From: Methanobacteriota archaeon
GTDB lineage: Archaea > JAADCQ01 > Methanopyri > Methanopyrales > Methanopyraceae
Assembly (NCBI GenBank): GCA_027064425.1
Contig: JAMOPO010000003.1
Location: forward strand, 100,607 to 164,606
DNA length: 64,000 nucleotides
Reading direction: 5' to 3'
Shown here in pieces: positions 1 to 64,000 of this stretch. The notes below the pieces were generated by a model. The model had not been told where the DNA came from and did not search any database. It saw only the letters and a program-made list of their open reading frames with translations. Each line of letters starts with the position of its first letter. Position 1 is the first letter of the stretch. Made by a program: the position numbers and the translations under genes.

Positions 1-310
1 GGGGTGGACCCGGTCCCCTCGGGGCCGGCTTCCCCCGGCCGACCTGCCTCCGGCGACCCCCGAGCGGCCGCGGGTCCGGGGTGGGCTGCTCCCTCTCGGG
101 CCTGACCCGGTGCCCCGGCAAAGGCGGTGGCACGCCGCCCTCCGGCGGCGGCCCCGCCACCCCGGGCCCCCGGGGGGCCGGAGGGTCATCGGTCGGTCCG
201 GGGGGGCCGGGCCCCCGAGGGGACCGGGCCGCCCCCTCGGCTTCGGCCCCCGCATGAGGCGGATTTCGGGTGACAGCGGACCGCCAGCCCGCCGGCCTAG
301 CCCGCCGCCG
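1..310 (-). ncRNA. ffs: Archaeal SRP (7S) RNA, 3' end truncated by the window edge
   Basis: The minus strand begins GGGCTAGGCCGG..CTGTCACCCGAAATCCGCC..ATGCGGGGGCCGAAGCC (archaeal Alu domain). It contains the helix-8 SRP54 motif GTCAGGCCC-GAGA-GGGAGCAGC at about 85-106. The 5' end is approximate. Confidence 0.92.
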
Positions 311-330
311 TTGATCCCGGTGAGTCATCA

Positions 331-347
331 CAATTTAACGGTTTGGG
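331..347 (-). promoter_or_regulatory. Putative BRE/TATA promoter of SRP RNA
   Basis: Minus strand CCCAAACCGTTAAATTG is an AT-rich island about 25 nt upstream of the SRP RNA 5' end. Confidence 0.6.
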
Positions 348-350
348 TCG

Positions 351-830
351 TCACTCGCGCGCCACGTACACGTACGCCTCGCACTCCCCGAGCGGCGTTT
401 CGACGCGCTCCCTCCTCCGCTCGTACAGGGCGGGGTAACCCTCGTACCGGTCTATCTCGCGGATTTCCTCGTCACTGAGTCCCACCAGCAGCACCCCGGA
501 GACGCGAGACCCCTCCTTCTCGCGGATGGTGTTGTACCGGTTCCCCACGTCCTCCAGCGCGAGCTCGTAACCCTTCAGCACCGCCGGGTACACCATGTAA
601 GGGACCCGGCCGATGACGGACGCCACGGTTTCCGGATCCGTCAGCGTGCCGTAGGCGAACACGCGCTCCGGGGGCAAATCTTTAGGCACTTCATCCTCCG
701 GGCCGACGACGATCGCTTCCCCGCTGCTCTGGATGACGAACCGTAAGATGGCGCGCTCGTCTTCTTCCTCGTCCTCCTTCGGGAGGATCATCAGCCTGCC
801 GCCGCGGCCCACGTACACGTGAACCTTCAC
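351..830 (-). CDS. Gamma-glutamylcyclotransferase (AIG2/GGCT-like) family protein
   Basis: FAYGTL and IDRYEGYP..YER motifs. Start uncertain: there is an alternative GTG at 689 with a GGAGG SD. Confidence 0.8.
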   Translation of the reverse strand: MKVHVYVGRGGRLMILPKEDEEEDERAILRFVIQSSGEAIVVGPEDEVPKDLPPERVFAYGTLTDPETVASVIGRVPYMVYPAVLKGYELALEDVGNRYNTIREKEGSRVSGVLLVGLSDEEIREIDRYEGYPALYERRRERVETPLGECEAYVYVARE

Positions 831-866
831 ACGGCATCCCGGGGACCCGGTGCCGTGAGCGGGCTT

Positions 867-2522
867 ATGCGTTTGTCGTTCAGACTACCTGGGGCGAGGA
901 CCTGCGCGGTAGCCTGGGCACTCGCGACGCTCGCAACGCTCGCGGCCTCTCCCCGGCTAACGGCGTACGCGCTCCTCCCCGTGCTAGGCTGCCTCTGCAC
1001 GGTCCTCTCCGACCGGGTACGAGGCCGTGACGTGCCCGTCAACCGGTGGGTGTTCACCTGGGCGATCGCCGGCACGCTCGACCTGGTGGGAGCCGCTCTC
1101 GCGACCCTGGCACCCGCCGTCCTGGCGGCGGCTCGGGGACTCTCCTCCACGCTCCTGTCGCTGTCACTGCTCGGCACGGTCGAGCGGTCCCCGATCAGGA
1201 GCGCCGCCGTCCTCCTCTACCTGGCGGCGAGCGCCATCCCGCTGTCGAGGGTGGCCAAGACGTCGCCGCTGCTCCCCCTCCTTCCATCTCTGACCGGGTG
1301 GGTCATCGCCGCCCTCGCGATAACGGTCCTGGACACGGTCACCAAGGCCTCGCTGGGGATCGGTACCACGGAGGCGCTGGCGGAGTTTCTCAAGTTCAAG
1401 TCTGGCCGTAAGCACTCCCTGGACGCGATCTTCCGCCGGCTCAGCACGGTGACGCGCGTGACCGTCCCCGTGCGAGTCCTCGCCTTCCTAAGCTCCGGAA
1501 AGGTCGTAGGATGCTTCGTGATACCCTGGGTTCACCCGGGCCCGGTGGGGAAGATCGGGGGCGGAGACCTACCCGGTCGGATCGTGAGGAGGCTGCTCAA
1601 GCGGGGCGTGGTACCGCTCGTATTCCACTCCACGACCACGCACGACTTCAACCCAGTGGACCGTCGCGAGGCCGAGAAGGTCGTCGACGCGGTGGTCGAG
1701 CTGGTTCGGCGGGCGGAGGGCTCCCGCGGGTCCGCACGCGCGTCCCGGGCCGTGCGTGGGAGCGAGACGGACTCGATCGGCCAGGTGCTGGGGAACCGGT
1801 TGTTCCTGGTCCTCTCCAAGTACCCTGAGCCCAGCGACGATATTGACCCCGCGACCGGCGTCTACATCGAGGCCAGGACGGGCGCGTGGGTGGTGGACGG
1901 TCACAACTGCTTCGGCGACCCCGAGGAGGGCCGCGTGCACGCGTTCTCCCCGGACTTCTGGCGGCTGCTGAACGACGCGCTCTCCATCTCGGACCAGGTG
2001 GAGGCGACCACCGGCCTTCGAGCCGGGTTCGCTCACGCGGATCCGGAGCTGGGGCCGGAGTCAGGAGTGGGCAGCGGTGGAGTCTCGGTGGCGGCGGTGG
2101 AGGTGGACGATCATCGGACGCTGTACGTGGTCCTGGACTCGAACAGCATAGTCAGGGAGCTGAAGGAGCGCATCGAGCGGGAGCTGTCAGACCTTGCGGA
2201 TGAGGTAGTGGTGTGTACCTCGGACTCGCACGAGGTGAACCCGCGCGGATATAACCCGGTTGGCGACGCGCTGGTGAAGGCGGACGAGGAGCTCGTCCGG
2301 GCCGTAAGGGAGGCGGCTGAACGGGCGGTTGACGGGCTCAAGCCCTGCGAGGTCGTGGAGCTGGAGGAGTGGGTCGAGGTCGCGGTCACCGGCCCGGGCA
2401 GCTTCCAGCAGCTGTCTCACTCCGTCAAGGTCGCCCAAAGGATGGTCAAGATACTCCTCCCCGCGGTCTTCCTGGGGGTGACGGTTCTTTCCACGGTCAC
2501 CGGGCTCTGGCTCCCGGGCTGA
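867..2522 (+). CDS. DUF2070-family membrane protein
   Basis: N-terminal TM helices, then HPGP..IGG.DLP, HxTTTHDFNP, DGHNC, DSN and TSDSH motifs, and a C-terminal TM helix. Start approximate. Confidence 0.75.
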   Translation: MRLSFRLPGARTCAVAWALATLATLAASPRLTAYALLPVLGCLCTVLSDRVRGRDVPVNRWVFTWAIAGTLDLVGAALATLAPAVLAAARGLSSTLLSLSLLGTVERSPIRSAAVLLYLAASAIPLSRVAKTSPLLPLLPSLTGWVIAALAITVLDTVTKASLGIGTTEALAEFLKFKSGRKHSLDAIFRRLSTVTRVTVPVRVLAFLSSGKVVGCFVIPWVHPGPVGKIGGGDLPGRIVRRLLKRGVVPLVFHSTTTHDFNPVDRREAEKVVDAVVELVRRAEGSRGSARASRAVRGSETDSIGQVLGNRLFLVLSKYPEPSDDIDPATGVYIEARTGAWVVDGHNCFGDPEEGRVHAFSPDFWRLLNDALSISDQVEATTGLRAGFAHADPELGPESGVGSGGVSVAAVEVDDHRTLYVVLDSNSIVRELKERIERELSDLADEVVVCTSDSHEVNPRGYNPVGDALVKADEELVRAVREAAERAVDGLKPCEVVELEEWVEVAVTGPGSFQQLSHSVKVAQRMVKILLPAVFLGVTVLSTVTGLWLPG

Positions 2523-2523
2523 C

Positions 2524-3612
2524 GTGTACTGCACGGCGTTCGGACTCGGGTTCGGCCACGCCTCGCGGGTGCTGGGGATCACCCGGGAGCTGCTGAGGCT
2601 GGAGGCTGACGTCGTGCTGAGCTCCTTCGGGGAGGGGTGGAGGCTGCTCACCAGGGAGCTGCCCGACGCGACCGTGTACAGGATCCCGACGATCGAGATC
2701 TTCTCCCGCTCGGGCTCCTTCAGCGTAGTTCACGTGCTGAAGCGGCACCCCGATCTCCCGCTGCGGTTCTACGCCGGGCTCGAGCTGGACATGAGGATAA
2801 TCCGGCGGCACGGCTGCCGGGTGGTAGTGTCCGACTGCCAGTTCCACGCGCTGGCGGCGGCGCGCCTGCTGGACGTGCCCGTCGTGCTGATCACCAACCT
2901 CCTCCGGGTCCCGAACGCCGACCCGGCCTCGAGGCTAGTGAATTGGTTCCTGCGGGAGTTTCTCAGCCTGGCCGACGTCGTGATCGTCCCCGATGCGCCC
3001 TTCGACGAGTCCACCGATCTCGACGCGGAGGTGGTCTGGGTGGGACCGATCCTCCGGGTCCGGCCGGACGAGCTCCCCGGCGAGCGGGAGATCAGGGAGC
3101 GCTTCGGTCTGCCTGAGGACACGCCGATCGTCCTAGTCACGGCCGGCGGTTCCCCGCACGGTAGACGGATCGTGGAGCTCGCCGTCGAGGGGATCAGGCG
3201 ACTCGAGGAGGATGTGTTCACGATCGTCGTGAGCAGCGGGCTGGGAGCCGAGATCCTGCGCGGGATTCCGGGCCGGGTCCTCAGCTACGTGGACAACTTG
3301 ATGGAACTGATCAAGGTGGCGGACGTGGTGGTCACTCACGGCGGGCACACCACCATCTCCGAGTGCGCCTGCCTAAGGACGCCGGTCGTGTCCATCCCAC
3401 TGCCCGGGCATCCGGAGCAGCTGATGAACGCCCGCCGGGTGGAGGAGCGGCGGCTGGGGGTCGCCCTGATGCCTGAGGACCTCTCGCCGGTCCGGGTGGC
3501 CGAGGCTATAAGGGATGCGATGGGCAGCCGGGTACCGCGGGCGCGATTGATGGACGGCAGGGGGGCGGAACGGGCTGCCCGCATCGTCCGGGAGGCAATG
3601 GACGCGCCGTGA
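2524..3612 (+). CDS. GT-B glycosyltransferase (MurG/GT28-like, MJ1255 type)
   Basis: GLGFGHASR N-terminal motif and ADVVVTHGGHTTISE...P.HPEQ..NA C-terminal motif. Confidence 0.85.
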   Translation: MYCTAFGLGFGHASRVLGITRELLRLEADVVLSSFGEGWRLLTRELPDATVYRIPTIEIFSRSGSFSVVHVLKRHPDLPLRFYAGLELDMRIIRRHGCRVVVSDCQFHALAAARLLDVPVVLITNLLRVPNADPASRLVNWFLREFLSLADVVIVPDAPFDESTDLDAEVVWVGPILRVRPDELPGEREIRERFGLPEDTPIVLVTAGGSPHGRRIVELAVEGIRRLEEDVFTIVVSSGLGAEILRGIPGRVLSYVDNLMELIKVADVVVTHGGHTTISECACLRTPVVSIPLPGHPEQLMNARRVEERRLGVALMPEDLSPVRVAEAIRDAMGSRVPRARLMDGRGAERAARIVREAMDAP

Positions 3613-4174
3613 GGTAGGCCGGCAGCTGATACACATCGGGTTCGGGCTGCTGTTCATGGTCCCCCTGCACCTGCTCGGCCCGATCAAGTTCTGCCTGTTC
3701 TTGCTCGCGATCCTCATCCCTGGTTTGGCCGTGTCCGCCTGCGTGCGCCGCGGGATTTACGTTCCGCTGATCACGGAGCTGGTGGAGACGTTCGAGCGAC
3801 CAGAGGAGATGGAGCTGCCCGGGCAGGGCACCCTGCACTTCCTCACCGGCGTGCTGGTCGCGACCGCCATCGCCCGGCAGGTCCAGATCGTGGACGTGGC
3901 GATCATCGTGCTGGCGGTGGGGGACGGCGTGTCCACGATCGTGGGGGTTCCGTTCGGCCGAACGCCGCTCCCCCACAACCCGGACAAGAGCTTAGAGGGC
4001 AGCCTGGCCGGCTTCGTCTCCGCGGCCGCGCTGGCCTCCATCTGGACGCGAGACCCGGCCGCGTCCGTGCTGGCCTCCCTAGTGGGGACCGCGGTGGAGA
4101 CGCTGCCGGCGCTGAACGATAACGTCACCATTCCCATCGCCGTCTCTCTGTTCCTCCTCTGGTGGTGGTCCTGA
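3575..4174 (+). CDS. Dolichol/polyprenol kinase (SEC59/CTP-transferase-like) membrane protein
   Basis: GDG.STIVG..FG, NPDKSLEGS and DNVTIP motifs. The family-like RE..RQLIH segment lies upstream of the first ATG (3656), so a CTG start at 3575 is proposed. Confidence 0.8.
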   Translation: MPASSGRQWTRREVGRQLIHIGFGLLFMVPLHLLGPIKFCLFLLAILIPGLAVSACVRRGIYVPLITELVETFERPEEMELPGQGTLHFLTGVLVATAIARQVQIVDVAIIVLAVGDGVSTIVGVPFGRTPLPHNPDKSLEGSLAGFVSAAALASIWTRDPAASVLASLVGTAVETLPALNDNVTIPIAVSLFLLWWWS

Positions 4175-5100
4175 TGAGACTGGCGATCACCGCGGCGGCC
4201 TCAGCCGCCGCCCTTGTCCTCGTGATGCTGTGGGGACCGGACTACCTTGCGCCCGCCGCGCTCATCCTGGAGGGGGGTAGCAAGCCGAAAGTGGTGGCGT
4301 TCTTGCTTCTGATGACCCTGACATCGGCCGCCGCGATCCTCCTCAGACTCCCCGATCGCAGGTGGGAGCTCGCACTCCTAATTCTCCCGTTCCTATCGAA
4401 CGCCCTCCACTGCGTCGGGGTGAGCTTGTCCGGGCTGCCGACGACCGTGGAGGTGTTCGTGTTCGACGGCACGAAGCTGGAGGGGGACTCGCCCTTCCAC
4501 ACCCACGTGGGCAAGTCTGCGGTCTCCACGGTGCTGCCCAGCTCCGCCGAGCCCGTCTCCGCGCACTCCGGCCGCTCGCTGTGCCGGGTTTACCCGGCGT
4601 CCGTCCGGGCCGCCGAGCTGGCGGTCGTAACCACCTCAGTGGTCCTCGCGGCCGCCGCCAGCCGCGGCCCGGTGACGTGCTTCGCCGGCTCCCTGCTGGC
4701 GATGAGCACGGTGGACGGGGGAGGATTCTCCCTTCCCTACATCAACGGGTGCTGGCTGATGGCCCTGACCGAGGCCGCTCGGGGAGGGAAGGTGGAGTCG
4801 GCGACGTTCGGCTTGGCAGCCCTGCTGTCCCCCTACGCCAAGATGGTGCTCGGGACTGAGGTCACGGCCCGGTACTACGGGTCGCGCTGGGACCGGATCC
4901 ACGTGATCCCGGTGAACGTGCCCAAGCCGGTGCTGACCGAGGCGGGCGCCAGGCCGCTCGGACCCGGCGTTTACGCCATCAGGGCCCGAGACAGGTGCGC
5001 CTTCCTGCGCGGGCTCGAGCGCGGGCTGCGCGAGAGGAGGTGCCGGTGGGCCGAGGTCCTTCTGGTCCCAAACATCGGGGCGCACCTTACGACCGGCTGA
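4174..5100 (+). CDS. Uncharacterised multi-pass membrane protein
   Basis: Several hydrophobic segments, TGATG coupling to the upstream gene, no recognised motif. Confidence 0.6.
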   Translation: MRLAITAAASAAALVLVMLWGPDYLAPAALILEGGSKPKVVAFLLLMTLTSAAAILLRLPDRRWELALLILPFLSNALHCVGVSLSGLPTTVEVFVFDGTKLEGDSPFHTHVGKSAVSTVLPSSAEPVSAHSGRSLCRVYPASVRAAELAVVTTSVVLAAAASRGPVTCFAGSLLAMSTVDGGGFSLPYINGCWLMALTEAARGGKVESATFGLAALLSPYAKMVLGTEVTARYYGSRWDRIHVIPVNVPKPVLTEAGARPLGPGVYAIRARDRCAFLRGLERGLRERRCRWAEVLLVPNIGAHLTTG

Positions 5101-5548
5101 CCCGACTCTCAACGAACTCCCTGAGAAGGTCTCTCTCAACTCCCAGGGCCTCGGCCAGCCTGTCCGTCGCCTCCCGGACGAAGTCCTCAACGACCTCCTC
5201 CAGCTCCCGCTCCACCTCCTCCAACTCCTCCTCCAGTTCCTCAGAAGACCCGCTCAGCTTGGACTTCGACTTGCGCAGCTCCTCGTTGATGCGGTCCGCC
5301 CTCCGGCGGAGCTCGCGCACCTTCTGATCGACCTCCATCTCCCGCTCTACGACGCCGACGACCTCTTCGAAGTCGAACTCAGCCCGCACGATCCGCGTGA
5401 GCAGCCGGTCGAATTCGTCCTCCCCTAGGCGCCCTCGTAGGTGCTCGGTGAGCTCCTCCAGGAACCGCTCGACTCGGAGGGAGGTCTTCGGGTCCAGCTC
5501 TCGCAGCTTCCTGCCGAGCTCGGCCGGGTACGCCTTGAACGCTCTCAG
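5087..5548 (-). CDS. Uncharacterised acidic coiled-coil protein
   Basis: The frame is open from CTG 5548, which overlaps the upstream stop (CTGA) and follows a GGTGAGGGG SD. Glu-rich heptads. Confidence 0.7.
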   Translation of the reverse strand: MRAFKAYPAELGRKLRELDPKTSLRVERFLEELTEHLRGRLGEDEFDRLLTRIVRAEFDFEEVVGVVEREMEVDQKVRELRRRADRINEELRKSKSKLSGSSEELEEELEEVERELEEVVEDFVREATDRLAEALGVERDLLREFVESRVSRS

Positions 5549-6762
5549 CTCCCCTCACCCGCCCTGCGCTCCAGCTCCTCGATCCGAATGGGCAGCCGGT
5601 CCTCGGGGGATATCTTGCGGATGTACCTGCGCCTGAACCTCGGATCCTGCATCCGGCATCGGTCGCTCCAGCGCTTCCACTCCGGGTGCGAGGTGAGCCT
5701 CTTCCACGCCTTCTTGAGCCCTACCTCGCGCACGTTGCCGAACGAGATCGGGGTAAAGTCGCAGGGGGTTACCTCCCCGTCGTTGGTCACGTGACACTGG
5801 ACGTAGCCCGCGAAGCACCCCGACCCGTGCCGGCTGTTCACGTACGACATCACGGACACGCGCGGGCCCGACCGCTTGTCCCGGTTCCATCGTAGGTGCA
5901 GGTCAACGAGCTCCTCCCGGTGGCGCTTGGACAGGATGACGTCCTCCCGGTGGAGCAGGCGGCCGGTGGGCACGGCGTCGAACACGGTAACCTCGTGCAC
6001 ACCCAGCCGGGCGGCCAGCCTGAGGAGGTCCTCCACCTTGCCGGTCTCAACGGCCTCCGGGGTGGCGTACGTTGAAATGCCCACGAGCACGCCCGCATCC
6101 AGGCAGGCTCGAATACCCTCCAGGCACCGGTCGAAGAGCCCCGGAACCCCGCGCAGCTCGTCGTGCTCCTCCGGATCGGGGCTGTCGATGCTCACGTGGA
6201 CCGCGTAGACGCCCGCCTCGGCGAGCTCGTCGACCCGCTCCCGCAGGTTGTACCCCGCGGTGAACACCGCTGCGATCGCCTTGTCAGGGTCGACGCTCGA
6301 GATCAGCTCGGGCAGATCCTCCCTCAGCAGCGGGTCACCTCCGGTGAAGGTCACGTTGTACGTGCCGAGGTCCAGAGCGTCCTCGATGACCTCCTTCCAC
6401 TCCTTGGTGGACAGCTCCTTCCGGCTCCTCCGGGCCGCGCTGCAGTGCACGCAGTTGCACGGACACCTGGCGGTCACGGCCATGGTGATGGCCTCGGGGA
6501 TCCGGCGCCTGAGCAGCTCGGACTTCAGCCTGGCCTTAATCAGCCGGATGAAAGCCTTGCTGGGGAGCGGGGGTAGGTACAGGGAGAAAACTATCCTGTC
6601 CTCTAGGACGGCGGCCGGCTTCTCCTCCTCCAGGTGCCTGAGCAGCTTCTTGAGCGGGCTCAAGAGCCTCGCCAGCCGGCCCGAGAGCTCGAAGCTAACC
6701 TCTCCCTCGTTCACCACGGCCTCCAGCCTCACGCCCGGCTTATCGACCAGAGTCACTCGCAA
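5545..6762 (-). CDS. Radical SAM protein with SPASM/twitch-like C-terminus
   Basis: CPCNCVHC (CxxxCxxC), TGGDPLLR and GCFAG...GEVTPCDF. Confidence 0.88.
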   Translation of the reverse strand: MRVTLVDKPGVRLEAVVNEGEVSFELSGRLARLLSPLKKLLRHLEEEKPAAVLEDRIVFSLYLPPLPSKAFIRLIKARLKSELLRRRIPEAITMAVTARCPCNCVHCSAARRSRKELSTKEWKEVIEDALDLGTYNVTFTGGDPLLREDLPELISSVDPDKAIAAVFTAGYNLRERVDELAEAGVYAVHVSIDSPDPEEHDELRGVPGLFDRCLEGIRACLDAGVLVGISTYATPEAVETGKVEDLLRLAARLGVHEVTVFDAVPTGRLLHREDVILSKRHREELVDLHLRWNRDKRSGPRVSVMSYVNSRHGSGCFAGYVQCHVTNDGEVTPCDFTPISFGNVREVGLKKAWKRLTSHPEWKRWSDRCRMQDPRFRRRYIRKISPEDRLPIRIEELERRAGEGS

Positions 6763-6768
6763 GGCGCG

Positions 6769-7842
6769 CTAGAGCCCCAGTCCGCGGTGAGGTATCCGAA
6801 TGTTGAGGATGAGCAGGGCCAGCGCCGCCAGCGTGACCGTGGTCACGATCTTGGAGGCGGCCTCCCGGCCCAGCACCTCGCGAAGCGCCTCCTCCAGGAT
6901 CCTTCCCCCGTCCAGGGGCTTGATCGGCAGTAGGTTGGCCACGCCGACACCCAGGGACAGCAGCCCCAGCAGGTTCAGGAAGGCCAGCAGGTCGATCGCG
7001 ACCTCGGACACCCGGTAGCCACCGAAGTTGGGTATCACGTACACGCCCAGCACGGGCCTGCCCCGCCACAGCCTCACCTTAACGCGCTTGGTACCCCGAT
7101 CCGTCTTCACCGTGACCGTCTCGCCGGGCCTGTGACGGCCCACCTCGTTCCTAAGGTCCTGGATAGTGCTCACCTGTTTGCCCTCCACGCTAACTATCCG
7201 CTCGCCCGGCTCGAGCGGGACGTCCTTGAACACCTTCCCGTGGACGATGACCCCGCTGCCCGCCAGTACGGGGGCGTAGGCGAGCAGGGTCACGAGCGCC
7301 CAGCAGACGAAGTACGTGAGCACGTTGAACGCCGGGCCGGCGCTCAGGATCTCGATGCGGTGCCTAAGCCGGGCCCGCTCGAACTCCTCCCGATCCGGCT
7401 CGACGAACGCGCCGGGGAAGATCAGGAGCAGGAAAAACCCGACGCGCCGAATCCTGACACCGGTCAGCCGGAGCGCCACCGCGTGCCCCAGCTCGTGAAC
7501 GATGAGTATGGTTGCGAGCGACACCGCCCCGGAGACCAGCGGTATCGTCACGCCCGGGAGCAGGGGCACGAACTCGCCACTCCCCGGTCCCGACGTCGCG
7601 ATCCCCCTCACCAGCAGGAACGTCGCCAGGCCGAGCCCGGCCACTCCTATCACCGGGGAGAGCTTAACCAGTACCCGGAGGATCACCCCCGACCGGCCGC
7701 TGACCAGCCGCTCCAGCCCGGGCACCCGGTCGGTGTACTTGTAGAGGACTCCCCACCGGAACTCCATTCCCAGGATCCTGCCCAGACCCGCGGCGACGGC
7801 GATCGCGATCGCCAGCGCCAGGATGGTGCTTACCTCCACCAC
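6769..7842 (-). CDS. Site-2 protease (M50) with PDZ-like insert
   Basis: HELGH zinc motif, GAFVEP, AGP..N and NLLPIKPLDGG. Confidence 0.92.
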   Translation of the reverse strand: MVEVSTILALAIAIAVAAGLGRILGMEFRWGVLYKYTDRVPGLERLVSGRSGVILRVLVKLSPVIGVAGLGLATFLLVRGIATSGPGSGEFVPLLPGVTIPLVSGAVSLATILIVHELGHAVALRLTGVRIRRVGFFLLLIFPGAFVEPDREEFERARLRHRIEILSAGPAFNVLTYFVCWALVTLLAYAPVLAGSGVIVHGKVFKDVPLEPGERIVSVEGKQVSTIQDLRNEVGRHRPGETVTVKTDRGTKRVKVRLWRGRPVLGVYVIPNFGGYRVSEVAIDLLAFLNLLGLLSLGVGVANLLPIKPLDGGRILEEALREVLGREAASKIVTTVTLAALALLILNIRIPHRGLGL

Positions 7843-7865
7843 AACGCCCCCAGGAGTGATCCACG

Positions 7866-8549
7866 ATGAAGGAGGTCAGGTACTCCGACGAGCGTTGGAA
7901 GCTTCTGGAGAAGCTCCGCGAGAAGGCCCGCCGAGTGGTCGAAACGCTCTCCAACCTGGGGCTGGAGGGCTGGGTGCACGGTAGCGTGGCTCGAGGTGAC
8001 GTCAGGAAGGGCAGTGACGTGGACGTGTTCGTCCCCCAACCGGTGTCCCCACACACCGTTGACGCTCTGGTTGAGTCCGCCCCGTACGAGGTCCTTAAGA
8101 TTGTGGCCACGCTGCCCACGCCCAGGGACTGCGTCCGGGTCAAGGTCAAGATGGAAGGCGACGTGGAGGTCACCGTCCCCATCACGACACCCTCGGACCG
8201 GGAGCTCGAGTTCTACGACTTCTCCGGTAAGCTGACACCCGAGGCGCTGGACCGGGACGAGCGCGTGCCCGGTGTCAACAAGCAGCTCAGGATGATCGAG
8301 CCCCGGCCGTGGGGCCACGTCGAGTACTCCATTCTCGGTCGGGAAGGCGAGGTGGCCTCCAAGCTGGGGATCAGCGTGCAGCTCGTCAACGAGCGGATCA
8401 AGGCCCTCACGCGCAGGGATAAAGTAGGTGTCCAGGGGGTCCACGCCAAGGTCGAGGGTCGGCCGGGTGAGCCCACGGTCGAACTGCTCCGGCGGCTGGC
8501 CCGGAGCAACCCCAAGGCGGCGGAGAAGCTCTCGGACCTGGGGGTGTAA
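7866..8549 (+). CDS. Pol-beta-family nucleotidyltransferase (COG2413-like)
   Basis: GSVARGDV...SDVD motif and RVPGVNKQL. Confidence 0.85.
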   Translation: MKEVRYSDERWKLLEKLREKARRVVETLSNLGLEGWVHGSVARGDVRKGSDVDVFVPQPVSPHTVDALVESAPYEVLKIVATLPTPRDCVRVKVKMEGDVEVTVPITTPSDRELEFYDFSGKLTPEALDRDERVPGVNKQLRMIEPRPWGHVEYSILGREGEVASKLGISVQLVNERIKALTRRDKVGVQGVHAKVEGRPGEPTVELLRRLARSNPKAAEKLSDLGV

Positions 8550-8551
8550 CC

Positions 8552-9175
8552 GTGGGAACCGTCACACCGGAGGATCCGCGCATCCGGTTGCTCCTGTCCT
8601 TCGTCGGTTACGCGAAGGATCGGGCGTCCTCCGGCGCCTACTCCGACGTGAACCGGCGCCAGCTATTGGAGGTCCTGGAGAAGCTTGAGTCCAAGCTGCA
8701 GGAGATCCGCTACTCGTACCTACCATCGAGCCAGGTCGCTGAGGAGCTCTCCGGGCTGCGCTCGGAGCTCGAGGACGCCGCGAATCCGGAGGAGCCCGAC
8801 CTCCGCTGGCTGCTCGAGTACCTGGAGCACGCCGATCGCCTGTTCGAGCGCGAGGCCGAGGATGAGGCCGACGCCGTGCTGTGCACGGTGTGTGAGGTGC
8901 TGAGCGTGCGAGACCACCCGGAGGCCGACAACCTCTGGATCACGACCGTGAACGCCGGGGACTTCGGTAAGAGGACCGTGGTGACGAACCTCGAGGATGT
9001 GGATGAGGGGGACTCGATGGCGCTGGCCCTGCTCCCGCCGCGGGAGTTCATGGGGGTCGTCAGCGAGGGGATGTTCTGCGGTGAGGCCGAGGGTGACCCC
9101 GGAGAAATCATAGAGCCCCCTGACCGTGGCGAGGTCCGAAGCGCGGTGATGGAGTGGTTGGAGGGGGAGCGATGA
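8552..9175 (+). CDS. tRNA-binding OB-fold (EMAP/Trbp-like) protein
   Basis: C-terminal SVRDHPEADNL...VVTN...LLPPREFMGVVSEGMF. Confidence 0.85.
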   Translation: MGTVTPEDPRIRLLLSFVGYAKDRASSGAYSDVNRRQLLEVLEKLESKLQEIRYSYLPSSQVAEELSGLRSELEDAANPEEPDLRWLLEYLEHADRLFEREAEDEADAVLCTVCEVLSVRDHPEADNLWITTVNAGDFGKRTVVTNLEDVDEGDSMALALLPPREFMGVVSEGMFCGEAEGDPGEIIEPPDRGEVRSAVMEWLEGER

Positions 9176-9591
9176 CGATGGTTGACCCGGAGGACCTGAC
9201 CTACCGCGAAAAGCTCGTCCTGCTGGCCCTGTACGAGGAGTTCGACGGTGGCCCGGCCGGCGTGAAGAGGCTGGCGCCGGTGGTCCACATGGACAAGACC
9301 AAGGTGGCGCGGGCGCTCAACGAGCTCGAAGAGAAGGGGCTGGTCGAGTTCGAGCACATGAAGGGCCGGTGGCTCACCGAGGAGGGCGAGAAGGTCGCTA
9401 AGGAGATCTCCAAGGAGATGGACCTTCCGAAGGACGAGGGACCGTACCAGTGCTCCGAGTGCGGTCGGAAGTACAAGCACCTGCGGCTGAAGTGCGCGGT
9501 CTGCGGTGGTGAGATCGAGGTCAACAAGGATCATCCAGACGCGGCCAAGGCGGAGTGGAACCTGGAGCGCGCTCGGAAGGGATACCTCTAA
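9172..9591 (+). CDS. Winged-helix (MarR/TrmB-like) regulator with C-terminal Zn ribbon
   Basis: KTKVARALNELEEKGLVE...LTEEG HTH-wing and CSEC...CAVC. Confidence 0.75.
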   Translation: MTMVDPEDLTYREKLVLLALYEEFDGGPAGVKRLAPVVHMDKTKVARALNELEEKGLVEFEHMKGRWLTEEGEKVAKEISKEMDLPKDEGPYQCSECGRKYKHLRLKCAVCGGEIEVNKDHPDAAKAEWNLERARKGYL

Positions 9592-9615
9592 TCCCTCCCC
9601 ACGCGCCCGCGCAAT

Positions 9616-9634
9616 CGTTCTTGGGGAGCTAACG
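9616..9634. repeat. Degenerate copy of the 19-bp palindrome (CGTT-N11-AACG) over the lysS RBS
   Basis: CGTTCTT-GGGGA-GCTAACG has the same length and outer arms as the perfect copies. Confidence 0.5.
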
Positions 9635-9635
9635 T

Positions 9636-11285
9636 TTGAAGGAGCACTGGGCGGAGGTGAAGGCGCGGGAGGTTGAGAAGCACCTCGAGGAGCACGGGTT
9701 AGAGGAGGTAGTCGTAGCGAGCGGCGCCTCGACCTCCGGCCGGCTGCACGTGGGCAACGCCCGGGACGTCCTCACCGCGGACGCCGTGGCCCGGGTGCTG
9801 GAGGAGCGAGGGCACGACGTTCGGGTGATCTGGGTCTCCGACGACGTGGACCCGCTGCGCAGGATCCCTCGGGACCTCCAGGACGAGCTCGACGAGGAGT
9901 ACCTCGGCGTCCCCTACAAGGCCATCCCACTCGAGGACGGCACCCCTTACTCCGACCATTGGGCCGAGCGGTTCGTCCGCGAGCTGCGCGAGTTCGGCGT
10001 CGACGTCGACTGGGTATCCTCCGCCGAGCTGTACACGGAGGAGGAGTTCGCGGAGCTGGTCCGGCAGGCCGTGCGTGACTACTACGAGAACGGACGACTC
10101 AAGTCCATCTTCCGCCGGTTCGGTCTCAAAGAGGCCCGCGTGTACATGCCCATCTGCGAGCGGTGCGGTCGCATCGCTACAACTCGGGTTAAGTCCATCG
10201 ACGGATGGGAGATCGAGTACGTCTGCGAGGGTCGTCACCGCGTGGGCGACGCCGTGCTCGAGGGCTGCGGTCACCGCGGCAGGCTCGACCTCCGGACGCC
10301 GATCGAGGTGAACGACCTCGAGGTCCCTCCGGGCAAGCTGGGCTGGAAGGTGGAGTGGCCTACCAGATGGTACTACCTTGGCGTCGCCTGCGAGCCGTTC
10401 GGTAAAGACCACTACGTGTCCGGCGGGTCCTACGAGGTCGGCTCTGAGATCGTGGAGGAGCTCTTCGACTTCCCGGCCCCGGTGCCGGTGCCGTACGAGT
10501 GGATCACGCTGGAAGGGAAGGCGATGTCCTCCTCCAAGGGGCACTACGCGACCCTGTCCGACTGGGCGGAGGTGTGCCACCGTGAGGTCCTTCGCTACTT
10601 CGTGCTCAGGAGCAAGCCGCTCAAGCACCTCGACCTCGACCTGAGGTTCGGGCTGCTCCAGCTCGTGGACGACTACGACGAGCTGGAGGCCAAGTACTTC
10701 AACGGCGAGGCGGACGAGCGGGAGCGCCGACTGTACGAGCTCACGCGCGTGGACGGCGTGCCCGAGGAGTGCCCACCGCACGTCCCGTTCCGGTTCTGCG
10801 CCGTCGTCGTTCAGGTGCTCGACATCCGAGGCGAGGTGGGCGAGGAGGAGCTAGAGCGGGCCGTCCGCGTGTTCCGCAGGACGGGGCATCTCGAGGAGGA
10901 GCCCGAGGGCTTCGGGCGTGAGTGGCTGAGGGAGCGGCTGGAGAAGGCGGCCCGGTGGGTGGACCGGTACGCGCCCGAGGAGGTCCGGTTCCGGGTGCGC
11001 GAGGAGCCGGAACCCGTGGAGCTGGACGAGGCGGAGCGCGAGTTCCTGCGGACCCTGCTGAGGCGGCTGGAGGAGGTCGAGTCCGAGGATCCGTCCGAGC
11101 TGCAGCGCGCGTTCTTCGACGCCGCCCGGGACGCCGGACTTAAGCCCGGCCGCGCCTTCCGGGCCTTCTACCGCGTAGTCATCGGGAAGGACAGGGGCCC
11201 GAGGGCCGGAACGCTCACAGCGGCCGTGGGGGTGGATCGGATTTCGGAGCTGATAAGGGGCTGCCTCGAGGCTTCCGGAGGCTAG
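9636..11285 (+). CDS. lysS: Lysyl-tRNA synthetase, class I
   Basis: SGRLHVGN (HIGH-like), KLGWKVEWP, EPFGKDH, AMSSSKG (KMSKS-like) and GPRAG. Confidence 0.97.
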   Translation: MKEHWAEVKAREVEKHLEEHGLEEVVVASGASTSGRLHVGNARDVLTADAVARVLEERGHDVRVIWVSDDVDPLRRIPRDLQDELDEEYLGVPYKAIPLEDGTPYSDHWAERFVRELREFGVDVDWVSSAELYTEEEFAELVRQAVRDYYENGRLKSIFRRFGLKEARVYMPICERCGRIATTRVKSIDGWEIEYVCEGRHRVGDAVLEGCGHRGRLDLRTPIEVNDLEVPPGKLGWKVEWPTRWYYLGVACEPFGKDHYVSGGSYEVGSEIVEELFDFPAPVPVPYEWITLEGKAMSSSKGHYATLSDWAEVCHREVLRYFVLRSKPLKHLDLDLRFGLLQLVDDYDELEAKYFNGEADERERRLYELTRVDGVPEECPPHVPFRFCAVVVQVLDIRGEVGEEELERAVRVFRRTGHLEEEPEGFGREWLRERLEKAARWVDRYAPEEVRFRVREEPEPVELDEAEREFLRTLLRRLEEVESEDPSELQRAFFDAARDAGLKPGRAFRAFYRVVIGKDRGPRAGTLTAAVGVDRISELIRGCLEASGG

Positions 11286-12367
11286 ACACGGAGAACGTCG
11301 TCCGCGGTGAGCTGCCCAAAGGCTGCCGGCTCTGCGTCAAGGGCGCCAAGCTGGTGGTCTTCATCACCGGCGAGTGCGAGCGGGGCTGCTGGTACTGTCC
11401 CGTCTCCCCAGAGCGCAAGGGCCGGGACGTGATGTACGCCAACGAGCGGCCGGTGCGCGGCGAGCGGGACCTGCTGGAGGAGGCGGAAATTATGGACGCC
11501 AAGGGGGCCAGCCTGACGGGAGGCGACATCACCCTGCGGCTCGACCGCTGCGAGGAGGTGGTAACCACCCTGAAGGGCGAGTTCGGTGAGGACTTCCACG
11601 TCCACGCGTACGTGCCGGCGGAGTCCGTGAGCCGAGAGGCGCTCGACAGGCTCTCGGAGGCTGGCCTCGACGAGCTCCGGATCCACCCGTCCTTTAACGA
11701 GGACATCAACGAGCGGGCCGCCCGGTTGGCCTCAGAGTACGACTGGGACGCTGGATTCGAGATGCCCGCGATCCCCGGTCGGGAGGACTGGATCGTGGAG
11801 GTGGCGAGGCTGTCGGAGCGGCACGGGCTGGACTTCTTGAACGTTAACGAGCTCGAGTTCACCGAGTCGAACGCCGAGGAGCTCAAGGTGCGCGGGTTCA
11901 AGCGGGTGAGCGAGGACTCCGACGCCGTGCAGGGCAGCGAGGAAACGGCGATAAGGGGTCTCGCCAGGGCCGCGAAGGAGGTCTCCATCACGCTGCATTA
12001 CTGCCCGTCCGTCGTTAAAGACTCCGTCCAGCTGCGCGAGCGGCTCAAGCGAACCGCCCTGAACGTGGCGGAGGAGCACGAGATGGTCGACGAGGACGGC
12101 CTGATCGTCCGCGGAGAGATTAGAGTGAAATCCGGCGACCCGGAGGACGTCGCCCGGGTGCTGACGGAGATCCTGGAGGTGCCGGAGGAGTGGGTGAGGG
12201 TGCGCACGGACCGGGTGGAGGTGAAGCCCGTAGTCCTGGAGGAGCTGGCCGACCTCCTGGACGACATCGCCGAGGCGGCCGGGTGCGAGCTCGAGGCCGT
12301 GATCGTTCGGGAGTACCCGACGTGGGACCGGACCGTGGTGGAGGTGTGGCCGGTTGGGGGTGAGTGA
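11261..12367 (+). CDS. Radical SAM protein (COG2108-like)
   Basis: GELPKGCRLCVKGAKLVVFITGECERGCWYCPVS. The conserved N-terminus precedes the ORF-track start (11354), so CTG 11261 is proposed. Confidence 0.85.
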   Translation: MPRGFRRLDTENVVRGELPKGCRLCVKGAKLVVFITGECERGCWYCPVSPERKGRDVMYANERPVRGERDLLEEAEIMDAKGASLTGGDITLRLDRCEEVVTTLKGEFGEDFHVHAYVPAESVSREALDRLSEAGLDELRIHPSFNEDINERAARLASEYDWDAGFEMPAIPGREDWIVEVARLSERHGLDFLNVNELEFTESNAEELKVRGFKRVSEDSDAVQGSEETAIRGLARAAKEVSITLHYCPSVVKDSVQLRERLKRTALNVAEEHEMVDEDGLIVRGEIRVKSGDPEDVARVLTEILEVPEEWVRVRTDRVEVKPVVLEELADLLDDIAEAAGCELEAVIVREYPTWDRTVVEVWPVGGE

Positions 12368-12877
12368 GTGACCCGGAGGAGGGGGAGGATCTCGGCCCGG
12401 ACGCTGCGGCACGTCGGCCGGGTCTGGCGGGTGGCGATGTACGCCGGCTCCGTCCTGACGATCCTGCTGATCGCCCTCCTCACCGTGACGTCCATCAGCC
12501 AGTACAGCTACGAGGCCCAGGTCCTGCTGTTCGGTAACTACGCGGACCAGCTGAAGCACATCAACGCGGAGTACGAGCGGCTGAGAGTGGAGTTCATGAA
12601 GACCAACGAGAGACTTCGGACGCTGCGAGAGATGTACCCGATCCCGGGCCCGGAGCTGCACCGCGTCGAGAAGATCAGGGCTAAGGCGTCGCTGGAGCTC
12701 GCCTCCCTAAACGAGAAGCGCAAGGATGCGGAGTTCGCGGTGTACGTCATGCACGACCCGGCAACGTCGGACGTCAAGATCGGCGAGTGCCTGGCGGAGC
12801 TAAGGAGGGCCAGGATGGCCGTCAGGGCCTTCGCTAGGGCGGTCAACGAGCTTGAGAACAAGTACGCACGCGGCTGA
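12368..12877 (+). CDS. Uncharacterised membrane-anchored coiled-coil protein
   Basis: Basic N-terminus, one TM helix, then heptad-rich helices. Abuts the flanking genes. Confidence 0.65.
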   Translation: MTRRRGRISARTLRHVGRVWRVAMYAGSVLTILLIALLTVTSISQYSYEAQVLLFGNYADQLKHINAEYERLRVEFMKTNERLRTLREMYPIPGPELHRVEKIRAKASLELASLNEKRKDAEFAVYVMHDPATSDVKIGECLAELRRARMAVRAFARAVNELENKYARG

Positions 12878-14174
12878 CCGAGCGGAGGTCGAGCTGGGAG
12901 CCATCCACGAACGGCTCGACGTGAGGTTGGAGGACAGGCGCCTCAAGTTCACCCTGTACGACCTGATCGAGTTCGAGGTCGACCCCTCGGAGCTCGCCCG
13001 GATGGTCTCCGCCCTGCTCTCCCGGATCGAGCGGCGGCACGTACCGGCCAGCGTCGACGGGACCCGGGTCGCGGCATCCACCGACCGGAGAACCCTCAAG
13101 GAGGTCCTCCAGCAGCTGATCTCACGGCTCGCCGGGGAGGCCGGGACCCACGCTCACACCCGCCGCCGCCTGATTTACATTTCGGAATCCTCCGGCATCC
13201 CCCTCATCGGTCACTCCGCCTTCGGCATCATCGATCGGGGTACCAACGTGCTTCAGGTCCGCCCCATCACCGGGTGCAACCTCTGCTGCATCTACTGCAG
13301 CGTGGACGAGGGGTGGGTGTCGCGCACCCGCTGGCGGGACTTCATGGTGGACCCGGACTACCTGCTGGACTGGTTCCGGGAGATCGCCGACTTCAAGGGG
13401 GAAGGGGTCGAGGCCCACATCGACGGACAGGGCGAGCCGACCCTGTACCCGTTCCTACCAGATCTAGTGCAAGGGTTGAAGGAGCATCCCAACGTCGACG
13501 TCGTCTCCATGCAAACCAACGCCGTCCCGCTGGACGAGGACTACGTCGACGAGCTCGTCGAGGCGGGCTTGGACCGGTTTAACGTCAGCATCAACAGCCT
13601 GGACCCGAAGAAGGCGCGCGCGATGGCCGGCTCGAAGGACTACGACGTCCGGCACGTGATGCGAATCGCCGAGTACATCGCCAAGGAGACCCGCGCGGAC
13701 GTGCTCCTGGCGCCCCTGTGGCTGCCCGGGTACAACGACGAGGACATCGTGGAGATCATCGAGTTCGCGGTCGAGATCGGGGCGGGCGAGCGGTGGCCAC
13801 CGCTCGGGATCCAGAACTACCTGGAGTACCGGTTCGGTCGGAGGCCCAAGTTCTTGCGCAGGGTCGTCCCGATGAAGGAGTTTTACCGGTGGCTTCGAGA
13901 GCTCGAGCGTAAGACGGGGGTCAGACCGCTGGTGCTGAAACCCGAGCACTTCGGTACGGAACCGCGGAAGTCCCTCCCCAAGCCCTTCCGCCGCGGCGAC
14001 AGGGTTCAGGCGGAGGTCGTGTCGGAGGGGCGCATTCGAGGCGAGATGATCGCCCGGGCCTCGGACCGCGTGATCGCGGTCCCGGACTCCGCCAAGAAAT
14101 TAAGCGTGGGTGACGTCGTGGAGCTGCGGATAACTCGGGATAAGCACAACATCTTCGTGGGGGAGCTCGCGTAG
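12852..14174 (+). CDS. Radical SAM protein with C-terminal TRAM-like domain (COG2100-like)
   Basis: IPLIGH.AFGIIDRGTN, GCNLCCIYCSVDEG, EAHIDGQGEP and ITRDKHNIF. Confidence 0.88.
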   Translation: MRTSTHAADRAEVELGAIHERLDVRLEDRRLKFTLYDLIEFEVDPSELARMVSALLSRIERRHVPASVDGTRVAASTDRRTLKEVLQQLISRLAGEAGTHAHTRRRLIYISESSGIPLIGHSAFGIIDRGTNVLQVRPITGCNLCCIYCSVDEGWVSRTRWRDFMVDPDYLLDWFREIADFKGEGVEAHIDGQGEPTLYPFLPDLVQGLKEHPNVDVVSMQTNAVPLDEDYVDELVEAGLDRFNVSINSLDPKKARAMAGSKDYDVRHVMRIAEYIAKETRADVLLAPLWLPGYNDEDIVEIIEFAVEIGAGERWPPLGIQNYLEYRFGRRPKFLRRVVPMKEFYRWLRELERKTGVRPLVLKPEHFGTEPRKSLPKPFRRGDRVQAEVVSEGRIRGEMIARASDRVIAVPDSAKKLSVGDVVELRITRDKHNIFVGELA

Positions 14175-14186
14175 GGGGGCGCTCGC

Positions 14187-14666
14187 ATGGCTGAGGAGAC
14201 CGAGGAGAAGTCCTCGGAGGAGAAGGGAGAGGAGGACATCCCGGACTGGTGGGAGAAGGAGTGGGCGGAGTTCCGGTACCGCGGTTACACGCTGGACGAG
14301 CTGATGAAGATGCCGCTGGAGGAGTTCATCGAGCTCCTACCGGCGCGCCAGCGTCGCTCGCTGAAGCGTGGATTGCCGTCCAGGCACAAGAAGCTGCTGC
14401 AGAAGGTCCGGCGGGCCCGGAGGCTCCTGCGGCGCGGTAAGAAGCCGCCGGTGATCCGGACGCACTGTCGGGACATGATCATCCTGCCGGAGATGGTCGG
14501 ACTGACCATCGCCGTGTACAACGGTAAGGAGTTCAAGGAGGTCAAGATCGAGCCGGAGATGATCGGGCACTACCTCGGCGAGTTCTCGAAGACCAGGAAG
14601 AAGGTCGAGCACGGCGACCCGGGCATCGGCGCCACGCGGAGCTCACTCTTCGTACCGCTCAAGTGA
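14187..14666 (+). CDS. rps19: 30S ribosomal protein S19 (uS19)
   Basis: [34 protein letters not shown] and [12 protein letters not shown]. Confidence 0.97.
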
Positions 14667-15317
14667 GGCCGCTGGGAACCGGAGCCGGACCCCGTACAGG
14701 GACACCCGGCCGCCGAGCTCCTGCACACGGCGTATCAGATTGAGCTCCATCCAGTCGTCGCGGACGCACAGCCACCGCTCCAGCAGTCCATCGTACCCGG
14801 TGACCGCCCTGGCCTTCCCCACTCGAACGTCCTCCTCGCCCCTCAGCAGCCCCTTCAGCTCGTCTCCCACGCGGTTGACTGCCTTTTTCACGCTCCAGTC
14901 GTTGTCCAGATCGTACTCCCGGAGGTAGTACAGCGCGATTTTAAGTGGCTCCAGCGCCGAGCCGCCGCGCCACTTGATGGTCCGCTCCACGGAAGCCTCG
15001 GCGGTAACGGTCACCTCCTCCGCGTCCAGCTCCCGGGACTCCATCTCGCACTTTTCGAACTGGACCGCGATCACGGTCAAGAACTTTGAGTCTCCCAGCC
15101 GGCGCGCCCGGAGCCCGAACGTGTACCTGGCGTCATCGACGGGCCCGTCCACGAGCGAGTTCGTGGGCACGTCCTCGTCCCGGCGCGTCCAGAGCGTTAA
15201 CGAGCACTCCACCTCGGAGTACTCCCGGGCGGGCGAGTGTGCGACCATCTCGGTCAGCGTCTCGTAAACGCTGACAACCTGGCCCTTGTCGAGCTCCAGA
15301 GCGTGACGCCGCGCCAG
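14643..15317 (-). CDS. Uncharacterised protein
   Basis: Open frame with protein-like composition. CTG 15317 follows a GGGAG SD; the ORF-track start (15440) overlaps the divergent gene. Confidence 0.6.
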
Positions 15318-15369
15318 CTTCGCTCCCGTTTTATGGACCGTGATCACCACCCCCTGGGGAGGTCGGCTG

Positions 15370-16824
15370 TTGAGCCTCGACGTGCTCTTGGTGAACCCGC
15401 CGGATGTCACGACTAAGTACGAGCGCTTCCTGGGGATCACGGCACCGCCCCTGGGGATGGCCTACATAGCGGCCGTGCTGGAGGAGGCAGGGTACAGCGT
15501 TCGCATCCTGGACTGCCCGCCGCTGGAGATGAGCTGGGAGGAGTTCCGCAGGACCGTCCGGCGGCTGAAGCCTAAGATCGTATCCATAATGGCGACGACC
15601 CCGATCATCAGCCAGGCCTACAAGGCCGCCAAGATCGTGAAAGAGGAGCTCGAGGACGCCATCGTGTGCCTCGGCGGTTACCACCCCACGTTCATGGACG
15701 TGGAGTGCCTCCGGGAGTGCGAGCACGTTGACATCGTTGTTCGCCGGGAGGGAGAGTTCACCCTGCTCGACCTCGTCCGGGCCTTCATCGACGGGGTGAA
15801 GTCGCTCTCGGACATCCTCGGCATCACGTACCGGAGGGAGGACGACATCGTCCGGAACCCGGATCGGCCACTGATCCAGGACCTGGACGCGCTGCCGCTC
15901 CCGGCTCGGCACCTGCTTCCGATGGACCGGTACACGTTCTTCGGGACCAGGACGAGCGCGACCACCGTGATCACCAGCCGAGGGTGCCCCGTCGGCTGCG
16001 ACTTCTGCGCCTCGTCCCAGATGCATGGCCGGAAGCTCCGCATGCACTCCGCCGAGCGCGTCGTATCGGAGGTGGCGCACGTCCACGAGCGCTACGGCTC
16101 GGACATCATCGCCTTCGTCGACGACACCTTCACCTACGACCGGCGCCGGGTGGAGAAGATCTGCCGGCTGATGATCGAGGCCGGACTCGACGTAACCTGG
16201 GGTTGCGCCGCCCGCGTGGACACCATCGACCGGGAGCTGCTCGAGCTGATGCGGGAGGCCGGCTGCTCCGTCCTGTTCTTCGGCGTGGAGTCCGGCTCCC
16301 AGGAGATCCTGGACAACGTGGGGAAGGGATTCACCGTCCGGCAGACGAAGCGGGCGTTCAAGCTCTGCCGGGAGATGGGCATCCGGACGGTCGCGTCCGC
16401 CGTCATCGGCCTGCCGGGCGAGACCCACGAGACCGCCCGGGCCACGATCAAGCTGCTGAAGGAGCTCGACCCGGACTACGCCGTGGTCTCCGTCGCCACC
16501 CCGTACCCCGGCACCAGGTTCTTCCAAGAAGTCATCGAGGAGGAGCTTCTGGTCGAGGAGGACTGGGACAAGTTCACCCTGATGGAGCCGGTGGCGGCCA
16601 CCACCGAGCTCTCCCCGGAGGAGATCAAGCGGTACCAGCGTCGCGCCATGCTGGAGTTCTACCTGCGACCCCGCTACCTGCTCCGGCGCATCAAGGAGGA
16701 TGGTCTGGACGCCATCCGCGTCGCCGGCACCATGATGGCCGAGGTGACGTTCAAGAAGCTGAAAGCCCTGATCTCGCGCCTCCCCAGCCCTAGGTTCTCA
16801 CACCGTGAGGACTCGGACGAGTGA
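15370..16824 (+). CDS. B12-binding-domain radical SAM protein (class B type)
   Basis: PPLGMAYIAAVL, GGYHPT, REGE, TSRGCPVGCDFC, FVDDTF, GVESG and ATPYPGT. TTG start after a GGAGG SD. Confidence 0.92.
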   Translation: MSLDVLLVNPPDVTTKYERFLGITAPPLGMAYIAAVLEEAGYSVRILDCPPLEMSWEEFRRTVRRLKPKIVSIMATTPIISQAYKAAKIVKEELEDAIVCLGGYHPTFMDVECLRECEHVDIVVRREGEFTLLDLVRAFIDGVKSLSDILGITYRREDDIVRNPDRPLIQDLDALPLPARHLLPMDRYTFFGTRTSATTVITSRGCPVGCDFCASSQMHGRKLRMHSAERVVSEVAHVHERYGSDIIAFVDDTFTYDRRRVEKICRLMIEAGLDVTWGCAARVDTIDRELLELMREAGCSVLFFGVESGSQEILDNVGKGFTVRQTKRAFKLCREMGIRTVASAVIGLPGETHETARATIKLLKELDPDYAVVSVATPYPGTRFFQEVIEEELLVEEDWDKFTLMEPVAATTELSPEEIKRYQRRAMLEFYLRPRYLLRRIKEDGLDAIRVAGTMMAEVTFKKLKALISRLPSPRFSHREDSDE

Positions 16825-17773
16825 CGTACGCCCGGTACCCCATCGCGTCGATCAAGGCCGCCGCCGTCTCAGCCCGCGACTCGTCATCGAACAGGCCGAT
16901 CGCGCACCCACCTCCACCGGCTCCAGTCACCTTGGCACCCAGCGCCCCCGCCCGCCGAAGCGCGTGCACGATCTCGTCCAGCTCCCGAGTCGAGACGCCC
17001 AGCGCGGAGAGAAGGCCGTGGTTCACGTCCAGCAGCTCACCGAGCCTCCTCAGGTCTCCGGACTCCAAGGCCCCCTCCACCTTGAGAACCAAGTCACCGA
17101 TGGCCTCCATCACCCGCTCTCCGACCGACCCCACCGAGTCCAGCAGCTCGGCGACCCGGTCGACCATCTCCCCGGTCCTCGACGGCCGGCCCGAGTACGC
17201 GATCACCAGGACCAGGTCCTCCGGGCAGTCCAGTCGCCTGAACTCGCGCCCCGTGATCGAGAGCACGCCACCGTAGGTAACGGTCGTCGGGTCGACCCAG
17301 CTGGCCCTGCCCTGCACGTCCAGCTCAACCCGCCGGACGAGCTCGCGCAGCCGGTCCCGGCTCAGCTCTTCCCCCGAGAGGCTCGCCAGGGCGGCGATGA
17401 CCCCGGCGCTCACCGCGGCCGACGTCCCCAGCCCGCTGGCCGGGGGCGCCTCGCCCCTAATCCTCACCTCCGCCGGCGGGGGCGAGAACTCCTCCGTGCA
17501 CAGCCCGATGGCCGACGCCACGTAGCTGAGCTCCCTGCCCAGCCCCGGGGAGGACACCCGCCGAACGTCTCCGGACGGCGTCACCGTGGCTCGCACCTCT
17601 CCCAGCGCCTGCTCGCCCAGCTCGGTCCGGACCGAAAACGCGTCTCCGTCGGACTCCTCGGCCTCCACCTCCACGTACAGCTCGACCGCGGCCGATATGG
17701 CGGGGTGCCCGTACACCGCCGCGTGCTCTCCCGAGAGGATAACCTTCAATGGAACCCTGACGTGGGCACCCAA
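16790..17773 (-). CDS. mvk: Mevalonate kinase
   Basis: PLKVILSGEHAAVYG, PPASGLGTSAA, ASWVD and GAKVTGAGGGGC (GHMP). TTG start at 17773. Confidence 0.92.
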   Translation of the reverse strand: MGAHVRVPLKVILSGEHAAVYGHPAISAAVELYVEVEAEESDGDAFSVRTELGEQALGEVRATVTPSGDVRRVSSPGLGRELSYVASAIGLCTEEFSPPPAEVRIRGEAPPASGLGTSAAVSAGVIAALASLSGEELSRDRLRELVRRVELDVQGRASWVDPTTVTYGGVLSITGREFRRLDCPEDLVLVIAYSGRPSRTGEMVDRVAELLDSVGSVGERVMEAIGDLVLKVEGALESGDLRRLGELLDVNHGLLSALGVSTRELDEIVHALRRAGALGAKVTGAGGGGCAIGLFDDESRAETAAALIDAMGYRAYVTRPSPHGVRT

Positions 17774-17824
17774 CGGGCCCCACCCCTGAGCCCGCCGAGC
17801 GGCCTCGACCCCGGGTGATACGCC

Positions 17825-18655
17825 TTGCGGATCCCCCGAACGCTGGAACCCGTGGTTAGCGACGAGTTCGTCGAGAGCCTCGACGACCTGGTCGCCCGCA
17901 TCAACGAGGCGGAGCTGAGCTCCGGCCTCATCCGGATCACCAAGCGGGTCGAGCGCGACCTGTACGACGCCATCATCCTCGTCCTGAACGGCGCGGTGGC
18001 GCACCTGCAGGTGGAGAACGTGACCTCCAGGGAGCGCTGGGAGGGGGAGGAGGCGCTGGACGTCCTCCGAGAGATCCTGGCGGACATCAGCCCCGAGGAC
18101 CCCGCCGTCCTGGATATTTACCGCGGGCCGGGCCGAGAGGTCGAGTCCTTCGCCCGATACCAGCTGGGCGTGGAGGAGCTCGGCGAGTACGACCTGGCGT
18201 CGGTTATCATGGAGGCCTACGAGGAGGCGGGTGCCGCCGAGGGGGAGGAGAAGGTCGTAGAGTTCAGCGAGGAGGCGGAGGAGAAGCCGGAGGCCGAGGC
18301 CGGCGCTGAGGTCGAGGCTGAGGTTGAGGAGGGGGTCGAGAAGGAGAAGGAGAAGGAGGAGGTCGAGGAGCTGTCCCGAGAGGAGCTGCTCGAGAAGTAC
18401 GGGATTAAGGAGCCCGACGAGTCCTTCGTCGAGTCGGTGCTGGAGGACATGACCGGGCCCTCCGAGGACCTTCACAAGCAGGTCGAGCGGGTGCTGCGAG
18501 GATACGGTATCACCATCTTCCAGCTGTCCGGGGTCGTCCTCGTGGACCCCCGCAGCGAGGAGGACGTCAAGCACATCGAGGAGGCTGTCGAGGACATGAA
18601 GGAGGACCTCGGACTCAACGAGATCTCCGTCCGGATCCGCGGGAAAAACATTTAA
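17825..18655 (+). CDS. DUF2226-family archaeal protein
   Basis: MRIP N-terminus, acidic linker, SREELLEKYGIKEPDE motif. GGGGTGAT SD. Confidence 0.7.
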   Translation: MRIPRTLEPVVSDEFVESLDDLVARINEAELSSGLIRITKRVERDLYDAIILVLNGAVAHLQVENVTSRERWEGEEALDVLREILADISPEDPAVLDIYRGPGREVESFARYQLGVEELGEYDLASVIMEAYEEAGAAEGEEKVVEFSEEAEEKPEAEAGAEVEAEVEEGVEKEKEKEEVEELSREELLEKYGIKEPDESFVESVLEDMTGPSEDLHKQVERVLRGYGITIFQLSGVVLVDPRSEEDVKHIEEAVEDMKEDLGLNEISVRIRGKNI

Positions 18656-18657
18656 CC
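18641..18657 (+). promoter_or_regulatory. BRE/TATA-like promoter of tRNA-Arg
   Basis: GGGAAAAACATTTAACC about 30 nt upstream of the tRNA, overlapping the upstream stop codon. Confidence 0.6.
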
Positions 18658-18686
18658 GCCCCCGACCGGAGGTGACACGGAGCGTC

Positions 18687-18764
18687 GGGCCGGCAGCTCA
18701 GTCTGGACAGAGCGCGGGCCTTCGGAGCCCGTGGTCCCGGGTTCAAATCCCGGCCGGCCCACCA
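18687..18764 (+). tRNA. tRNA-Arg (anticodon TCG), genomic C8, encoded CCA
   Basis: Acceptor GGGCCGG/CCGGCCC, D arm GCTC/GAGC, anticodon arm CGGGC-CT-TCG-GA-GCCCG, T loop TTCAAAT, then ACCA. Position 8 (18694) is C. Confidence 0.97.
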
Positions 18765-18772
18765 GCCCGAAT

Positions 18773-18791
18773 CGTTACGAAGTCCGTAACG
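18773..18791. repeat. 19-bp palindrome CGTTACG-N5-CGTAACG
   Basis: CGTTACG-AAGTC-CGTAACG, 8 nt after the tRNA CCA. Confidence 0.85.
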
Positions 18792-18810
18792 AATCTTGGG
18801 GCGTCCCGCG

Positions 18811-19026
18811 TTGGACGAGCTCCGCGACCGGCTACAGGCCGGTCCGTTCGAGGTCGTGGCGGCCAAGCTGGAGGAGGTACTTCAGCGGCTCGACCGACTC
18901 GAGTCCAAGCTCGATGAGCTGCTGGCCCGGGTGGAACGTTTAGAGCGGGAGCTGGGAGAGGAGGCCGGGGAGGGCGATGAGCGTACCGGAGAGCATCGCG
19001 GTGATCGGGCTGGGAGTGGAGGGTAG
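18811..19026 (+). CDS. Small coiled-coil protein (putative)
   Basis: Regular Leu heptads (KLEEVLQRLDRLESKLDELLARVERLE) with host-like codons. The 3' end overlaps the Mur ligase start by 50 nt. Confidence 0.5.
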   Translation: MDELRDRLQAGPFEVVAAKLEEVLQRLDRLESKLDELLARVERLERELGEEAGEGDERTGEHRGDRAGSGG

Positions 19027-20242
19027 GGCCTGCGCCAGGCGACTGGCCGAGTTGGGGATCAGGGTTTACGCCTCCGACCTCAGAACCGACGTGGACACGT
19101 CCGACCTGGAAGAACTCGACAACGTGGAGGTGGACCTGGGGACCCACGATCTGGATAAGATCGCCGAGTGCGAGGCCGTGTACGCGTCCCCGAGCATCCC
19201 CGACGATGCCGAAATCGTTCGGAAAATCCGCGAGCTCGAGGTCCCGTTCCTCGAAGACGCGCTGACGTGGCCCGAAGAGGCCGACTTCATCGTCGTCAGC
19301 GGCACGAACGGCAAGACCACCACGGTTCACATGATCGGGCACCTGCTCGACGCCCTCGGTGTCGACCACCTGCTGGGCGGGAACGCTGGCGGCGGGTTCG
19401 ACGGCTACGCGACACTCTACGTCCGCGCGGAGCTGGAGCGCCCGGACGTGGTCGTATGCGAGGTCTGCGATATGACCCTTGACTACTTCACCACCCGAGC
19501 CCCCGGCTACGACGTGGCCGTGTTCCTGAACTTGGGGAGGGATCACCTCGACTACCACGGGTCGCTGGACCGGTACGCGGAGCGGGCGGCAAGGTTCTGC
19601 GACGAGGCCGAGGTGGCCGTGGTGAAGTGCTCAGGCCGCGAGCGTGACGTGGTGCGCTTGATGTCATCCGACCCCGTCTGCTTCGATCGACTCGATGTGG
19701 AGCCGGAGCTGCGGCTCCGGGGCAGGTTCTACGAGCTGGACGCGAAGGCCGCGATCGCGGCGGTCTCCGAGGTCACCGGGGAGGACCCGGACGAGCTGGC
19801 CGACCTGCTGTCGGACTTCCGGGGCGTGCCGGGCAGGGTGAGGGAGTACAAGGTCGACGGGGGAGCGGTGGTGGTCGGGAAGACGGACAACCTCTCGGCG
19901 CTCCGGGCCGTCGTGCGGGATTACGGACCGCTCGACATCGTGTTCTGGGGCACCCCGAGACCGGGTGAGGACTACCGGATCCGCGGTCTGGGCCGGGTTC
20001 TCAAGGAGGCTGGCGTCGAGGAGGTACTGGTCTTTCCCGGCCTCTCGGAGGAGACCGTCCCGGACGTCCTCCGGGAGCTCGAAGGGTCGGGGTTGGAGGC
20101 CCGTGAGGTTCCCGCGGACGAGGTGGTCGAGCGGGCGCTGGAGGCGGCCAGAGAAGGGGCCCGGGTCGGCATACTAGGGAACGGTCAGCGCCGGATCACC
20201 CGGATGCAGAGGGAGGTGGAGGAGGCGCTGGAAACGCAGTAG
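18977..20242 (+). CDS. MurD-like peptide ligase (pseudomurein biosynthesis)
   Basis: IGLGVEG Rossmann motif, SPSIP, VSGTNGKTTT, GGNAGG, DHLDYH and FRGVPGR. Confidence 0.88.
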   Translation: MSVPESIAVIGLGVEGRACARRLAELGIRVYASDLRTDVDTSDLEELDNVEVDLGTHDLDKIAECEAVYASPSIPDDAEIVRKIRELEVPFLEDALTWPEEADFIVVSGTNGKTTTVHMIGHLLDALGVDHLLGGNAGGGFDGYATLYVRAELERPDVVVCEVCDMTLDYFTTRAPGYDVAVFLNLGRDHLDYHGSLDRYAERAARFCDEAEVAVVKCSGRERDVVRLMSSDPVCFDRLDVEPELRLRGRFYELDAKAAIAAVSEVTGEDPDELADLLSDFRGVPGRVREYKVDGGAVVVGKTDNLSALRAVVRDYGPLDIVFWGTPRPGEDYRIRGLGRVLKEAGVEEVLVFPGLSEETVPDVLRELEGSGLEAREVPADEVVERALEAAREGARVGILGNGQRRITRMQREVEEALETQ

Positions 20243-20275
20243 CCTTTTGATCGTGCCCGCCCCCTCCCGACGGGG

Positions 20276-21028
20276 GTGCCGGGGGTGGGACGCGTCGAGT
20301 TCATCCGCGTGATGGACGAGGTGCCGGAGTGCGAGGTGCTGATCGAGGGGTACCCGGGCATCGGCATGGTAGGCGTAATCGCCGTGCGGCACATGGTGAT
20401 GGAGTTCGGGGCCGAGCCCGCGTTCGTGATGAAGACGGAGGACATGCCCACGGCCGCGATCGTGCACGACGGGCGCGTGTACCCCTCCGCGGGCCTGTTC
20501 GTGAGCGGTGAGGAGGGTCTCGCGTTCTTTTACTCCGAGCAGGCCGATCTGCGCCCGGGCATTGTCCAGGAGATCTCTGAGTCGGTGGCCGACCTCGCGC
20601 GCGAGGTGGGCGTGGAGACGATCGTATGCTTAGCCGGTATCAGGGCCCCGGAGCCGGAGGATGAGCCCAGCCTGTACTACGCCGCCACCTCGGAGCGGGC
20701 GGCCGAGCCGTTCAAGGACGTCGCGGAGCCGCTGGAGCGGGGCACGATCACCGGGGTCAGCGGTCCGCTGCTGCTCGAGGGGGACCTCCGCGGGCTGGAG
20801 GCCGTCTGCCTCCTCGTGGAGACCCCGGGGACGTACCCTGACCCCCGGGCCGCCTCCAAGGTGGTCGAGGCGCTGAACGAGGGGCTGGGGCTGGACATTG
20901 ATACCTCCAAGCTCGAGGAGGAGGCGGAGCGTATCGCCAAGGCGGTGGAGGAGACCATGGAGAGGATGCGCCGCGAGCGCGTGGAGGAGGAAGAGGAGGA
21001 GGCACCCACCGAGCGGATGTTCGTGTAG
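20276..21028 (+). CDS. PAC2-family proteasome assembly chaperone-like protein
   Basis: LIEGYPGIGMVG.IA, ITGVSGPLL, PDPRAA and IDTSKLEEEAE. Confidence 0.88.
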   Translation: MPGVGRVEFIRVMDEVPECEVLIEGYPGIGMVGVIAVRHMVMEFGAEPAFVMKTEDMPTAAIVHDGRVYPSAGLFVSGEEGLAFFYSEQADLRPGIVQEISESVADLAREVGVETIVCLAGIRAPEPEDEPSLYYAATSERAAEPFKDVAEPLERGTITGVSGPLLLEGDLRGLEAVCLLVETPGTYPDPRAASKVVEALNEGLGLDIDTSKLEEEAERIAKAVEETMERMRRERVEEEEEEAPTERMFV

Positions 21029-21040
21029 GGTGGGTCGGCC

Positions 21041-21436
21041 TTGAGAATGCCCGCCATCACCGGTGTGAGCCCCCGAGTGCTCGAGCAGCTGGCCGCCGGT
21101 GGCAGCGTGCAGATCCTGATCAGGAGCAGCAACAACCTGGACGCGGTAAGGAAGCTCGAGCCGGGCGACTACGTGTTCGTGACCAGCGTTGGGAAGCGGG
21201 AGATGAAGGAGGGCGTCGAGGGGATCGTGGCCACTGTGAAGTCCATCCGGATCGTCCACGAGCGGCTCGTCTCGGGCGGGCCCGAGGAGGAACACTTCGA
21301 GCGGGAGTTCGAGGCCGCGAGGATCGTGCTAACGAAATCGGGGCTCGGCAGCGTCCGGGAGGTGAAGGACTACGGGCTCGGGAAGCGCACCGAGGTGGAG
21401 GTAGAGCTGAGGTCGACGGTCTCAGAGGCCTACTGA
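21041..21436 (+). CDS. DUF473-family protein
   Basis: AITGVSP.VL..L, IRSSNN, L.PGD.VFVT and G.EGIVA.V pattern. Confidence 0.7.
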   Translation: MRMPAITGVSPRVLEQLAAGGSVQILIRSSNNLDAVRKLEPGDYVFVTSVGKREMKEGVEGIVATVKSIRIVHERLVSGGPEEEHFEREFEAARIVLTKSGLGSVREVKDYGLGKRTEVEVELRSTVSEAY

Positions 21437-21446
21437 GGGGTAGGGG

Positions 21447-22235
21447 ATGATCCGCTGGCTCGCGGCCTTCCTGGCGGCCCTTACGCTGCTGGCCCCTGCC
21501 ATCATCGCCGTGCGCGACGCCGAGCAGGCGGCCGCGTACGCGAACTCGGTACGACAGCGAATGGGCTGGAAACCGCTGCCGCCGGACCTGCTCCCCTACT
21601 GCGACATGCTCGACGTGGTCACGTGCCGGGTCGGCGGCGTCCCCGTCGCCAAGCTCTTCATCTACCCGCCGCTCAGGCCGGTCACGATCCCCCGGGTGGC
21701 GCCGGGAGAGCGCGAAATCGACGTCGTGAGGGACATCGCCCGCTTCGTCTCCGACACCATGACGTACGACGTGTGCTCCGAGCCGTCGCAGTACACCCCG
21801 GACGTGCTCGAGAGGACCGTGGGTCAGCTGCTGCTCACCGGACACTGGCGGGGCGCGTGCGGCACGGCCGCGTACCTGTTCTCGTACCTGTGCAGGTGCT
21901 ACGGCATCCCGACCCGGATCGTTCTGATCGAGCCCTCGGGCGTTCCCACCGTGGTACCCGGCACCCGGGTGGCACCGGCCCGAGTGATGCTTCACGCCCA
22001 GGTTCAGGTGTGGGTGGACGGTCGATGGATCACCGTGGATCCCTCCGTCGGCATCGTGGGCGACTCCGACAAGCCCGTGAAGGGGAGCAGAGTCCGCCCG
22101 GACGGCACCGTGCTCCAGACGCCCGGAGTCCGCCGGTGGATGGTCGAGTCGCAGGGGCCGGTCGTCTTCTGGACGAACCTCACCGCCCTCGCCCGGTACG
22201 TTCTCCGGCTGTCCGAGGGCATCAGTGCTTCTTGA
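21447..22235 (+). CDS. Secreted transglutaminase-like cysteine protease
   Basis: N-terminal signal/TM segment, GACG..A.LF..LCR..GIP.R and HAQVQV..DGRWITVDP (Cys-His-Asp triad). Confidence 0.8.
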   Translation: MIRWLAAFLAALTLLAPAIIAVRDAEQAAAYANSVRQRMGWKPLPPDLLPYCDMLDVVTCRVGGVPVAKLFIYPPLRPVTIPRVAPGEREIDVVRDIARFVSDTMTYDVCSEPSQYTPDVLERTVGQLLLTGHWRGACGTAAYLFSYLCRCYGIPTRIVLIEPSGVPTVVPGTRVAPARVMLHAQVQVWVDGRWITVDPSVGIVGDSDKPVKGSRVRPDGTVLQTPGVRRWMVESQGPVVFWTNLTALARYVLRLSEGISAS

Positions 22236-24051
22236 GGATCTCCTCGTAGATCCTTCGGACCTTCTTGATCGTGTCCGCATCCTCCGGGCCCAGGTCCTCC
22301 CTGACCCGGACCAGCCTCGGGAACCGCAGGGCGAACCCGGACGAGTACTTCGGGCTCTTTTGGATGTCCTCGAACTCGACCTCGAACACGATCTCCGGCT
22401 TGAACCGGACCTCGCGCCCGGACTCCTCGACCACCAGATCCTTCTCCTCGACGAACAGCTTGGTCAGTCGCTCGAGCGTCTCGTCGTCCATTCCCGTCCC
22501 GACCTTACCCACCTCTAGCAGCTTCTCCTTGTTCTCATCCCACACGGCCAGCAGGTACGAGCCGATCAGTCCCTTCCGCTTGCCCTTGCCCCAGATACCA
22601 CCGACGACCACGCAGTCCAGCGTCTCGAGCACCGGCTTGACCTTGAGCATCTTCTTCCCGCGGACGCCCGGCGTGTAGTCCGCGCTCAGGTCCTTCACCA
22701 TCACGCCCTCGTGACCCATCTCCAGCGCCTCGTGGAACATCTCCGCCGCCTCCTTCGGGTCGTCGGTGATGAGCTGGTCCACGAGCATCACTTTGCCCTC
22801 CTGCTCGTTCACGATCTCCTCCAGGCGCCGGCGGCGCTCCTCGAACGGCGCGTCCACCAGGGACTCACCGTCCACGTACAGGCAGTCGAACAGGTACAGC
22901 TCGACCGGGATCTCGCGCCGGACCTCCTCGATGTCGTACTTCCGCTTGATCCGGTGCAGCAGCTCCTGGAACGGTCGCGGCTTGCCGGTCTCCGGGTCGA
23001 TCGCGACCGCCTCTCCCTCCAGGATGAACTCGTCCGCGTCCACGCACTCCTTGACCGCCTCCACGAGGTCCGGCAGCGCGTGCGTCACGTCCTCGATCCG
23101 GCGCGTGTAGACGCGTACTTCCTCACCGTCCGAGTGCACCTGCACCCGGGCGCCGTCCAGCTTGATCTCAACCGCTCCCTTACCGCCCACCTCCGCCAGC
23201 GCCTCCTTCACGTTCCGCGCCGCCTGCGCGAGCATCGGCTTGATCGGCCGCATCGGCTTCAGGTCGATCTGCTTCAGCCCCTCCTCACCCTCCGTCGCCG
23301 CGACCTTGGCCACCAAGCCGATGTCGTTGGAGAGCATGTGCGCCCGCTCGACCAGCTTCTTGCTGACGCCGAACGCCTGAGAGATGGCCTCCTCGACCGT
23401 GTTCTCGCGCACGCCGGTGCGCAGCTCCTCCAGCACCTGCCGGACCAGGTACCGCGCCTCCTTCGGTCGGGCCCGGGCCAGCAGCCCCATCAGCAGCCTC
23501 ATCTTCCGCTTGACCGCTCCCTCCCCCTCCACCTCCGCGACCTTTTCGAACGTCTCTCGCACCTCCTGAACGGTCAGCGGCTGCGAGGAGAATAGCGTGG
23601 ACGTCTTCTTCCTCCTCAACAGCTCCTCGGCCACCGAGCCCAGGTCGCCCAGCTGCTTGAACAGCTCCGTCACCTCGGACTCGGAGGCGCCCGTCGCCTG
23701 CGCGATCGTCTTCTGCATCAGCTTGGTACCGATGCCCAGCTCCCGCGAGTCCCAGCCCGGGAAGACCTGGTTGGCCAGGAAGACGGCCACCGTGTCGAGC
23801 GCGTCCTCAGGGCACTGCCGCAGGAACTGAGCGATGAGCGCGATCTTCGCCTTTCGGGAGCTGATCCGCTCCAGCCGCTCGAACGCCTCCGCCAGCGAGG
23901 AGTAGTACACGTCCCCATCCGTGGTCTTAACCTCCAGGCTGGGCGAGGGCTCACGCTCCCTTCTCTCCTTCTCCTCCTTACCCTTACCCTTGGGAGGAGA
24001 GGTTATGAACGAGTCCAGCCTGCGCGAGCCCGGGGGGCGCGTCCGGGCCAC
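22222..24051 (-). CDS. lig: ATP-dependent DNA ligase
   Basis: EIKLDGARVQVH (motif I), EGVMVK, MLKVKP, LDCVVVG and ALRFPR. Confidence 0.97.
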   Translation of the reverse strand: MARTRPPGSRRLDSFITSPPKGKGKEEKERREREPSPSLEVKTTDGDVYYSSLAEAFERLERISSRKAKIALIAQFLRQCPEDALDTVAVFLANQVFPGWDSRELGIGTKLMQKTIAQATGASESEVTELFKQLGDLGSVAEELLRRKKTSTLFSSQPLTVQEVRETFEKVAEVEGEGAVKRKMRLLMGLLARARPKEARYLVRQVLEELRTGVRENTVEEAISQAFGVSKKLVERAHMLSNDIGLVAKVAATEGEEGLKQIDLKPMRPIKPMLAQAARNVKEALAEVGGKGAVEIKLDGARVQVHSDGEEVRVYTRRIEDVTHALPDLVEAVKECVDADEFILEGEAVAIDPETGKPRPFQELLHRIKRKYDIEEVRREIPVELYLFDCLYVDGESLVDAPFEERRRRLEEIVNEQEGKVMLVDQLITDDPKEAAEMFHEALEMGHEGVMVKDLSADYTPGVRGKKMLKVKPVLETLDCVVVGGIWGKGKRKGLIGSYLLAVWDENKEKLLEVGKVGTGMDDETLERLTKLFVEEKDLVVEESGREVRFKPEIVFEVEFEDIQKSPKYSSGFALRFPRLVRVREDLGPEDADTIKKVRRIYEEILKKH

Positions 24052-24125
24052 GATCCACTCCCCCCGATCACCCGTGTTCGAGCCGTAAAAAACGCATTCG
24101 CGATCGGTCGGGCGGCACTCGCGCC

Positions 24126-25028
24126 ATGGTGATGGTGGAACGGGTGGTCCAGGCGTTCCCGCAGATGGAGCCGGAGGACTTCAAGGTCCTTCGCGCCCTG
24201 GAGCTCGAGATGCGCCACCACGAGTGGGTCCCGTTCGAGCGCCTGCTCGAGCGGACGGGGTTCGACGAGAAGGAGCTCGGCTACCGGCTCTCCCGGCTGG
24301 ACCGGTGGGACATGATCATCCGAACGCGGCGTGAGACGGTCGGCTACCTCGGTTACCAGCTACGCCCGGAGGGGTACGACGCCCTCGCGCTCCGCGTCCT
24401 GGTGGAGGAGGGCATCATCGAGGGTCTAGGGCCCGAGATCGGCGTGGGCAAGGAGGCGGACGTGTACCTGGGCATCTCGCCCAAGGGCGTCGAGCTGGCG
24501 GTCAAGTTCAACCGGATCGGGCGGACGAGCTACACCAAGATCAAGCGCTACCGGGAGTACGTGAAGGATAAGCGCCACATCTCCTGGCTCTACGTCAACC
24601 GGCTGACCGCCGAGCGGGAGTTCGAGGCGCTCCTGCACCTGTACCCGGAGGGCGTGCCCGTGCCGCGGCCCGTTTACCAGAACCGGCACGTGCTGGTCAT
24701 GACGAAGTTCGATGGAAAGGAGCTGGCGGAGACCCGCGTCGACGACCCGGAGCGGGTCCTCCGGGAGATCCTGGACGCTTACCATCAGGCCCTCGAGGTG
24801 GGAGTAGTCCACGGGGACCTGAGCCAGTTCAACATCGTGGTCGAGAACGACGGCAGCGTGCTCCTGATCGACTGGGCGCACTGGGTGGACCTCAGTCACC
24901 CGTCCGCGTCCGAGCTGATCGAGCGGGACGTCCGAAACGTGTGCGAGTACTTCCGGCGAAAGTACAGAATCTCGGTAGACTACCGGGAGTTCCTGCCGGA
25001 TGAGGAGGTTTACGGGGATCGAGGGTAG
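24126..25028 (+). CDS. rio2: RIO2-type Ser/Thr kinase
   Basis: N-terminal wHTH (MRHHEWVP, GYDALAL), GVGKEADVY, HGDLSQFNI and IDW. Confidence 0.92.
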   Translation: MVMVERVVQAFPQMEPEDFKVLRALELEMRHHEWVPFERLLERTGFDEKELGYRLSRLDRWDMIIRTRRETVGYLGYQLRPEGYDALALRVLVEEGIIEGLGPEIGVGKEADVYLGISPKGVELAVKFNRIGRTSYTKIKRYREYVKDKRHISWLYVNRLTAEREFEALLHLYPEGVPVPRPVYQNRHVLVMTKFDGKELAETRVDDPERVLREILDAYHQALEVGVVHGDLSQFNIVVENDGSVLLIDWAHWVDLSHPSASELIERDVRNVCEYFRRKYRISVDYREFLPDEEVYGDRG

Positions 25029-25144
25029 TCCCCGATGAGAGGGTGGCCCGTTACCGACGGCGGGTTGGCGGATCGGCGACACCTGCGCCCGTCTCGCAAC
25101 CGTAAAAAGCGTCCGCCGGCGAGGGGCTGCCGGGGCGGCCGCGG

Positions 25145-26044
25145 ATGCCGATCGAGATCGACCTGGACTCCTGCCTGCTCTGCGAGGCCTGCGTCGCGGC
25201 CTGCCCGACCGGGGCCATCCGACGGGAAGATGACGACATGAACCACTGCATCGTGTGCGGAGCCTGCGCCAAGGCGTGCCCCAACGACGCGCTGGAGGTG
25301 GAGGACCTCGAGCGGGAGATCGACGGCGAGACGGCCGAGGTCAAGCGGATCGGCTGGCGGCCCGAGGAGTGCGAGAAGGAGGAGCCGCCGATCTGCGGTG
25401 AGCACTGCCCGCAGGAGATCCTGCGCATCGAGGACGGGTACCCCGAGCTGAAGGGCTTCTGCGTGATGTGCCTGCGGTGCATGGAGACGTGCCCGATCGA
25501 CGCGATCGGCGTCAAGGGCGTCGTCGAGCCCAAGTCCGAGCCGCCGGAGCACCCGGAGGACAAGGAGGTGTACGTGCACCCGGACCGGTGCGTCGGCTGC
25601 GCCTACTGCGTGCAGGTCTGCCCGAACGACGCGATCGAGCTGGTTTCGACCGACGAGGAGTTCTTCAAGGCCGAGGAGAACGAGTGGTCCCCAGTGTACG
25701 TGGACCCCGAGACGCTCGAGCTCAAGCAGGGGCGTAAGGTCGCCAGGATCGATGAGGACAAGTGCGCCGGCTGCACCCTGTGCGCCCAAGTGTGCCCGTG
25801 GGGCGCGATCACGGCCTCGCGGGAGGTCCCGGTTCAGCCCCGGGAGGTCGAGAACGAGGTGGATGAGGATGCCTGCGTCGGCTGCGGGGTCTGCGCCGAG
25901 GTCTGCCCGGGCAACCTCATCGAGGTGGACGGAGTGGCCAAGGTGCCCGAGAAGTGCCCCGCGTGCAAGCTCTGCGAGCGAGCGTGCCCGGTGGACGCCA
26001 TCAAGGTCAACGTCACCTACGAGCGCGCCGGAACCATGAAGTAA
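25145..26044 (+). CDS. Polyferredoxin (MvhB-like)
   Basis: Seven canonical CxxCxxCxxxCP motifs plus one degenerate motif (CEKEEPPICGEHCP). Confidence 0.9.
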   Translation: MPIEIDLDSCLLCEACVAACPTGAIRREDDDMNHCIVCGACAKACPNDALEVEDLEREIDGETAEVKRIGWRPEECEKEEPPICGEHCPQEILRIEDGYPELKGFCVMCLRCMETCPIDAIGVKGVVEPKSEPPEHPEDKEVYVHPDRCVGCAYCVQVCPNDAIELVSTDEEFFKAEENEWSPVYVDPETLELKQGRKVARIDEDKCAGCTLCAQVCPWGAITASREVPVQPREVENEVDEDACVGCGVCAEVCPGNLIEVDGVAKVPEKCPACKLCERACPVDAIKVNVTYERAGTMK

Positions 26045-26075
26045 CGCCCCGTCCGCTCCCCCACCAGGGCGCTCC

Positions 26076-26870
26076 ATGAGGATCGGCTCGTACCAGCTCG
26101 GAGGCTCCTACCGCCCCGCGGTCTTCACGGACGACGGGGTGAAGGTGTACCAGGCCTCCTTCCGCGAGTTCCTCCAGGCCGCCCACTCCGGCGATCTCGA
26201 CGACCTAGACTACCAGCGAGTCCCCCTCCGCGAGGGCAGGATCGGTCCCCCGGTCCCCCGGCCGCCGAAGATCATCTGCTTCGGGCTGAACTACCGGGAG
26301 CACGTCGAGGAGCTGCGAGAGATGGGAATGGAGGTCCCGGAGAAGCCGGTGATGACCATGAAGGCGCCCACCGCCGTCATCGGCCACCTGGACACCGTCG
26401 TGATCCCGCGCGATGTGGGCCGCGTCGATCACGAGCTGGAGCTCGCGGTCGTGATCGGCGAGCGCTGCCGCCGAGTCTCCCCGGAGGAGGCTCGGGACGT
26501 TGTCTTGGGCTTCACGATCATCAACGACGTGACGGCCCGCGACGTCGAGCGGGAGGAGGGCCAGTGGGTCCGGGCCAAGAGCTACGACACGTTCGCGCCC
26601 ATGGGCCCCTGGATCGAGACGGAGCTTGAGCCCGAGAGCCTGGACATGCGCCTCGAGGTCAACGGTGAGGTCCGGCAGCGGGCCAACACGGACGACATGG
26701 TCATGGACCCGTACGAGCTCGTCGCGTACACCTCACAGGTGATGACGCTCGAGCCCGGGGACGTGATCGCGACGGGCACGCCACCCGGCGTCGGGCCCAT
26801 GGAACCCGAGGACAAGGTCGAGCTGACCATCGAGGGCATCGGCACGCTGACTCACTACGTGGGCAGGTAG
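26076..26870 (+). CDS. Fumarylacetoacetate hydrolase family protein
   Basis: KIICFGLNYREH, DHELELAVVIG, NDVTARD, KSYDTFAPMGP and TGTPPGVG. Confidence 0.92.
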   Translation: MRIGSYQLGGSYRPAVFTDDGVKVYQASFREFLQAAHSGDLDDLDYQRVPLREGRIGPPVPRPPKIICFGLNYREHVEELREMGMEVPEKPVMTMKAPTAVIGHLDTVVIPRDVGRVDHELELAVVIGERCRRVSPEEARDVVLGFTIINDVTARDVEREEGQWVRAKSYDTFAPMGPWIETELEPESLDMRLEVNGEVRQRANTDDMVMDPYELVAYTSQVMTLEPGDVIATGTPPGVGPMEPEDKVELTIEGIGTLTHYVGR

Positions 26871-26922
26871 GGTGTCGGCAATCCTGTCAGTCGTCATCCG
26901 CACGCTCAGCCCTGGCCGCTCG

Positions 26923-28224
26923 TCATCCACCCTCCCGGATCGGGGAGGGCTCCAGCAGGCCCAGATCCACGAGGTACTCCGGCTTGGACAGGTGCCGCCG
27001 GGCCGCGGGGGGCGCCTCGTAAACCCGGCCCTCGACCAGCTCCCGAGGCACCTCCATCCGGACCTTGGCGTCCTCCGGCGCCCAGTCACCGCAGCGCCTG
27101 CACTTGAACCCTTTCCCCCGCCCGGCCGAGCTCATTCTCCGCTCACACCTACCGCAGATGGGTCGAATCTCCCGCTCCTCTCGGGCCAACTCCAACGGGA
27201 GGAGCTTCTCAACGTTGATCGTCCTGGGATGCTTCGGCGTCTCGGGCCTCACCGCGCCCGCCACCCGGATGACGTCGCCCGGCCGCAGCGCCTCCACGAC
27301 CTCCGTCAGCGGCCTCGCCGGGGCGAACGCCGCCAGGTCGACCCGGTTCCCGTCCTCGTCCTCGCACGGGACGACCACGTGTCCCCCGCGAATTCGGCGC
27401 GGCTCGCCCTCCACTCGAACCTCCACCACCACGCTCTCGTAGTCCGAGGCCTCCGACAGGTCCCCGACGGGTCGTAGGTGCGCGTCCGTCCCCTGGTTCG
27501 TTTCGAAGACGACGTAGTCGGCCACGGGCTCCCGGGTCTCGACGAGCTCCGGTACCAGCTCCTCGAGGACCCAGGCCTCCACGGCCCGCACGCCGTACAG
27601 GACGGGGCACGGCGTGTTGGGCGTGATCAGCACCTCACCGTGCAGCCGGTCCACGTTGTCGAAGGTGATCGGGAACGTGCGCTCGTCCATTCTCCACACC
27701 GAGTCCTCCACCACCCGGCGCTCTCGGCCCCAGAACCGCTCCTCCCGGTACGCGATCCCCTCGTAGGTCACCTCCCGCCCTCGCAGCCGCGCGAAGCCCA
27801 GCGCGGCGATCGCCCCCACGACGCCGCGCCCACTCCGGAGCACCTCCACCTCGTCGACGCGCTCCAGCACCTCGCTCGGGCCGACGATCCGTCGGACCGC
27901 CTCTTTATATACCACCTCGCAGGTCCTCGGGGGGCGGCGACCGGGGTAAAGCACCACCCCGGGCCGAGTCTCGGGATGATCACCGGTCAGCTCGTCGAGG
28001 ACACGCTCCACCACCTCCCTCACGTCCACCTCGCCCTCGACCCTCAAGGCCACCGCCGCGTTGCCCCTCGTCTTGAACGGAACGTTCGGATTCAGCCGGA
28101 CGAGGAACGGCCGGCCCACGCACTCCGCCCCGGCCCGCTCCAGCTCTCGCATCAGCCGGACCGCGGTGTAGGTGGTGCACCCACCGTCCGGCGCGTCGGT
28201 GTCGTCGAGGCCTATCCATAGCAT
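26923..28224 (-). CDS. tiaS: tRNA(Ile2) agmatinylcytidine synthetase
   Basis: IGLDDTD...GGCTTY, LVRLNPNVPFKTRGN, TNQGTDAH, Zn ribbon and RRHLSKP. Confidence 0.95.
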   Translation of the reverse strand: MLWIGLDDTDAPDGGCTTYTAVRLMRELERAGAECVGRPFLVRLNPNVPFKTRGNAAVALRVEGEVDVREVVERVLDELTGDHPETRPGVVLYPGRRPPRTCEVVYKEAVRRIVGPSEVLERVDEVEVLRSGRGVVGAIAALGFARLRGREVTYEGIAYREERFWGRERRVVEDSVWRMDERTFPITFDNVDRLHGEVLITPNTPCPVLYGVRAVEAWVLEELVPELVETREPVADYVVFETNQGTDAHLRPVGDLSEASDYESVVVEVRVEGEPRRIRGGHVVVPCEDEDGNRVDLAAFAPARPLTEVVEALRPGDVIRVAGAVRPETPKHPRTINVEKLLPLELAREEREIRPICGRCERRMSSAGRGKGFKCRRCGDWAPEDAKVRMEVPRELVEGRVYEAPPAARRHLSKPEYLVDLGLLEPSPIREGG

Positions 28225-28250
28225 GACAGACCGCCCGAGGGGAGGTGAGG

Positions 28251-28442
28251 ATGGCGAGCCAAAAGATGGTCGCGGCCGTCGTGGCTCACCTGCTCCCCTT
28301 CTTCATGGGCGGCGCCGGCATCTGCTTCCTGCTCCTCGCCTCCCTGCAGGACGATGAGGCGCTGCGGAGGCTGGGGCTCCTCCTGGTGATCCTCACCGGG
28401 CCGATATCGGTCGCGGTCTCCCTAGCCATCGTAGGGGGGTGA
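28251..28442 (+). CDS. Small two-TM membrane protein
   Basis: Perfect GGAGGTGA SD, two hydrophobic helices, GTGA overlap with the next gene. Confidence 0.6.
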   Translation: MASQKMVAAVVAHLLPFFMGGAGICFLLLASLQDDEALRRLGLLLVILTGPISVAVSLAIVGG

Positions 28443-29434
28443 GCGGGCTGAACGTACGGGAGGAGCTGCTATCGGACCTGGAGGAGTTCCTGAGGTCAGG
28501 TGGGCACGAGGTCGTCCGGGTAGACCGCGCCTGCTTCGACCTCCTCGTGATCACGAGGGACGGGCGCTCCTTCATCGTCAAGGTGCTCACGAACGTGGAC
28601 GGGCTGCGGAAGGAGGTAGCGGAGGACCTCAAGGTGATCTCCCACTTCCTGGAGGCCGTGCCGGTTATCGTCGCGCTGCGTCGCCGGTCCGGCCCTCTGG
28701 AGCGCGGGGTGGTGTATCACCGGTACGAGATCCCCGTGATGGAGCCCATCACGTTCGCGAAGACCATCGAGGGCGAGCCGCCCAGGGCCGTGGCCGATCG
28801 GGGCGGGAAGTACGTCGAGGTCAGGGAGGAGGAGGTCGAGAGCGTCCGCGTGTCGAGCGTGCGGCGCCGGCAGCTGAAGCTGGAGGGTGGTCGGGTCAGT
28901 CTGGCCCGGGCCGAGGAGGCGGAGATCGAGGGCGTCCCGGTGCGCTTTCGGGTGCCGGAGCGCGTCGACACGGGCAAGGACCGGATGACGCGGTTCGAGC
29001 GCCGGGTGGCCAAGCACCTCGAGCGGATGGGCGCCGAGCGCACGGGCAAGGTTCGCCGGGCTCCCTTCGAGCTCCTGGCTAAGGACGGGGACACGGTCCT
29101 GGTGCAGTCGGAGGACGTGAGCAGCCGGGAGTCGATGGCCCTCCGGGACGTGGTTCAGGTCACGGGCTCGATCGGGTTCGTGGTCACGCGGAAGCGGCGC
29201 AAGCGCGCCTCGTGCCTGCCGACCATCGACCTGGAGACGCTGGAGGATCTGAAGGACATCGAGGACCTGAAGGAGTACCTGGAGGAGCACGACCCGTCGG
29301 AGAAGATCCGCGAGCTGGTCGAGGAGGCCGGGGTCACCTCGCCCAAGGAGATCGCGAGGCGCACGGGGCTCAGCGAGTCCGTGATCCGGGAGCTCCTCAG
29401 GCGCATGACCGCCGAAGGCGACCAAAAGTTTTAA
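28439..29434 (+). CDS. Archaeal HTH transcriptional regulator (COG1395-like)
   Basis: CFDL...[31 protein letters not shown] and APFE. C-terminal HTH. Typical tiaS/thermosome neighbourhood. Confidence 0.82.
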
Positions 29435-29440
29435 ATATAA
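29423..29440 (+). promoter_or_regulatory. Strong BRE/TATA promoter of thermosome
   Basis: CAAAAGTTTTAAATATAA, a very AT-rich island about 46 nt before the thermosome ATG. Confidence 0.75.
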
Positions 29441-29486
29441 GTGCTCGGAGGTCAGCCCCGGAGCGGGGGAAGGGGGTCGAGCCGAA

Positions 29487-31133
29487 ATGGCCATGCTAGC
29501 TGGTGACGGGCGGCAGGTCCTGATCCTGCCCGAGGGTTACCAGCGGTTCGTGGGTCGTGACGCGCAGCGGATGAACATCATGGCGGCGCGAGTCGTCGCC
29601 GAGACCGTGCGGACCACGCTCGGTCCGATGGGCATGGACAAAATGCTCGTCGACGAGATGGGCGACGTGGTCGTCACCAACGACGGCGTGACCATCCTCG
29701 AGGAGATGGACATCGAGCACCCAGCCGCCAAGATGGTCGTGGAGGTCGCGAAGACGCAGGAGGACGAGGTCGGTGACGGTACGACCACGGCCGTCGTGCT
29801 GGCCGGTGAGCTGCTGCACAAGGCCGAGGACCTGCTGCAGCAGGACATCCACCCGACCGTGATCGCGCGCGGCTTCCGGATGGCGGTCGAGAAGGCCGAG
29901 GAGATCCTGGAGGAGATCGCCGAGGAGATCGACCCGGACGACGAGGAGACGCTGAAGAAGATCGCGAAGACCGCGATGACCGGTAAGGGCGTCGAGAAGG
30001 CCCGAGACCACCTGGCCGAGCTGGTCGTGAGGGCCGTCAAGCAGGTGGCCGAGGAGGAGGATGACAAGATCGTCATCGACACGGACCACATCAAGCTGGA
30101 GAAGAAGGAGGGTGGCGGCCTAGAGGACACCGAGCTGGTCCAGGGTATGGTCATCGACAAGGAGCGAGTGCACCCGGGCATGCCGCGGCGGGTTGAGAAC
30201 GCCAAGATCGCCCTACTGAACTGCCCGATCGAGGTGAAGGAGACCGAGACGGACGCCGAGATCCGGATCACGGACCCGGAGCAGCTGCAGGCCTTCGTCG
30301 AAGAGGAGGAGAAGATGCTGAAGGAGATGGTGGACAAGATCGCCGAGACCGGCGCGAACGTGGTCTTCTGCCAGAAGGGTATCGACGACCTGGCCCAGCA
30401 CTACCTGGCGAAGAAGGGCATCCTGGCCGTCCGGCGCGTCAAGAAGTCCGACATGCAGAAGCTGGCTAGGGCCACCGGCGGTCGGATCGTGACCAACATC
30501 GACGACCTGAGCGAGGACGACCTAGGTGAGGCCGAGGTCGTCGAGGAGCGGAAGGTCGCGGGCGACAAGATGATCTTCGTCGAGGGCTGCAAGGACCCGA
30601 AGTCGGTCACCATCCTGATCCGCGGCGGTACGGAGCACGTCGTGGACGAGGCCGAGCGAGCCATCGAGGACGCGATCGGAGTCGTGGCCGCCGCGCTCGA
30701 GGACGGCAAGGTCGTGGCCGGCGGTGGCGCGCCAGAGATCGAGGTCGCCCGGCGGCTGAGGGACTACGCGGACAAGGTCGAGGGCCGCGAGCAGCTGGCG
30801 GTCGAGGCGTTCGCGGACGCGCTGGAGATCATCCCGCGGACGCTGGCCGAGAACAGCGGACTGGACCCGATCGACGTGCTGGTGCAGCTGCGAGCCAAGC
30901 ACGAGGAGGGTGACGTGACCGCCGGCGTCGACGTCTACGACGGCGAGATCAAGGACATGCTCGAGGAGGGCGTCGTCGAGCCACTGCGAGTGAAGACGCA
31001 GGCACTGGCGAGCGCCACCGAGGCGGCGGAGATGATCCTGCGGATCGACGACGTCATCGCCGCCCGGGAGCTGAGCAAGGAGGAGGAAGAGGAAGAGGAG
31101 GAGAGCGGCGGTAGCAGCAGCACCGAGTTCTAA
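29487..31133 (+). CDS. ths: Thermosome (group II chaperonin) subunit
   Basis: [25 protein letters not shown] and GGGAPE. Confidence 0.98.
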
Positions 31134-31173
31134 ACCCTCACCCCCTCACGCCCAAAACATTCTTCCCGCAGAT

Positions 31174-31209
31174 CGTTACGAACCTCGTATCGTTATGGCT
31201 CTCATAACG
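31174..31209. repeat. Two overlapping copies of the 19-bp palindrome (17-bp period)
   Basis: CGTTACG-AACCT-CGTATCG (31174-31192) and CGTTATG-GCTCT-CATAACG (31191-31209). Confidence 0.8.
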
Positions 31210-31226
31210 ATCGGTCGGGCGGGGAG

Positions 31227-31484
31227 CTAGAGCTCTTTCAGCCCCCACCACATCGCGATCGCGAGCACCATCAGCACCAGCGCCACCAGGGCGGCCAGCA
31301 GCGCCATCTTAGGCGAGCTGCCCACCACTATCGGGACCGGCCCGATTAGGATCACGCCGGCCCACTCCCCACGCCCCGACGCACTCTTAACCGCCATCAG
31401 CAGGATCGCCACCGCCGTCAGCAGCACCCCCAGCAGCGTAACCAGCAGCCCCACCCACACGAGATCCTCCAGCTTCACCCTCAT
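31227..31484 (-). CDS. DUF131 (TIGR00304-like) small membrane protein
   Basis: GVILIGPVPIVVGS signature between two TM helices. Confidence 0.85.
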   Translation of the reverse strand: MRVKLEDLVWVGLLVTLLGVLLTAVAILLMAVKSASGRGEWAGVILIGPVPIVVGSSPKMALLAALVALVLMVLAIAMWWGLKEL

Positions 31485-31504
31485 CCCCCCGGGGTGACCG
31501 GCGC

Positions 31505-32329
31505 TTGAGGGTGCTGGAAGCGTACGTCGGGAACCTCGGGCGGCTGCTGATCGTCACGCTCGCGTTCACCGCGGCGTGCGCCGGGTCCCTCGTAACGCTG
31601 GGGGTGAAAATGGGCGTTGACCTTAAGGGAGGGACCATGCTGGTCGTCAAGTCAGACCAGGACCCGGACACGCTCGCGCGGAGGTCGGCCCGGGTTCTCG
31701 GCGTCCCGGACGTGCAGGCGGTCCGGTCGTCCCAGGGCGTGATTCTGCTCCAGGTGCCCAGGTACCTGTCCGCGGACGCGGTCCCCCGCCTGGAGCGGGC
31801 GCTGCACGTCAAGGTCGAGTCGATGCAAACCGTCGGACCTGCGCTGGGCCGGGCCTTCTGGAAGAGCGTGAAGATCGCGGTCCCGCTGGCCATCGTCGCC
31901 GTCGCGGTGATAGTCTTCGGAATCTTCCGCCGACCGCTGCTGAGCGCGACGGTCCTGGCGGCCCTGGGGCTGGACCTGCTCGACGCGCTGGGGCTCATGG
32001 CGCTGACGGGCATCCCGCTGACGCTCGCCAGCTTCGCCGGCCTGCTCATGATCATCGGCTACGCGGTGGACAGCAACATCCTCCTCTCCATGTACACGGT
32101 CAAGCGCCGCCGGGCCCGCACGGTGGACGAGGCCATCCAGGAGTCGTTCAAGACGGGCATGACCATGGTCATGACCACGGCCGCGGCGGCGGGCGCCCTG
32201 TTCCTGCTCTCCACCTCGGAGGCCATGTTCGAGATCGCGGCGGTGGTCGTGTTCGGCCTCATCGCCGACGTGCTCAACACCTGGGTGTTCAACGCCTGGG
32301 TGATCCGAGAGAAGATCGCGGGGAGATGA
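31505..32329 (+). CDS. secF: Protein translocase subunit SecF
   Basis: GVDLKGGT, VGPALG and LMIIGYAVDSNILL. Confidence 0.92.
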   Translation: MRVLEAYVGNLGRLLIVTLAFTAACAGSLVTLGVKMGVDLKGGTMLVVKSDQDPDTLARRSARVLGVPDVQAVRSSQGVILLQVPRYLSADAVPRLERALHVKVESMQTVGPALGRAFWKSVKIAVPLAIVAVAVIVFGIFRRPLLSATVLAALGLDLLDALGLMALTGIPLTLASFAGLLMIIGYAVDSNILLSMYTVKRRRARTVDEAIQESFKTGMTMVMTTAAAAGALFLLSTSEAMFEIAAVVVFGLIADVLNTWVFNAWVIREKIAGR

Positions 32330-32332
32330 GCG

Positions 32333-33541
32333 TTGAGCGTGGCCTGGCTGCGGGAGCACTGGCGGCTTTTGGTCATCTGCCTCGTCTGGATCGTGTCCGC
32401 CGCCTCGCTGACCACGAAGGGGCTGAACCTGGGCCTGGAGCTCAAGGGCGGCACGATGGTCATCGCCCGCACGGACCACCCGCTCAGCAAGAAGGAGATG
32501 GACCAGGCGGTCTCGGTCCTCCAGAGCCGCCTCTCCACCTTCGGCTTCAAGGGGATCAAGGTGCAGCCGGTGGGTCGGGACCACATCATCGTGATGATGC
32601 CTGGGACGCCGCCCAAGGAGGCGGTCGAGCTGATCACCCGACCGGGCCGGTTCGAGGCGAAGTACAGGGGCAAGACCGTGCTCACGGGCCAGGACATCGA
32701 GGCGGTCGAGTCCTACCGGATCCAGCGGGTCGAGGGCGGGTACCGGTGGGAGGTGCCCTTCCGGCTGACCCCGCAGGGGGCGCGCCGGTTCGCCGAGGTG
32801 GCTAAGAGGGCCCCCGGTCAGCCGATCGACATGTACCTGGACAACAGGAAGGTCTCCAGCCCGCGGATCTCCCAGGAGCTGGCCATGGCGGCGGCTTCCG
32901 GCCACATGGAACGTGAAATCGAGATCCAGGGCGGCGCGCCCACGCGGGAGCAGGCCGAGCGGGAGGCCAAGGAGATCATGGCGATGCTCAGGTCGGGCCA
33001 GCTGCCGGCGAAGCTCATTCCTGAGGGCGTGTACTCCGTCTCCGCAACGCTCGGTCAGAACTTCCTGAAAATGGCCCTGATCGCCGGCTCGATCGCCTTC
33101 GTCGCGGTGGCCCTGATCATCGCGCTGAGGTACCGGGAGCTGCGCGTGGTGGGGCCGATCCTGTTCACGGGCTCCTCGGAGGTCGCCTTCCTGCTCGGAA
33201 CGGCGTCGCTCACCGGCTACACCATCGACCTGCCGGCGCTCGCGGGAATCATCCTGTCGATCGGTAGCGGCGTCGACGACCTGATCGTGATCACCGACGA
33301 GATCATCCGCGGCGAGCGTAGGGGTGAGGAGGCCCCGCTGAGGCAGCGGATCAAGCGCGCGTTCAGCGTCGTCGTCGCCGCGTTCGCGACGCTGGCGGCG
33401 GCTATGGCCGCGCTGTTCTTCGCGGGAATGGGCCTCCTGAAGGGGTTCGCGATCATGACCGTGCTGGGAGCGCTGTACGGCGTAGCCATCACCCGGCCCG
33501 TCTACGCGGACCTCCTGCGAAGGCTGCTGCAGGAGGAGTGA
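32333..33541 (+). CDS. secD: Protein translocase subunit SecD
   Basis: GLELKGGT, LRSGQLP, IGSGVDDLIVITDE, LKGFA and ITRP.Y. Confidence 0.93.
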   Translation: MSVAWLREHWRLLVICLVWIVSAASLTTKGLNLGLELKGGTMVIARTDHPLSKKEMDQAVSVLQSRLSTFGFKGIKVQPVGRDHIIVMMPGTPPKEAVELITRPGRFEAKYRGKTVLTGQDIEAVESYRIQRVEGGYRWEVPFRLTPQGARRFAEVAKRAPGQPIDMYLDNRKVSSPRISQELAMAAASGHMEREIEIQGGAPTREQAEREAKEIMAMLRSGQLPAKLIPEGVYSVSATLGQNFLKMALIAGSIAFVAVALIIALRYRELRVVGPILFTGSSEVAFLLGTASLTGYTIDLPALAGIILSIGSGVDDLIVITDEIIRGERRGEEAPLRQRIKRAFSVVVAAFATLAAAMAALFFAGMGLLKGFAIMTVLGALYGVAITRPVYADLLRRLLQEE

Positions 33542-33553
33542 CGGGGGGAGCCC

Positions 33554-35095
33554 GTGACGAACCCGATCATGGACTTAAAAGTGGTAGGCAGGACCCTGGG
33601 CGCGGTGGTCAAAGCCTCCTCCGCGCTGCCCCTCCTTCCCATCCCGGTCGCGCTGGTGTATCACGAGTTCTCTTGCGTCCCCTCCTTCCTCGTTACCTTC
33701 GCCCTGATGCTCGTTCTCGGGCTCCTCCTCGAACGCATCCCGGGCGACGAGCGTCAGGTTCGTCCCCGGCACGCCATGGTGTCGGTGCCCCTCCTCTGGC
33801 TGCTGATTCCGCTGCTCACGGCGATCCCCTACCGCACGTGCGAGCGGATGTCTTGGCTCGACGCCTACTTCGAGAGCATGTCCGGTTGGACCACGACCGG
33901 GCTCACGGTCCTCCCGGACATCGACCACGCCCACCGGTCGATCCTCTTCTGGCGGAGCCTAGAGCAGTGGGTGGGAGGGCTGGGCCTCGTCGTGACGGTG
34001 ATCAGCATCCTCCGGTTCGAGACCCCGAGCCTGCTGTACGTGGCGGAGGCCCGGGAGGAGCGAATTCGGCCGAACGTCGTCAACACCGCCAAGGAGATGT
34101 GGAAGATTTACGCGGTCATCACGGCGGCCGGCACCCTGCTCCTCTGGGCCCTGGGCATGAGCCCGTTCGACGCGCTCAATCACGCGATGACGGCCGTCGC
34201 CACGGGCGGGTTCTCGACCCGAGCGGACAGCATCGCCGCCTACCGCTCGCCCGCGATCGAGCTCGTCACGGCCCTCCTCATGGTCCTCGGCGCGACGAGC
34301 TTCGTAACCCACTACCGCGCGGCCAAGACCCTGCGCGTGCACCCCGGAGGGCGACTCCGGCGGCTTCTCCGTGCCCTGAAGCACTACGCCCAGGACCTGC
34401 AGTTCCTCGTGATGCTGGCGCTGATCCTGGCCACCACCGCGTACATGGCCCTGCACGCAAAGACGCCGCTCCCGGAGGCGCTCCGCTGCTACGGGTATCA
34501 GGCCGTGTCAGCCATCACCTGCTGCGGGTTCTCGAACGCGAACGTGCCCAGCTTCCCCGACTACGCCAAGCTAGCCCTCACCGTGCTCATGATCATCGGC
34601 GGCTCCACGGCCTCAACCGCAGGCGCCATCAAGGTCCTGAGGTTCCTCATCATGGCGGAGGCCATCCGGGTCGCGATCGCGCGGCGGACGCGTCCCGTCC
34701 GCGGGGTGATCGTGCCCAAGATCCGGGACCGGGCCCTTTCGGAGGAGGAGATCGTCGACGCGTTCACGATCGCCGCATCTTACCTGTTCTTCGTCGTCGT
34801 GGGCACGTTCATCCTCGTCAAGTGGTACGGCTACGACCCCGTTGACGCGCTGTTCGAGGTCGCGTCCGCGCAGGGTGGTGTCGGGCTCTCCTCCGGGATC
34901 ACCGGCCCCGACGCCCCGGCTGGCGTGAAGGCCCTCCTGATCTTTCACATGTGGATCGGCCGGCTCGAGGTCCTGCCGTGCCTGGCGGCGATGTACTGGG
35001 CTCTCACCATGCTCAAGGGCCTCGTCACTCCGGGGGCGAGGGTACTTGCACGTGATCATCGTGGGAGGAGGGCGGGTGGGCCGGATTCTGGCTGA
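33554..35095 (+). CDS. trkH: Trk potassium uptake membrane protein
   Basis: FESMSGWTTTGLT, QWVGGLG, ATGGFS, GGSTASTAGAIK and MWIGRLE pore repeats. Confidence 0.95.
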   Translation: MTNPIMDLKVVGRTLGAVVKASSALPLLPIPVALVYHEFSCVPSFLVTFALMLVLGLLLERIPGDERQVRPRHAMVSVPLLWLLIPLLTAIPYRTCERMSWLDAYFESMSGWTTTGLTVLPDIDHAHRSILFWRSLEQWVGGLGLVVTVISILRFETPSLLYVAEAREERIRPNVVNTAKEMWKIYAVITAAGTLLLWALGMSPFDALNHAMTAVATGGFSTRADSIAAYRSPAIELVTALLMVLGATSFVTHYRAAKTLRVHPGGRLRRLLRALKHYAQDLQFLVMLALILATTAYMALHAKTPLPEALRCYGYQAVSAITCCGFSNANVPSFPDYAKLALTVLMIIGGSTASTAGAIKVLRFLIMAEAIRVAIARRTRPVRGVIVPKIRDRALSEEEIVDAFTIAASYLFFVVVGTFILVKWYGYDPVDALFEVASAQGGVGLSSGITGPDAPAGVKALLIFHMWIGRLEVLPCLAAMYWALTMLKGLVTPGARVLARDHRGRRAGGPDSG

Positions 35096-35705
35096 GCTGC
35101 TGATCGCTCACGGTCACGACGTGGTCATAATAGAAAAGGACAAAAAGCGGGCCCAGGAGCTCGCCCAGTCCGAGCTGGACGTGCTGGTCGTTCAGGGTGA
35201 CGCCACCGACCTCGACGTGCTCCAGGACGCGGAGATCGAGTCGGCCGACGTCGTCGCCGCGGTCACCGACAGGGACGAGGTGAACCTGGCCGTCTCACTG
35301 ATCGCGAAGGAAGAGTTCAACGTCGACCGGGTCGTCTCCAGGGTCACGGACGACCGGTTCGTCGACATCTTCCGCCGGCTAGGAGTCGACGCCGTGGTGA
35401 ACCCGGACCGGAGCGCGGCGCAGCTGATCGAGAAGGCGATCACCCGACCGTACCTCGTCGACATGATCACGTTCGGCCGCGGCGAGGCCGAGCTGCTGGA
35501 GTTCGAGGTCTCGGAGGGTTCCAAGATCTCCGGGAAGAAGATCTCGGAGCTTCCCGACGACTGCGTCGTCGTCGCGCTCTACCGGGAGGGCGAGCTCGTC
35601 CTGCCGCGCGGCGACACGGAAATAAACCCCGGCGATAGGGTGCTCGTGCTCGCGCTTCGTGACAAGCTCAAGAAGGTGGAGAAGCTGTTTAGGAGCCGCG
35701 AGTAG
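35046..35705 (+). CDS. trkA: Trk potassium uptake NAD-binding protein
   Basis: IIVGGGRVG, GDAT and RCK_C domain. Confidence 0.93.
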   Translation: MHVIIVGGGRVGRILAELLIAHGHDVVIIEKDKKRAQELAQSELDVLVVQGDATDLDVLQDAEIESADVVAAVTDRDEVNLAVSLIAKEEFNVDRVVSRVTDDRFVDIFRRLGVDAVVNPDRSAAQLIEKAITRPYLVDMITFGRGEAELLEFEVSEGSKISGKKISELPDDCVVVALYREGELVLPRGDTEINPGDRVLVLALRDKLKKVEKLFRSRE

Positions 35706-35722
35706 GGCGGGCGGGAGGAGGC

Positions 35723-36046
35723 ATGACCTCGGTGGCGGAGGCCCTCGACCGGATTCGGTCCGCGGAGTCCGAGGCGAAGGAGAAGGTCGAGAGCGCCCGG
35801 GAGAAGGCGGAGGAGATCGTCGAGGAGGCCGAGAAAAAGGCTGAGAAGCTGATTGAGGAGGCCAAGAGCGAGGCGGAGGAGGAGGCCGAAAAGATCCGCC
35901 ACCAGGCCGAGAAGGAGGCGAAGGAGGAGGCTCGGAGGATCAAGGAGGAAGGCGAGAAGGAGGTCGAGGAGCTGAAGGAGAGGGCTGAGAAGCGGATGGA
36001 CGAGGCGGTCGAGATCGTGGTTAAACTGGTTCTGGGGGAGGAGTAG
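35723..36046 (+). CDS. atpH: A/V-type ATP synthase subunit H (G)
   Basis: E/K/A-rich coiled coil, first gene of the ATPase cluster. Confidence 0.88.
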   Translation: MTSVAEALDRIRSAESEAKEKVESAREKAEEIVEEAEKKAEKLIEEAKSEAEEEAEKIRHQAEKEAKEEARRIKEEGEKEVEELKERAEKRMDEAVEIVVKLVLGEE

Positions 36047-36047
36047 C

Positions 36048-38024
36048 GTGGCGATCCGCGAGATGGAGGAGGTGTTCATTTTCTGCCTGAAGGAAGACGT
36101 CGTCGACGTGCTCAAGCGCGTTCAGGTCGAGGGCTGCCTGCACATCGAGGACTTCTGGGAGGTGCACGGTGTAGAGCGGTTCTACGGCGTCGAGCAGCCC
36201 GAAGCCCCGGAGGAGCTGATCGAGGTCACCGACGTGCTGACCTCACTGGCGCGGCTCCGCGACTCCCTGAAGGAGATCTACGAGGAGGTCAAGGAAGAGG
36301 GGATGCTGGAAGCCCTCACCTCCGTTTTCCGGGCCGAGGAGCCCGAGAAGGTGGAGTTCGAGCTCCAGCCCACGTCCGAGGTGCTCGACTCCGCGAAGGA
36401 GTTCCTGGAGCGGCTTGAGGAGGAGGTGGGGGAGAAGCTCGACCGAATCGACGAGCTCGAGTCGGAGCTGGAGCGGCTGGAGGAGGCCCGAAACTTCCTG
36501 GACCACGTCACCGAGAGCTTCGACGTGGGGCACTTGGGCGAGGGCCCGTACGCCGTCGCCAAGCTGTACGTCGTCAGGTCCGACGTCTGGGACGAGCTCG
36601 TGGAGAAGCTCAAGGGTGAGCCGGCCTACGTTGGAGAGGTGGGGCGGACCGAGGACGAGGACGTGGTGGCCGTCATCGCCTTCCCAAAGGATGAGTCGGA
36701 GCTGGAGGCCGAGATCCGGAGGCTGGGCGCGACGGAGCAGGAGGTGGTTAACGAGGTCCTGGAGGAGCTGTCCGGCGACGTGGAGTCCGCTCGGGAGGAG
36801 CTGGAGCGGCGGATCCGGGAGACGCGGAAGGAGCTGCGGGAGCTGCGGCGCGAGCTCGCGGAGTACTACGAGGAGCACGAGGCCGAGATCAACGCCTGGA
36901 TCGAGCTCCTGGAGAACGAGCGAGAGCTGCTGGACGAGATCCCGAAACTGGCGATGACGGACCGGACGTACCTGATCTACGGCTGGGTGCCGAAGGAGAG
37001 GGTCGACCGGCTTGAGCGCGCCGTCGAGGAGGTCACCGACGGACGCTGCGCCGTCATTCGGGAGCAGGTGGCGGACCCGGAGGAGATGCCCGTCGAGCTG
37101 AAGAACCCGAGACCGCTCAAGCCCTTCGAGACGCTCGTCGAGATGTTCGCGCTCCCGAAGCCAACCGAGGTTGATCCGACCCCGGTCTTGGCGGTGTTCT
37201 TCCCGATCTACTTCGGGTTCATCCTTACCGACGCCGCCTACGGTGCCATCCTAACGGCGCTCGCGGCCGCGATCCGCGCCACGAGCGGTCGGGTGGACGA
37301 GAGCCTCAGGACGTTCTCCGAGCTGATGATCTACGCCGGCGTCGCGACGATCATCCTGGGCGTGCTGACGGGCGGGTACTTCGGCAACCTGTTCGGGATC
37401 AAGCCCCTCTGGGTCGACCCGATGAAGGACCCGATCACGATCCTGCTCGTCGCCCTCGGGTTCGGCGTGCTGCACGTGGCCCTGGGCCTGATCCTCGGAA
37501 TGTACATCTCACTGCGGAAGGAGCGGGACGTCAAGGCCTTCCTGGGTGACCACCTGTCCTGGTTCCTGGTGCTCGTCGGCGGCCTGCTGCTGGTCGTCGG
37601 AGCGGCGAAGTGCGGGCTCAGCAGCCCGGTGACCTACGCGGGCGGCGCCCTGATGATCCTCGGTGCGATCCTGGTCCTGGCCTTCCATGGCCCACTGGGC
37701 GCGCTAGACATGATCGGGCTCATGGGTGACGTACTGTCGTACTCGCGACTGCTGGCCGGCTGCCTGTCCACGGCCGGCATCGCCCTCGTGGTGAACCTGC
37801 TAGCCAAGATGGCGAAGGGACTCGCCGGCGCCCTGGGGCTGGTCGCCGCCGCCATTATCCTGGTCATCGGGCACATCTTCAACATGGCGATGAACGGGCT
37901 GGGTGGCTTCGTGCACAGCCTGCGACTCCACTACGTGGAGTTCTTCAGCAAGTTCTACGAGGGAGGTGGGAAGCCGTTCGAGCCCCTGAGGGTTAAGGGC
38001 GAGCACCTGAAGATCCGGGCGTAA
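36048..38024 (+). CDS. atpI: A/V-type ATP synthase subunit I (a)
   Basis: GWVP, EVDPT, DVLSYSRL and HSLRLHYVEFFSKFY. Confidence 0.97.
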   Translation: MAIREMEEVFIFCLKEDVVDVLKRVQVEGCLHIEDFWEVHGVERFYGVEQPEAPEELIEVTDVLTSLARLRDSLKEIYEEVKEEGMLEALTSVFRAEEPEKVEFELQPTSEVLDSAKEFLERLEEEVGEKLDRIDELESELERLEEARNFLDHVTESFDVGHLGEGPYAVAKLYVVRSDVWDELVEKLKGEPAYVGEVGRTEDEDVVAVIAFPKDESELEAEIRRLGATEQEVVNEVLEELSGDVESAREELERRIRETRKELRELRRELAEYYEEHEAEINAWIELLENERELLDEIPKLAMTDRTYLIYGWVPKERVDRLERAVEEVTDGRCAVIREQVADPEEMPVELKNPRPLKPFETLVEMFALPKPTEVDPTPVLAVFFPIYFGFILTDAAYGAILTALAAAIRATSGRVDESLRTFSELMIYAGVATIILGVLTGGYFGNLFGIKPLWVDPMKDPITILLVALGFGVLHVALGLILGMYISLRKERDVKAFLGDHLSWFLVLVGGLLLVVGAAKCGLSSPVTYAGGALMILGAILVLAFHGPLGALDMIGLMGDVLSYSRLLAGCLSTAGIALVVNLLAKMAKGLAGALGLVAAAIILVIGHIFNMAMNGLGGFVHSLRLHYVEFFSKFYEGGGKPFEPLRVKGEHLKIRA

Positions 38025-38036
38025 GGGGGGAGGGGC

Positions 38037-41000
38037 TTGGTAAGCACCGAGCTCGCGATCGCCGCCATCGGAGCGGGCATAGCGGCGGGCGTGGCGGGAG
38101 TAGGTTCGGGTATCGGCCAGGGTATCGCCGCGGCGGCCGGTGCCGGAGCGGTGGCCGAGGACGAGCGAGCCTTTGGTAAAGCGATCGTGTTCTCGGTGCT
38201 GCCGGAGACGCAGGCGATCTACGGGCTTCTCATCGCGATCCTCATCCTCGCGGGAGTTGGGCTGCTGGGCGCGGCCAAGACGATCACGATGGGCGCCGCT
38301 CTGGCCGCGCTGGGCGCGGGCCTGGCGGTCGGTATCGCCGGCATCTCAGGCATCGGACAGGGCATCGCGGCCGCGAGCGGAATCGGTGCCATCCTTAAGG
38401 AGGAGGGCCTGTTCGGTCGCGCGATCGTGTACTCCGTCCTCCCGGAGACGCAGGCGATCTACGGCCTCCTCGTCGGCATCATTATACTCGTAGGGGCCGG
38501 GCTGCTGGGTGGCGGAGCCGGCAAGGTCTCCATCGGTACCGGTCTAGCCGCGATCGGCGCCGGGCTGGCGGTGGGACTGGCCGGTACCTCAGGCATCGGA
38601 CAGGGCATCGCGGCGGCGAGCGGGATCTCCGCCATCCTGCGGCGAGAGGAGCTCTTCGGACGGCTTTTGGTCTTCTCGGTACTGCCGGAGACGCAGGCGA
38701 TCTACGGCCTGCTCGTGGCGGTGTTGATCGCGCAGTTCTTGGGAATCCTTGGCGGACCGAGCTCCGTCTCCGTGGGCGCGGGCCTGGCCGCGCTGGGCGC
38801 GGGCCTGGCGGTCGGGCTGGCGGGAACCTCCGGAATCGGTCAGGGAGTTGCCGCGGCCAGCGGAATCAGGGCCATGGTCGAGAACGAGGGGATCTTCGGT
38901 CGGGCGCTCGTGTTCTCCGTCCTCCCGGAGACGCAGGCGATTTACGGCCTGCTGGTCGCGATCCTGGCACTGTTCTCGCTGTTGAGCCCGTCGCTTAGCC
39001 TGGCGGCCGGGATCGTGGCCCTGGGAGCGGGTCTAGCGGTCGGTATCGCCGGCACCTCGGGCATCGGACAGGGCATCGCAGCCGCGAGCGGTATCTCCGG
39101 CGCCCTGAAGCGGGAGGAGCTGTTCGGCCGTCTGATCGTGTTCTCCGTCCTCCCGGAGACGCAGGCCATCTACGGACTGCTCACGGCGATCATGGCCCTG
39201 TTCCTCGTGGGCGGCAGGGCGGACCTGGCGGCCGCGCTCGCGGCGCTGGGTGCGGGCCTCGCGGTGGGCTTCGGAGGCACGTCCGGCATCGGGCAGGGTA
39301 TCGCGGCGGCCAGCGGAATCCGGGCAATGGTCGAGCGGGCCGAGCTGTTCGTCCGCGGGATGGTCCTGTCCGTGCTGCCCGAGACGCGAGCGATCTACGG
39401 ACTGCTCATCGCCATCCTGGCGCTGTTCATGATCAAGTCCGGCTCGCTAGGCGCCGGCCTGGCGATGGTCGGAGCCGGCCTCGCGGTGGGTCTCGTGGGA
39501 GTCTCGGGCATCGGCCAGGGCTTCACGGCGGCCAGCGGATCCGCCACCCTGGTGAAGCACGAGGGCTTCTTCGGGCGGGCGATTATCTTCTCGGTGCTGC
39601 CGGAGACGCAGGCGATCTACGGACTGCTCACGGCGATCCTCGTGATGATGTTCGCCGGCCTCCTGGGCGGAGGCGCCGGCAACGTGGGCGTGGGAGCCGG
39701 TCTGGCCGCGCTGGGCGCGGGCCTGGCGGTCGGGCTGGCGGGCAGCTCAGCGATCGGCCAGGGTATCGCGGCGGCGAGCGGCGTGAGCACGTCCGCCGAG
39801 CGCTCGGAGCTGTTCGGCCGGTCGATCGTGTTCTCCATCCTACCGGAGACCCAGTCGATCTACGGGCTGCTCATCGGCATCATGCTGGCGGTGTTCGCGC
39901 TGAAGGCCAGCACACCGATCGCCGCAGGACTCGCCGCGATCGGGGCCGGTCTCGCGGTCGGTATCGCGGGCTTCTCGGGCATTGGTCAGGGAATCGCGGC
40001 GGCGGGCGGCATCGGAGCGCTGGAGCGGGACCCAGGCTCCTTCGGTAGGTCGCTGATCTTCTCAATCCTGCCGGAGACGCGGTCCATCTACGGACTGCTC
40101 GTGGCGATCCTGGTCATGGTAGGCCTGGGCATGATGGGGGGCGCGTTCGGCGGCAACGCGGCGGTGGGTCTGGCGGCCATTGGAGCGGGTCTGGCGATCG
40201 GCATGGCGGGCCTCTCCGGAGTGGGCCAGGGAGTCACGGCCGCGACCGGTATCAGCAACGTCGTCCGGGACCCGGGGCTGTTCGGACGGTCGCTGCTGTT
40301 CTCGGTGCTGCCGGAGACGCAGGCGATCTACGGGCTGCTGATCGCGATCATGGTGATGATGTTCCTGGGCATCCTGGGCGGCTCGAAGACGCCGACGCTC
40401 GGGGCGGGGCTGGCGGCGCTCGGTGCGGGACTCGCCGTCGGTATCGCGGGCAGCTCGGGTATCGGTCAGGGACTGTCCGCCGCGGCCGGTACGGTCGCCA
40501 TCGGCGAGCGGACGGAGCTCTTCGGCCGGTCGATCGTGTTCTCCATCCTGCCGGAGACGCAGGCGATCTACGGACTGCTCATCGGCATCCTGGCGATGAT
40601 GCCGATCATGACGGGGGCCGGCAGCCTCAGCGTGGCGGCGGGCCTGGTGGCCGCGGGGGCCGGACTGGCGGTGGGAGTTGCGGGCACGTCCGGTATCGGT
40701 CAGGGAATCGCGGCGGCGGGCGGCACGGGCGCGCTGTCCGAGCGGGGCGAGCTGTTCGCTCGGTCGCTGGTCCTGTCGATCCTGCCGGAGACGCGGTCCA
40801 TCTACGGCATGCTGATCGCCATCATCGGGATGTCGATGGCGGGACTGCTCGGCGGGACCCCCAAGGCGAGCCTGGCGGCCGGGCTCGCGGCGATCGCGGC
40901 CGGCATCTCCGTCGGCTTCGCGGGACTGTCGGGTGTGGGTCAGGGCGTCACCTCGGCCCGAGGCTCCGCCTCGATGGCCAAGCGCGAGGAGGCGTTCGGC

Positions 41001-41096
41001 CGCTCGCTGATCTTCTCCGTCCTGCCGGAGACGCAGGCGATCTACGGGCTGCTGATCGCGATCCTGGTCGTCTTCACCGCCCTCGCCGCCGCCTAA
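38037..41096 (+). CDS. atpK: A-type ATP synthase subunit K (c), 13 fused hairpin repeats
   Basis: I counted 13 copies of the G.GQG...LPET(Q/R).IYG hairpin in one 1019-aa ORF. Confidence 0.96.
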   Translation: MVSTELAIAAIGAGIAAGVAGVGSGIGQGIAAAAGAGAVAEDERAFGKAIVFSVLPETQAIYGLLIAILILAGVGLLGAAKTITMGAALAALGAGLAVGIAGISGIGQGIAAASGIGAILKEEGLFGRAIVYSVLPETQAIYGLLVGIIILVGAGLLGGGAGKVSIGTGLAAIGAGLAVGLAGTSGIGQGIAAASGISAILRREELFGRLLVFSVLPETQAIYGLLVAVLIAQFLGILGGPSSVSVGAGLAALGAGLAVGLAGTSGIGQGVAAASGIRAMVENEGIFGRALVFSVLPETQAIYGLLVAILALFSLLSPSLSLAAGIVALGAGLAVGIAGTSGIGQGIAAASGISGALKREELFGRLIVFSVLPETQAIYGLLTAIMALFLVGGRADLAAALAALGAGLAVGFGGTSGIGQGIAAASGIRAMVERAELFVRGMVLSVLPETRAIYGLLIAILALFMIKSGSLGAGLAMVGAGLAVGLVGVSGIGQGFTAASGSATLVKHEGFFGRAIIFSVLPETQAIYGLLTAILVMMFAGLLGGGAGNVGVGAGLAALGAGLAVGLAGSSAIGQGIAAASGVSTSAERSELFGRSIVFSILPETQSIYGLLIGIMLAVFALKASTPIAAGLAAIGAGLAVGIAGFSGIGQGIAAAGGIGALERDPGSFGRSLIFSILPETRSIYGLLVAILVMVGLGMMGGAFGGNAAVGLAAIGAGLAIGMAGLSGVGQGVTAATGISNVVRDPGLFGRSLLFSVLPETQAIYGLLIAIMVMMFLGILGGSKTPTLGAGLAALGAGLAVGIAGSSGIGQGLSAAAGTVAIGERTELFGRSIVFSILPETQAIYGLLIGILAMMPIMTGAGSLSVAAGLVAAGAGLAVGVAGTSGIGQGIAAAGGTGALSERGELFARSLVLSILPETRSIYGMLIAIIGMSMAGLLGGTPKASLAAGLAAIAAGISVGFAGLSGVGQGVTSARGSASMAKREEAFGRSLIFSVLPETQAIYGLLIAILVVFTALAAA
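38180..41070 (+). repeat. 13 diverged intragenic tandem repeats (about 235 bp average period) in atpK
   Basis: Recurring DNA cores CCGGAGACGCAGGCGATCTACGG and GGCATCGG(A/C/T)CAGGG. Confidence 0.9.
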
Positions 41097-41119
41097 CTCC
41101 CCTTCCGGGGTGAGCCGGC

Positions 41120-41722
41120 ATGGGCCTGGAGGAGCTGGAGAAGAAGATCATTGAGGAGGCCGAGCGCGAGGCGAAGGAGATCATCGAGGAGGCCGAGGAG
41201 GAGGCGGAGAAGATCCTGGATAAGGCCAAGCGTGAGGCCGAGGAGAAGCGCCGGGAGATCCTCGAGCAGGCCAGGCGGGAGGCTGAGACGCGGAAGCGTC
41301 GGGAGATCGCTCAGGCGAAGCTCGAGGTACGGCAGCTTCGACTCAAGGTCAAGGAGGAGTGCATCGAGGAGGCGATGGAGCGGGCCAAGGAAGAGATTCG
41401 GAAGATGGCGGAGGACGGGAGCCGCCGCTACCTGGAGTTCCTCGAGCGGGCGGCGATCGAGGCCGCGAGAGCGCTGTCGTCGGATAAGGTGATCCTGAGG
41501 GTCAACGAGCGCGACCAGGAGGCGATGGAGGAGCTCATCCCCGACGTGCGCGTGGAGGTGGACAAGGAGATCGAGCTGGGCGACCCGGTGGACATCCTGG
41601 GCGGCGTGATCGCGGAGAGCGAGGACGGGTCCGAGGTCTTTGACAACTCCGTGGAGGCCCGGCTGAAGCGCATGAGGTCCGAGCTGGTGAGGAGGGTCTC
41701 CGAGACCCTGTTCGGGGGCTAG
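41120..41722 (+). CDS. atpE: A/V-type ATP synthase subunit E
   Basis: N-terminal coiled coil and ILGGVI....DGS..FDNS.EARL. Confidence 0.93.
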   Translation: MGLEELEKKIIEEAEREAKEIIEEAEEEAEKILDKAKREAEEKRREILEQARREAETRKRREIAQAKLEVRQLRLKVKEECIEEAMERAKEEIRKMAEDGSRRYLEFLERAAIEAARALSSDKVILRVNERDQEAMEELIPDVRVEVDKEIELGDPVDILGGVIAESEDGSEVFDNSVEARLKRMRSELVRRVSETLFGG

Positions 41723-41728
41723 CGGTCC

Positions 41729-42856
41729 GTGGACCTGCTTCACCTCCCCACCCAAGACTACGTCCTGATCGCGGTGGGCGTGATCGCACTGGTCACGGTT
41801 CTCACCATCGTCCTCTCGATCCCGATCACCGAGGTGATCTGGAAGTACGCCCCGTACGCCTACCCGCTGCCCAAGGCCAAGGCGCTGGAGGCCGAGACGC
41901 TGGACGAGGACGAGTTCGAGGAGCTGAAGGACGCCTCGCTGCGCGACCTGGTGGCCAGGCTGGAGGAGCTGGGGCTGGAGCCCGAGTCGGTCAGACCCCT
42001 GCTACAGGGCAACACCGAGCCCGTGGAGGTGGCCATCAAGCGCCGCGCCGTCGAGTCCGTGATGGACCGGCTGGCGGAGTCCGGTCCGGAGGATCTGGAG
42101 GCGATGGTCCGCGCCCTGATGGCGCGGTACGAGCTCGAGGACCTGAAGGCCGTGATCCGGGCCCTGCACGCCGGTGAGGAGCCGGGTGAGCTCGTGGACC
42201 GGCCCGTCCTGCTGGACGAGGACGAGTGGCGGGAGGTCCGGGACGCGCAGTCGGTCCAGGAGGTCGTCGAGCGGTTACGAGGCACACCGTACGATCGGTA
42301 CCTGGAGGAGGCGGTGCGGGAGTACGAGGAGACGGGGTCCCTGTTACCCGTCGAGCTCGCGCTCGACCGCGCTTACTACGAGCACCTGTGGGAGCTGGTG
42401 ACCGGCGAGGAGGTGGACGAGGAGCTCGCCCGGCTGCTGGGGCTGGAGATCGACCTATACAACGTGGAAGTGGCCCTCCGCGGCGCCCTGCTGGGGCTGG
42501 ACCCGGAGACGATCCGCCGGGCGATGGCCGACGGTGGCTGGGAGCTGGCGGAGTGGAGGAAGCGGGAGCTTGCGGAGGCGGAGGATCCGGGCGAGGTCGT
42601 GGAGCAGGTGGCCAACACCTCCTTCGGCCGGTACCTGGAGGAGGCGATGGAGGAGTACTCCGAGTCCAAGGACGTTGAGATCCTGGACCGGGCCGTCCGG
42701 CGCGCTCGGTACGAGACGGTGTCCGACCTCATCCAGGGGGACATCGTGGGCGCGCCCGCGGTCGTCCAGGCCGTGTACGCCAAGCAGCGCGAGGTGGACA
42801 ACTTAATCGCCCTGGTCAACGCGAAGGTCGCCGACGTCGAGTTCGCCCCGGTGTAG
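41729..42856 (+). CDS. atpC: A/V-type ATP synthase subunit C
   Basis: YAPYAYP, L.GTPY, LALDRAYY and EIDLYN. Confidence 0.92.
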   Translation: MDLLHLPTQDYVLIAVGVIALVTVLTIVLSIPITEVIWKYAPYAYPLPKAKALEAETLDEDEFEELKDASLRDLVARLEELGLEPESVRPLLQGNTEPVEVAIKRRAVESVMDRLAESGPEDLEAMVRALMARYELEDLKAVIRALHAGEEPGELVDRPVLLDEDEWREVRDAQSVQEVVERLRGTPYDRYLEEAVREYEETGSLLPVELALDRAYYEHLWELVTGEEVDEELARLLGLEIDLYNVEVALRGALLGLDPETIRRAMADGGWELAEWRKRELAEAEDPGEVVEQVANTSFGRYLEEAMEEYSESKDVEILDRAVRRARYETVSDLIQGDIVGAPAVVQAVYAKQREVDNLIALVNAKVADVEFAPV

Positions 42857-42868
42857 GGGGCCCGCCCC

Positions 42869-43222
42869 ATGGCGTACACCGTCGCCGCGATCGTCGACAG
42901 CCAGATCGCCCCCGGCTTCCGCCTCGTCGGAGTGCGCACGATCGAGGCGGACGAGGTGAACCCGAAGGACGCCGTCCGCGAGCTGGCCTCCGACCCCGAG
43001 GTGGGCGTGATCATCCTCACCGAGGACGTCGCGGAGGAGGCGAAGGAGGTCATTGAGGAGATCCAGGAGGAGAAGCTCTCGCGCGGTGAGCCGACGCCTA
43101 TCTTCGTAACCATACCCGGACCCGAGGGACCGAAGGAGGAGGTCGAAATCGAGGAAATTGTTAAGAAAGCGGTCGGTGTCGAGATCGACGTTGAGAAGAT
43201 CGAGGGGCGGGGGAGGCCGTAG
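42869..43222 (+). CDS. atpF: A/V-type ATP synthase subunit F
   Basis: [21 protein letters not shown] and [10 protein letters not shown]. Confidence 0.93.
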
Positions 43223-43223
43223 C

Positions 43224-45005
43224 ATGGCCAAGGTGAAGGGTGAGATCGTGAAGGTGGCGGGTCCGGTGGTCGAGGCGGTCGGCTGCGAGGGCGCGCGGAT
43301 GTACGAGGTCTTCCGGGTCGGCGACGAGGGCCTGATCGGAGAGGTGATCAACGTAGAGGGCGACCGGGTCACGATCCAGGTCTACGAGGAGACGGCCGGC
43401 CTCCAGCCGGGTGAGCCGGTCAAGGGCACCGGCGAGCTGCTGTCCGTGGAGCTGGGTCCGGGCCTGCTGACCCAGATCTTCGACGGCATCCAGCGCCCAC
43501 TGCCCAAGATTCGGAAGAAGGTGGGCGACTTCGTCGAGCGCGGAATCATGCTGCCGGCTCTGGACCGGAAGAAGAAGTGGGAGTTCACGCCGAAGGTGGA
43601 GGAGGGGGACAAGGTCGAGGAGGGCGACATCCTGGGGACCGTGCCCGAGACCGAGCTCATCGAGCACAAGATCATGGTCCCGCCCGGCATCTCGGGTGAG
43701 GTGATCGAGATCGCGGCCGATGGCGAGTACACGGTCGAGGAGACGATCGCGGTCATCGAGGACGAGGAGGGCGAGGAGCACGAGATTAAGATGTACCAGG
43801 AGTGGCCGGTGCGCCGGCCCCGGCCGTACAAGCGCAAGCTCGACCCGGAGGAGCCCCTGATCACGGGCCAGCGCGTGATCGACACGTTCTTCCCGGTCGC
43901 CAAGGGTGGTACCGCCGCCATCCCCGGCCCGTTCGGGAGCGGTAAGACGGTCACCCAGCAGCAGCTGGCGAAGTGGGCTGACGCGCAGGTCGTCGTGTAC
44001 ATCGGGTGCGGCGAGCGAGGTAACGAGATGACGGAGGTGCTGGAGGACTTCCCGGAGCTGGAGGACCCGCGCACGGGCAAGCCGCTGATGGAGCGCACGA
44101 TCCTGGTCGCGAACACCTCCAACATGCCGGTGGCCGCGCGGGAAGCGTGCATCTACACGGGCATCACCATGGCGGAGTACTACCGGGACATGGGCTACGA
44201 CGTGGCGCTGATGGCGGACTCCACGTCCCGGTGGGCCGAGGCCCTGCGAGAGATCTCCGGTCGACTGGAGGAGATGCCGGGTGAGGAGGGCTTCCCGGCG
44301 TACCTGGCGTCCCGGCTGGCCGAGTTCTACGAGCGGGCGGGCCGCGTCGTGTGCCTGGGTTCCGACGACCGGATCGGCTCCGTCACGGTCGTGGGCGCGG
44401 TGTCCCCACCGGGCGGCGACTTCTCGGAGCCGGTGACGCAGAACACGCTCAGGATCGTGAAGGTGTTCTGGGCGCTGGACTCCAAGCTGGCGGACCGACG
44501 GCACTTCCCGGCGATCAACTGGCTGCAGTCCTACTCGCTGTACCTGGACGACGTCGAGGACTGGTGGCACGAGAACGTGGGCAAGGACTGGCGGAAGCTG
44601 CGCGACGAGGCGATGGAGATCCTGCAGCGAGAGTCGGAGCTGGAGGAGATCGTCCAGCTGGTCGGACCGGACGCCCTGCCGGAGAGCGAGCGCCTGATCC
44701 TCGAGGTTGCCCGGATGATCCGCGAGGACTTCCTGCAGCAGAACGCGTTCCACGAGGTGGACACGTACTGCCCGCCGGAGAAGCAGTATGAGATGCTGAA
44801 GACGATCATCCACTTCAAGGAGCGCGCGGAGGAGGCCCTGGACAAGGGCGTGTCCATCGACGACATCCTGGAGATGGAGGTCATCGACGACATCGCCCGC
44901 ATGAAGGAGATCCCGAACGAGGAGGCGGTCGAGAAGATCAGGGAGATCCGGAAGAAGGTGGACAAGGAGTTCGACAAGCTCATCGAGGAGGCCGAGGCCT
45001 CCTAG
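43224..45005 (+). CDS. atpA: A/V-type ATP synthase subunit A
   Basis: GPFGSGKT Walker [21 protein letters not shown] and PPGGDFSEP. No intein. Confidence 0.98.
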
Positions 45006-45027
45006 GCCCCCCACGCCCCTCCCGCAT

Positions 45028-45046
45028 CGTTACGGGGGTCGTAACG
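45028..45046. repeat. 19-bp palindrome CGTTACG-N5-CGTAACG
   Basis: CGTTACG-GGGGT-CGTAACG. The spacer is the trmY SD and the last G is the first base of the GTG start. Confidence 0.85.
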
Positions 45047-45627
45047 TGCGGGAGTTCCTCGTGATCTTCAACGAGGCCCCCACCACCCCGGAGCGCGTCA
45101 AGCTGAAGGACCTCCCCGGCTCCGGCCGCTTCGACCTCGTGTGCCGCGTCACGACGCAGGCCCTGCTGTACTCCCACGGCGTGCGCACGAACTCGGTGGT
45201 GCACCTGCTCCTGCGCGGCCCGGACGACCCGCCCAAGCTGATCACGGTCACCGGGCGCCGGGTGCGGCGACTGTACCCCGACGAGCGGACCACGGCCATA
45301 CACCTGCGGCGCGCCTTAGCCGCCGAGCCCGAGACGGAGCCGCACCCCGGGTTCTACGTCCGCAGGATGGACCTGAAGGACTTCCTGAACGAGTTGAAGG
45401 GAGCCACGGTCTACTACCTCAGCGAGGATGGAAAGCCCCTTGAGGAGGTGGACCCCGAGGAGGACGCCGTCTTCGTGCTCGGGGACCACGAGGGTCCGAC
45501 CTCGGAGCAGGACGAACTACTGCGCAGACGGGCGGACTCCGTGATCTCGCTGGGGCCGATTCCTTACCACGCCGACCAGTGCATCGTGATCATCCACCGG
45601 TACCTCGACGTCAAAACCGAGTCTTGA
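45046..45627 (+). CDS. trmY: tRNA (pseudouridine54-N1)-methyltransferase
   Basis: DLPGSGRFDLVCR, SHGVR, PDER, FVLGDH.G and ISLGP..YHADQCI (SPOUT). Confidence 0.93.
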   Translation: MREFLVIFNEAPTTPERVKLKDLPGSGRFDLVCRVTTQALLYSHGVRTNSVVHLLLRGPDDPPKLITVTGRRVRRLYPDERTTAIHLRRALAAEPETEPHPGFYVRRMDLKDFLNELKGATVYYLSEDGKPLEEVDPEEDAVFVLGDHEGPTSEQDELLRRRADSVISLGPIPYHADQCIVIIHRYLDVKTES

Positions 45628-45642
45628 GCGCCTTGGCCGGTA

Positions 45643-45661
45643 CGTTACGGACCCCGTAACG
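45643..45661. repeat. 19-bp palindrome CGTTACG-N5-CGTAACG
   Basis: CGTTACG-GACCC-CGTAACG, 15 nt after the trmY stop. Confidence 0.85.
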
Positions 45662-45735
45662 ATTCGGAGTATGACCGTTTCGGGGAACTCAACTAAAGCC
45701 GCCGGCTGGCCCTGACACCGAGGGCCCCGCCCAAC

Positions 45736-46185
45736 ATGCGCCATTTATACCTCACAGCCTTCCCGGACAGGGTTCTGTTCGCGGCCCTGGATGACGAGTT
45801 CCTCCCCGAGCGGGCCTACCTCAGCCATCGGGACGGTCGGTCCAAGTTCTCGACTGAGGAGTCCGAGATCTCCGTGAGCGTTGACGACGACTTCATCCTG
45901 AAGGCCAAGGAGAGGCTGGAGCGCGAGCTGAGGGAGGCGATGAACGGTCGTCCACGCCTTATTCGGGCCGAGAAGCGGGAGGACCTGCCGCGGGGCGAGG
46001 CCGTGGAGGTTTACGGGGCGGGCGCCGGCGAGGAGGTGTTCGCCGGCCGCTTCGAGCTGGGCGAGGAGGTCTACATCGCCGCCCGCGGGACGGACACCGA
46101 GACCGCCCGCGAGGTCACGGAGGTCTCGGAGGAGGTCCTGATGGACCTCCTGGCTCGGGTCATCGACCTGTATCACTCCTCCTGA
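45736..46185 (+). CDS. Uncharacterised acidic protein
   Basis: Open frame with host-like codons, no motif recognised. Confidence 0.6.
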   Translation: MRHLYLTAFPDRVLFAALDDEFLPERAYLSHRDGRSKFSTEESEISVSVDDDFILKAKERLERELREAMNGRPRLIRAEKREDLPRGEAVEVYGAGAGEEVFAGRFELGEEVYIAARGTDTETAREVTEVSEEVLMDLLARVIDLYHSS

Positions 46186-46475
46186 AGCCGCCGCCTCACC
46201 GACTCCACCTTCCCCTCCGCCGTCACCTCGCGGTCCAGTCGCTCGTCTATCCGCACCGTGAGGATGATTCTGTCCGCGTGCTTCACGGCCTCGTCGTGGG
46301 CGGTCCGAATCGCCTCCAGCGCCTCCTCGATGTCCTCGACCTCGACCACGGTCCCCATGGGTCCGACCTGCGGGTCGAAGCCCCTCTCCTCTAGAGCCCG
46401 GACGACCTCGGCCACCTCCTCGCTGAAGCTCGTGGATCCGGTGCCCAGGAAGTACACGGAGATCTCGACCAGCAC
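46173..46475 (-). CDS. MTH1187/YqgV (DUF77) thiamine-binding-like protein
   Basis: LVEISV..LGTGSTSFS..VA, GPMGTVVE, IDER.D and KVESV. Confidence 0.88.
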   Translation of the reverse strand: MLVEISVYFLGTGSTSFSEEVAEVVRALEERGFDPQVGPMGTVVEVEDIEEALEAIRTAHDEAVKHADRIILTVRIDERLDREVTAEGKVESVRRRLQEE

Positions 46476-46534
46476 CCGGCCGGCCCCCGACACATTAACC
46501 TGGGGACTCGATCGGGTACCGATCAGGGGCTGAG

Positions 46535-47284
46535 GTGAGGGTAACCGTCTCCTCACTAAGCGTTGGCGATTGGTGGGCGGACACGGCCCGGATTAACCGG
46601 CTCCCGGAGCTCACCGGTGCTGACGGCGTGGAGCTGATCCTGGAGGGTTCTCACCAGCCCTCCCGCTTCGAGCCTGAGGAGCTGAGCGTGGAGGTGGACT
46701 CCGTGCATGCCCCTTTCGCGGACGTGAACTTCGCCACCCCTAGCGAGCACCACCGCGAGTACGCGCTCGACGTCCTGCGCCGTGCGGCGGAGGTCGGTGT
46801 GGAGCTGGGCGCCCGGTACGTGGTCGTGCACCCCGGCCACCTCACCCCGGTCACCGTCAAGGATCGGGACCTGGCGCTCGACTTCTGCATCGAAACGCTC
46901 CGGGAGGCGAGGAAGATCGTGGGCAAGCTCGGGTTAACGCTGGCCGTGGAGAACATGCCTGACCACGAGATCCTGCTCGGAACCAGCCCCGAGGAGATCG
47001 CGGAGATCGTGCGGTCCAGCGGCTGCCACTTCGCGCTGGACGTCGGTCACGCGCTGACGTGCGACGGGTCCCCGCTCCCGTACCTGGACGAGCTCGAGCC
47101 GTGCGTGGTGCACGTGCACGACAACTCCGGGAAGAAGGACGAGCACAGGGCGCCGGGAGACGGCATCCTCAGGGTCGAGGAGCTGAAGGAGGTGCTGGAG
47201 CGCTGCGAGCTGCCCGTCGTTGAGGTGAAGGAGGTGAGCGACGCGCGCGAGGGCGTCGCGCTGGTTAGGGAGCTCACGCGATGA
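46535..47284 (+). CDS. Sugar-phosphate isomerase/AP endonuclease 2 TIM-barrel protein
   Basis: SVHAPF.D.N, VVHPG, VENMP, LDVGHA and HVHDN.G..DEH. Confidence 0.88.
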   Translation: MRVTVSSLSVGDWWADTARINRLPELTGADGVELILEGSHQPSRFEPEELSVEVDSVHAPFADVNFATPSEHHREYALDVLRRAAEVGVELGARYVVVHPGHLTPVTVKDRDLALDFCIETLREARKIVGKLGLTLAVENMPDHEILLGTSPEEIAEIVRSSGCHFALDVGHALTCDGSPLPYLDELEPCVVHVHDNSGKKDEHRAPGDGILRVEELKEVLERCELPVVEVKEVSDAREGVALVRELTR

Positions 47285-47285
47285 G

Positions 47286-47894
47286 TTACCCGCGAGCCAG
47301 CCCGTCCAGGGCTATCGCCCGGCCGTCCTTCAGCAGCAGCGGGTTGACGTCCAGCTCTGTCCAGCCCTCCTCCCGGTAGGCCTCCAGCACCCTGCCCACA
47401 AGGTCGCACAGGTCGTCCGCGTCCACCTCGGACAGCAGTGCGCCGCCCCCCTTCATCCTTCTCAACGCTCGCTCGACCTCCCCGGGGTCCAGCGGCGGGA
47501 GGCGAGCGATGTAGGTGCCCAGCTCCTCTACGAGGCCGCCGCCCACCCCCAGCAGGACCACCGGGCCGAAGGTGGAGTCCCGCTTGACGCCGAGGAAGGC
47601 CTCAACGCCGCCCGCCGTGTCCACGTGCCGCTGCACCATGATCCGGCCCTCCGGCCAGCGATTCAGCAGCTGCTGGGCGAACTCGGCGACGTCCTGGCGC
47701 GAGGGAACGGCGGTTTTGACGGCCCCGGCGCGGGCCCTGTGAGCGACCTCCGGGTGCAGGAGCTTAACCACGTAGGGTGGGTCGAAGTCCAGGTCGTGCG
47801 CCTCCTCCGGATCCTCGAGCACGGCGTGGTCCGGAACCTCGACGCCGTGGCGCTCCAGGGCGCTGAGGACCTCGTCCTCGAGGATCAGGGTCAA
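47286..47894 (-). CDS. ADP-forming acyl-CoA synthetase beta-subunit-like ATP-grasp protein
   Basis: P.VVKL....HR...GAV, E.FLG...D.TFGPVVLLG.GG..VE and ELDVNPL....DG...LD. Confidence 0.82.
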   Translation of the reverse strand: MTLILEDEVLSALERHGVEVPDHAVLEDPEEAHDLDFDPPYVVKLLHPEVAHRARAGAVKTAVPSRQDVAEFAQQLLNRWPEGRIMVQRHVDTAGGVEAFLGVKRDSTFGPVVLLGVGGGLVEELGTYIARLPPLDPGEVERALRRMKGGGALLSEVDADDLCDLVGRVLEAYREEGWTELDVNPLLLKDGRAIALDGLARG

Positions 47895-49024
47895 GCCCGC
47901 AGCAGCTCCCCGATGACCTCGTTGAAGGCCTCACAGAACCTCTCGATGTCCTCTCGTGGAGCCGAGAAGGCCACGCGGATGAACCCCCTGCCGTGCCGCG
48001 TGCTCGTGTAGTAACCGGTCCGGACGAAGATGCCGTGATCCGTGTAAAGCTTGCCCACCACGGTGCGCGAGTCCAGGTGTTCATGCTCCGAGAAGTCAAT
48101 GACCAGGCAGTTGGCATGGGACGGGTACACGGGGATCCTGATACCGTCCCCCTCGCACTCGCGCTTGATCAGGCGCTGGTTCCGGCGCACCTCACGCATG
48201 AGCTTGGGGATCCACCAGTCTCGCGCTTTGAGGGCCGCGATGGCGGCCTCCTGGGCGATGACGTTGATACCGAGCTTGCTGACCTTGTGCTTGCAGATCT
48301 GCTCCAGCAGCCGTTTCTCACCCACGATTGCCCCGACCCGCAGCCCGGCGAGCCCGTAGGTTTTGGAGAAGCTGTAGAGGTCCACGCACCGCTCCGGATC
48401 CATCTCACAGGCCACGGGCTGGTGTGGGGCGAAGTCCCGGTACGTGCAGTCGTGAACCAGGAACGCGTCGGCGTCCTGGGCCAGCTCGACCAGCCCGCGC
48501 AGCTCACGCTCGTTGAGGCTGCTCCCCAGCGGGTTGAGCGGGTTGATCACGAAGATCAGGTCGAGCTCGCGCAGGCTCCCGTCGAGCTCCTCCTGGATGA
48601 CGTCCGCGGTCATCTTGTAGTCGGTTTCGGGGGAGTAAACGTCGATCTCCTGGACCTCGATGCCCTCGGCCATCATCATCCCGTCGATGGTTTTGTACCC
48701 CGGATCCGGCGTGACGGCCACCCCGTTGCTCGCCAGCGCCCGGATGGTGGCGTGGACGCCCTCGATCGCCCCGTTGGTTATCACGGCCTCGAACTCGTCG
48801 TCCTCCAGCCCGAAGTACTCCAGGACGCTCCGGCGCAGCCGCTCGTCTCCGCGCGGGTTCGCGTACACGTTGTACGGAGCCTCCAGCGCCGCCCGGATGA
48901 CGGCCCTTCGAACCTCCTCCGGCGGTCCCAGCCGGTTGGTGTTCTGACCCAGCTCGATGACCTCGCCGGAGTGGATCTTCCTGAAGAGCTCGTCCGGGGA
49001 GTCCGGTATCCAGTCCTCCGGCAT
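47891..49024 (-). CDS. PLP-dependent aminotransferase class I/II
   Basis: NPLNPLG, DCTY, SFSKTYGLAGLRVG and IRVAFS. Confidence 0.92.
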   Translation of the reverse strand: MPEDWIPDSPDELFRKIHSGEVIELGQNTNRLGPPEEVRRAVIRAALEAPYNVYANPRGDERLRRSVLEYFGLEDDEFEAVITNGAIEGVHATIRALASNGVAVTPDPGYKTIDGMMMAEGIEVQEIDVYSPETDYKMTADVIQEELDGSLRELDLIFVINPLNPLGSSLNERELRGLVELAQDADAFLVHDCTYRDFAPHQPVACEMDPERCVDLYSFSKTYGLAGLRVGAIVGEKRLLEQICKHKVSKLGINVIAQEAAIAALKARDWWIPKLMREVRRNQRLIKRECEGDGIRIPVYPSHANCLVIDFSEHEHLDSRTVVGKLYTDHGIFVRTGYYTSTRHGRGFIRVAFSAPREDIERFCEAFNEVIGELLRA

Positions 49025-49091
49025 CGAACCCCCGACGCGCCTTTATCCCCCGACGTGCTTTTGTGTAAATACCGACGGGGGTTACGGGCGC

Positions 49092-49601
49092 GTGCGCCTG
49101 AAGGGGAGGGCCCGGGACATTCTCGAGCTCGTGGTGGACAACCCGGGCACCACGGTCTCAGAGCTGGCCCAGCGGCTCGGCCTGCACCGCAGCACGATGG
49201 ACCGGTACATCAAGATCCTCAAGGACTTGGGGCTCGTGCGCACTAAACCCGGCCGGGGCGGTGGGGTCTACCCCACCTGCGACTCCATCGTTCTCGTCCG
49301 CTCGGACGGGGAGGTGAGCCTCGTTCGTCGCGGCGGCTCGCTGGCGAGGATAACGGTCAAGGCGGACGACCGGCCGGGACTCCTCGCGGACGTGTCCGAG
49401 CGACTCGCCAGGGCCGGGGTTAACATACTGGAGACCGAGCTCCGGGTGGTCGACGGCGTCGCGATTATGGAGTTCGAGGCGGAGAACGTGATCCACGAGG
49501 AGGTGCTCCGCGAGCTGCGAGGACTCAAAGGCCTCCGCGAGCTGAGGATCGAGAGCGTCAGAGATGACGGCGGGCGGGATGAGGGTGACGACGCCGGCTG
49601 A
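49092..49601 (+). CDS. HTH plus ACT-domain transcriptional regulator
   Basis: NPG.TVSELA..LGLHRST...YIK.L HTH and DRPGLLADVS..LA..GVNI ACT domain. Confidence 0.85.
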   Translation: MRLKGRARDILELVVDNPGTTVSELAQRLGLHRSTMDRYIKILKDLGLVRTKPGRGGGVYPTCDSIVLVRSDGEVSLVRRGGSLARITVKADDRPGLLADVSERLARAGVNILETELRVVDGVAIMEFEAENVIHEEVLRELRGLKGLRELRIESVRDDGGRDEGDDAG

Positions 49602-50568
49602 GGCGCTGCGCGAGCTGCTCGGGTCCGGCCGCGTCCTCGTCCCGCGCGGCTACAAGCCCGGCAGGGCGACGGGACGCGCCGCAGTGAACCACTTCGCCCT
49701 GTACGCCGCCCGTAAGGGGCTGGGGTTCGACCCCGAGGACGCCCCCACCCGACCTCTCACCTCCTGGCGCGGGCTCGAGCTCGCGGTCCCCGGGAACGAG
49801 GGCAAGGCAGACTACCGGGCCGTACCGGGCGACGCGGAGATCCCGGCGGAGGAGCTGAGGGCCCGGATCCCCGACTACCCGGCGAAGCCGCACTTCGTCG
49901 TGGACTTCAGGTTCTGGAACGAACACTCCCGGTTCGGCCAGACCAACCTGATCCGGCAGACCTCCGTCACCGCCTCCACGCTCCGCCGATACCTCTCCGA
50001 CCGGCACCTGACCATCGTTAACGCCCCGTCGGAGGCGCGGAGGAGGTTCGGTAAGGCGTTCCCAACGTTTGAGGGCGGGTTCCGGGACTGGGAGGAGCTG
50101 CTCTCGGAGCTGGGTGAGGACCGGGTCGTGCTGCTCGATCCCAACGCGGACGAGGAGCTGACGGAGCGGGACCTGGAGCGCTACGACGTCTTCGTGCTCG
50201 GCGGTATCGTGGACAACAACATGCAGGGATGGACCGAGAAGCTGGCCCCGGGCATCCCGGCGGACGTGGTCCGGCGCAAGATCACGCTCCGCGGCCGCGT
50301 CGAGGGGGTCCCGGACCGCATCAACTCGCTGGTCGAGGCGCTGTGCCGGGTGATAGTCGAGGGGGAGAGCCTCCGGGAGGCCGTCCTGAGCGTTCAGTCC
50401 CCGAGGTTTGCGAGGCGCAGGCTCAGGATCGAGCTGAGGAGGGTCGACAGGCTGGACCGTGAAACCCTTGAAGAAATCCGGGAGGTGGTGAACCTGCCCC
50501 GGGAGGAGATCATCGCAAGGGCACGAGAGATGGGGATCCCGGTCGAGGTTGACCTGCAGGATGGTTGA
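49579..50568 (+). CDS. trm10: tRNA (purine-9-N1)-methyltransferase Trm10 (archaeal)
   Basis: P.FVVD..FW..H, LLDPNA...L, FVLGGIVD and RKITLRG...GVPDRIN. Confidence 0.82.
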   Translation: MRVTTPAEALRELLGSGRVLVPRGYKPGRATGRAAVNHFALYAARKGLGFDPEDAPTRPLTSWRGLELAVPGNEGKADYRAVPGDAEIPAEELRARIPDYPAKPHFVVDFRFWNEHSRFGQTNLIRQTSVTASTLRRYLSDRHLTIVNAPSEARRRFGKAFPTFEGGFRDWEELLSELGEDRVVLLDPNADEELTERDLERYDVFVLGGIVDNNMQGWTEKLAPGIPADVVRRKITLRGRVEGVPDRINSLVEALCRVIVEGESLREAVLSVQSPRFARRRLRIELRRVDRLDRETLEEIREVVNLPREEIIARAREMGIPVEVDLQDG

Positions 50569-51508
50569 GCTGGGCTACGAGCGGGCCGAGCGGTGCAAGG
50601 TTCAGGGCAAGCCCGCCTGCCGGGTCGGCCTCAAGGATGGCCGCCGGCTGATCCACGATGCCCACCTGTCCAGGCCGGAGCACTACTACTCCGTGTACCA
50701 GAGCTGCTGCAACTGGGAGTGCAAGTTCTGCCACTCTTGGCGGTTCACGCAGCGCCCGGTCGGGACGTGGTGGAGCCCCGAGGACTTCGTCGAGCGCGCG
50801 CTCGAGTACCGGGAGCAGGTAACCGTGTGGGAACCCCGCAGGCGGGCCACGTCGTTCCACGCCCTCGACCTCTGCCTCGGCTGCGGCAAGTGCGTGCTGG
50901 GAGAGCGGCCCGACTGGTGCCCCGGCAAGGTCGATCCGGACGACATCGTGCCCAGCCCGCAGGGGTGGGGACCGGCCCGCAACATCGTCGCGTTCACGGG
51001 CGGCGACCTCACCTGCCGGCCCGACTTCTACGTCGAGGCGATCAAGGCGCTCAAGCGGGAGACCGACGACCTGTGGGTGCTGCTTGAGAGCAACGGGTTC
51101 GGGCTGGTGGAGGAGCACGTGGAGGAGCTGGCCGCGGCCGGCCTCGACTCCGTGTGGCTGGACATCAAGGCGTGGGACGAGGAGACGCACCGGGAGCTGA
51201 CCGGGGCCACCAACGAGCACACCCTCGAGTGCGTGGAGCTGCTCCGGGAGCACGACGTGGTGGTCGAGGTGTGCACGCTCTACATCCCCGGTCACGTGGA
51301 GGCGGACCAGATCCTCCGCATCGCGCACCACGTCGCCCAGATCGATCCCAGCATTCCGTTCACGATCCTCGCCTACTTCCCCGAGTACAAGATGTCCGCC
51401 CGGCCGCCTAAACGGTCCGAGCTGGAGACGGCCGAGCGGCTCGCCCGGGAGGTGGCCGGGCTGAAGCAGGTCAGGATCGGGAACGAACACGTGGCCCTTC
51501 CCGGCTGA
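50561..51508 (+). CDS. Radical SAM protein (PFL-activase-like) with extra Cys cluster
   Basis: CNWECKFCHSW, CLGCGKC...CP insert, FTGGDL, ESNG and DIKA. Confidence 0.87.
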   Translation: MVELGYERAERCKVQGKPACRVGLKDGRRLIHDAHLSRPEHYYSVYQSCCNWECKFCHSWRFTQRPVGTWWSPEDFVERALEYREQVTVWEPRRRATSFHALDLCLGCGKCVLGERPDWCPGKVDPDDIVPSPQGWGPARNIVAFTGGDLTCRPDFYVEAIKALKRETDDLWVLLESNGFGLVEEHVEELAAAGLDSVWLDIKAWDEETHRELTGATNEHTLECVELLREHDVVVEVCTLYIPGHVEADQILRIAHHVAQIDPSIPFTILAYFPEYKMSARPPKRSELETAERLAREVAGLKQVRIGNEHVALPG

Positions 51509-51963
51509 TGGGGGCCCGGAGGTTGGGCCGTAAAGTCAAGTGCTTCTGCGTGTGCAAGGGGAAGTACCCCGCGCCCGCGCTCGCCGTCGACGGGATCGTG
51601 CCCTACGAGGACGGGGTGGTGCTGATCAGACGAGGGAACGAGCCGTTCAAGGGCAAGCTGGCCCTACCCGGCGGGTTCGTGGAGTGCGGGGAGACCGTGG
51701 AGGAGGCCGTCGCGCGGGAGGTGAGGGAGGAGACCGGGCTGAGGGTGCGTCCCGCGGAGCTGGTGGGTGTGTACTCTGACCCCGAGCGCGACCCGCGGGG
51801 ACACGTCGTCTCCGTGTGCTTCCTGTGCGAGGTGGAAGGGGGCGAGCTGCGGGCCGGCTCCGACGCCGCGGACGTTGAGGTGGTAGATCCCGAGGACCTC
51901 TCGCCCGAGGACCTGGCCTTCGACCACTACCAGATGCTGCGCGACGCGGGGCTCGTGGATTGA
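51508..51963 (+). CDS. Nudix hydrolase (ADP-ribose pyrophosphatase-like)
   Basis: GGFVECGETVEEAVAREVREETGL Nudix box, RDPRGH and LAFDH. Confidence 0.93.
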   Translation: MGARRLGRKVKCFCVCKGKYPAPALAVDGIVPYEDGVVLIRRGNEPFKGKLALPGGFVECGETVEEAVAREVREETGLRVRPAELVGVYSDPERDPRGHVVSVCFLCEVEGGELRAGSDAADVEVVDPEDLSPEDLAFDHYQMLRDAGLVD

Positions 51964-52604
51964 GGCCGGAGCTGGAGGGCCTGGTGCTGCTGAGCCTGGG
52001 GGTGATCGTGCTCACCGTCTCGGTCTACGCCCTCGGGAACACTCAGGAGCCGCTCAGGTTCCCCGAAACGGATAACCCCTCCCTCTGCGACCGACTGTTC
52101 ACGATCATCTCGGGAGTCGTCGCGGGGACGGCGATGGCGGGGATGGGAGCCCTGAAGTTCCGGAGGAACGAGCGGGTGAAGGCCGCGCTGGGGCTGGTGA
52201 AGAAGGCGGAAAAGTACCTGGAGGAGGGCTCTGAGCGCATCCCGGCCAAGTATAACGCGCTGACCTACGTCCTGCGCGCTCTCAAGTGCGTGAAGAGCGC
52301 GGCCGCGTTGCTTGAGGAGGTGGAGCGCGAGCTCGAGGAGAGCGAGAAGGAAGGTGGGAAGGAGGAGAGGCGGGAGCGAGGGAAGCGGGAAGAGGAGGAT
52401 GAGCGGGAGGGGGAGGAGGGTGTACGAGCCGCTGAAGGAGAGGGCGGAGCCGGGCGATCGGGTGGTGGTGACGGGGATCGTGGTGAGCGAGGATCCGCTG
52501 ACGATCGACGACGGGGAGAGGCTCGTGAAGTGTCCTCCGACGGAGGCGGTGGAGCTGAGGGACGCGAGCGGGAGGAAGATCGAGGAGGGCCCGGAGCGGG
52601 GTGA
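51960..52604 (+). CDS. Uncharacterised membrane protein with charged tail (3' end uncertain)
   Basis: TTGA coupling, two TM segments, then a coiled coil. The last 206 nt overlap the next gene. Confidence 0.55.
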   Translation: MRPELEGLVLLSLGVIVLTVSVYALGNTQEPLRFPETDNPSLCDRLFTIISGVVAGTAMAGMGALKFRRNERVKAALGLVKKAEKYLEEGSERIPAKYNALTYVLRALKCVKSAAALLEEVERELEESEKEGGKEERRERGKREEEDEREGEEGVRAAEGEGGAGRSGGGDGDRGERGSADDRRRGEAREVSSDGGGGAEGREREEDRGGPGAG

Positions 52605-52734
52605 GGTGGTCCGGGTCTTCGGTGTCGTGATCGACGCGCGCGAGGACCGGGTCACCGTGGAGCCGCACGCCGTGCAGCGGCTGGACGTCGAACCCGAGCT
52701 CTGGCGGGACGTGCGGAGGGCGACCCATTATTAA
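52399..52734 (+). CDS. Small OB-fold protein, RPA3/RPA14-like
   Basis: RVVVTGIV..D..LTIDDG...P..GEVVRVFG.V...V....VQ plus a C-terminal helix, matching the RPA small-subunit pattern. Confidence 0.7.
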   Translation: MSGRGRRVYEPLKERAEPGDRVVVTGIVVSEDPLTIDDGERLVKCPPTEAVELRDASGRKIEEGPERGEVVRVFGVVIDAREDRVTVEPHAVQRLDVEPELWRDVRRATHY

Positions 52735-52773
52735 ACGCCCGGCTCGCCGGACTCCCCCCAGGGGGTGAGAGCC

Positions 52774-53544
52774 GTGACCCTGTTCCGAGCGTACCAGGAG
52801 GAGGCCCGGTACTTCAAGTACGCGTTCAACGCGGCGGGCAAGGTCGTCGAGGAGGCCCCCTTGATCATCTCGCCGGACAAGGGCATCCTGTCCCGGGCAA
52901 TGGACGCCTCACACATCGCCATGGCCGTGCTGGAGATGCCCTGGGAGATGTTCGACGAGTACGAGGCGCCGACCGAGGAGGAGGAGCTGATCTACGGGCT
53001 GGACATGGAGGAGGTGACCCGCATCGTCCGCCGGACCCGGGTCACCGACGAGTTCACCCTGGAGGCGGAGAGCGAGGACGAGGTGATCGTGAAGCTGGCC
53101 ACCGGCGGTTACGAGCGCGAGTTCAGGCTGCGGAGCATCGAGATCGAGGACATTCCAGACGAGCCGGAGCTGGACTACACCGTGGAGGTCACGGTCGTAC
53201 CCGACTTCGTGCAGGACGCCGTGCGAGACGCTGACCTGGTCAGCGACACGGTGAAGGTGGGCGTCGAGGACGGCACGTTCTACTTCAAGGCGGAGGGCGA
53301 GCGGGGCACGGTGCAGCCGAAGGTGCAGGAGGGAGCGGAGGCCCTGCTGGGGTTCGACGCCGAGGAGGACGTCGAGACGGCCTACCCGCTGGACTACCTC
53401 AAGGACATGATCCAGGCCGCGCAGGGCGCCGAGAGCGTGATCATCCGACTCGGCGAGGACATGCCGCTGGAGCTCGAGTTCCGGATCGGTCCCGCCGGCG
53501 AGGGCCGGCTGAAGTTCTACCTGGCCCCGAGGGTCGAGGAGTAG
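52774..53544 (+). CDS. pcn: DNA polymerase sliding clamp PCNA
   Basis: RAMDASHIAM, LGEDMPL.L.F and KFYLAPRVEE. GGGGGTGA SD and upstream ATTATTAAA. Confidence 0.95.
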   Translation: MTLFRAYQEEARYFKYAFNAAGKVVEEAPLIISPDKGILSRAMDASHIAMAVLEMPWEMFDEYEAPTEEEELIYGLDMEEVTRIVRRTRVTDEFTLEAESEDEVIVKLATGGYEREFRLRSIEIEDIPDEPELDYTVEVTVVPDFVQDAVRDADLVSDTVKVGVEDGTFYFKAEGERGTVQPKVQEGAEALLGFDAEEDVETAYPLDYLKDMIQAAQGAESVIIRLGEDMPLELEFRIGPAGEGRLKFYLAPRVEE

Positions 53545-53546
53545 GC

Positions 53547-53996
53547 CTACCCCGCCCCGTACAGGTACCTGTCCAGCAGCGCCTTCGGGTACCCCACGTA
53601 CGGAATCCGGAACACCACCTTACCGCTGATGTACTTCGGCGGCACCGGTGACCACGGGTCCGGCAGCGGGTTGTTGTCCCCCTTCGTGACCACGCCCTTG
53701 GGCGTCTTCGCGATCACCCGGTGCACGACCGGCACGGAGCGACCCGGCAGCCGGTACACGATCACGTCACCCGGCTTGATCTCCCTGTACGGGACGCCCA
53801 CGACCAGCAGCACATCGCCCACGTTATAGTACGGATACATACTCTCGGAGATCACCGTTACCACTGGGTCCGGCGTGCCCAAGATGAACCCCAACCCGTA
53901 CCTGAGCCCGTAACCCAGTGCCACTCCGATGACCACGTAGACGACCACGGCCTTCCAACCGCGCAGCGACCTAAGCCGCCGGATCGCGCGCCGCAA
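53547..53996 (-). CDS. sec11: Signal peptidase I (Sec11/S26B)
   Basis: VISESMYP...GD, VVHRV, TKGDNN..PD and IPYVGY. TTG start at 53996 after GGGGGAG. Confidence 0.92.
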   Translation of the reverse strand: MRRAIRRLRSLRGWKAVVVYVVIGVALGYGLRYGLGFILGTPDPVVTVISESMYPYYNVGDVLLVVGVPYREIKPGDVIVYRLPGRSVPVVHRVIAKTPKGVVTKGDNNPLPDPWSPVPPKYISGKVVFRIPYVGYPKALLDRYLYGAG

Positions 53997-54050
53997 TCCA
54001 CGCTCCCCCGGTGGGCGCCGACACCGGGCTGAGAAATAGGTACCGGGGGC

Positions 54051-54141
54051 GGGGTGAGACCACCGGTAACCGGTCACGTTACCCCGGTGGGGCGGCGGAT
54101 CTCGTCGCCACCCCGCCGAGGAGCGGCAGGACCTCACCCCC
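54051..54141 (-). ncRNA. Candidate structured ncRNA or 5' leader (four-way junction)
   Basis: A 9-bp closing stem encloses three hairpins, and the three wobble pairs are G-U on the minus strand. A TTATA box lies about 22-26 nt upstream. Confidence 0.45.
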
Positions 54142-54312
54142 TAGCCCGCGCTCGGACTCGACTATAACCGCCCACTTCTCAGACGACCGCGTGGTACGGC
54201 CGCGCCCTAATTCTCTTGGACGCCGGAGCTTTGTCGGCCGCTCCTGACAACTCGCTACGCTGCCCAGGGGTAGACTTAACCGGGACGGCACGTCACCGGT
54301 CCGGGGCTAAGC

Positions 54313-55797
54313 TTGCCCGCGCTGATGCTCGTGGGCACCTGCTCAAACTCCGGGAAATCATTCCTCGCCGCCGCGCTGTGCGCCTACCTCCGACGGCGAG
54401 GAGTGGACGTCGCCCCGTTCAAGTCCCAAAACATGTCCTTGAACTCCTGCGTCGCGCGAGAGGGGGGAGAGATCGCCGTCGCCCAGGCTTTCCAGGCCCG
54501 GCTGGCCGGCCACGAGCCCTCGATTCACCATAACCCGGTGCTCCTTAAACCCAAGGGAGAGCGCCGATCCGAGGTCATCGTCCACGGTCGGCCCATCGGC
54601 ACCATGACCTACGACGAGTACCGGCAGATCGCCCTGGACGAGCCCTGGGAGGCGGTGAAGGAGTCGGCGGAGCTGCTCGCCGAGGAGCACGAGGTGATCG
54701 TGGCGGAGGGGGCCGGCTCCCCGGCCGAGATCAACGTCCTCGACACCGACATCGCGAACCTACGCGTGGCGGAGCTGCTGGACGCCGACGTGGTGCTCGT
54801 CGCTGATATCAGCCGGGGAGGGGCGTTCGCCGCCGTCTACGGAACGGTGAAGCTCCTCCCAGAGCGCTGGCGGAGGTTGATCAAGGGGTTCCTGTTCAAC
54901 AAGTTCCGAGGCGACGAGTCCATCCTAGAGCCGGGAATCCGCGAGCTCGAAAGGAGGCTTGGAATCGAGCACCTGGGCACGATCGGGGTCGTCGAGGACT
55001 TCTGGATGCCCTGGGAGGACTCCGAGGCGCTGGACGCCCACTCGCCCGGCCGTGGGACGGTGCGCGTGGCCGTCGTCCGGCTCCCTCGAATCTCCAACTT
55101 CACCGACTTCGAGCCCCTGGCCATGGAACCCGACGTCCGGGTGGAGTTCGTGGACCCCCGGGACTCCATCCCGGAGGACGCCGACGCCGTCATCCTCCCG
55201 GGGACCCGGACCACGATCCCCGACCTTGAGGAGCTCCGCCGTCGCGGGATGGATGAGGAAATCGTTCGGGCCGCGGAGGAGGGCACCGTCGTGTTCGGGG
55301 TGTGCGGTGGCTTCCAAATGCTGGGCCGGAAGCTGATTGACGAGGGGGGCGGTGAGCTGGAGGAGGGGGAGTCCGTGCCCGGGCTCGGCCTGCTGGACGC
55401 GGTTACCGTCTTCCCGGCCGACGCGGGCAAGGTCACCGTGCTCACCCGCGGGCGCGTGGTGCACCCTGAGCTCCGCGGCATCGAGGTTGAGGGCTTCGAG
55501 ATCCACGAGGGGCGAACTCGGGCCCGGGATCCGGCCTTCCTGCGCGTCCTCAAGGGGTACGGGAACGACGGGTCGGGCCGCGACGGCGCGTACAGGACGG
55601 ACCTGCCGGTCCTCGGGACTTACCTCCACGGCATCTTCTTCAACCGGAGGTTCCGGCACGCGTTCCTCCGGTGGGTGTCGGGCGGCGAGTGGAAGCCTCC
55701 CGAGCACGACGTCGTTCGGCGCGCGTTCGAGCGGAACCTAGAGCGGGCGGAGGACATTCTCGAGTCGACGTCTCTGCCCGACCTGCTAGGGGTGTAG
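54313..55797 (+). CDS. cobQ: Cobyric acid synthase
   Basis: GT.SNSGKS, PFKSQNMSLNS, NPVLLKP, EGAGSPAEIN, RISNFTDF, GVCGGFQMLG and GTYLHG. Confidence 0.97.
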   Translation: MPALMLVGTCSNSGKSFLAAALCAYLRRRGVDVAPFKSQNMSLNSCVAREGGEIAVAQAFQARLAGHEPSIHHNPVLLKPKGERRSEVIVHGRPIGTMTYDEYRQIALDEPWEAVKESAELLAEEHEVIVAEGAGSPAEINVLDTDIANLRVAELLDADVVLVADISRGGAFAAVYGTVKLLPERWRRLIKGFLFNKFRGDESILEPGIRELERRLGIEHLGTIGVVEDFWMPWEDSEALDAHSPGRGTVRVAVVRLPRISNFTDFEPLAMEPDVRVEFVDPRDSIPEDADAVILPGTRTTIPDLEELRRRGMDEEIVRAAEEGTVVFGVCGGFQMLGRKLIDEGGGELEEGESVPGLGLLDAVTVFPADAGKVTVLTRGRVVHPELRGIEVEGFEIHEGRTRARDPAFLRVLKGYGNDGSGRDGAYRTDLPVLGTYLHGIFFNRRFRHAFLRWVSGGEWKPPEHDVVRRAFERNLERAEDILESTSLPDLLGV

Positions 55798-55800
55798 CCT

Positions 55801-56382
55801 TTGGACCTGGACCGGCTAAAGGCGACCTCCTTCGAGCGCGTGACCCGGCCGATCGAGCCCAAGGACGCCGGCCTGATCGTGGAGCGACTGGGGCTTCTCC
55901 CGGGCCACCGGGTCTTCGAGTCCGGGGTGGGCTCCGGGTTCCTCACGGCCTCAATGGCCCGGATCGTGTACCCGGAGGGTGAGGTGGTGGGAGTTGAGAT
56001 CGATGGAGACAAGCTCGAGAAGGCGCGCCGGAACCTCCAGCAGCTGGACCGCATTTACGAGGAGAGCGTCACGTTAGAACGGAGCGACGCCCGGGAGTTC
56101 CTGAGGGACGTAAGGGACGAGTTCGACGCCATGGTCCTGGACCTGCCCCGGCCGGAGGAGGTCCTTGAGGTGGGCCTGGACGCGCTCAAGTCCGGCGGCA
56201 AGGTCGCCGTCTTCTGCCCGTTCTACGAGCAGGTCAAGGCCGTGTGGGAGGTGCTGGAGGACCACTGCGCGTGGCTGGAGGCCGTCGAGGTCATCGAGCG
56301 GGAGGTGCGGGTGGAACCCCAAGGGGTTCGCCCGGGCCGGTCGTCGAGCCACACCGGCTTCCTGGTCTTCGGCCGCGTTTAG
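55801..56382 (+). CDS. trmI: tRNA (adenine57/58-N1)-methyltransferase (TrmI/GCD14-like), short N-terminus
   Basis: R.T.PI.PKD, ESGVGSG.LT, LDLP.P, P..EQV and HTGFL. Confidence 0.85.
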   Translation: MDLDRLKATSFERVTRPIEPKDAGLIVERLGLLPGHRVFESGVGSGFLTASMARIVYPEGEVVGVEIDGDKLEKARRNLQQLDRIYEESVTLERSDAREFLRDVRDEFDAMVLDLPRPEEVLEVGLDALKSGGKVAVFCPFYEQVKAVWEVLEDHCAWLEAVEVIEREVRVEPQGVRPGRSSSHTGFLVFGRV

Positions 56383-57176
56383 GCCAGGCCCAGGAACTCC
56401 AGCACCTCCCGCTCACCCATCGGACTGGGGACGGTCCCCCTGGCCTCGAGCATCCTTTCGGCCAGCTCCCGGAACCTGTCCGCCGCCTCGGACTCCGGGA
56501 ACGCCCGTAGGACGGTCCTCCGTCGGGTCTCCGCCTCCCTAACCTCGCGCAGGAAAGGCAGGTCGTAGAGCAGCTCCGCTCCGACCCGCTCGCAGAACTC
56601 CTCGACCTTGGTCGGGTCCGCCTCCTCCGTCCTGCGGTTGTGGATGATTCCCCCCAGCGCCGCCCCTCCCCGGCGAGCGTACTCCGCGATCCCGCGGCAG
56701 ATGTTGTTCGCGGCGTACAGGGACATCGGCTCGCTGGAGGTCACCACGAACACGGCGTCCGCGAACCCGCGCCGGATCGGCAGCGCGAACCCGCCGCACA
56801 CGACGTCTCCGAGCACGTCGAAGATCACCACGTCTACCTCCTCGAAGACCCCCCACCGGTCGAGCAGCTCCAGCGCTTTCAGCACACCTCGCCCCGCGCA
56901 CCCGACCCCGGGCTTAGGCCCACCGGACTCGACGCAGCGCACCCCGAAGTCGCCCTCGAAGATCACGTCGTCCGGGGACAGGCGGTCACCCTTGCGCCGG
57001 TACTCCCGCATCACCGTCGGGATCAGCCGGCCCGTGAGGGGGAGCGTCGAGTCCGCCTTGGGATCGCACCCGACGAGCATCACCTCCATGCCCTCCTCCG
57101 CCAACGCCGCCGCCACGTTCGCGGCGATGGTGGACTTCCCGATCCCTCCCTTCCCGTAAACGGCCAGCTTTTTCAA
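56379..57176 (-). CDS. NifH/CfbC-family Fe protein (possibly the F430 reductive cyclase reductase subunit)
   Basis: YGKGGIGKST, GCDPKADST, ESGGP.PGVGCAGRG and DVLGDVVCGGF. TTG start at 57176. Confidence 0.88.
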   Translation of the reverse strand: MKKLAVYGKGGIGKSTIAANVAAALAEEGMEVMLVGCDPKADSTLPLTGRLIPTVMREYRRKGDRLSPDDVIFEGDFGVRCVESGGPKPGVGCAGRGVLKALELLDRWGVFEEVDVVIFDVLGDVVCGGFALPIRRGFADAVFVVTSSEPMSLYAANNICRGIAEYARRGGAALGGIIHNRRTEEADPTKVEEFCERVGAELLYDLPFLREVREAETRRRTVLRAFPESEAADRFRELAERMLEARGTVPSPMGEREVLEFLGLA

Positions 57177-57198
57177 CGGAGGACGACCCCTTCCCGGG

Positions 57199-58014
57199 GT
57201 GTCGGGCTTGCGCAGGACGACGGTCGCGGTGCTGCTCGTGGCGGTGATCGTGCCGGCCACCGGGTACTCGTACCACCAGGTTAACTACGGTCGAGGCTAC
57301 GTGGAGCGGCCCGTCGTGACCTTCGGGGAGACGACCTGGCGCCACGCGGTCGGGCAGGCCATCCGGCTGTTCAACGCCGCGGGCGTGGACGTGTCCGGCG
57401 CTCACCGCGTGGTGGTGACCGCCGAGGAGACCAACCGGGTCGCCGCCAGGGTCACGGGCCGGCACTACACGCGGGACGAGATCTACAGCTGCGCCGCGGT
57501 GACGCCCTACGACCGCCCGCCGAGGGAGTACAAGGAGGTTGAGGGGTACCGGATCTACGTCGGCCCCGAGATCACGGTGTGCCGGCCCGAAACCTACGCT
57601 GAGGCGCTGGCGTCGGTCGGCGCCCCACCGTGCTCGGTCACCGTGAGGAGCCCCGTTCGGGCCACGGGAGAGGCCGCGCTGGCCGGCGTCTACAAGGCGC
57701 TCAGGGAGGCCGGGGTGCGGGTCTCCGACAAGGACGCCCAGTTCTCGCAGGCCGTGCTGGAGGCCGTGAAGTCCGCGGGCCGTGACCCCAGGAAGAGGGC
57801 GGCCGCCGCGATCGTGGTGGCCGTGTGCGTGTTCGAGGGGGAGGATAATCCTAAGGGGGCGGAGCAGGTGCAGCGTCGCGTAGAGGAGGCGTACGGCGTC
57901 CGGCTGCCCCCCGACACCGCGGTCAACGCGGCCCGCGCCGCCCGCCTGGCGAAGGAGGGAGCCGACTACTCCCGCTGGTGGCTCCTCAAGAGGCTCCTCG
58001 AGTACTGGCTCTAG
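57199..58014 (+). CDS. DUF1002 (YpuA-like) exported protein
   Basis: Signal/TM segment, VT.GE, VTAEE, YSCA, PETYAEAL...G and SPVRATGEAALAGVYKA. Confidence 0.7.
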   Translation: MSGLRRTTVAVLLVAVIVPATGYSYHQVNYGRGYVERPVVTFGETTWRHAVGQAIRLFNAAGVDVSGAHRVVVTAEETNRVAARVTGRHYTRDEIYSCAAVTPYDRPPREYKEVEGYRIYVGPEITVCRPETYAEALASVGAPPCSVTVRSPVRATGEAALAGVYKALREAGVRVSDKDAQFSQAVLEAVKSAGRDPRKRAAAAIVVAVCVFEGEDNPKGAEQVQRRVEEAYGVRLPPDTAVNAARAARLAKEGADYSRWWLLKRLLEYWL

Positions 58015-58028
58015 GGGGCGTCGCCCGC

Positions 58029-58880
58029 GTGCCCAAGTACGAGCCTCCGATCCCGGAGCTCGAGCTGAACCCGGAGGAGGAGGTGAAGCGGGTGGCCGAG
58101 TTCATCAAGTCGGTGTTCGAGGAGGCGGACCGCGACACCGCCGTGATCGGGCTGAGCGGCGGCGTCGACTCCTCGACCGCCCTGGGCCTGACCGTGGAGG
58201 CGCTGGGAAAGGGCAACGTGGTGGCCCTGATCCTGCCGGAGCGGGACACTCCTGAGTCGGACGTGGAGGATGCGATCGAGACGGCGGAGCGGTTCGGCGT
58301 GGAGTACCACGTTCAGGACATTACCCGGGTCCTCGAGGCGTTCGGCGCCGGGTCGTACGTTCCGTGCCGGGCGTTCAACCGCCGCAGCGACGCCAACCTG
58401 AAGCCGCGGGTGAGGATGTGCGTGCTCTACTACTTCGCCAACGAGCTCGAGGGGCTGGTCGTCGGGACGAGCAACCGGACGGAGTGGCTGACGGGCTACT
58501 TCACGCTCCACGGAGACGGGGCCTGCGACCTGGCCCCTATCCGGCACCTGTACAAGACGCAGGTTTACCAGGTGGCGGATCACCTCGGGGTGCCGAAGCG
58601 TATCGTCGAGGAGAAAGAGCCGTCGGCGCGACTGTGGCCGGGCCAGACCGACGTCGGTGAGCTGGGCATCGACTACTCGAAGCTGGACGCCATCCTCTAC
58701 GCGCTCGTGGAAGAGTCGCTGTCCCCGGAGCGGACGGTGGAGTGGCTGAGGGAGCGCGACGTGGAGGTTAATAAGGAGGAGGTCGAGGAGGTGCGCAAGC
58801 TGGTGATCAGCTCATCCTACAAGCGCCGGCTACCGCCGGGGCTCGACGTGCCGGAGCCGGAGGACCCAGCCCTATCCTAG
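58029..58880 (+). CDS. nadE: NH3-dependent NAD+ synthetase
   Basis: GLSGGVDSS, NLKPRVRM, GTSNRTE..GYFT.HGD and PSARLWPGQTD..ELG. Confidence 0.96.
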   Translation: MPKYEPPIPELELNPEEEVKRVAEFIKSVFEEADRDTAVIGLSGGVDSSTALGLTVEALGKGNVVALILPERDTPESDVEDAIETAERFGVEYHVQDITRVLEAFGAGSYVPCRAFNRRSDANLKPRVRMCVLYYFANELEGLVVGTSNRTEWLTGYFTLHGDGACDLAPIRHLYKTQVYQVADHLGVPKRIVEEKEPSARLWPGQTDVGELGIDYSKLDAILYALVEESLSPERTVEWLRERDVEVNKEEVEEVRKLVISSSYKRRLPPGLDVPEPEDPALS

Positions 58881-58895
58881 GGGACGCGGCGCGGC

Positions 58896-59276
58896 TTGGG
58901 TGGCGTGGCGGTGACGTTGGAGTTCGGCTGCGAGTTCGGGGCGAAGCTGTGGGTGGCGCAGCAGTACGCGTGCATGGCCGTGACCCTGGTGATCATCACC
59001 TTTCTGATCGGTCACGCCCGAATGTCCCTCCGGAACGGGGACCCGGACTGCGCTCTCGTATGCTTCGGGACGATGATGATGCTCGCCTCCACCGGCGTGC
59101 TCGGCCCGCTCACCACCCTAGTGCACCTGTACAGGCTGTTTCCGCACGTAAAGCTCGGGCTGTTCAAATGGTCGTTCATAGGCCTGCTCACCGCCGGCGT
59201 CGCCACCTTCACGCTCGGGATGCTCAACATCCTCTCTCGCCGTCCACCCCGCCCGTTCCGGGGCGAGGCACGTTGA
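58896..59276 (+). CDS. Uncharacterised three-TM membrane protein
   Basis: Three hydrophobic helices, TTGA overlap with the next ORF. Confidence 0.55.
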   Translation: MGGVAVTLEFGCEFGAKLWVAQQYACMAVTLVIITFLIGHARMSLRNGDPDCALVCFGTMMMLASTGVLGPLTTLVHLYRLFPHVKLGLFKWSFIGLLTAGVATFTLGMLNILSRRPPRPFRGEAR

Positions 59277-59989
59277 TCGGGACCCTGCTCGCGTCACACT
59301 GCTGTCCGCTCGCCGTCACGTGGGACATCGTCGCGGAGCTGATCGACCTTCTCCCTCCCACCATCAAGCTGGCGTGCTCAGGTCGAGAGCTGCGCGAGCT
59401 CTGCCTGGAGTCAGGCCGGGAGGTTGAGTGCGACCTCAAGGAACCGCGAGGGGACACGGTCCTGCTGATCGAGGAGGAGAACGTCGGCGGCGGTCTCAGG
59501 AGGGCGCTCTCCCGGGTGCGCACCGTGGTGGTCGTGACCGAGGATCCGTACGAGGCCTCGGCCGAGTACGGGGTGGTCGGCGTCGACGCGTCCCGGGTGT
59601 ACGTGCCCGTCGAGCGCCGGGGCGACCTGCTGGTCGTGCGATTCTCGTACTCCGGCTTCCTGTACAACATAGGGTTGAGGGACTCGGGTAAGTTCCCCGT
59701 CCCGCCGGACTACGACGCGCTTTACAACTCGCTCGCCGCCGAGATACCCCGCGTACGCACCATAGCCGAGCTGTCCAGGGTCTCGGGCTTCCACGAGGTG
59801 CCGGTCCGCCTCGCTCTCATTCACGGCTGGCTGAGGTGGGGAAGGAGCCACGTGCTTAGGCTGGAAGACTGGTTCCCGCCCGGAACGTCACCGATGGAGG
59901 ATCGGGCCTCACCCCGGGATCTCCTGGAGGGGCGCACGACGCTCCTCGTGACCGTTCCCGCCAGGTACCCCATAATCCCCTGGCCCTAG
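59273..59989 (+). CDS. Uncharacterised protein
   Basis: TTG 59273 overlaps the upstream stop. Protein-like composition, no motif recognised. Confidence 0.55.
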   Translation: MIGTLLASHCCPLAVTWDIVAELIDLLPPTIKLACSGRELRELCLESGREVECDLKEPRGDTVLLIEEENVGGGLRRALSRVRTVVVVTEDPYEASAEYGVVGVDASRVYVPVERRGDLLVVRFSYSGFLYNIGLRDSGKFPVPPDYDALYNSLAAEIPRVRTIAELSRVSGFHEVPVRLALIHGWLRWGRSHVLRLEDWFPPGTSPMEDRASPRDLLEGRTTLLVTVPARYPIIPWP

Positions 59990-59993
59990 CGGG

Positions 59994-61046
59994 GTGCCGT
60001 CCTTGGTCCTGCGCTCCAAGCACCTACCGTCGCTGCTGATAGAGGGGAAGGTTTCCGAGGACGTTGAGGAGGTGGTGGACGACCGCGGGAACCTCGACCT
60101 GGACAGGCTGGTGGACGAGTGCGTCGAGAGGCTGAATCCCGCCCCCGAGCTCAGGGATAAGGTGCGCGAGGCGGCGCTCGAGGCGTCGGAGCGCATCGGG
60201 TTCCCGATGGGTGAATCGGCCGAGTTCGATCTATGCCCGTGGCTGGCCCCGCGGGTGTTCTGGGACCGGCTGGAGGAGCTGTACGAGGGACGGCTGGAGT
60301 CGGAGCCCGCCTCGGACGCCGAGGTGGTCTTCATCTCGGTTCACCACCACAAGCGCGGGGTCTCGGACTACGTCTACAGGACTCTAGAGCGGTTCGAGCC
60401 GGAGGTGGTCTGCCTGGAGACCAGCCCCGCCGGCCTGGAGACGGCCCTTCACTACACCCTGTCCCCGCTCCCCCACGCGGGAATCGAGGTGATGGCGCGG
60501 ATCCCGACGAAGATGCTCCTCGGAGTCTACAGGGACGTGTACGGGGCGCTGGTGTACTGCGTGAGGACCGGGGCCGTGCCCGCGCCCGTGGACGTACCGG
60601 CATCGCTGCGCGCGGAGAAGATGCGAGACGATCCGGCCTCTCTCGAGGACCCCAGCGTCTTCGGGTTCGGGCGCGATGTGGATCAGGTGCTGGGACCGAC
60701 CGGGGAGCTGTTCTTCCTCGAGTATGAGCGCGTGGAACCCGCGCTGCGAGAGCTGGGGGAGAGGGTGCGAGAGAGCGTCCCGCTGCTGGCCTCGGAGGGT
60801 TTCGTTAAGTTCCATCTCTCGTACCGGGAGGACTACATGCTGAGCCGGATCGCGCAGCTCGCGAGCGAGTTCGACCGCGTAGCCGTCGTGGTAGGAGCCG
60901 TACACACGGCGGCGATGGAAGCGAAGTGGCGGAGGGAAGACTTCAGTTACCATGAGCTCGAGCCCGAGGAGTACAAAGGTGTGGAGTGGACGCTGTCCCC
61001 GGACTACAAACGGCACAAGTTGGTTGCAGAGGGTGAGTACCGGTGA
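59994..61046 (+). CDS. TraB/TIKI/ChaN-superfamily-like protein
   Basis: FISVHH, P.VVCLE, REDYM..RI and AVVVGAVH metal-site pattern. Confidence 0.6.
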   Translation: MPSLVLRSKHLPSLLIEGKVSEDVEEVVDDRGNLDLDRLVDECVERLNPAPELRDKVREAALEASERIGFPMGESAEFDLCPWLAPRVFWDRLEELYEGRLESEPASDAEVVFISVHHHKRGVSDYVYRTLERFEPEVVCLETSPAGLETALHYTLSPLPHAGIEVMARIPTKMLLGVYRDVYGALVYCVRTGAVPAPVDVPASLRAEKMRDDPASLEDPSVFGFGRDVDQVLGPTGELFFLEYERVEPALRELGERVRESVPLLASEGFVKFHLSYREDYMLSRIAQLASEFDRVAVVVGAVHTAAMEAKWRREDFSYHELEPEEYKGVEWTLSPDYKRHKLVAEGEYR

Positions 61047-61864
61047 TCGGAGTTATTGTCATCGGCGCGACGGGGCGGATGGGCAGAAGGGTCTGTCGAA
61101 TGGTGCTGGAGGATGACGAGATGGAGCTTGTGGGGGCCGTAGCCTCCCCGAGCTCGCCCCACCTGGGCCGCGATATAGGCCTTATCATCGGCCAGGAGAA
61201 GGCGGGGGTGGAGGTCGCTCCCCCGTCCGCGATCCCCAACCTGGCGGAGGAGGCGGATGTTGCCATCGACTTCACGGTCCGGGAGGCGGCGCTGGAGAAC
61301 ATCCCGGTGGCGGCAAAGGCCGGCCTGGACCTGGTCGTGGGCACGACGGGATTCAGCGAGGAGGAGTTGGATCGGCTCAAGCGGACCATCCTCGAGGCGG
61401 AGGTCTCGGCGGTAATCTCCCCGAACATGTCGCTGGGCGTCAATCTGCTCTTCGAGCTCACGCGGCAGTTGGCCCGCGTGCTCGGAGAGAATGGGTTCGA
61501 CTTTGAGATCGTGGAGGTTCACCACCGAAACAAGGTGGACGCGCCCAGCGGGACCGCGCTGAAGCTCGCGTCGATTATCGAGGAGGAGCTGGGTCGAGGG
61601 AAGAGAGTGTTCGGCCGGGAGGGTGAGACCGGGCCGCGCGAGGACGACGAGATCGGCGTCTTCGCGGTCCGAGGCGGCGAGGTCGTGGGGGACCACACGG
61701 TGATGGCGTTGGGGGAGTACGAGCGGATCGAGATCAAGCACCAGGCACTGTCCAGGGACGCGTTCGCGAAGGGAGCGCTGGTGGCGGCGAAGTTCGTGGT
61801 TGAGGCGCCGCCCGGGGTCTACGACATGCGCGACGCCCTGTTCCGCGGCTCTAAAGCCCCCTGA
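61043..61864 (+). CDS. dapB: 4-hydroxy-tetrahydrodipicolinate reductase
   Basis: [23 protein letters not shown] and [15 protein letters not shown]. Confidence 0.97.
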
Positions 61865-64000
61865 TCTCCAGGACCACCCCCGGCCTCACCTCCACGGCCC
61901 TGCCCTCGCCGCCCTTCACCCTCAGCTCCCACTCCACGTCCACGCACTCCTCGTCCAGCTCCACCTCCTCGCCGTCCACCTCGATGACCGCCTTGCCCTT
62001 CTCTCGGATCTCCCGGGCGACCTCCTCGCCGTGCTCCTCGATGTACTCCATGATCTTGCCCGTCAGCTCCCGGTAACGCGGGCCGATCACGTCCATCCGC
62101 GGCTCCACCTTAACCGGCACCTTCTCCAGCTCCGGCTCTCCCACCTCCACCTGAATTTCCTCGGCCCGGGTGGCACTGTACAGATCCGGTAGCGAGCGCT
62201 CGATGGCCCTCGCCAGCTCCTCGTCCTCGACGTAGATCGTGAGCCCCTCGAACTCGGCGCCCATTCGCAGCCCGGCGTCCGTCTTCGCCTTCCGCACCTC
62301 CGACACGATGGCTCGGAGCACCTCGCCCTGCTCCTCCACCTCCTCGTCGATCCACGACTCGTCAGCCTTCGGCCACTCCTGACGGTGGACGCTCTCATCG
62401 AACAGCCGGTGATACAGCTCCTCGGTCACGAAGGGCATGAACGGTGCCAGCAGCCGCAGCAACCCGTCCACGATCACCGTGAGCACGGCCTGGGCGGCCC
62501 GCTTCGACCCCTCGCCCAGCTCCTCCGGCCGGTACAGCCGCAGCTTGGCCATCTCCAGGTAGTCGTCCGCCAGCTCCTCCCACGCGAACTCCTCGATCGC
62601 CTTGATCGCGTCGTTGAACCGGTAGTTCTCCTCCAGACACTCGGTCACCTTCTTCACGAGCCGGTGGTACCGGGACAGAATCCACCGGTCCGCGGTCGTC
62701 AGCTCGTCCTCGACGTCCTCCGGGGAGAGCGACGTGTCGACGTAGTCCTTGACCAGCCGACAGATGTTCCACACCTTCTTCGCGAACCGGTAGCCGCGGC
62801 GGATCGTCTTGGTCATGTACTGCACGTCCGAACCCGGGGCGCCCGAGGACACGGCCCAGTACCGCAGAGCGTCCGCGCCGTACTCCTCGATCACCTCGGT
62901 CGGCTCCACCACGTTACCCCGCGACTTGCTCATCTTGTGACCGTCCTCGCCGAACACCATCCCGTTGATCAGGATCTCCCGGAACGGCTCGCTGTCCGCG
63001 TGGATCAGCGCGCGGACGGTCGTGTAGTAGAGCCACGTCCGAATGATGTCGTGACCCTGCGGGCGTAGATCTACGGGCAGCTCGGGCTCCTTGTCGGGCC
63101 ACCCCTGAACCACCAGCGGGGTGATGGAGCTGTCCATCCAGGTGTCCATCACGTCCGTCTCGGGCTCGAACTCCGTGCACCCGCACTCCGGGCACTCGTC
63201 CACGGGCGGATCGTCCTTGGTCGGATCGACCGGCAGCTGGTCCTTGTCCGCCGGGATCACCTTGCCGCACTCCTTGCAGTACCAGACCGGGATCGGCGTC
63301 GCGAAGACTCGCTGGCGGGAGATGCACCAGTCCCAGTCCATCGAGTCCGCCCAGTCCTCGAGCCGCTTGCGCATGTGCTCCGGGATCCACACCATCTTCC
63401 TCGCGGCCTTCTTCACCTCCTCCGCCAGGTCTCGGACGCGCACGAACCACTGCTCCTTGACCAGGATCTCGATCGGGGTCTTGCACCGCCAGCACACGCC
63501 CACGTTCTGCTTGATCTTCTCCCGGTCCTTCAGGTAGCCCTCCTCCTCCAGGGCCTTGACCACCGCCTCCCGCGCCTCCTCGACCTTCATCCCCGCGAAC
63601 TCACCGGCCACCTCCGTCATCCGGCCGCGCTCGTCGATGGCCTTCACGATCGGAAGGTCGTGCCGCTTGACCCAGGTCACGTCCTGCTTGTCACCGAACG
63701 TACAGATCATCACGATGCCCGTACCGAAGTCCGGGTCCACCTCCTCGTCGGCGATGACAGGTACCTCCCAGGGCACGTCCCGCTCGCCGAAGCGCTCGTG
63801 CAGCGGCACGACCAGCTTCTCGCCGATGAGGTCCTGGTACCGCTCGTCGTCCGGGTGCACGGCCACGGCCACACAGGCGGGGAGCAGCTCCGGCCGCGTC
63901 GTCGCGATCGTGACGGACCCGTCCCCGTCCGCGAGCGGGAACTCAATGTAGTTGAGGTAGGTCTCGCGGGTGACGTACTCCACCTCGGCGAAGGCGATGG
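61851..64000 (-). CDS. valS: Valyl-tRNA synthetase (N-terminus outside the window)
   Basis: [45 protein letters not shown] and KMSKSRGN. Confidence 0.97.

Follow-up and report, generated by a model that had tools for sequence, protein, structure and literature searches.

Why does a 19-bp palindrome, CGTTACG-N5-CGTAACG, recur behind the genes of an archaeon of the genus Methanopyrus, and what reads it? The question is raised by the window, that is, the whole stretch of 64,000 nucleotides that was analysed. A sequence-only reading of it had reported three perfect copies and two overlapping variants. It had suggested either a site for a dimeric protein that acts as a roadblock terminator, insulator or nucleoid organiser, or a REP-like hairpin at the 3' ends of RNAs.

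The copies are present. Perfect ones start at 18773, 45028 and 45643, and the same scan found none in any of 100 dinucleotide-preserving shuffles of the window. When up to two mismatches to CGTTAYG-N5-CRTAACG are allowed, the window holds six matches where 0.32 are expected: the three perfect copies, 31174 (one mismatch), 31191 (CGTTATG/CATAACG) and 28735 (two mismatches). The palindrome at 28735 is put down to chance; the weight matrix does not detect it. The copies, their neighbouring genes and one further candidate are the following.

9616..9634, no strand: degenerate candidate scoring 8.9 bits, CGTTCTTGGGGAGCTAACG, flanked by lysS and a MarR/TrmB-like gene
18687..18764, plus strand: tRNA-Arg (TCG) gene, upstream of the 18773 copy
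18770..18794, no strand: perfect copy from the scan, core 18773-18791, CGTTACGAAGTCCGTAACG, with AAT/AAT flanks
29487..31133, plus strand: thermosome (Cpn60/TCP-1) gene, PF00118, E 8.9e-204, with the double copy downstream
31174..31192, no strand: copy with one arm mismatch, CGTTACGAACCTCGTATCG, 40 nt past the thermosome stop
31191..31209, no strand: variant copy with both arms altered, CGTTATGGCTCTCATAACG, 57 nt past the thermosome stop
43158..45005, plus strand: A-type ATPase subunit A gene (atpA; start codon uncertain)
45028..45046, no strand: perfect copy, CGTTACGGGGGTCGTAACG, 22 nt past the atpA stop
45046..45627, plus strand: trmY-like RNA methyltransferase gene, in which the PF04013 alignment begins at residue 1
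45643..45661, no strand: perfect copy, CGTTACGGACCCCGTAACG, 15 nt past the trmY stop

The claim that the copies follow genes holds for all five copies, and the one at 18773 lies 8 nt beyond the CCA end of tRNA-Arg. The copies at 31174 and 31191 overlap by 2 nt, and 17 nt separate the second from the stop of a minus-strand CDS that converges on it; where these two lie, a second genus genome, G002, has only one copy in the orthologous position. At 45028 the final G is also the first base of the GTG start of trmY. The spacer of this copy, GGGGGT, is identical across G001, G002, G003 and G005 and is probably the ribosome-binding site of trmY. The 45643 copy has a weaker G002 counterpart at the orthologous place.

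Two degenerate copies had also been proposed, and neither can be told from chance. At the 8.9 bits of the 9616 candidate, the reversed-genome control gives 3 matches per genome, and the candidate at 45676 (CGTT-N11-AACT) falls below the threshold.

Genome-wide, the motif is far above chance. The genome of the window (G000) contains 21 perfect copies, and a weight matrix finds about 125 copies against 1-3 in the reversed-genome control. The element is longer than first described. It spans about 23 bp with dyad symmetry (A-T-Y-G-T-T-A, nine variable bases, T-A-A-C-R-A-T), and a fuller consensus is AATCGTTAYGA-N3-TCRTAACGAT; the best form in this genome is AATCGTTACGA-N3-TCGTAACGATT. Its G+C content is 39% within a 68% genome.

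Strong copies were defined in G000 by a weight-matrix score of at least 20, which gives 108; the count for G002 is 118. The G000 matrix was used throughout. A matrix retrained on G002 drifted to A+T-rich islands and CRISPR-like repeats (at 10 bits, 306 matches where the control gave 106) and was rejected.

The fixed spacing with a variable spacer, seen in the window, is also general. G000 has 65 matches to YGTTA-N9-TAACR and G002 has 59, whereas each of the other spacings tried gives 0-5. From centre to centre the half-sites are separated by about 14-16 bp, unlike the usual single helical turn. Each arm is nearly CGT-W-ACG, and the motif might therefore be read as a direct repeat; this is ruled out by the conservation profile, which is mirrored and not repeated.

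Where do the copies lie? With CDS predicted by a crude codon-bias gene caller, 107 of the 108 strong copies in G000 lie outside predicted CDS, which extends the claimed intergenic restriction to the whole genome, and only 2 of the 118 in G002 lie within CDS. Placement between convergent genes, first seen at one pair, recurs across the genome. In G000 a copy is present in 33 of 97 gaps between convergent genes, 54 of 369 between tandem genes and 4 of 185 between divergent genes; for G002 the figures are 31 of 131, 77 of 519 and 8 of 217. The median distance from the upstream 3' end is 22.5 nt in G000. The words most enriched in the 60 nt past its CDS stops are 7-mers of the motif; ATCGTTA, for instance, is observed 27 times against 2.9 expected.

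This distribution largely refutes the idea of an operator for a regulator of the downstream genes. The palindrome has the size of an operator and some copies adjoin the start of the next gene. However, copies are rare in divergent gaps, which hold only promoters, and common in convergent ones, which should lack promoters, and their distance to downstream starts ranges broadly from -1 to 1965 nt. An operator is thus very improbable.

Stable-RNA genes show the placement too. In G000, 38 of 39 tRNA calls have a copy 7-13 nt past the CCA, the single exception being a doubtful call, and the distance is 8 nt at 25 of these 38 genes. All 30 tRNA calls in G002 have a copy 7-11 nt past the CCA. The RNase P RNA, SRP RNA and 5S rRNA genes are followed by a copy in both genomes, and the 16S and 23S rRNA genes in G002.

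About two thirds of the copies are not at tRNA genes. Around 57 CDS 3' ends carry one (some 55-75 units), including those of the thermosome and atpA. In G002, the genes upstream of copies include those for McrB, McrA, the thermosome, aEF-2, S10, L10, S15, L7Ae, EF-1beta, histone and GlnA. Many of the protein-coding units marked in this way are expected to be highly expressed. The motif marks the downstream ends of transcription units. Some strong, conserved copies are internal to operons and stand directly before ribosome-binding sites, as between atpA and trmY here and between mcrB and mcrD in G002.

The motif had been thought to lack any earlier description. In fact, Tong, Schliekelman and Mrazek (BMC Genomics 2017;18:27) reported CGTTA(N)9TAACG as a "tRNA downstream" motif of Methanopyrus kandleri AV19. 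In the parts of that paper that concern the motif, it is tied to tRNA genes only, and an enzyme of tRNA 3' maturation is speculated to use it.

Conservation across Methanopyrus, which had been proposed as a check, is borne out. The pattern is matched 13-43 times in every one of the six genus genomes and at most once in any of 15 outgroup genomes. Among 92 alignable sites of G000, 69 have a G002 site within 80 nt, and orthologous copies are kept although the flanking genes are only 67-86% identical. The motif is genus-specific, conserved and often at orthologous places. Since about a quarter of the alignable G000 sites have no G002 counterpart, sites also turn over.

Such turnover, together with more than 100 copies of a short extragenic palindrome, is what would be seen if the motif were a REP-like selfish repeat, or a small module that a transposase mobilises and inserts at tRNA ends. 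Nevertheless, no Y1/RAYT transposase (PF01797) was found in any of the six genus genomes by a search whose control was positive in 6 of 14 known genomes. The persistence of orthologous copies, the variation of spacers among copies and the presence of one at every stable-RNA gene also speak against mobility, and inspection of the flanks by eye showed no copied tRNA ends or target duplications. This explanation has very little chance of being right.

A palindrome behind a gene can be a DNA site or an RNA hairpin, and the two differ in whether the pairing of the arms matters. Paired cells make up 71.0% of the total against 71.2 ± 0.7% after shuffling (323 of 500 shuffles equalled or exceeded the observed value), and the covariation score is 0.159 against 0.160 shuffled. 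The corresponding paired cells in G000 are 79.2% against 79.4 ± 0.6%. Covariation was looked for in both G000 and G002 and found in neither. The symmetric change in both arms at 31191, noticed earlier, is real, but over all copies such double changes are no commoner than chance. Base pairing of the arms is not under selection.

Other features agree. The inner arm positions are paired in only about 40% of G002 copies, A·C mismatches on the sense strand (74) outnumber G·U (44), and the invariant bases fall where a stem would form, with a variable centre between them. None of 81 copies is predicted to fold at 98 °C, with energy parameters extrapolated to that temperature and the very high intracellular salt of the organism ignored. 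An extension of the stem past AAT/ATT was considered and rejected: positions -3 and 23 are paired in 36 of the 81 copies, plus 8 with G·U, as expected from G+C-rich flanks. At the Rfam gathering score no family matches at the sites; the window matches only tRNA and SRP RNA, and a 20-kb stretch of G002 (L086) only tRNAs. The suggested REP-like 3' hairpin is therefore disfavoured by the lack of selected pairing, the lack of a fold at 98 °C and the absence of Y1/RAYT.

Transcript data for this one 20-kb stretch of G002 consist of contigs assembled from four runs of a single study. They count against the hairpin as well, since an A-tailed end and contig ends precede the motif. The RNase P RNA has an A-tailed 3' end 8 nt before the core in all four runs, and the contigs of one mRNA halt 9 nt from the core in three runs of one sample. 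Such ends leave only about 5 nt to the conserved AAT. The RNA ends of tRNAs are at the CCA. Among the contigs listed (32 of 283 pieces and 24 of 77 loose ends), none crosses a site; several sites in the stretch are without contig cover, for instance in bins 17343-18009 around the copy at 17686. Other contigs end at 1101-1103, which is 20 nt short of the core at 1123; these ends are untailed and count as contig ends only.

Could the motif still act in RNA? A protein-held hairpin in the 3' trailer might guide an endonuclease to cut a few bases upstream, a reading that takes in the maturation-enzyme idea of Tong et al., or might serve as a terminator or stabiliser. The motif always lies in transcribed 3' regions, its distance to the CCA is narrow, and the two kinds of RNA end described above fall just before the core. 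Operon-internal copies followed by ribosome-binding sites would suit a processing site. In 14 of 40 cases at tRNA genes, the core is followed by T instead of the mirror A. The RNase Z match of the genus is full-length and divergent, because its score is far below the family cut-off. Among the precursors listed in section 13 of Su et al. 2013 are some with 5' leaders and introns and none with 3' trailers, and 3' processing is placed first there.

Against an RNA-level signal stand the lack of covariation, the poorly paired inner arms in which A·C is at least as frequent as G·U, the invariant loop length, the conserved bases in the stem instead of the loop, the failure to fold at 98 °C and the lack of an Rfam family. 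The two thirds of copies away from tRNA genes also fit poorly with it. We consider such a signal unlikely.

The dimeric-protein terminator or insulator suggested at the outset fits the sequence evidence best. It is favoured because dyad symmetry occurs without covariation, the spacing is rigid, placement at 3' ends is strict and convergent gaps are enriched. The motif would be the site of a putative dimeric DNA-binding factor and would act as a bidirectional, sometimes leaky, signal for the end of transcription; we give this reading about an even chance. A two-fold symmetric, homodimeric protein would read the motif as double-stranded DNA, and RNA polymerase arriving from either direction would halt, or leave the DNA, a few bases short of the occupied site. 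One site could therefore close two convergent genes. Little or no tRNA 3' trailer would be made, because only 7-13 nt separate the CCA ends from the core; in agreement, the precursors listed by Su et al. include none with a 3' trailer.

Operon-internal sites would require termination to be leaky. The ribosome-binding site of the next cistron lies inside the motif or right after it, and because strong, conserved copies stand in such positions, polymerase would often have to pass.

Stopping of archaeal RNA polymerase is understood mainly through oligo-T signals and the factors FttA and Eta. A run of five or more T follows only 32 of 1325 stop codons in G000 and 42 of 1491 in G002, and just 4 of 108 and 4 of 118 sites, respectively, have a T5+ or A5+ run no more than 30 nt away. 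Since such runs are so rare after stops, another end signal is needed.

Some observations count against the terminator reading. Protein roadblocks such as TTF-I, Reb1 and EcoRI-Q111 leave RNA ends 11-16 nt away, which is farther than the ends seen here, and a simple static roadblock would cut into the acceptor stems of tRNAs. The wide half-site separation and the operon-internal copies count in the same direction. Polarity counts on both sides. The gene-proximal half is the stronger at 47 sites against 23 in G000 and 50 against 22 in G002, which favours the reading; this is carried by the tRNA sites, and at tandem CDS sites the ratios of 16 to 14 and 23 to 17 are not significant.

The DNA-level evidence from pairing, spacing and folding is shared by another explanation, in which a topoisomerase or nucleoid protein binds the motif and relieves supercoiling or sets a chromatin boundary behind heavily transcribed genes, without itself ending transcription. 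Gyrase binding at the BIME/REP elements of E. coli would be the analogy. Methanopyrus is known for an unusual set of topoisomerases. The restriction of the motif to this genus, its association with genes of expected very high expression and with convergent gaps, and the tolerance of operon-internal positions would all be accommodated. Such a site, however, has no need to lie 7-13 nt from every tRNA end and 14-40 nt from stops, and polarity toward the gene at tRNA sites is not expected of it. The rarity of T5+ runs would also leave nothing else conserved to end tRNA transcription. This explanation, too, is unlikely.

The terminator reading can be carried further. A dedicated, sequence-specific DNA-binding dimer might end transcription of the most-used genes and substitute for oligo-T terminators, which are scarce in these G+C-rich genomes, with tRNA transcripts ending at the CCA or a few bases from it and trailer processing largely unnecessary; Archaea would thereby gain a first example of a terminator system built from a protein and its site. 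We regard this fuller version as doubtful, but not far-fetched. If a dimeric DNA-binding factor reads the motif, Archaea would have a new kind of termination mechanism, and the site could be taken over directly as a portable, bidirectional terminator part for work in hyperthermophiles. Should the function instead be topological or at the RNA level, the motif still defines about 120 transcription-unit ends per genome and makes for better annotation of the genus.

Several known systems resemble the motif in part. Bacterial REP and BIME elements are likewise short extragenic palindromes after genes or between cistrons, in more than 100 copies, and those of E. coli bind gyrase. Here, in contrast, there is no RAYT transposase and no hairpin covariation, spacing is rigid and every stable-RNA gene has a copy. 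In hairpin-plus-U-tract intrinsic terminators, a U run comes after a stable stem that is rich in G+C and variable in sequence; the motif does not have this structure. Archaeal oligo-T and FttA (aCPSF1) termination shares the position right after genes, and FttA is present in all six genus genomes, but the element here is a conserved palindrome and not a U-tract.

Roadblock terminators are known in TTF-I and Reb1 at Pol I terminators and in mTERF1 in mitochondria. Like the motif, they use a specific DNA sequence just past highly transcribed stable-RNA genes; their RNA ends shortly upstream of it, where one A-tailed end and the contig ends of one mRNA fall here. The present site differs in that it is dyad-symmetric, seemingly works both ways and also follows mRNAs, the few RNA ends seen are nearer (8-9 nt), and its factor is putative. 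In the literature searched, no description of a roadblock-type termination factor was found for Archaea.

The closest relative is the tRNA-downstream motif of Tong et al. 2017. As described in that paper, it shares CGTTA and TAACG at a fixed 9 nt, a position about 10 bp past tRNA genes and restriction to one group of organisms. What is new here is that the motif also follows other RNA genes and the 3' ends of protein-coding genes, that it is present throughout six genomes of the genus and that pairing of its arms is not selected.

The palindrome CGTTACG-N5-CGTAACG is a strongly selected, dyad-symmetric element found at the ends of transcription units throughout the Methanopyrus genus, and it is not kept as a hairpin. 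The three perfect copies reported in the window by the sequence-only reading are present, and 100 dinucleotide-preserving shuffles of the window contain none. With the Y/R variant admitted and as many as two mismatches tolerated, six matches are found against 0.32 expected.

Motif matches and an adjacent gene in the window
18687-18764: tRNA-Arg gene
18773: perfect copy
28735-28753: CGTGATGGAGCCCATCACG, rejected as an unrelated 7-5-7 palindrome (two mismatches to the loose pattern, below 8 bits in the weight matrix)
31174 and 31191: loose matches
45028: perfect copy
45643: perfect copy

The gene labels given in that reading (tRNA-Arg, thermosome, atpA, trmY) are upheld by the tRNA call and by Pfam matches to the thermosome, A-type ATPase A subunit and TrmY-type methyltransferase, the last match beginning at residue 1. 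Its degenerate copies are indistinguishable from chance: at 9616 the score is 8.9 bits, a level at which the control gives hits, and the possible copy at 45676 falls below the weight-matrix threshold.

The source genome assembly (G000; 1,539,955 bp, 57 contigs, 67.8% G+C), in which the window spans C3:100607-164606, contains 21 perfect copies, and 86 with at most two arm mismatches. The flanks widen the consensus to (G)AAT-CGTTAYGA-NNN-TCRTAACG-AT(T), in which core positions G2, T3, A17 and C18 are near-invariant. A symmetrised weight matrix, with the reversed genome as control, bears out the claim of a dispersed element; with 20 bits as the cut-off, 108 copies remain.

Copies in the source genome and its reversed control
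Threshold 10 bits: 126 copies, 1 in control
Threshold 8 bits: 131 copies, 3 in control

tRNA-His on contigs C3, C16 and C18 and tRNA-Ser-TGA on C29 and C32 have near-identical downstream flanks, and very small contigs are involved, which suggests assembly duplicates or strain heterogeneity.

Conservation follows the genus. The perfect pattern is found in all five other Methanopyrus genomes and in none of 15 genomes of other families, and each of the six genus genomes has 13-43 matches to ATYGTTA-N9-TAACRAT, against 0-1 in the 15 outgroups. The sister genome G002, a complete contig of 1,694,969 bp (61.2% G+C), was scanned with the source-genome matrix, giving 123 copies at 14 bits, where the control gave 2, and 118 non-overlapping copies at 16 bits. 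For 92 of the 108 strong sites a G002 alignment lies within 150 nt, and at 69 of these a copy in G002 is no more than 80 nt away from the projected place. Identity of the flanking genes is 67-86%, and some of the tRNA sites also hit paralogues. The remaining alignable sites reflect turnover. For every strong copy in the window, G002 has a counterpart in the orthologous position.

Genes in the source genome were predicted with our own crude codon-bias caller (1352 CDS, 83% coding), and tRNAs with aragorn. The restriction to intergenic sequence proposed earlier holds for 107 of the 108 strong copies.

Placement of copies relative to predicted genes (source genome; then G002, 118 copies)
Convergent gaps: 33 copies, 97 such gaps; G002 31 of 131
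Tandem gaps: 54 copies, 369 such gaps; G002 77 of 519
Divergent gaps: 4 copies, 185 such gaps; G002 8 of 217, one being merely the copy 84 nt past 16S rRNA
Contig edges: 16 copies
Within CDS: 1 copy; G002 2 copies

In tandem gaps, the upstream gene's 3' end lies a median of 22.5 nt from the copy, and the next start can be anywhere from -1 to 1965 nt away. The motif's own 7-mers are the most enriched words within 60 nt past stop codons, and a copy lies no more than 120 nt from about 57 CDS 3' ends. Set beside this distribution, an operator is highly improbable. A topoisomerase or nucleoid site is an unlikely reading.

Stable RNA genes also carry the motif. It lies 7-13 nt past the end in 38 of 39 aragorn calls ending in CCA or tRNA-Sec (25 at 8 nt), and the lone exception, with a 487-nt "intron", is probably a false call. 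In G002 it is 7-11 nt past every one of the 30 tRNA calls, and a copy lies 147 nt downstream of 23S rRNA.

Other stable RNAs of the source genome
RNase P RNA: core 26 nt past model end
SRP RNA: core 17 nt past gene
5S rRNA: core 14 nt past gene

The SRP (7S) RNA gene occupies window positions 1-307 on the minus strand, its 3' end cut off by the window edge (Rfam RF01857, 101.9 bits); its copy (39.8 bits) is just to the left, at contig positions 100556-100574. Very high expression is expected for many of the 64 upstream CDS scanned for families in G002 (19 without one), namely McrB, McrA, thermosome, aEF-2, S10, L10, S15, L7Ae, EF-1beta, histone, GlnA and Mch.

T5+ runs follow only 32 of 1325 predicted stops in the source genome and 42 of 1491 in G002, so the genus has few canonical archaeal terminators; such runs lie near only 4 of the 108 motif sites. 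A C-rich box, CYC[CA]CGCC, as in CCCTCACGCCC, was also seen (window 31133-31160 and 45006-45022). Within 60 nt it follows 52 of 1325 stops; the antisense strand gives 22, and the final 60 nt of coding sequence give 9. In G002 these counts are 23 of 1491, 13 and 3.

The symmetry might belong to DNA or to RNA. For an 11-pair hairpin in the 118 G002 copies, standard pairs fill 71.0% of cells against 71.2 ± 0.7 with shuffled partners (323 of 500 shuffles equal or exceed the observed value), with a covariation score of 0.159 against 0.160. The source genome gives 79.2% against 79.4 ± 0.6. Pairing is thus no higher than shuffled in either genome, and the palindrome is therefore two mirrored sequence preferences and not the result of pairing selection. 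For the three innermost "pairs", Watson-Crick matches are seen in just 24-30 of 72 oriented G002 copies, and A·C mismatches outnumber G·U on the sense strand (74 to 44), with a similar balance in the source genome. Half-site distance is invariant, N9 occurring in 65 (source) and 59 (G002) copies against 0-5 at every other spacing; conserved bases fall where the stem would be, and the centre is unconstrained. ViennaRNA at 98 °C, with extrapolated parameters and high salt ignored, predicts a fold for none of 81 copies, nor for a perfect copy; growth of the organism is said to span 84-110 °C (Tong et al. 2017). No Rfam family matches the motif at sites in the window or in G002:36001-56000 (L086). 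The earlier suggestion of a REP-like 3' RNA hairpin is disfavoured by pairing and predicted folding, and a Y1 transposase is found in none of the six genomes, leaving a REP-like repeat scarcely credible. A hairpin held by protein, or a processing signal, is improbable, marginally more so than the topoisomerase or nucleoid site.

RNA ends were located with contigs assembled from four RNA runs of one study and placed on L086; long loose A or T ends, probably library tails, mark 3' ends. RNase P RNA (Rfam match G002 40217-40574) ends at L086 4590 in all four runs; the core begins 8 nt further on, at 4599. Contigs from three runs of one sample start exactly at 1435 (one with 22 extra letters off-locus), 16 nt beyond the stop of a minus-strand gene for a 317-aa secreted protein; the core at 1407-1425 is 9 nt away. 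This mRNA ends in a small GGGG-CUUUCUUU-CCCC hairpin (L086:1435-1451), which may fix a stable 3' end without involving the motif. tRNA-Ala, tRNA-Ile and tRNA-Trp RNAs end at CCA, and none of the contigs listed for L086 crosses a motif site. In section 13 of Su et al. (2013), tRNA precursors are described with leaders and introns and none with 3' trailers, and 3' processing is placed first in maturation.

The reading we favour, at about even chances, is a site for a putative dimeric DNA-binding factor that serves as a bidirectional, sometimes leaky, transcription-end signal. A symmetric dimer would bind the motif as duplex DNA and, once bound, would end transcription arriving from either side. 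Such action would account for a motif present in a third of convergent gaps and nearly missing from divergent ones. The half nearer the gene is the better preserved one at tRNA sites (31 against 9 in the source genome, 27 against 5 in G002); tandem CDS sites show no significant difference. The mechanism meets difficulties: known roadblock distances are longer than the 8-9 nt seen here, and the half-sites are separated by 14-16 bp from centre to centre.

A further difficulty is that two conserved copies are operon-internal, directly before a ribosome-binding site, so termination there must be partial. Between atpA and trmY (window 45035-45048), the spacer holds GGGGGT 7 nt before the trmY GTG, and this spacer is identical in G001, G002, G003 and G005; in G002 the whole copy is identical. 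GGGGGT is probably the trmY ribosome-binding site, and trmY would therefore be read from RNA crossing the motif. The other lies between mcrB and mcrD in the methyl-coenzyme M reductase operon of G002 (L031:12358-12445), with GGGGG 3 nt downstream of it and then a TTG start. Past mcrA, a T-rich stretch and a separate 7-bp hairpin precede the motif.

FttA is found in all six genus genomes. The RNase Z homologue (G000:C3:77395-78207) and its orthologues match the whole TIGR02651 model, scoring 173-187 bits in five of six genomes (G005 has a partial match, 72 bits), against a cut-off of 293 bits and 263-376 bits for outgroup RNase Z.

The motif was thought to be undescribed, but it is already in print: Tong et al. 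(2017) present it for M. kandleri as a motif downstream of tRNA genes and speculate on a role in maturation. A literature search by titles and abstracts found no further paper on it. New here are its generality, which takes in mRNAs as well as all stable RNAs, its genus-wide conservation, the evidence that speaks against a hairpin, and the location of RNA ends relative to it.
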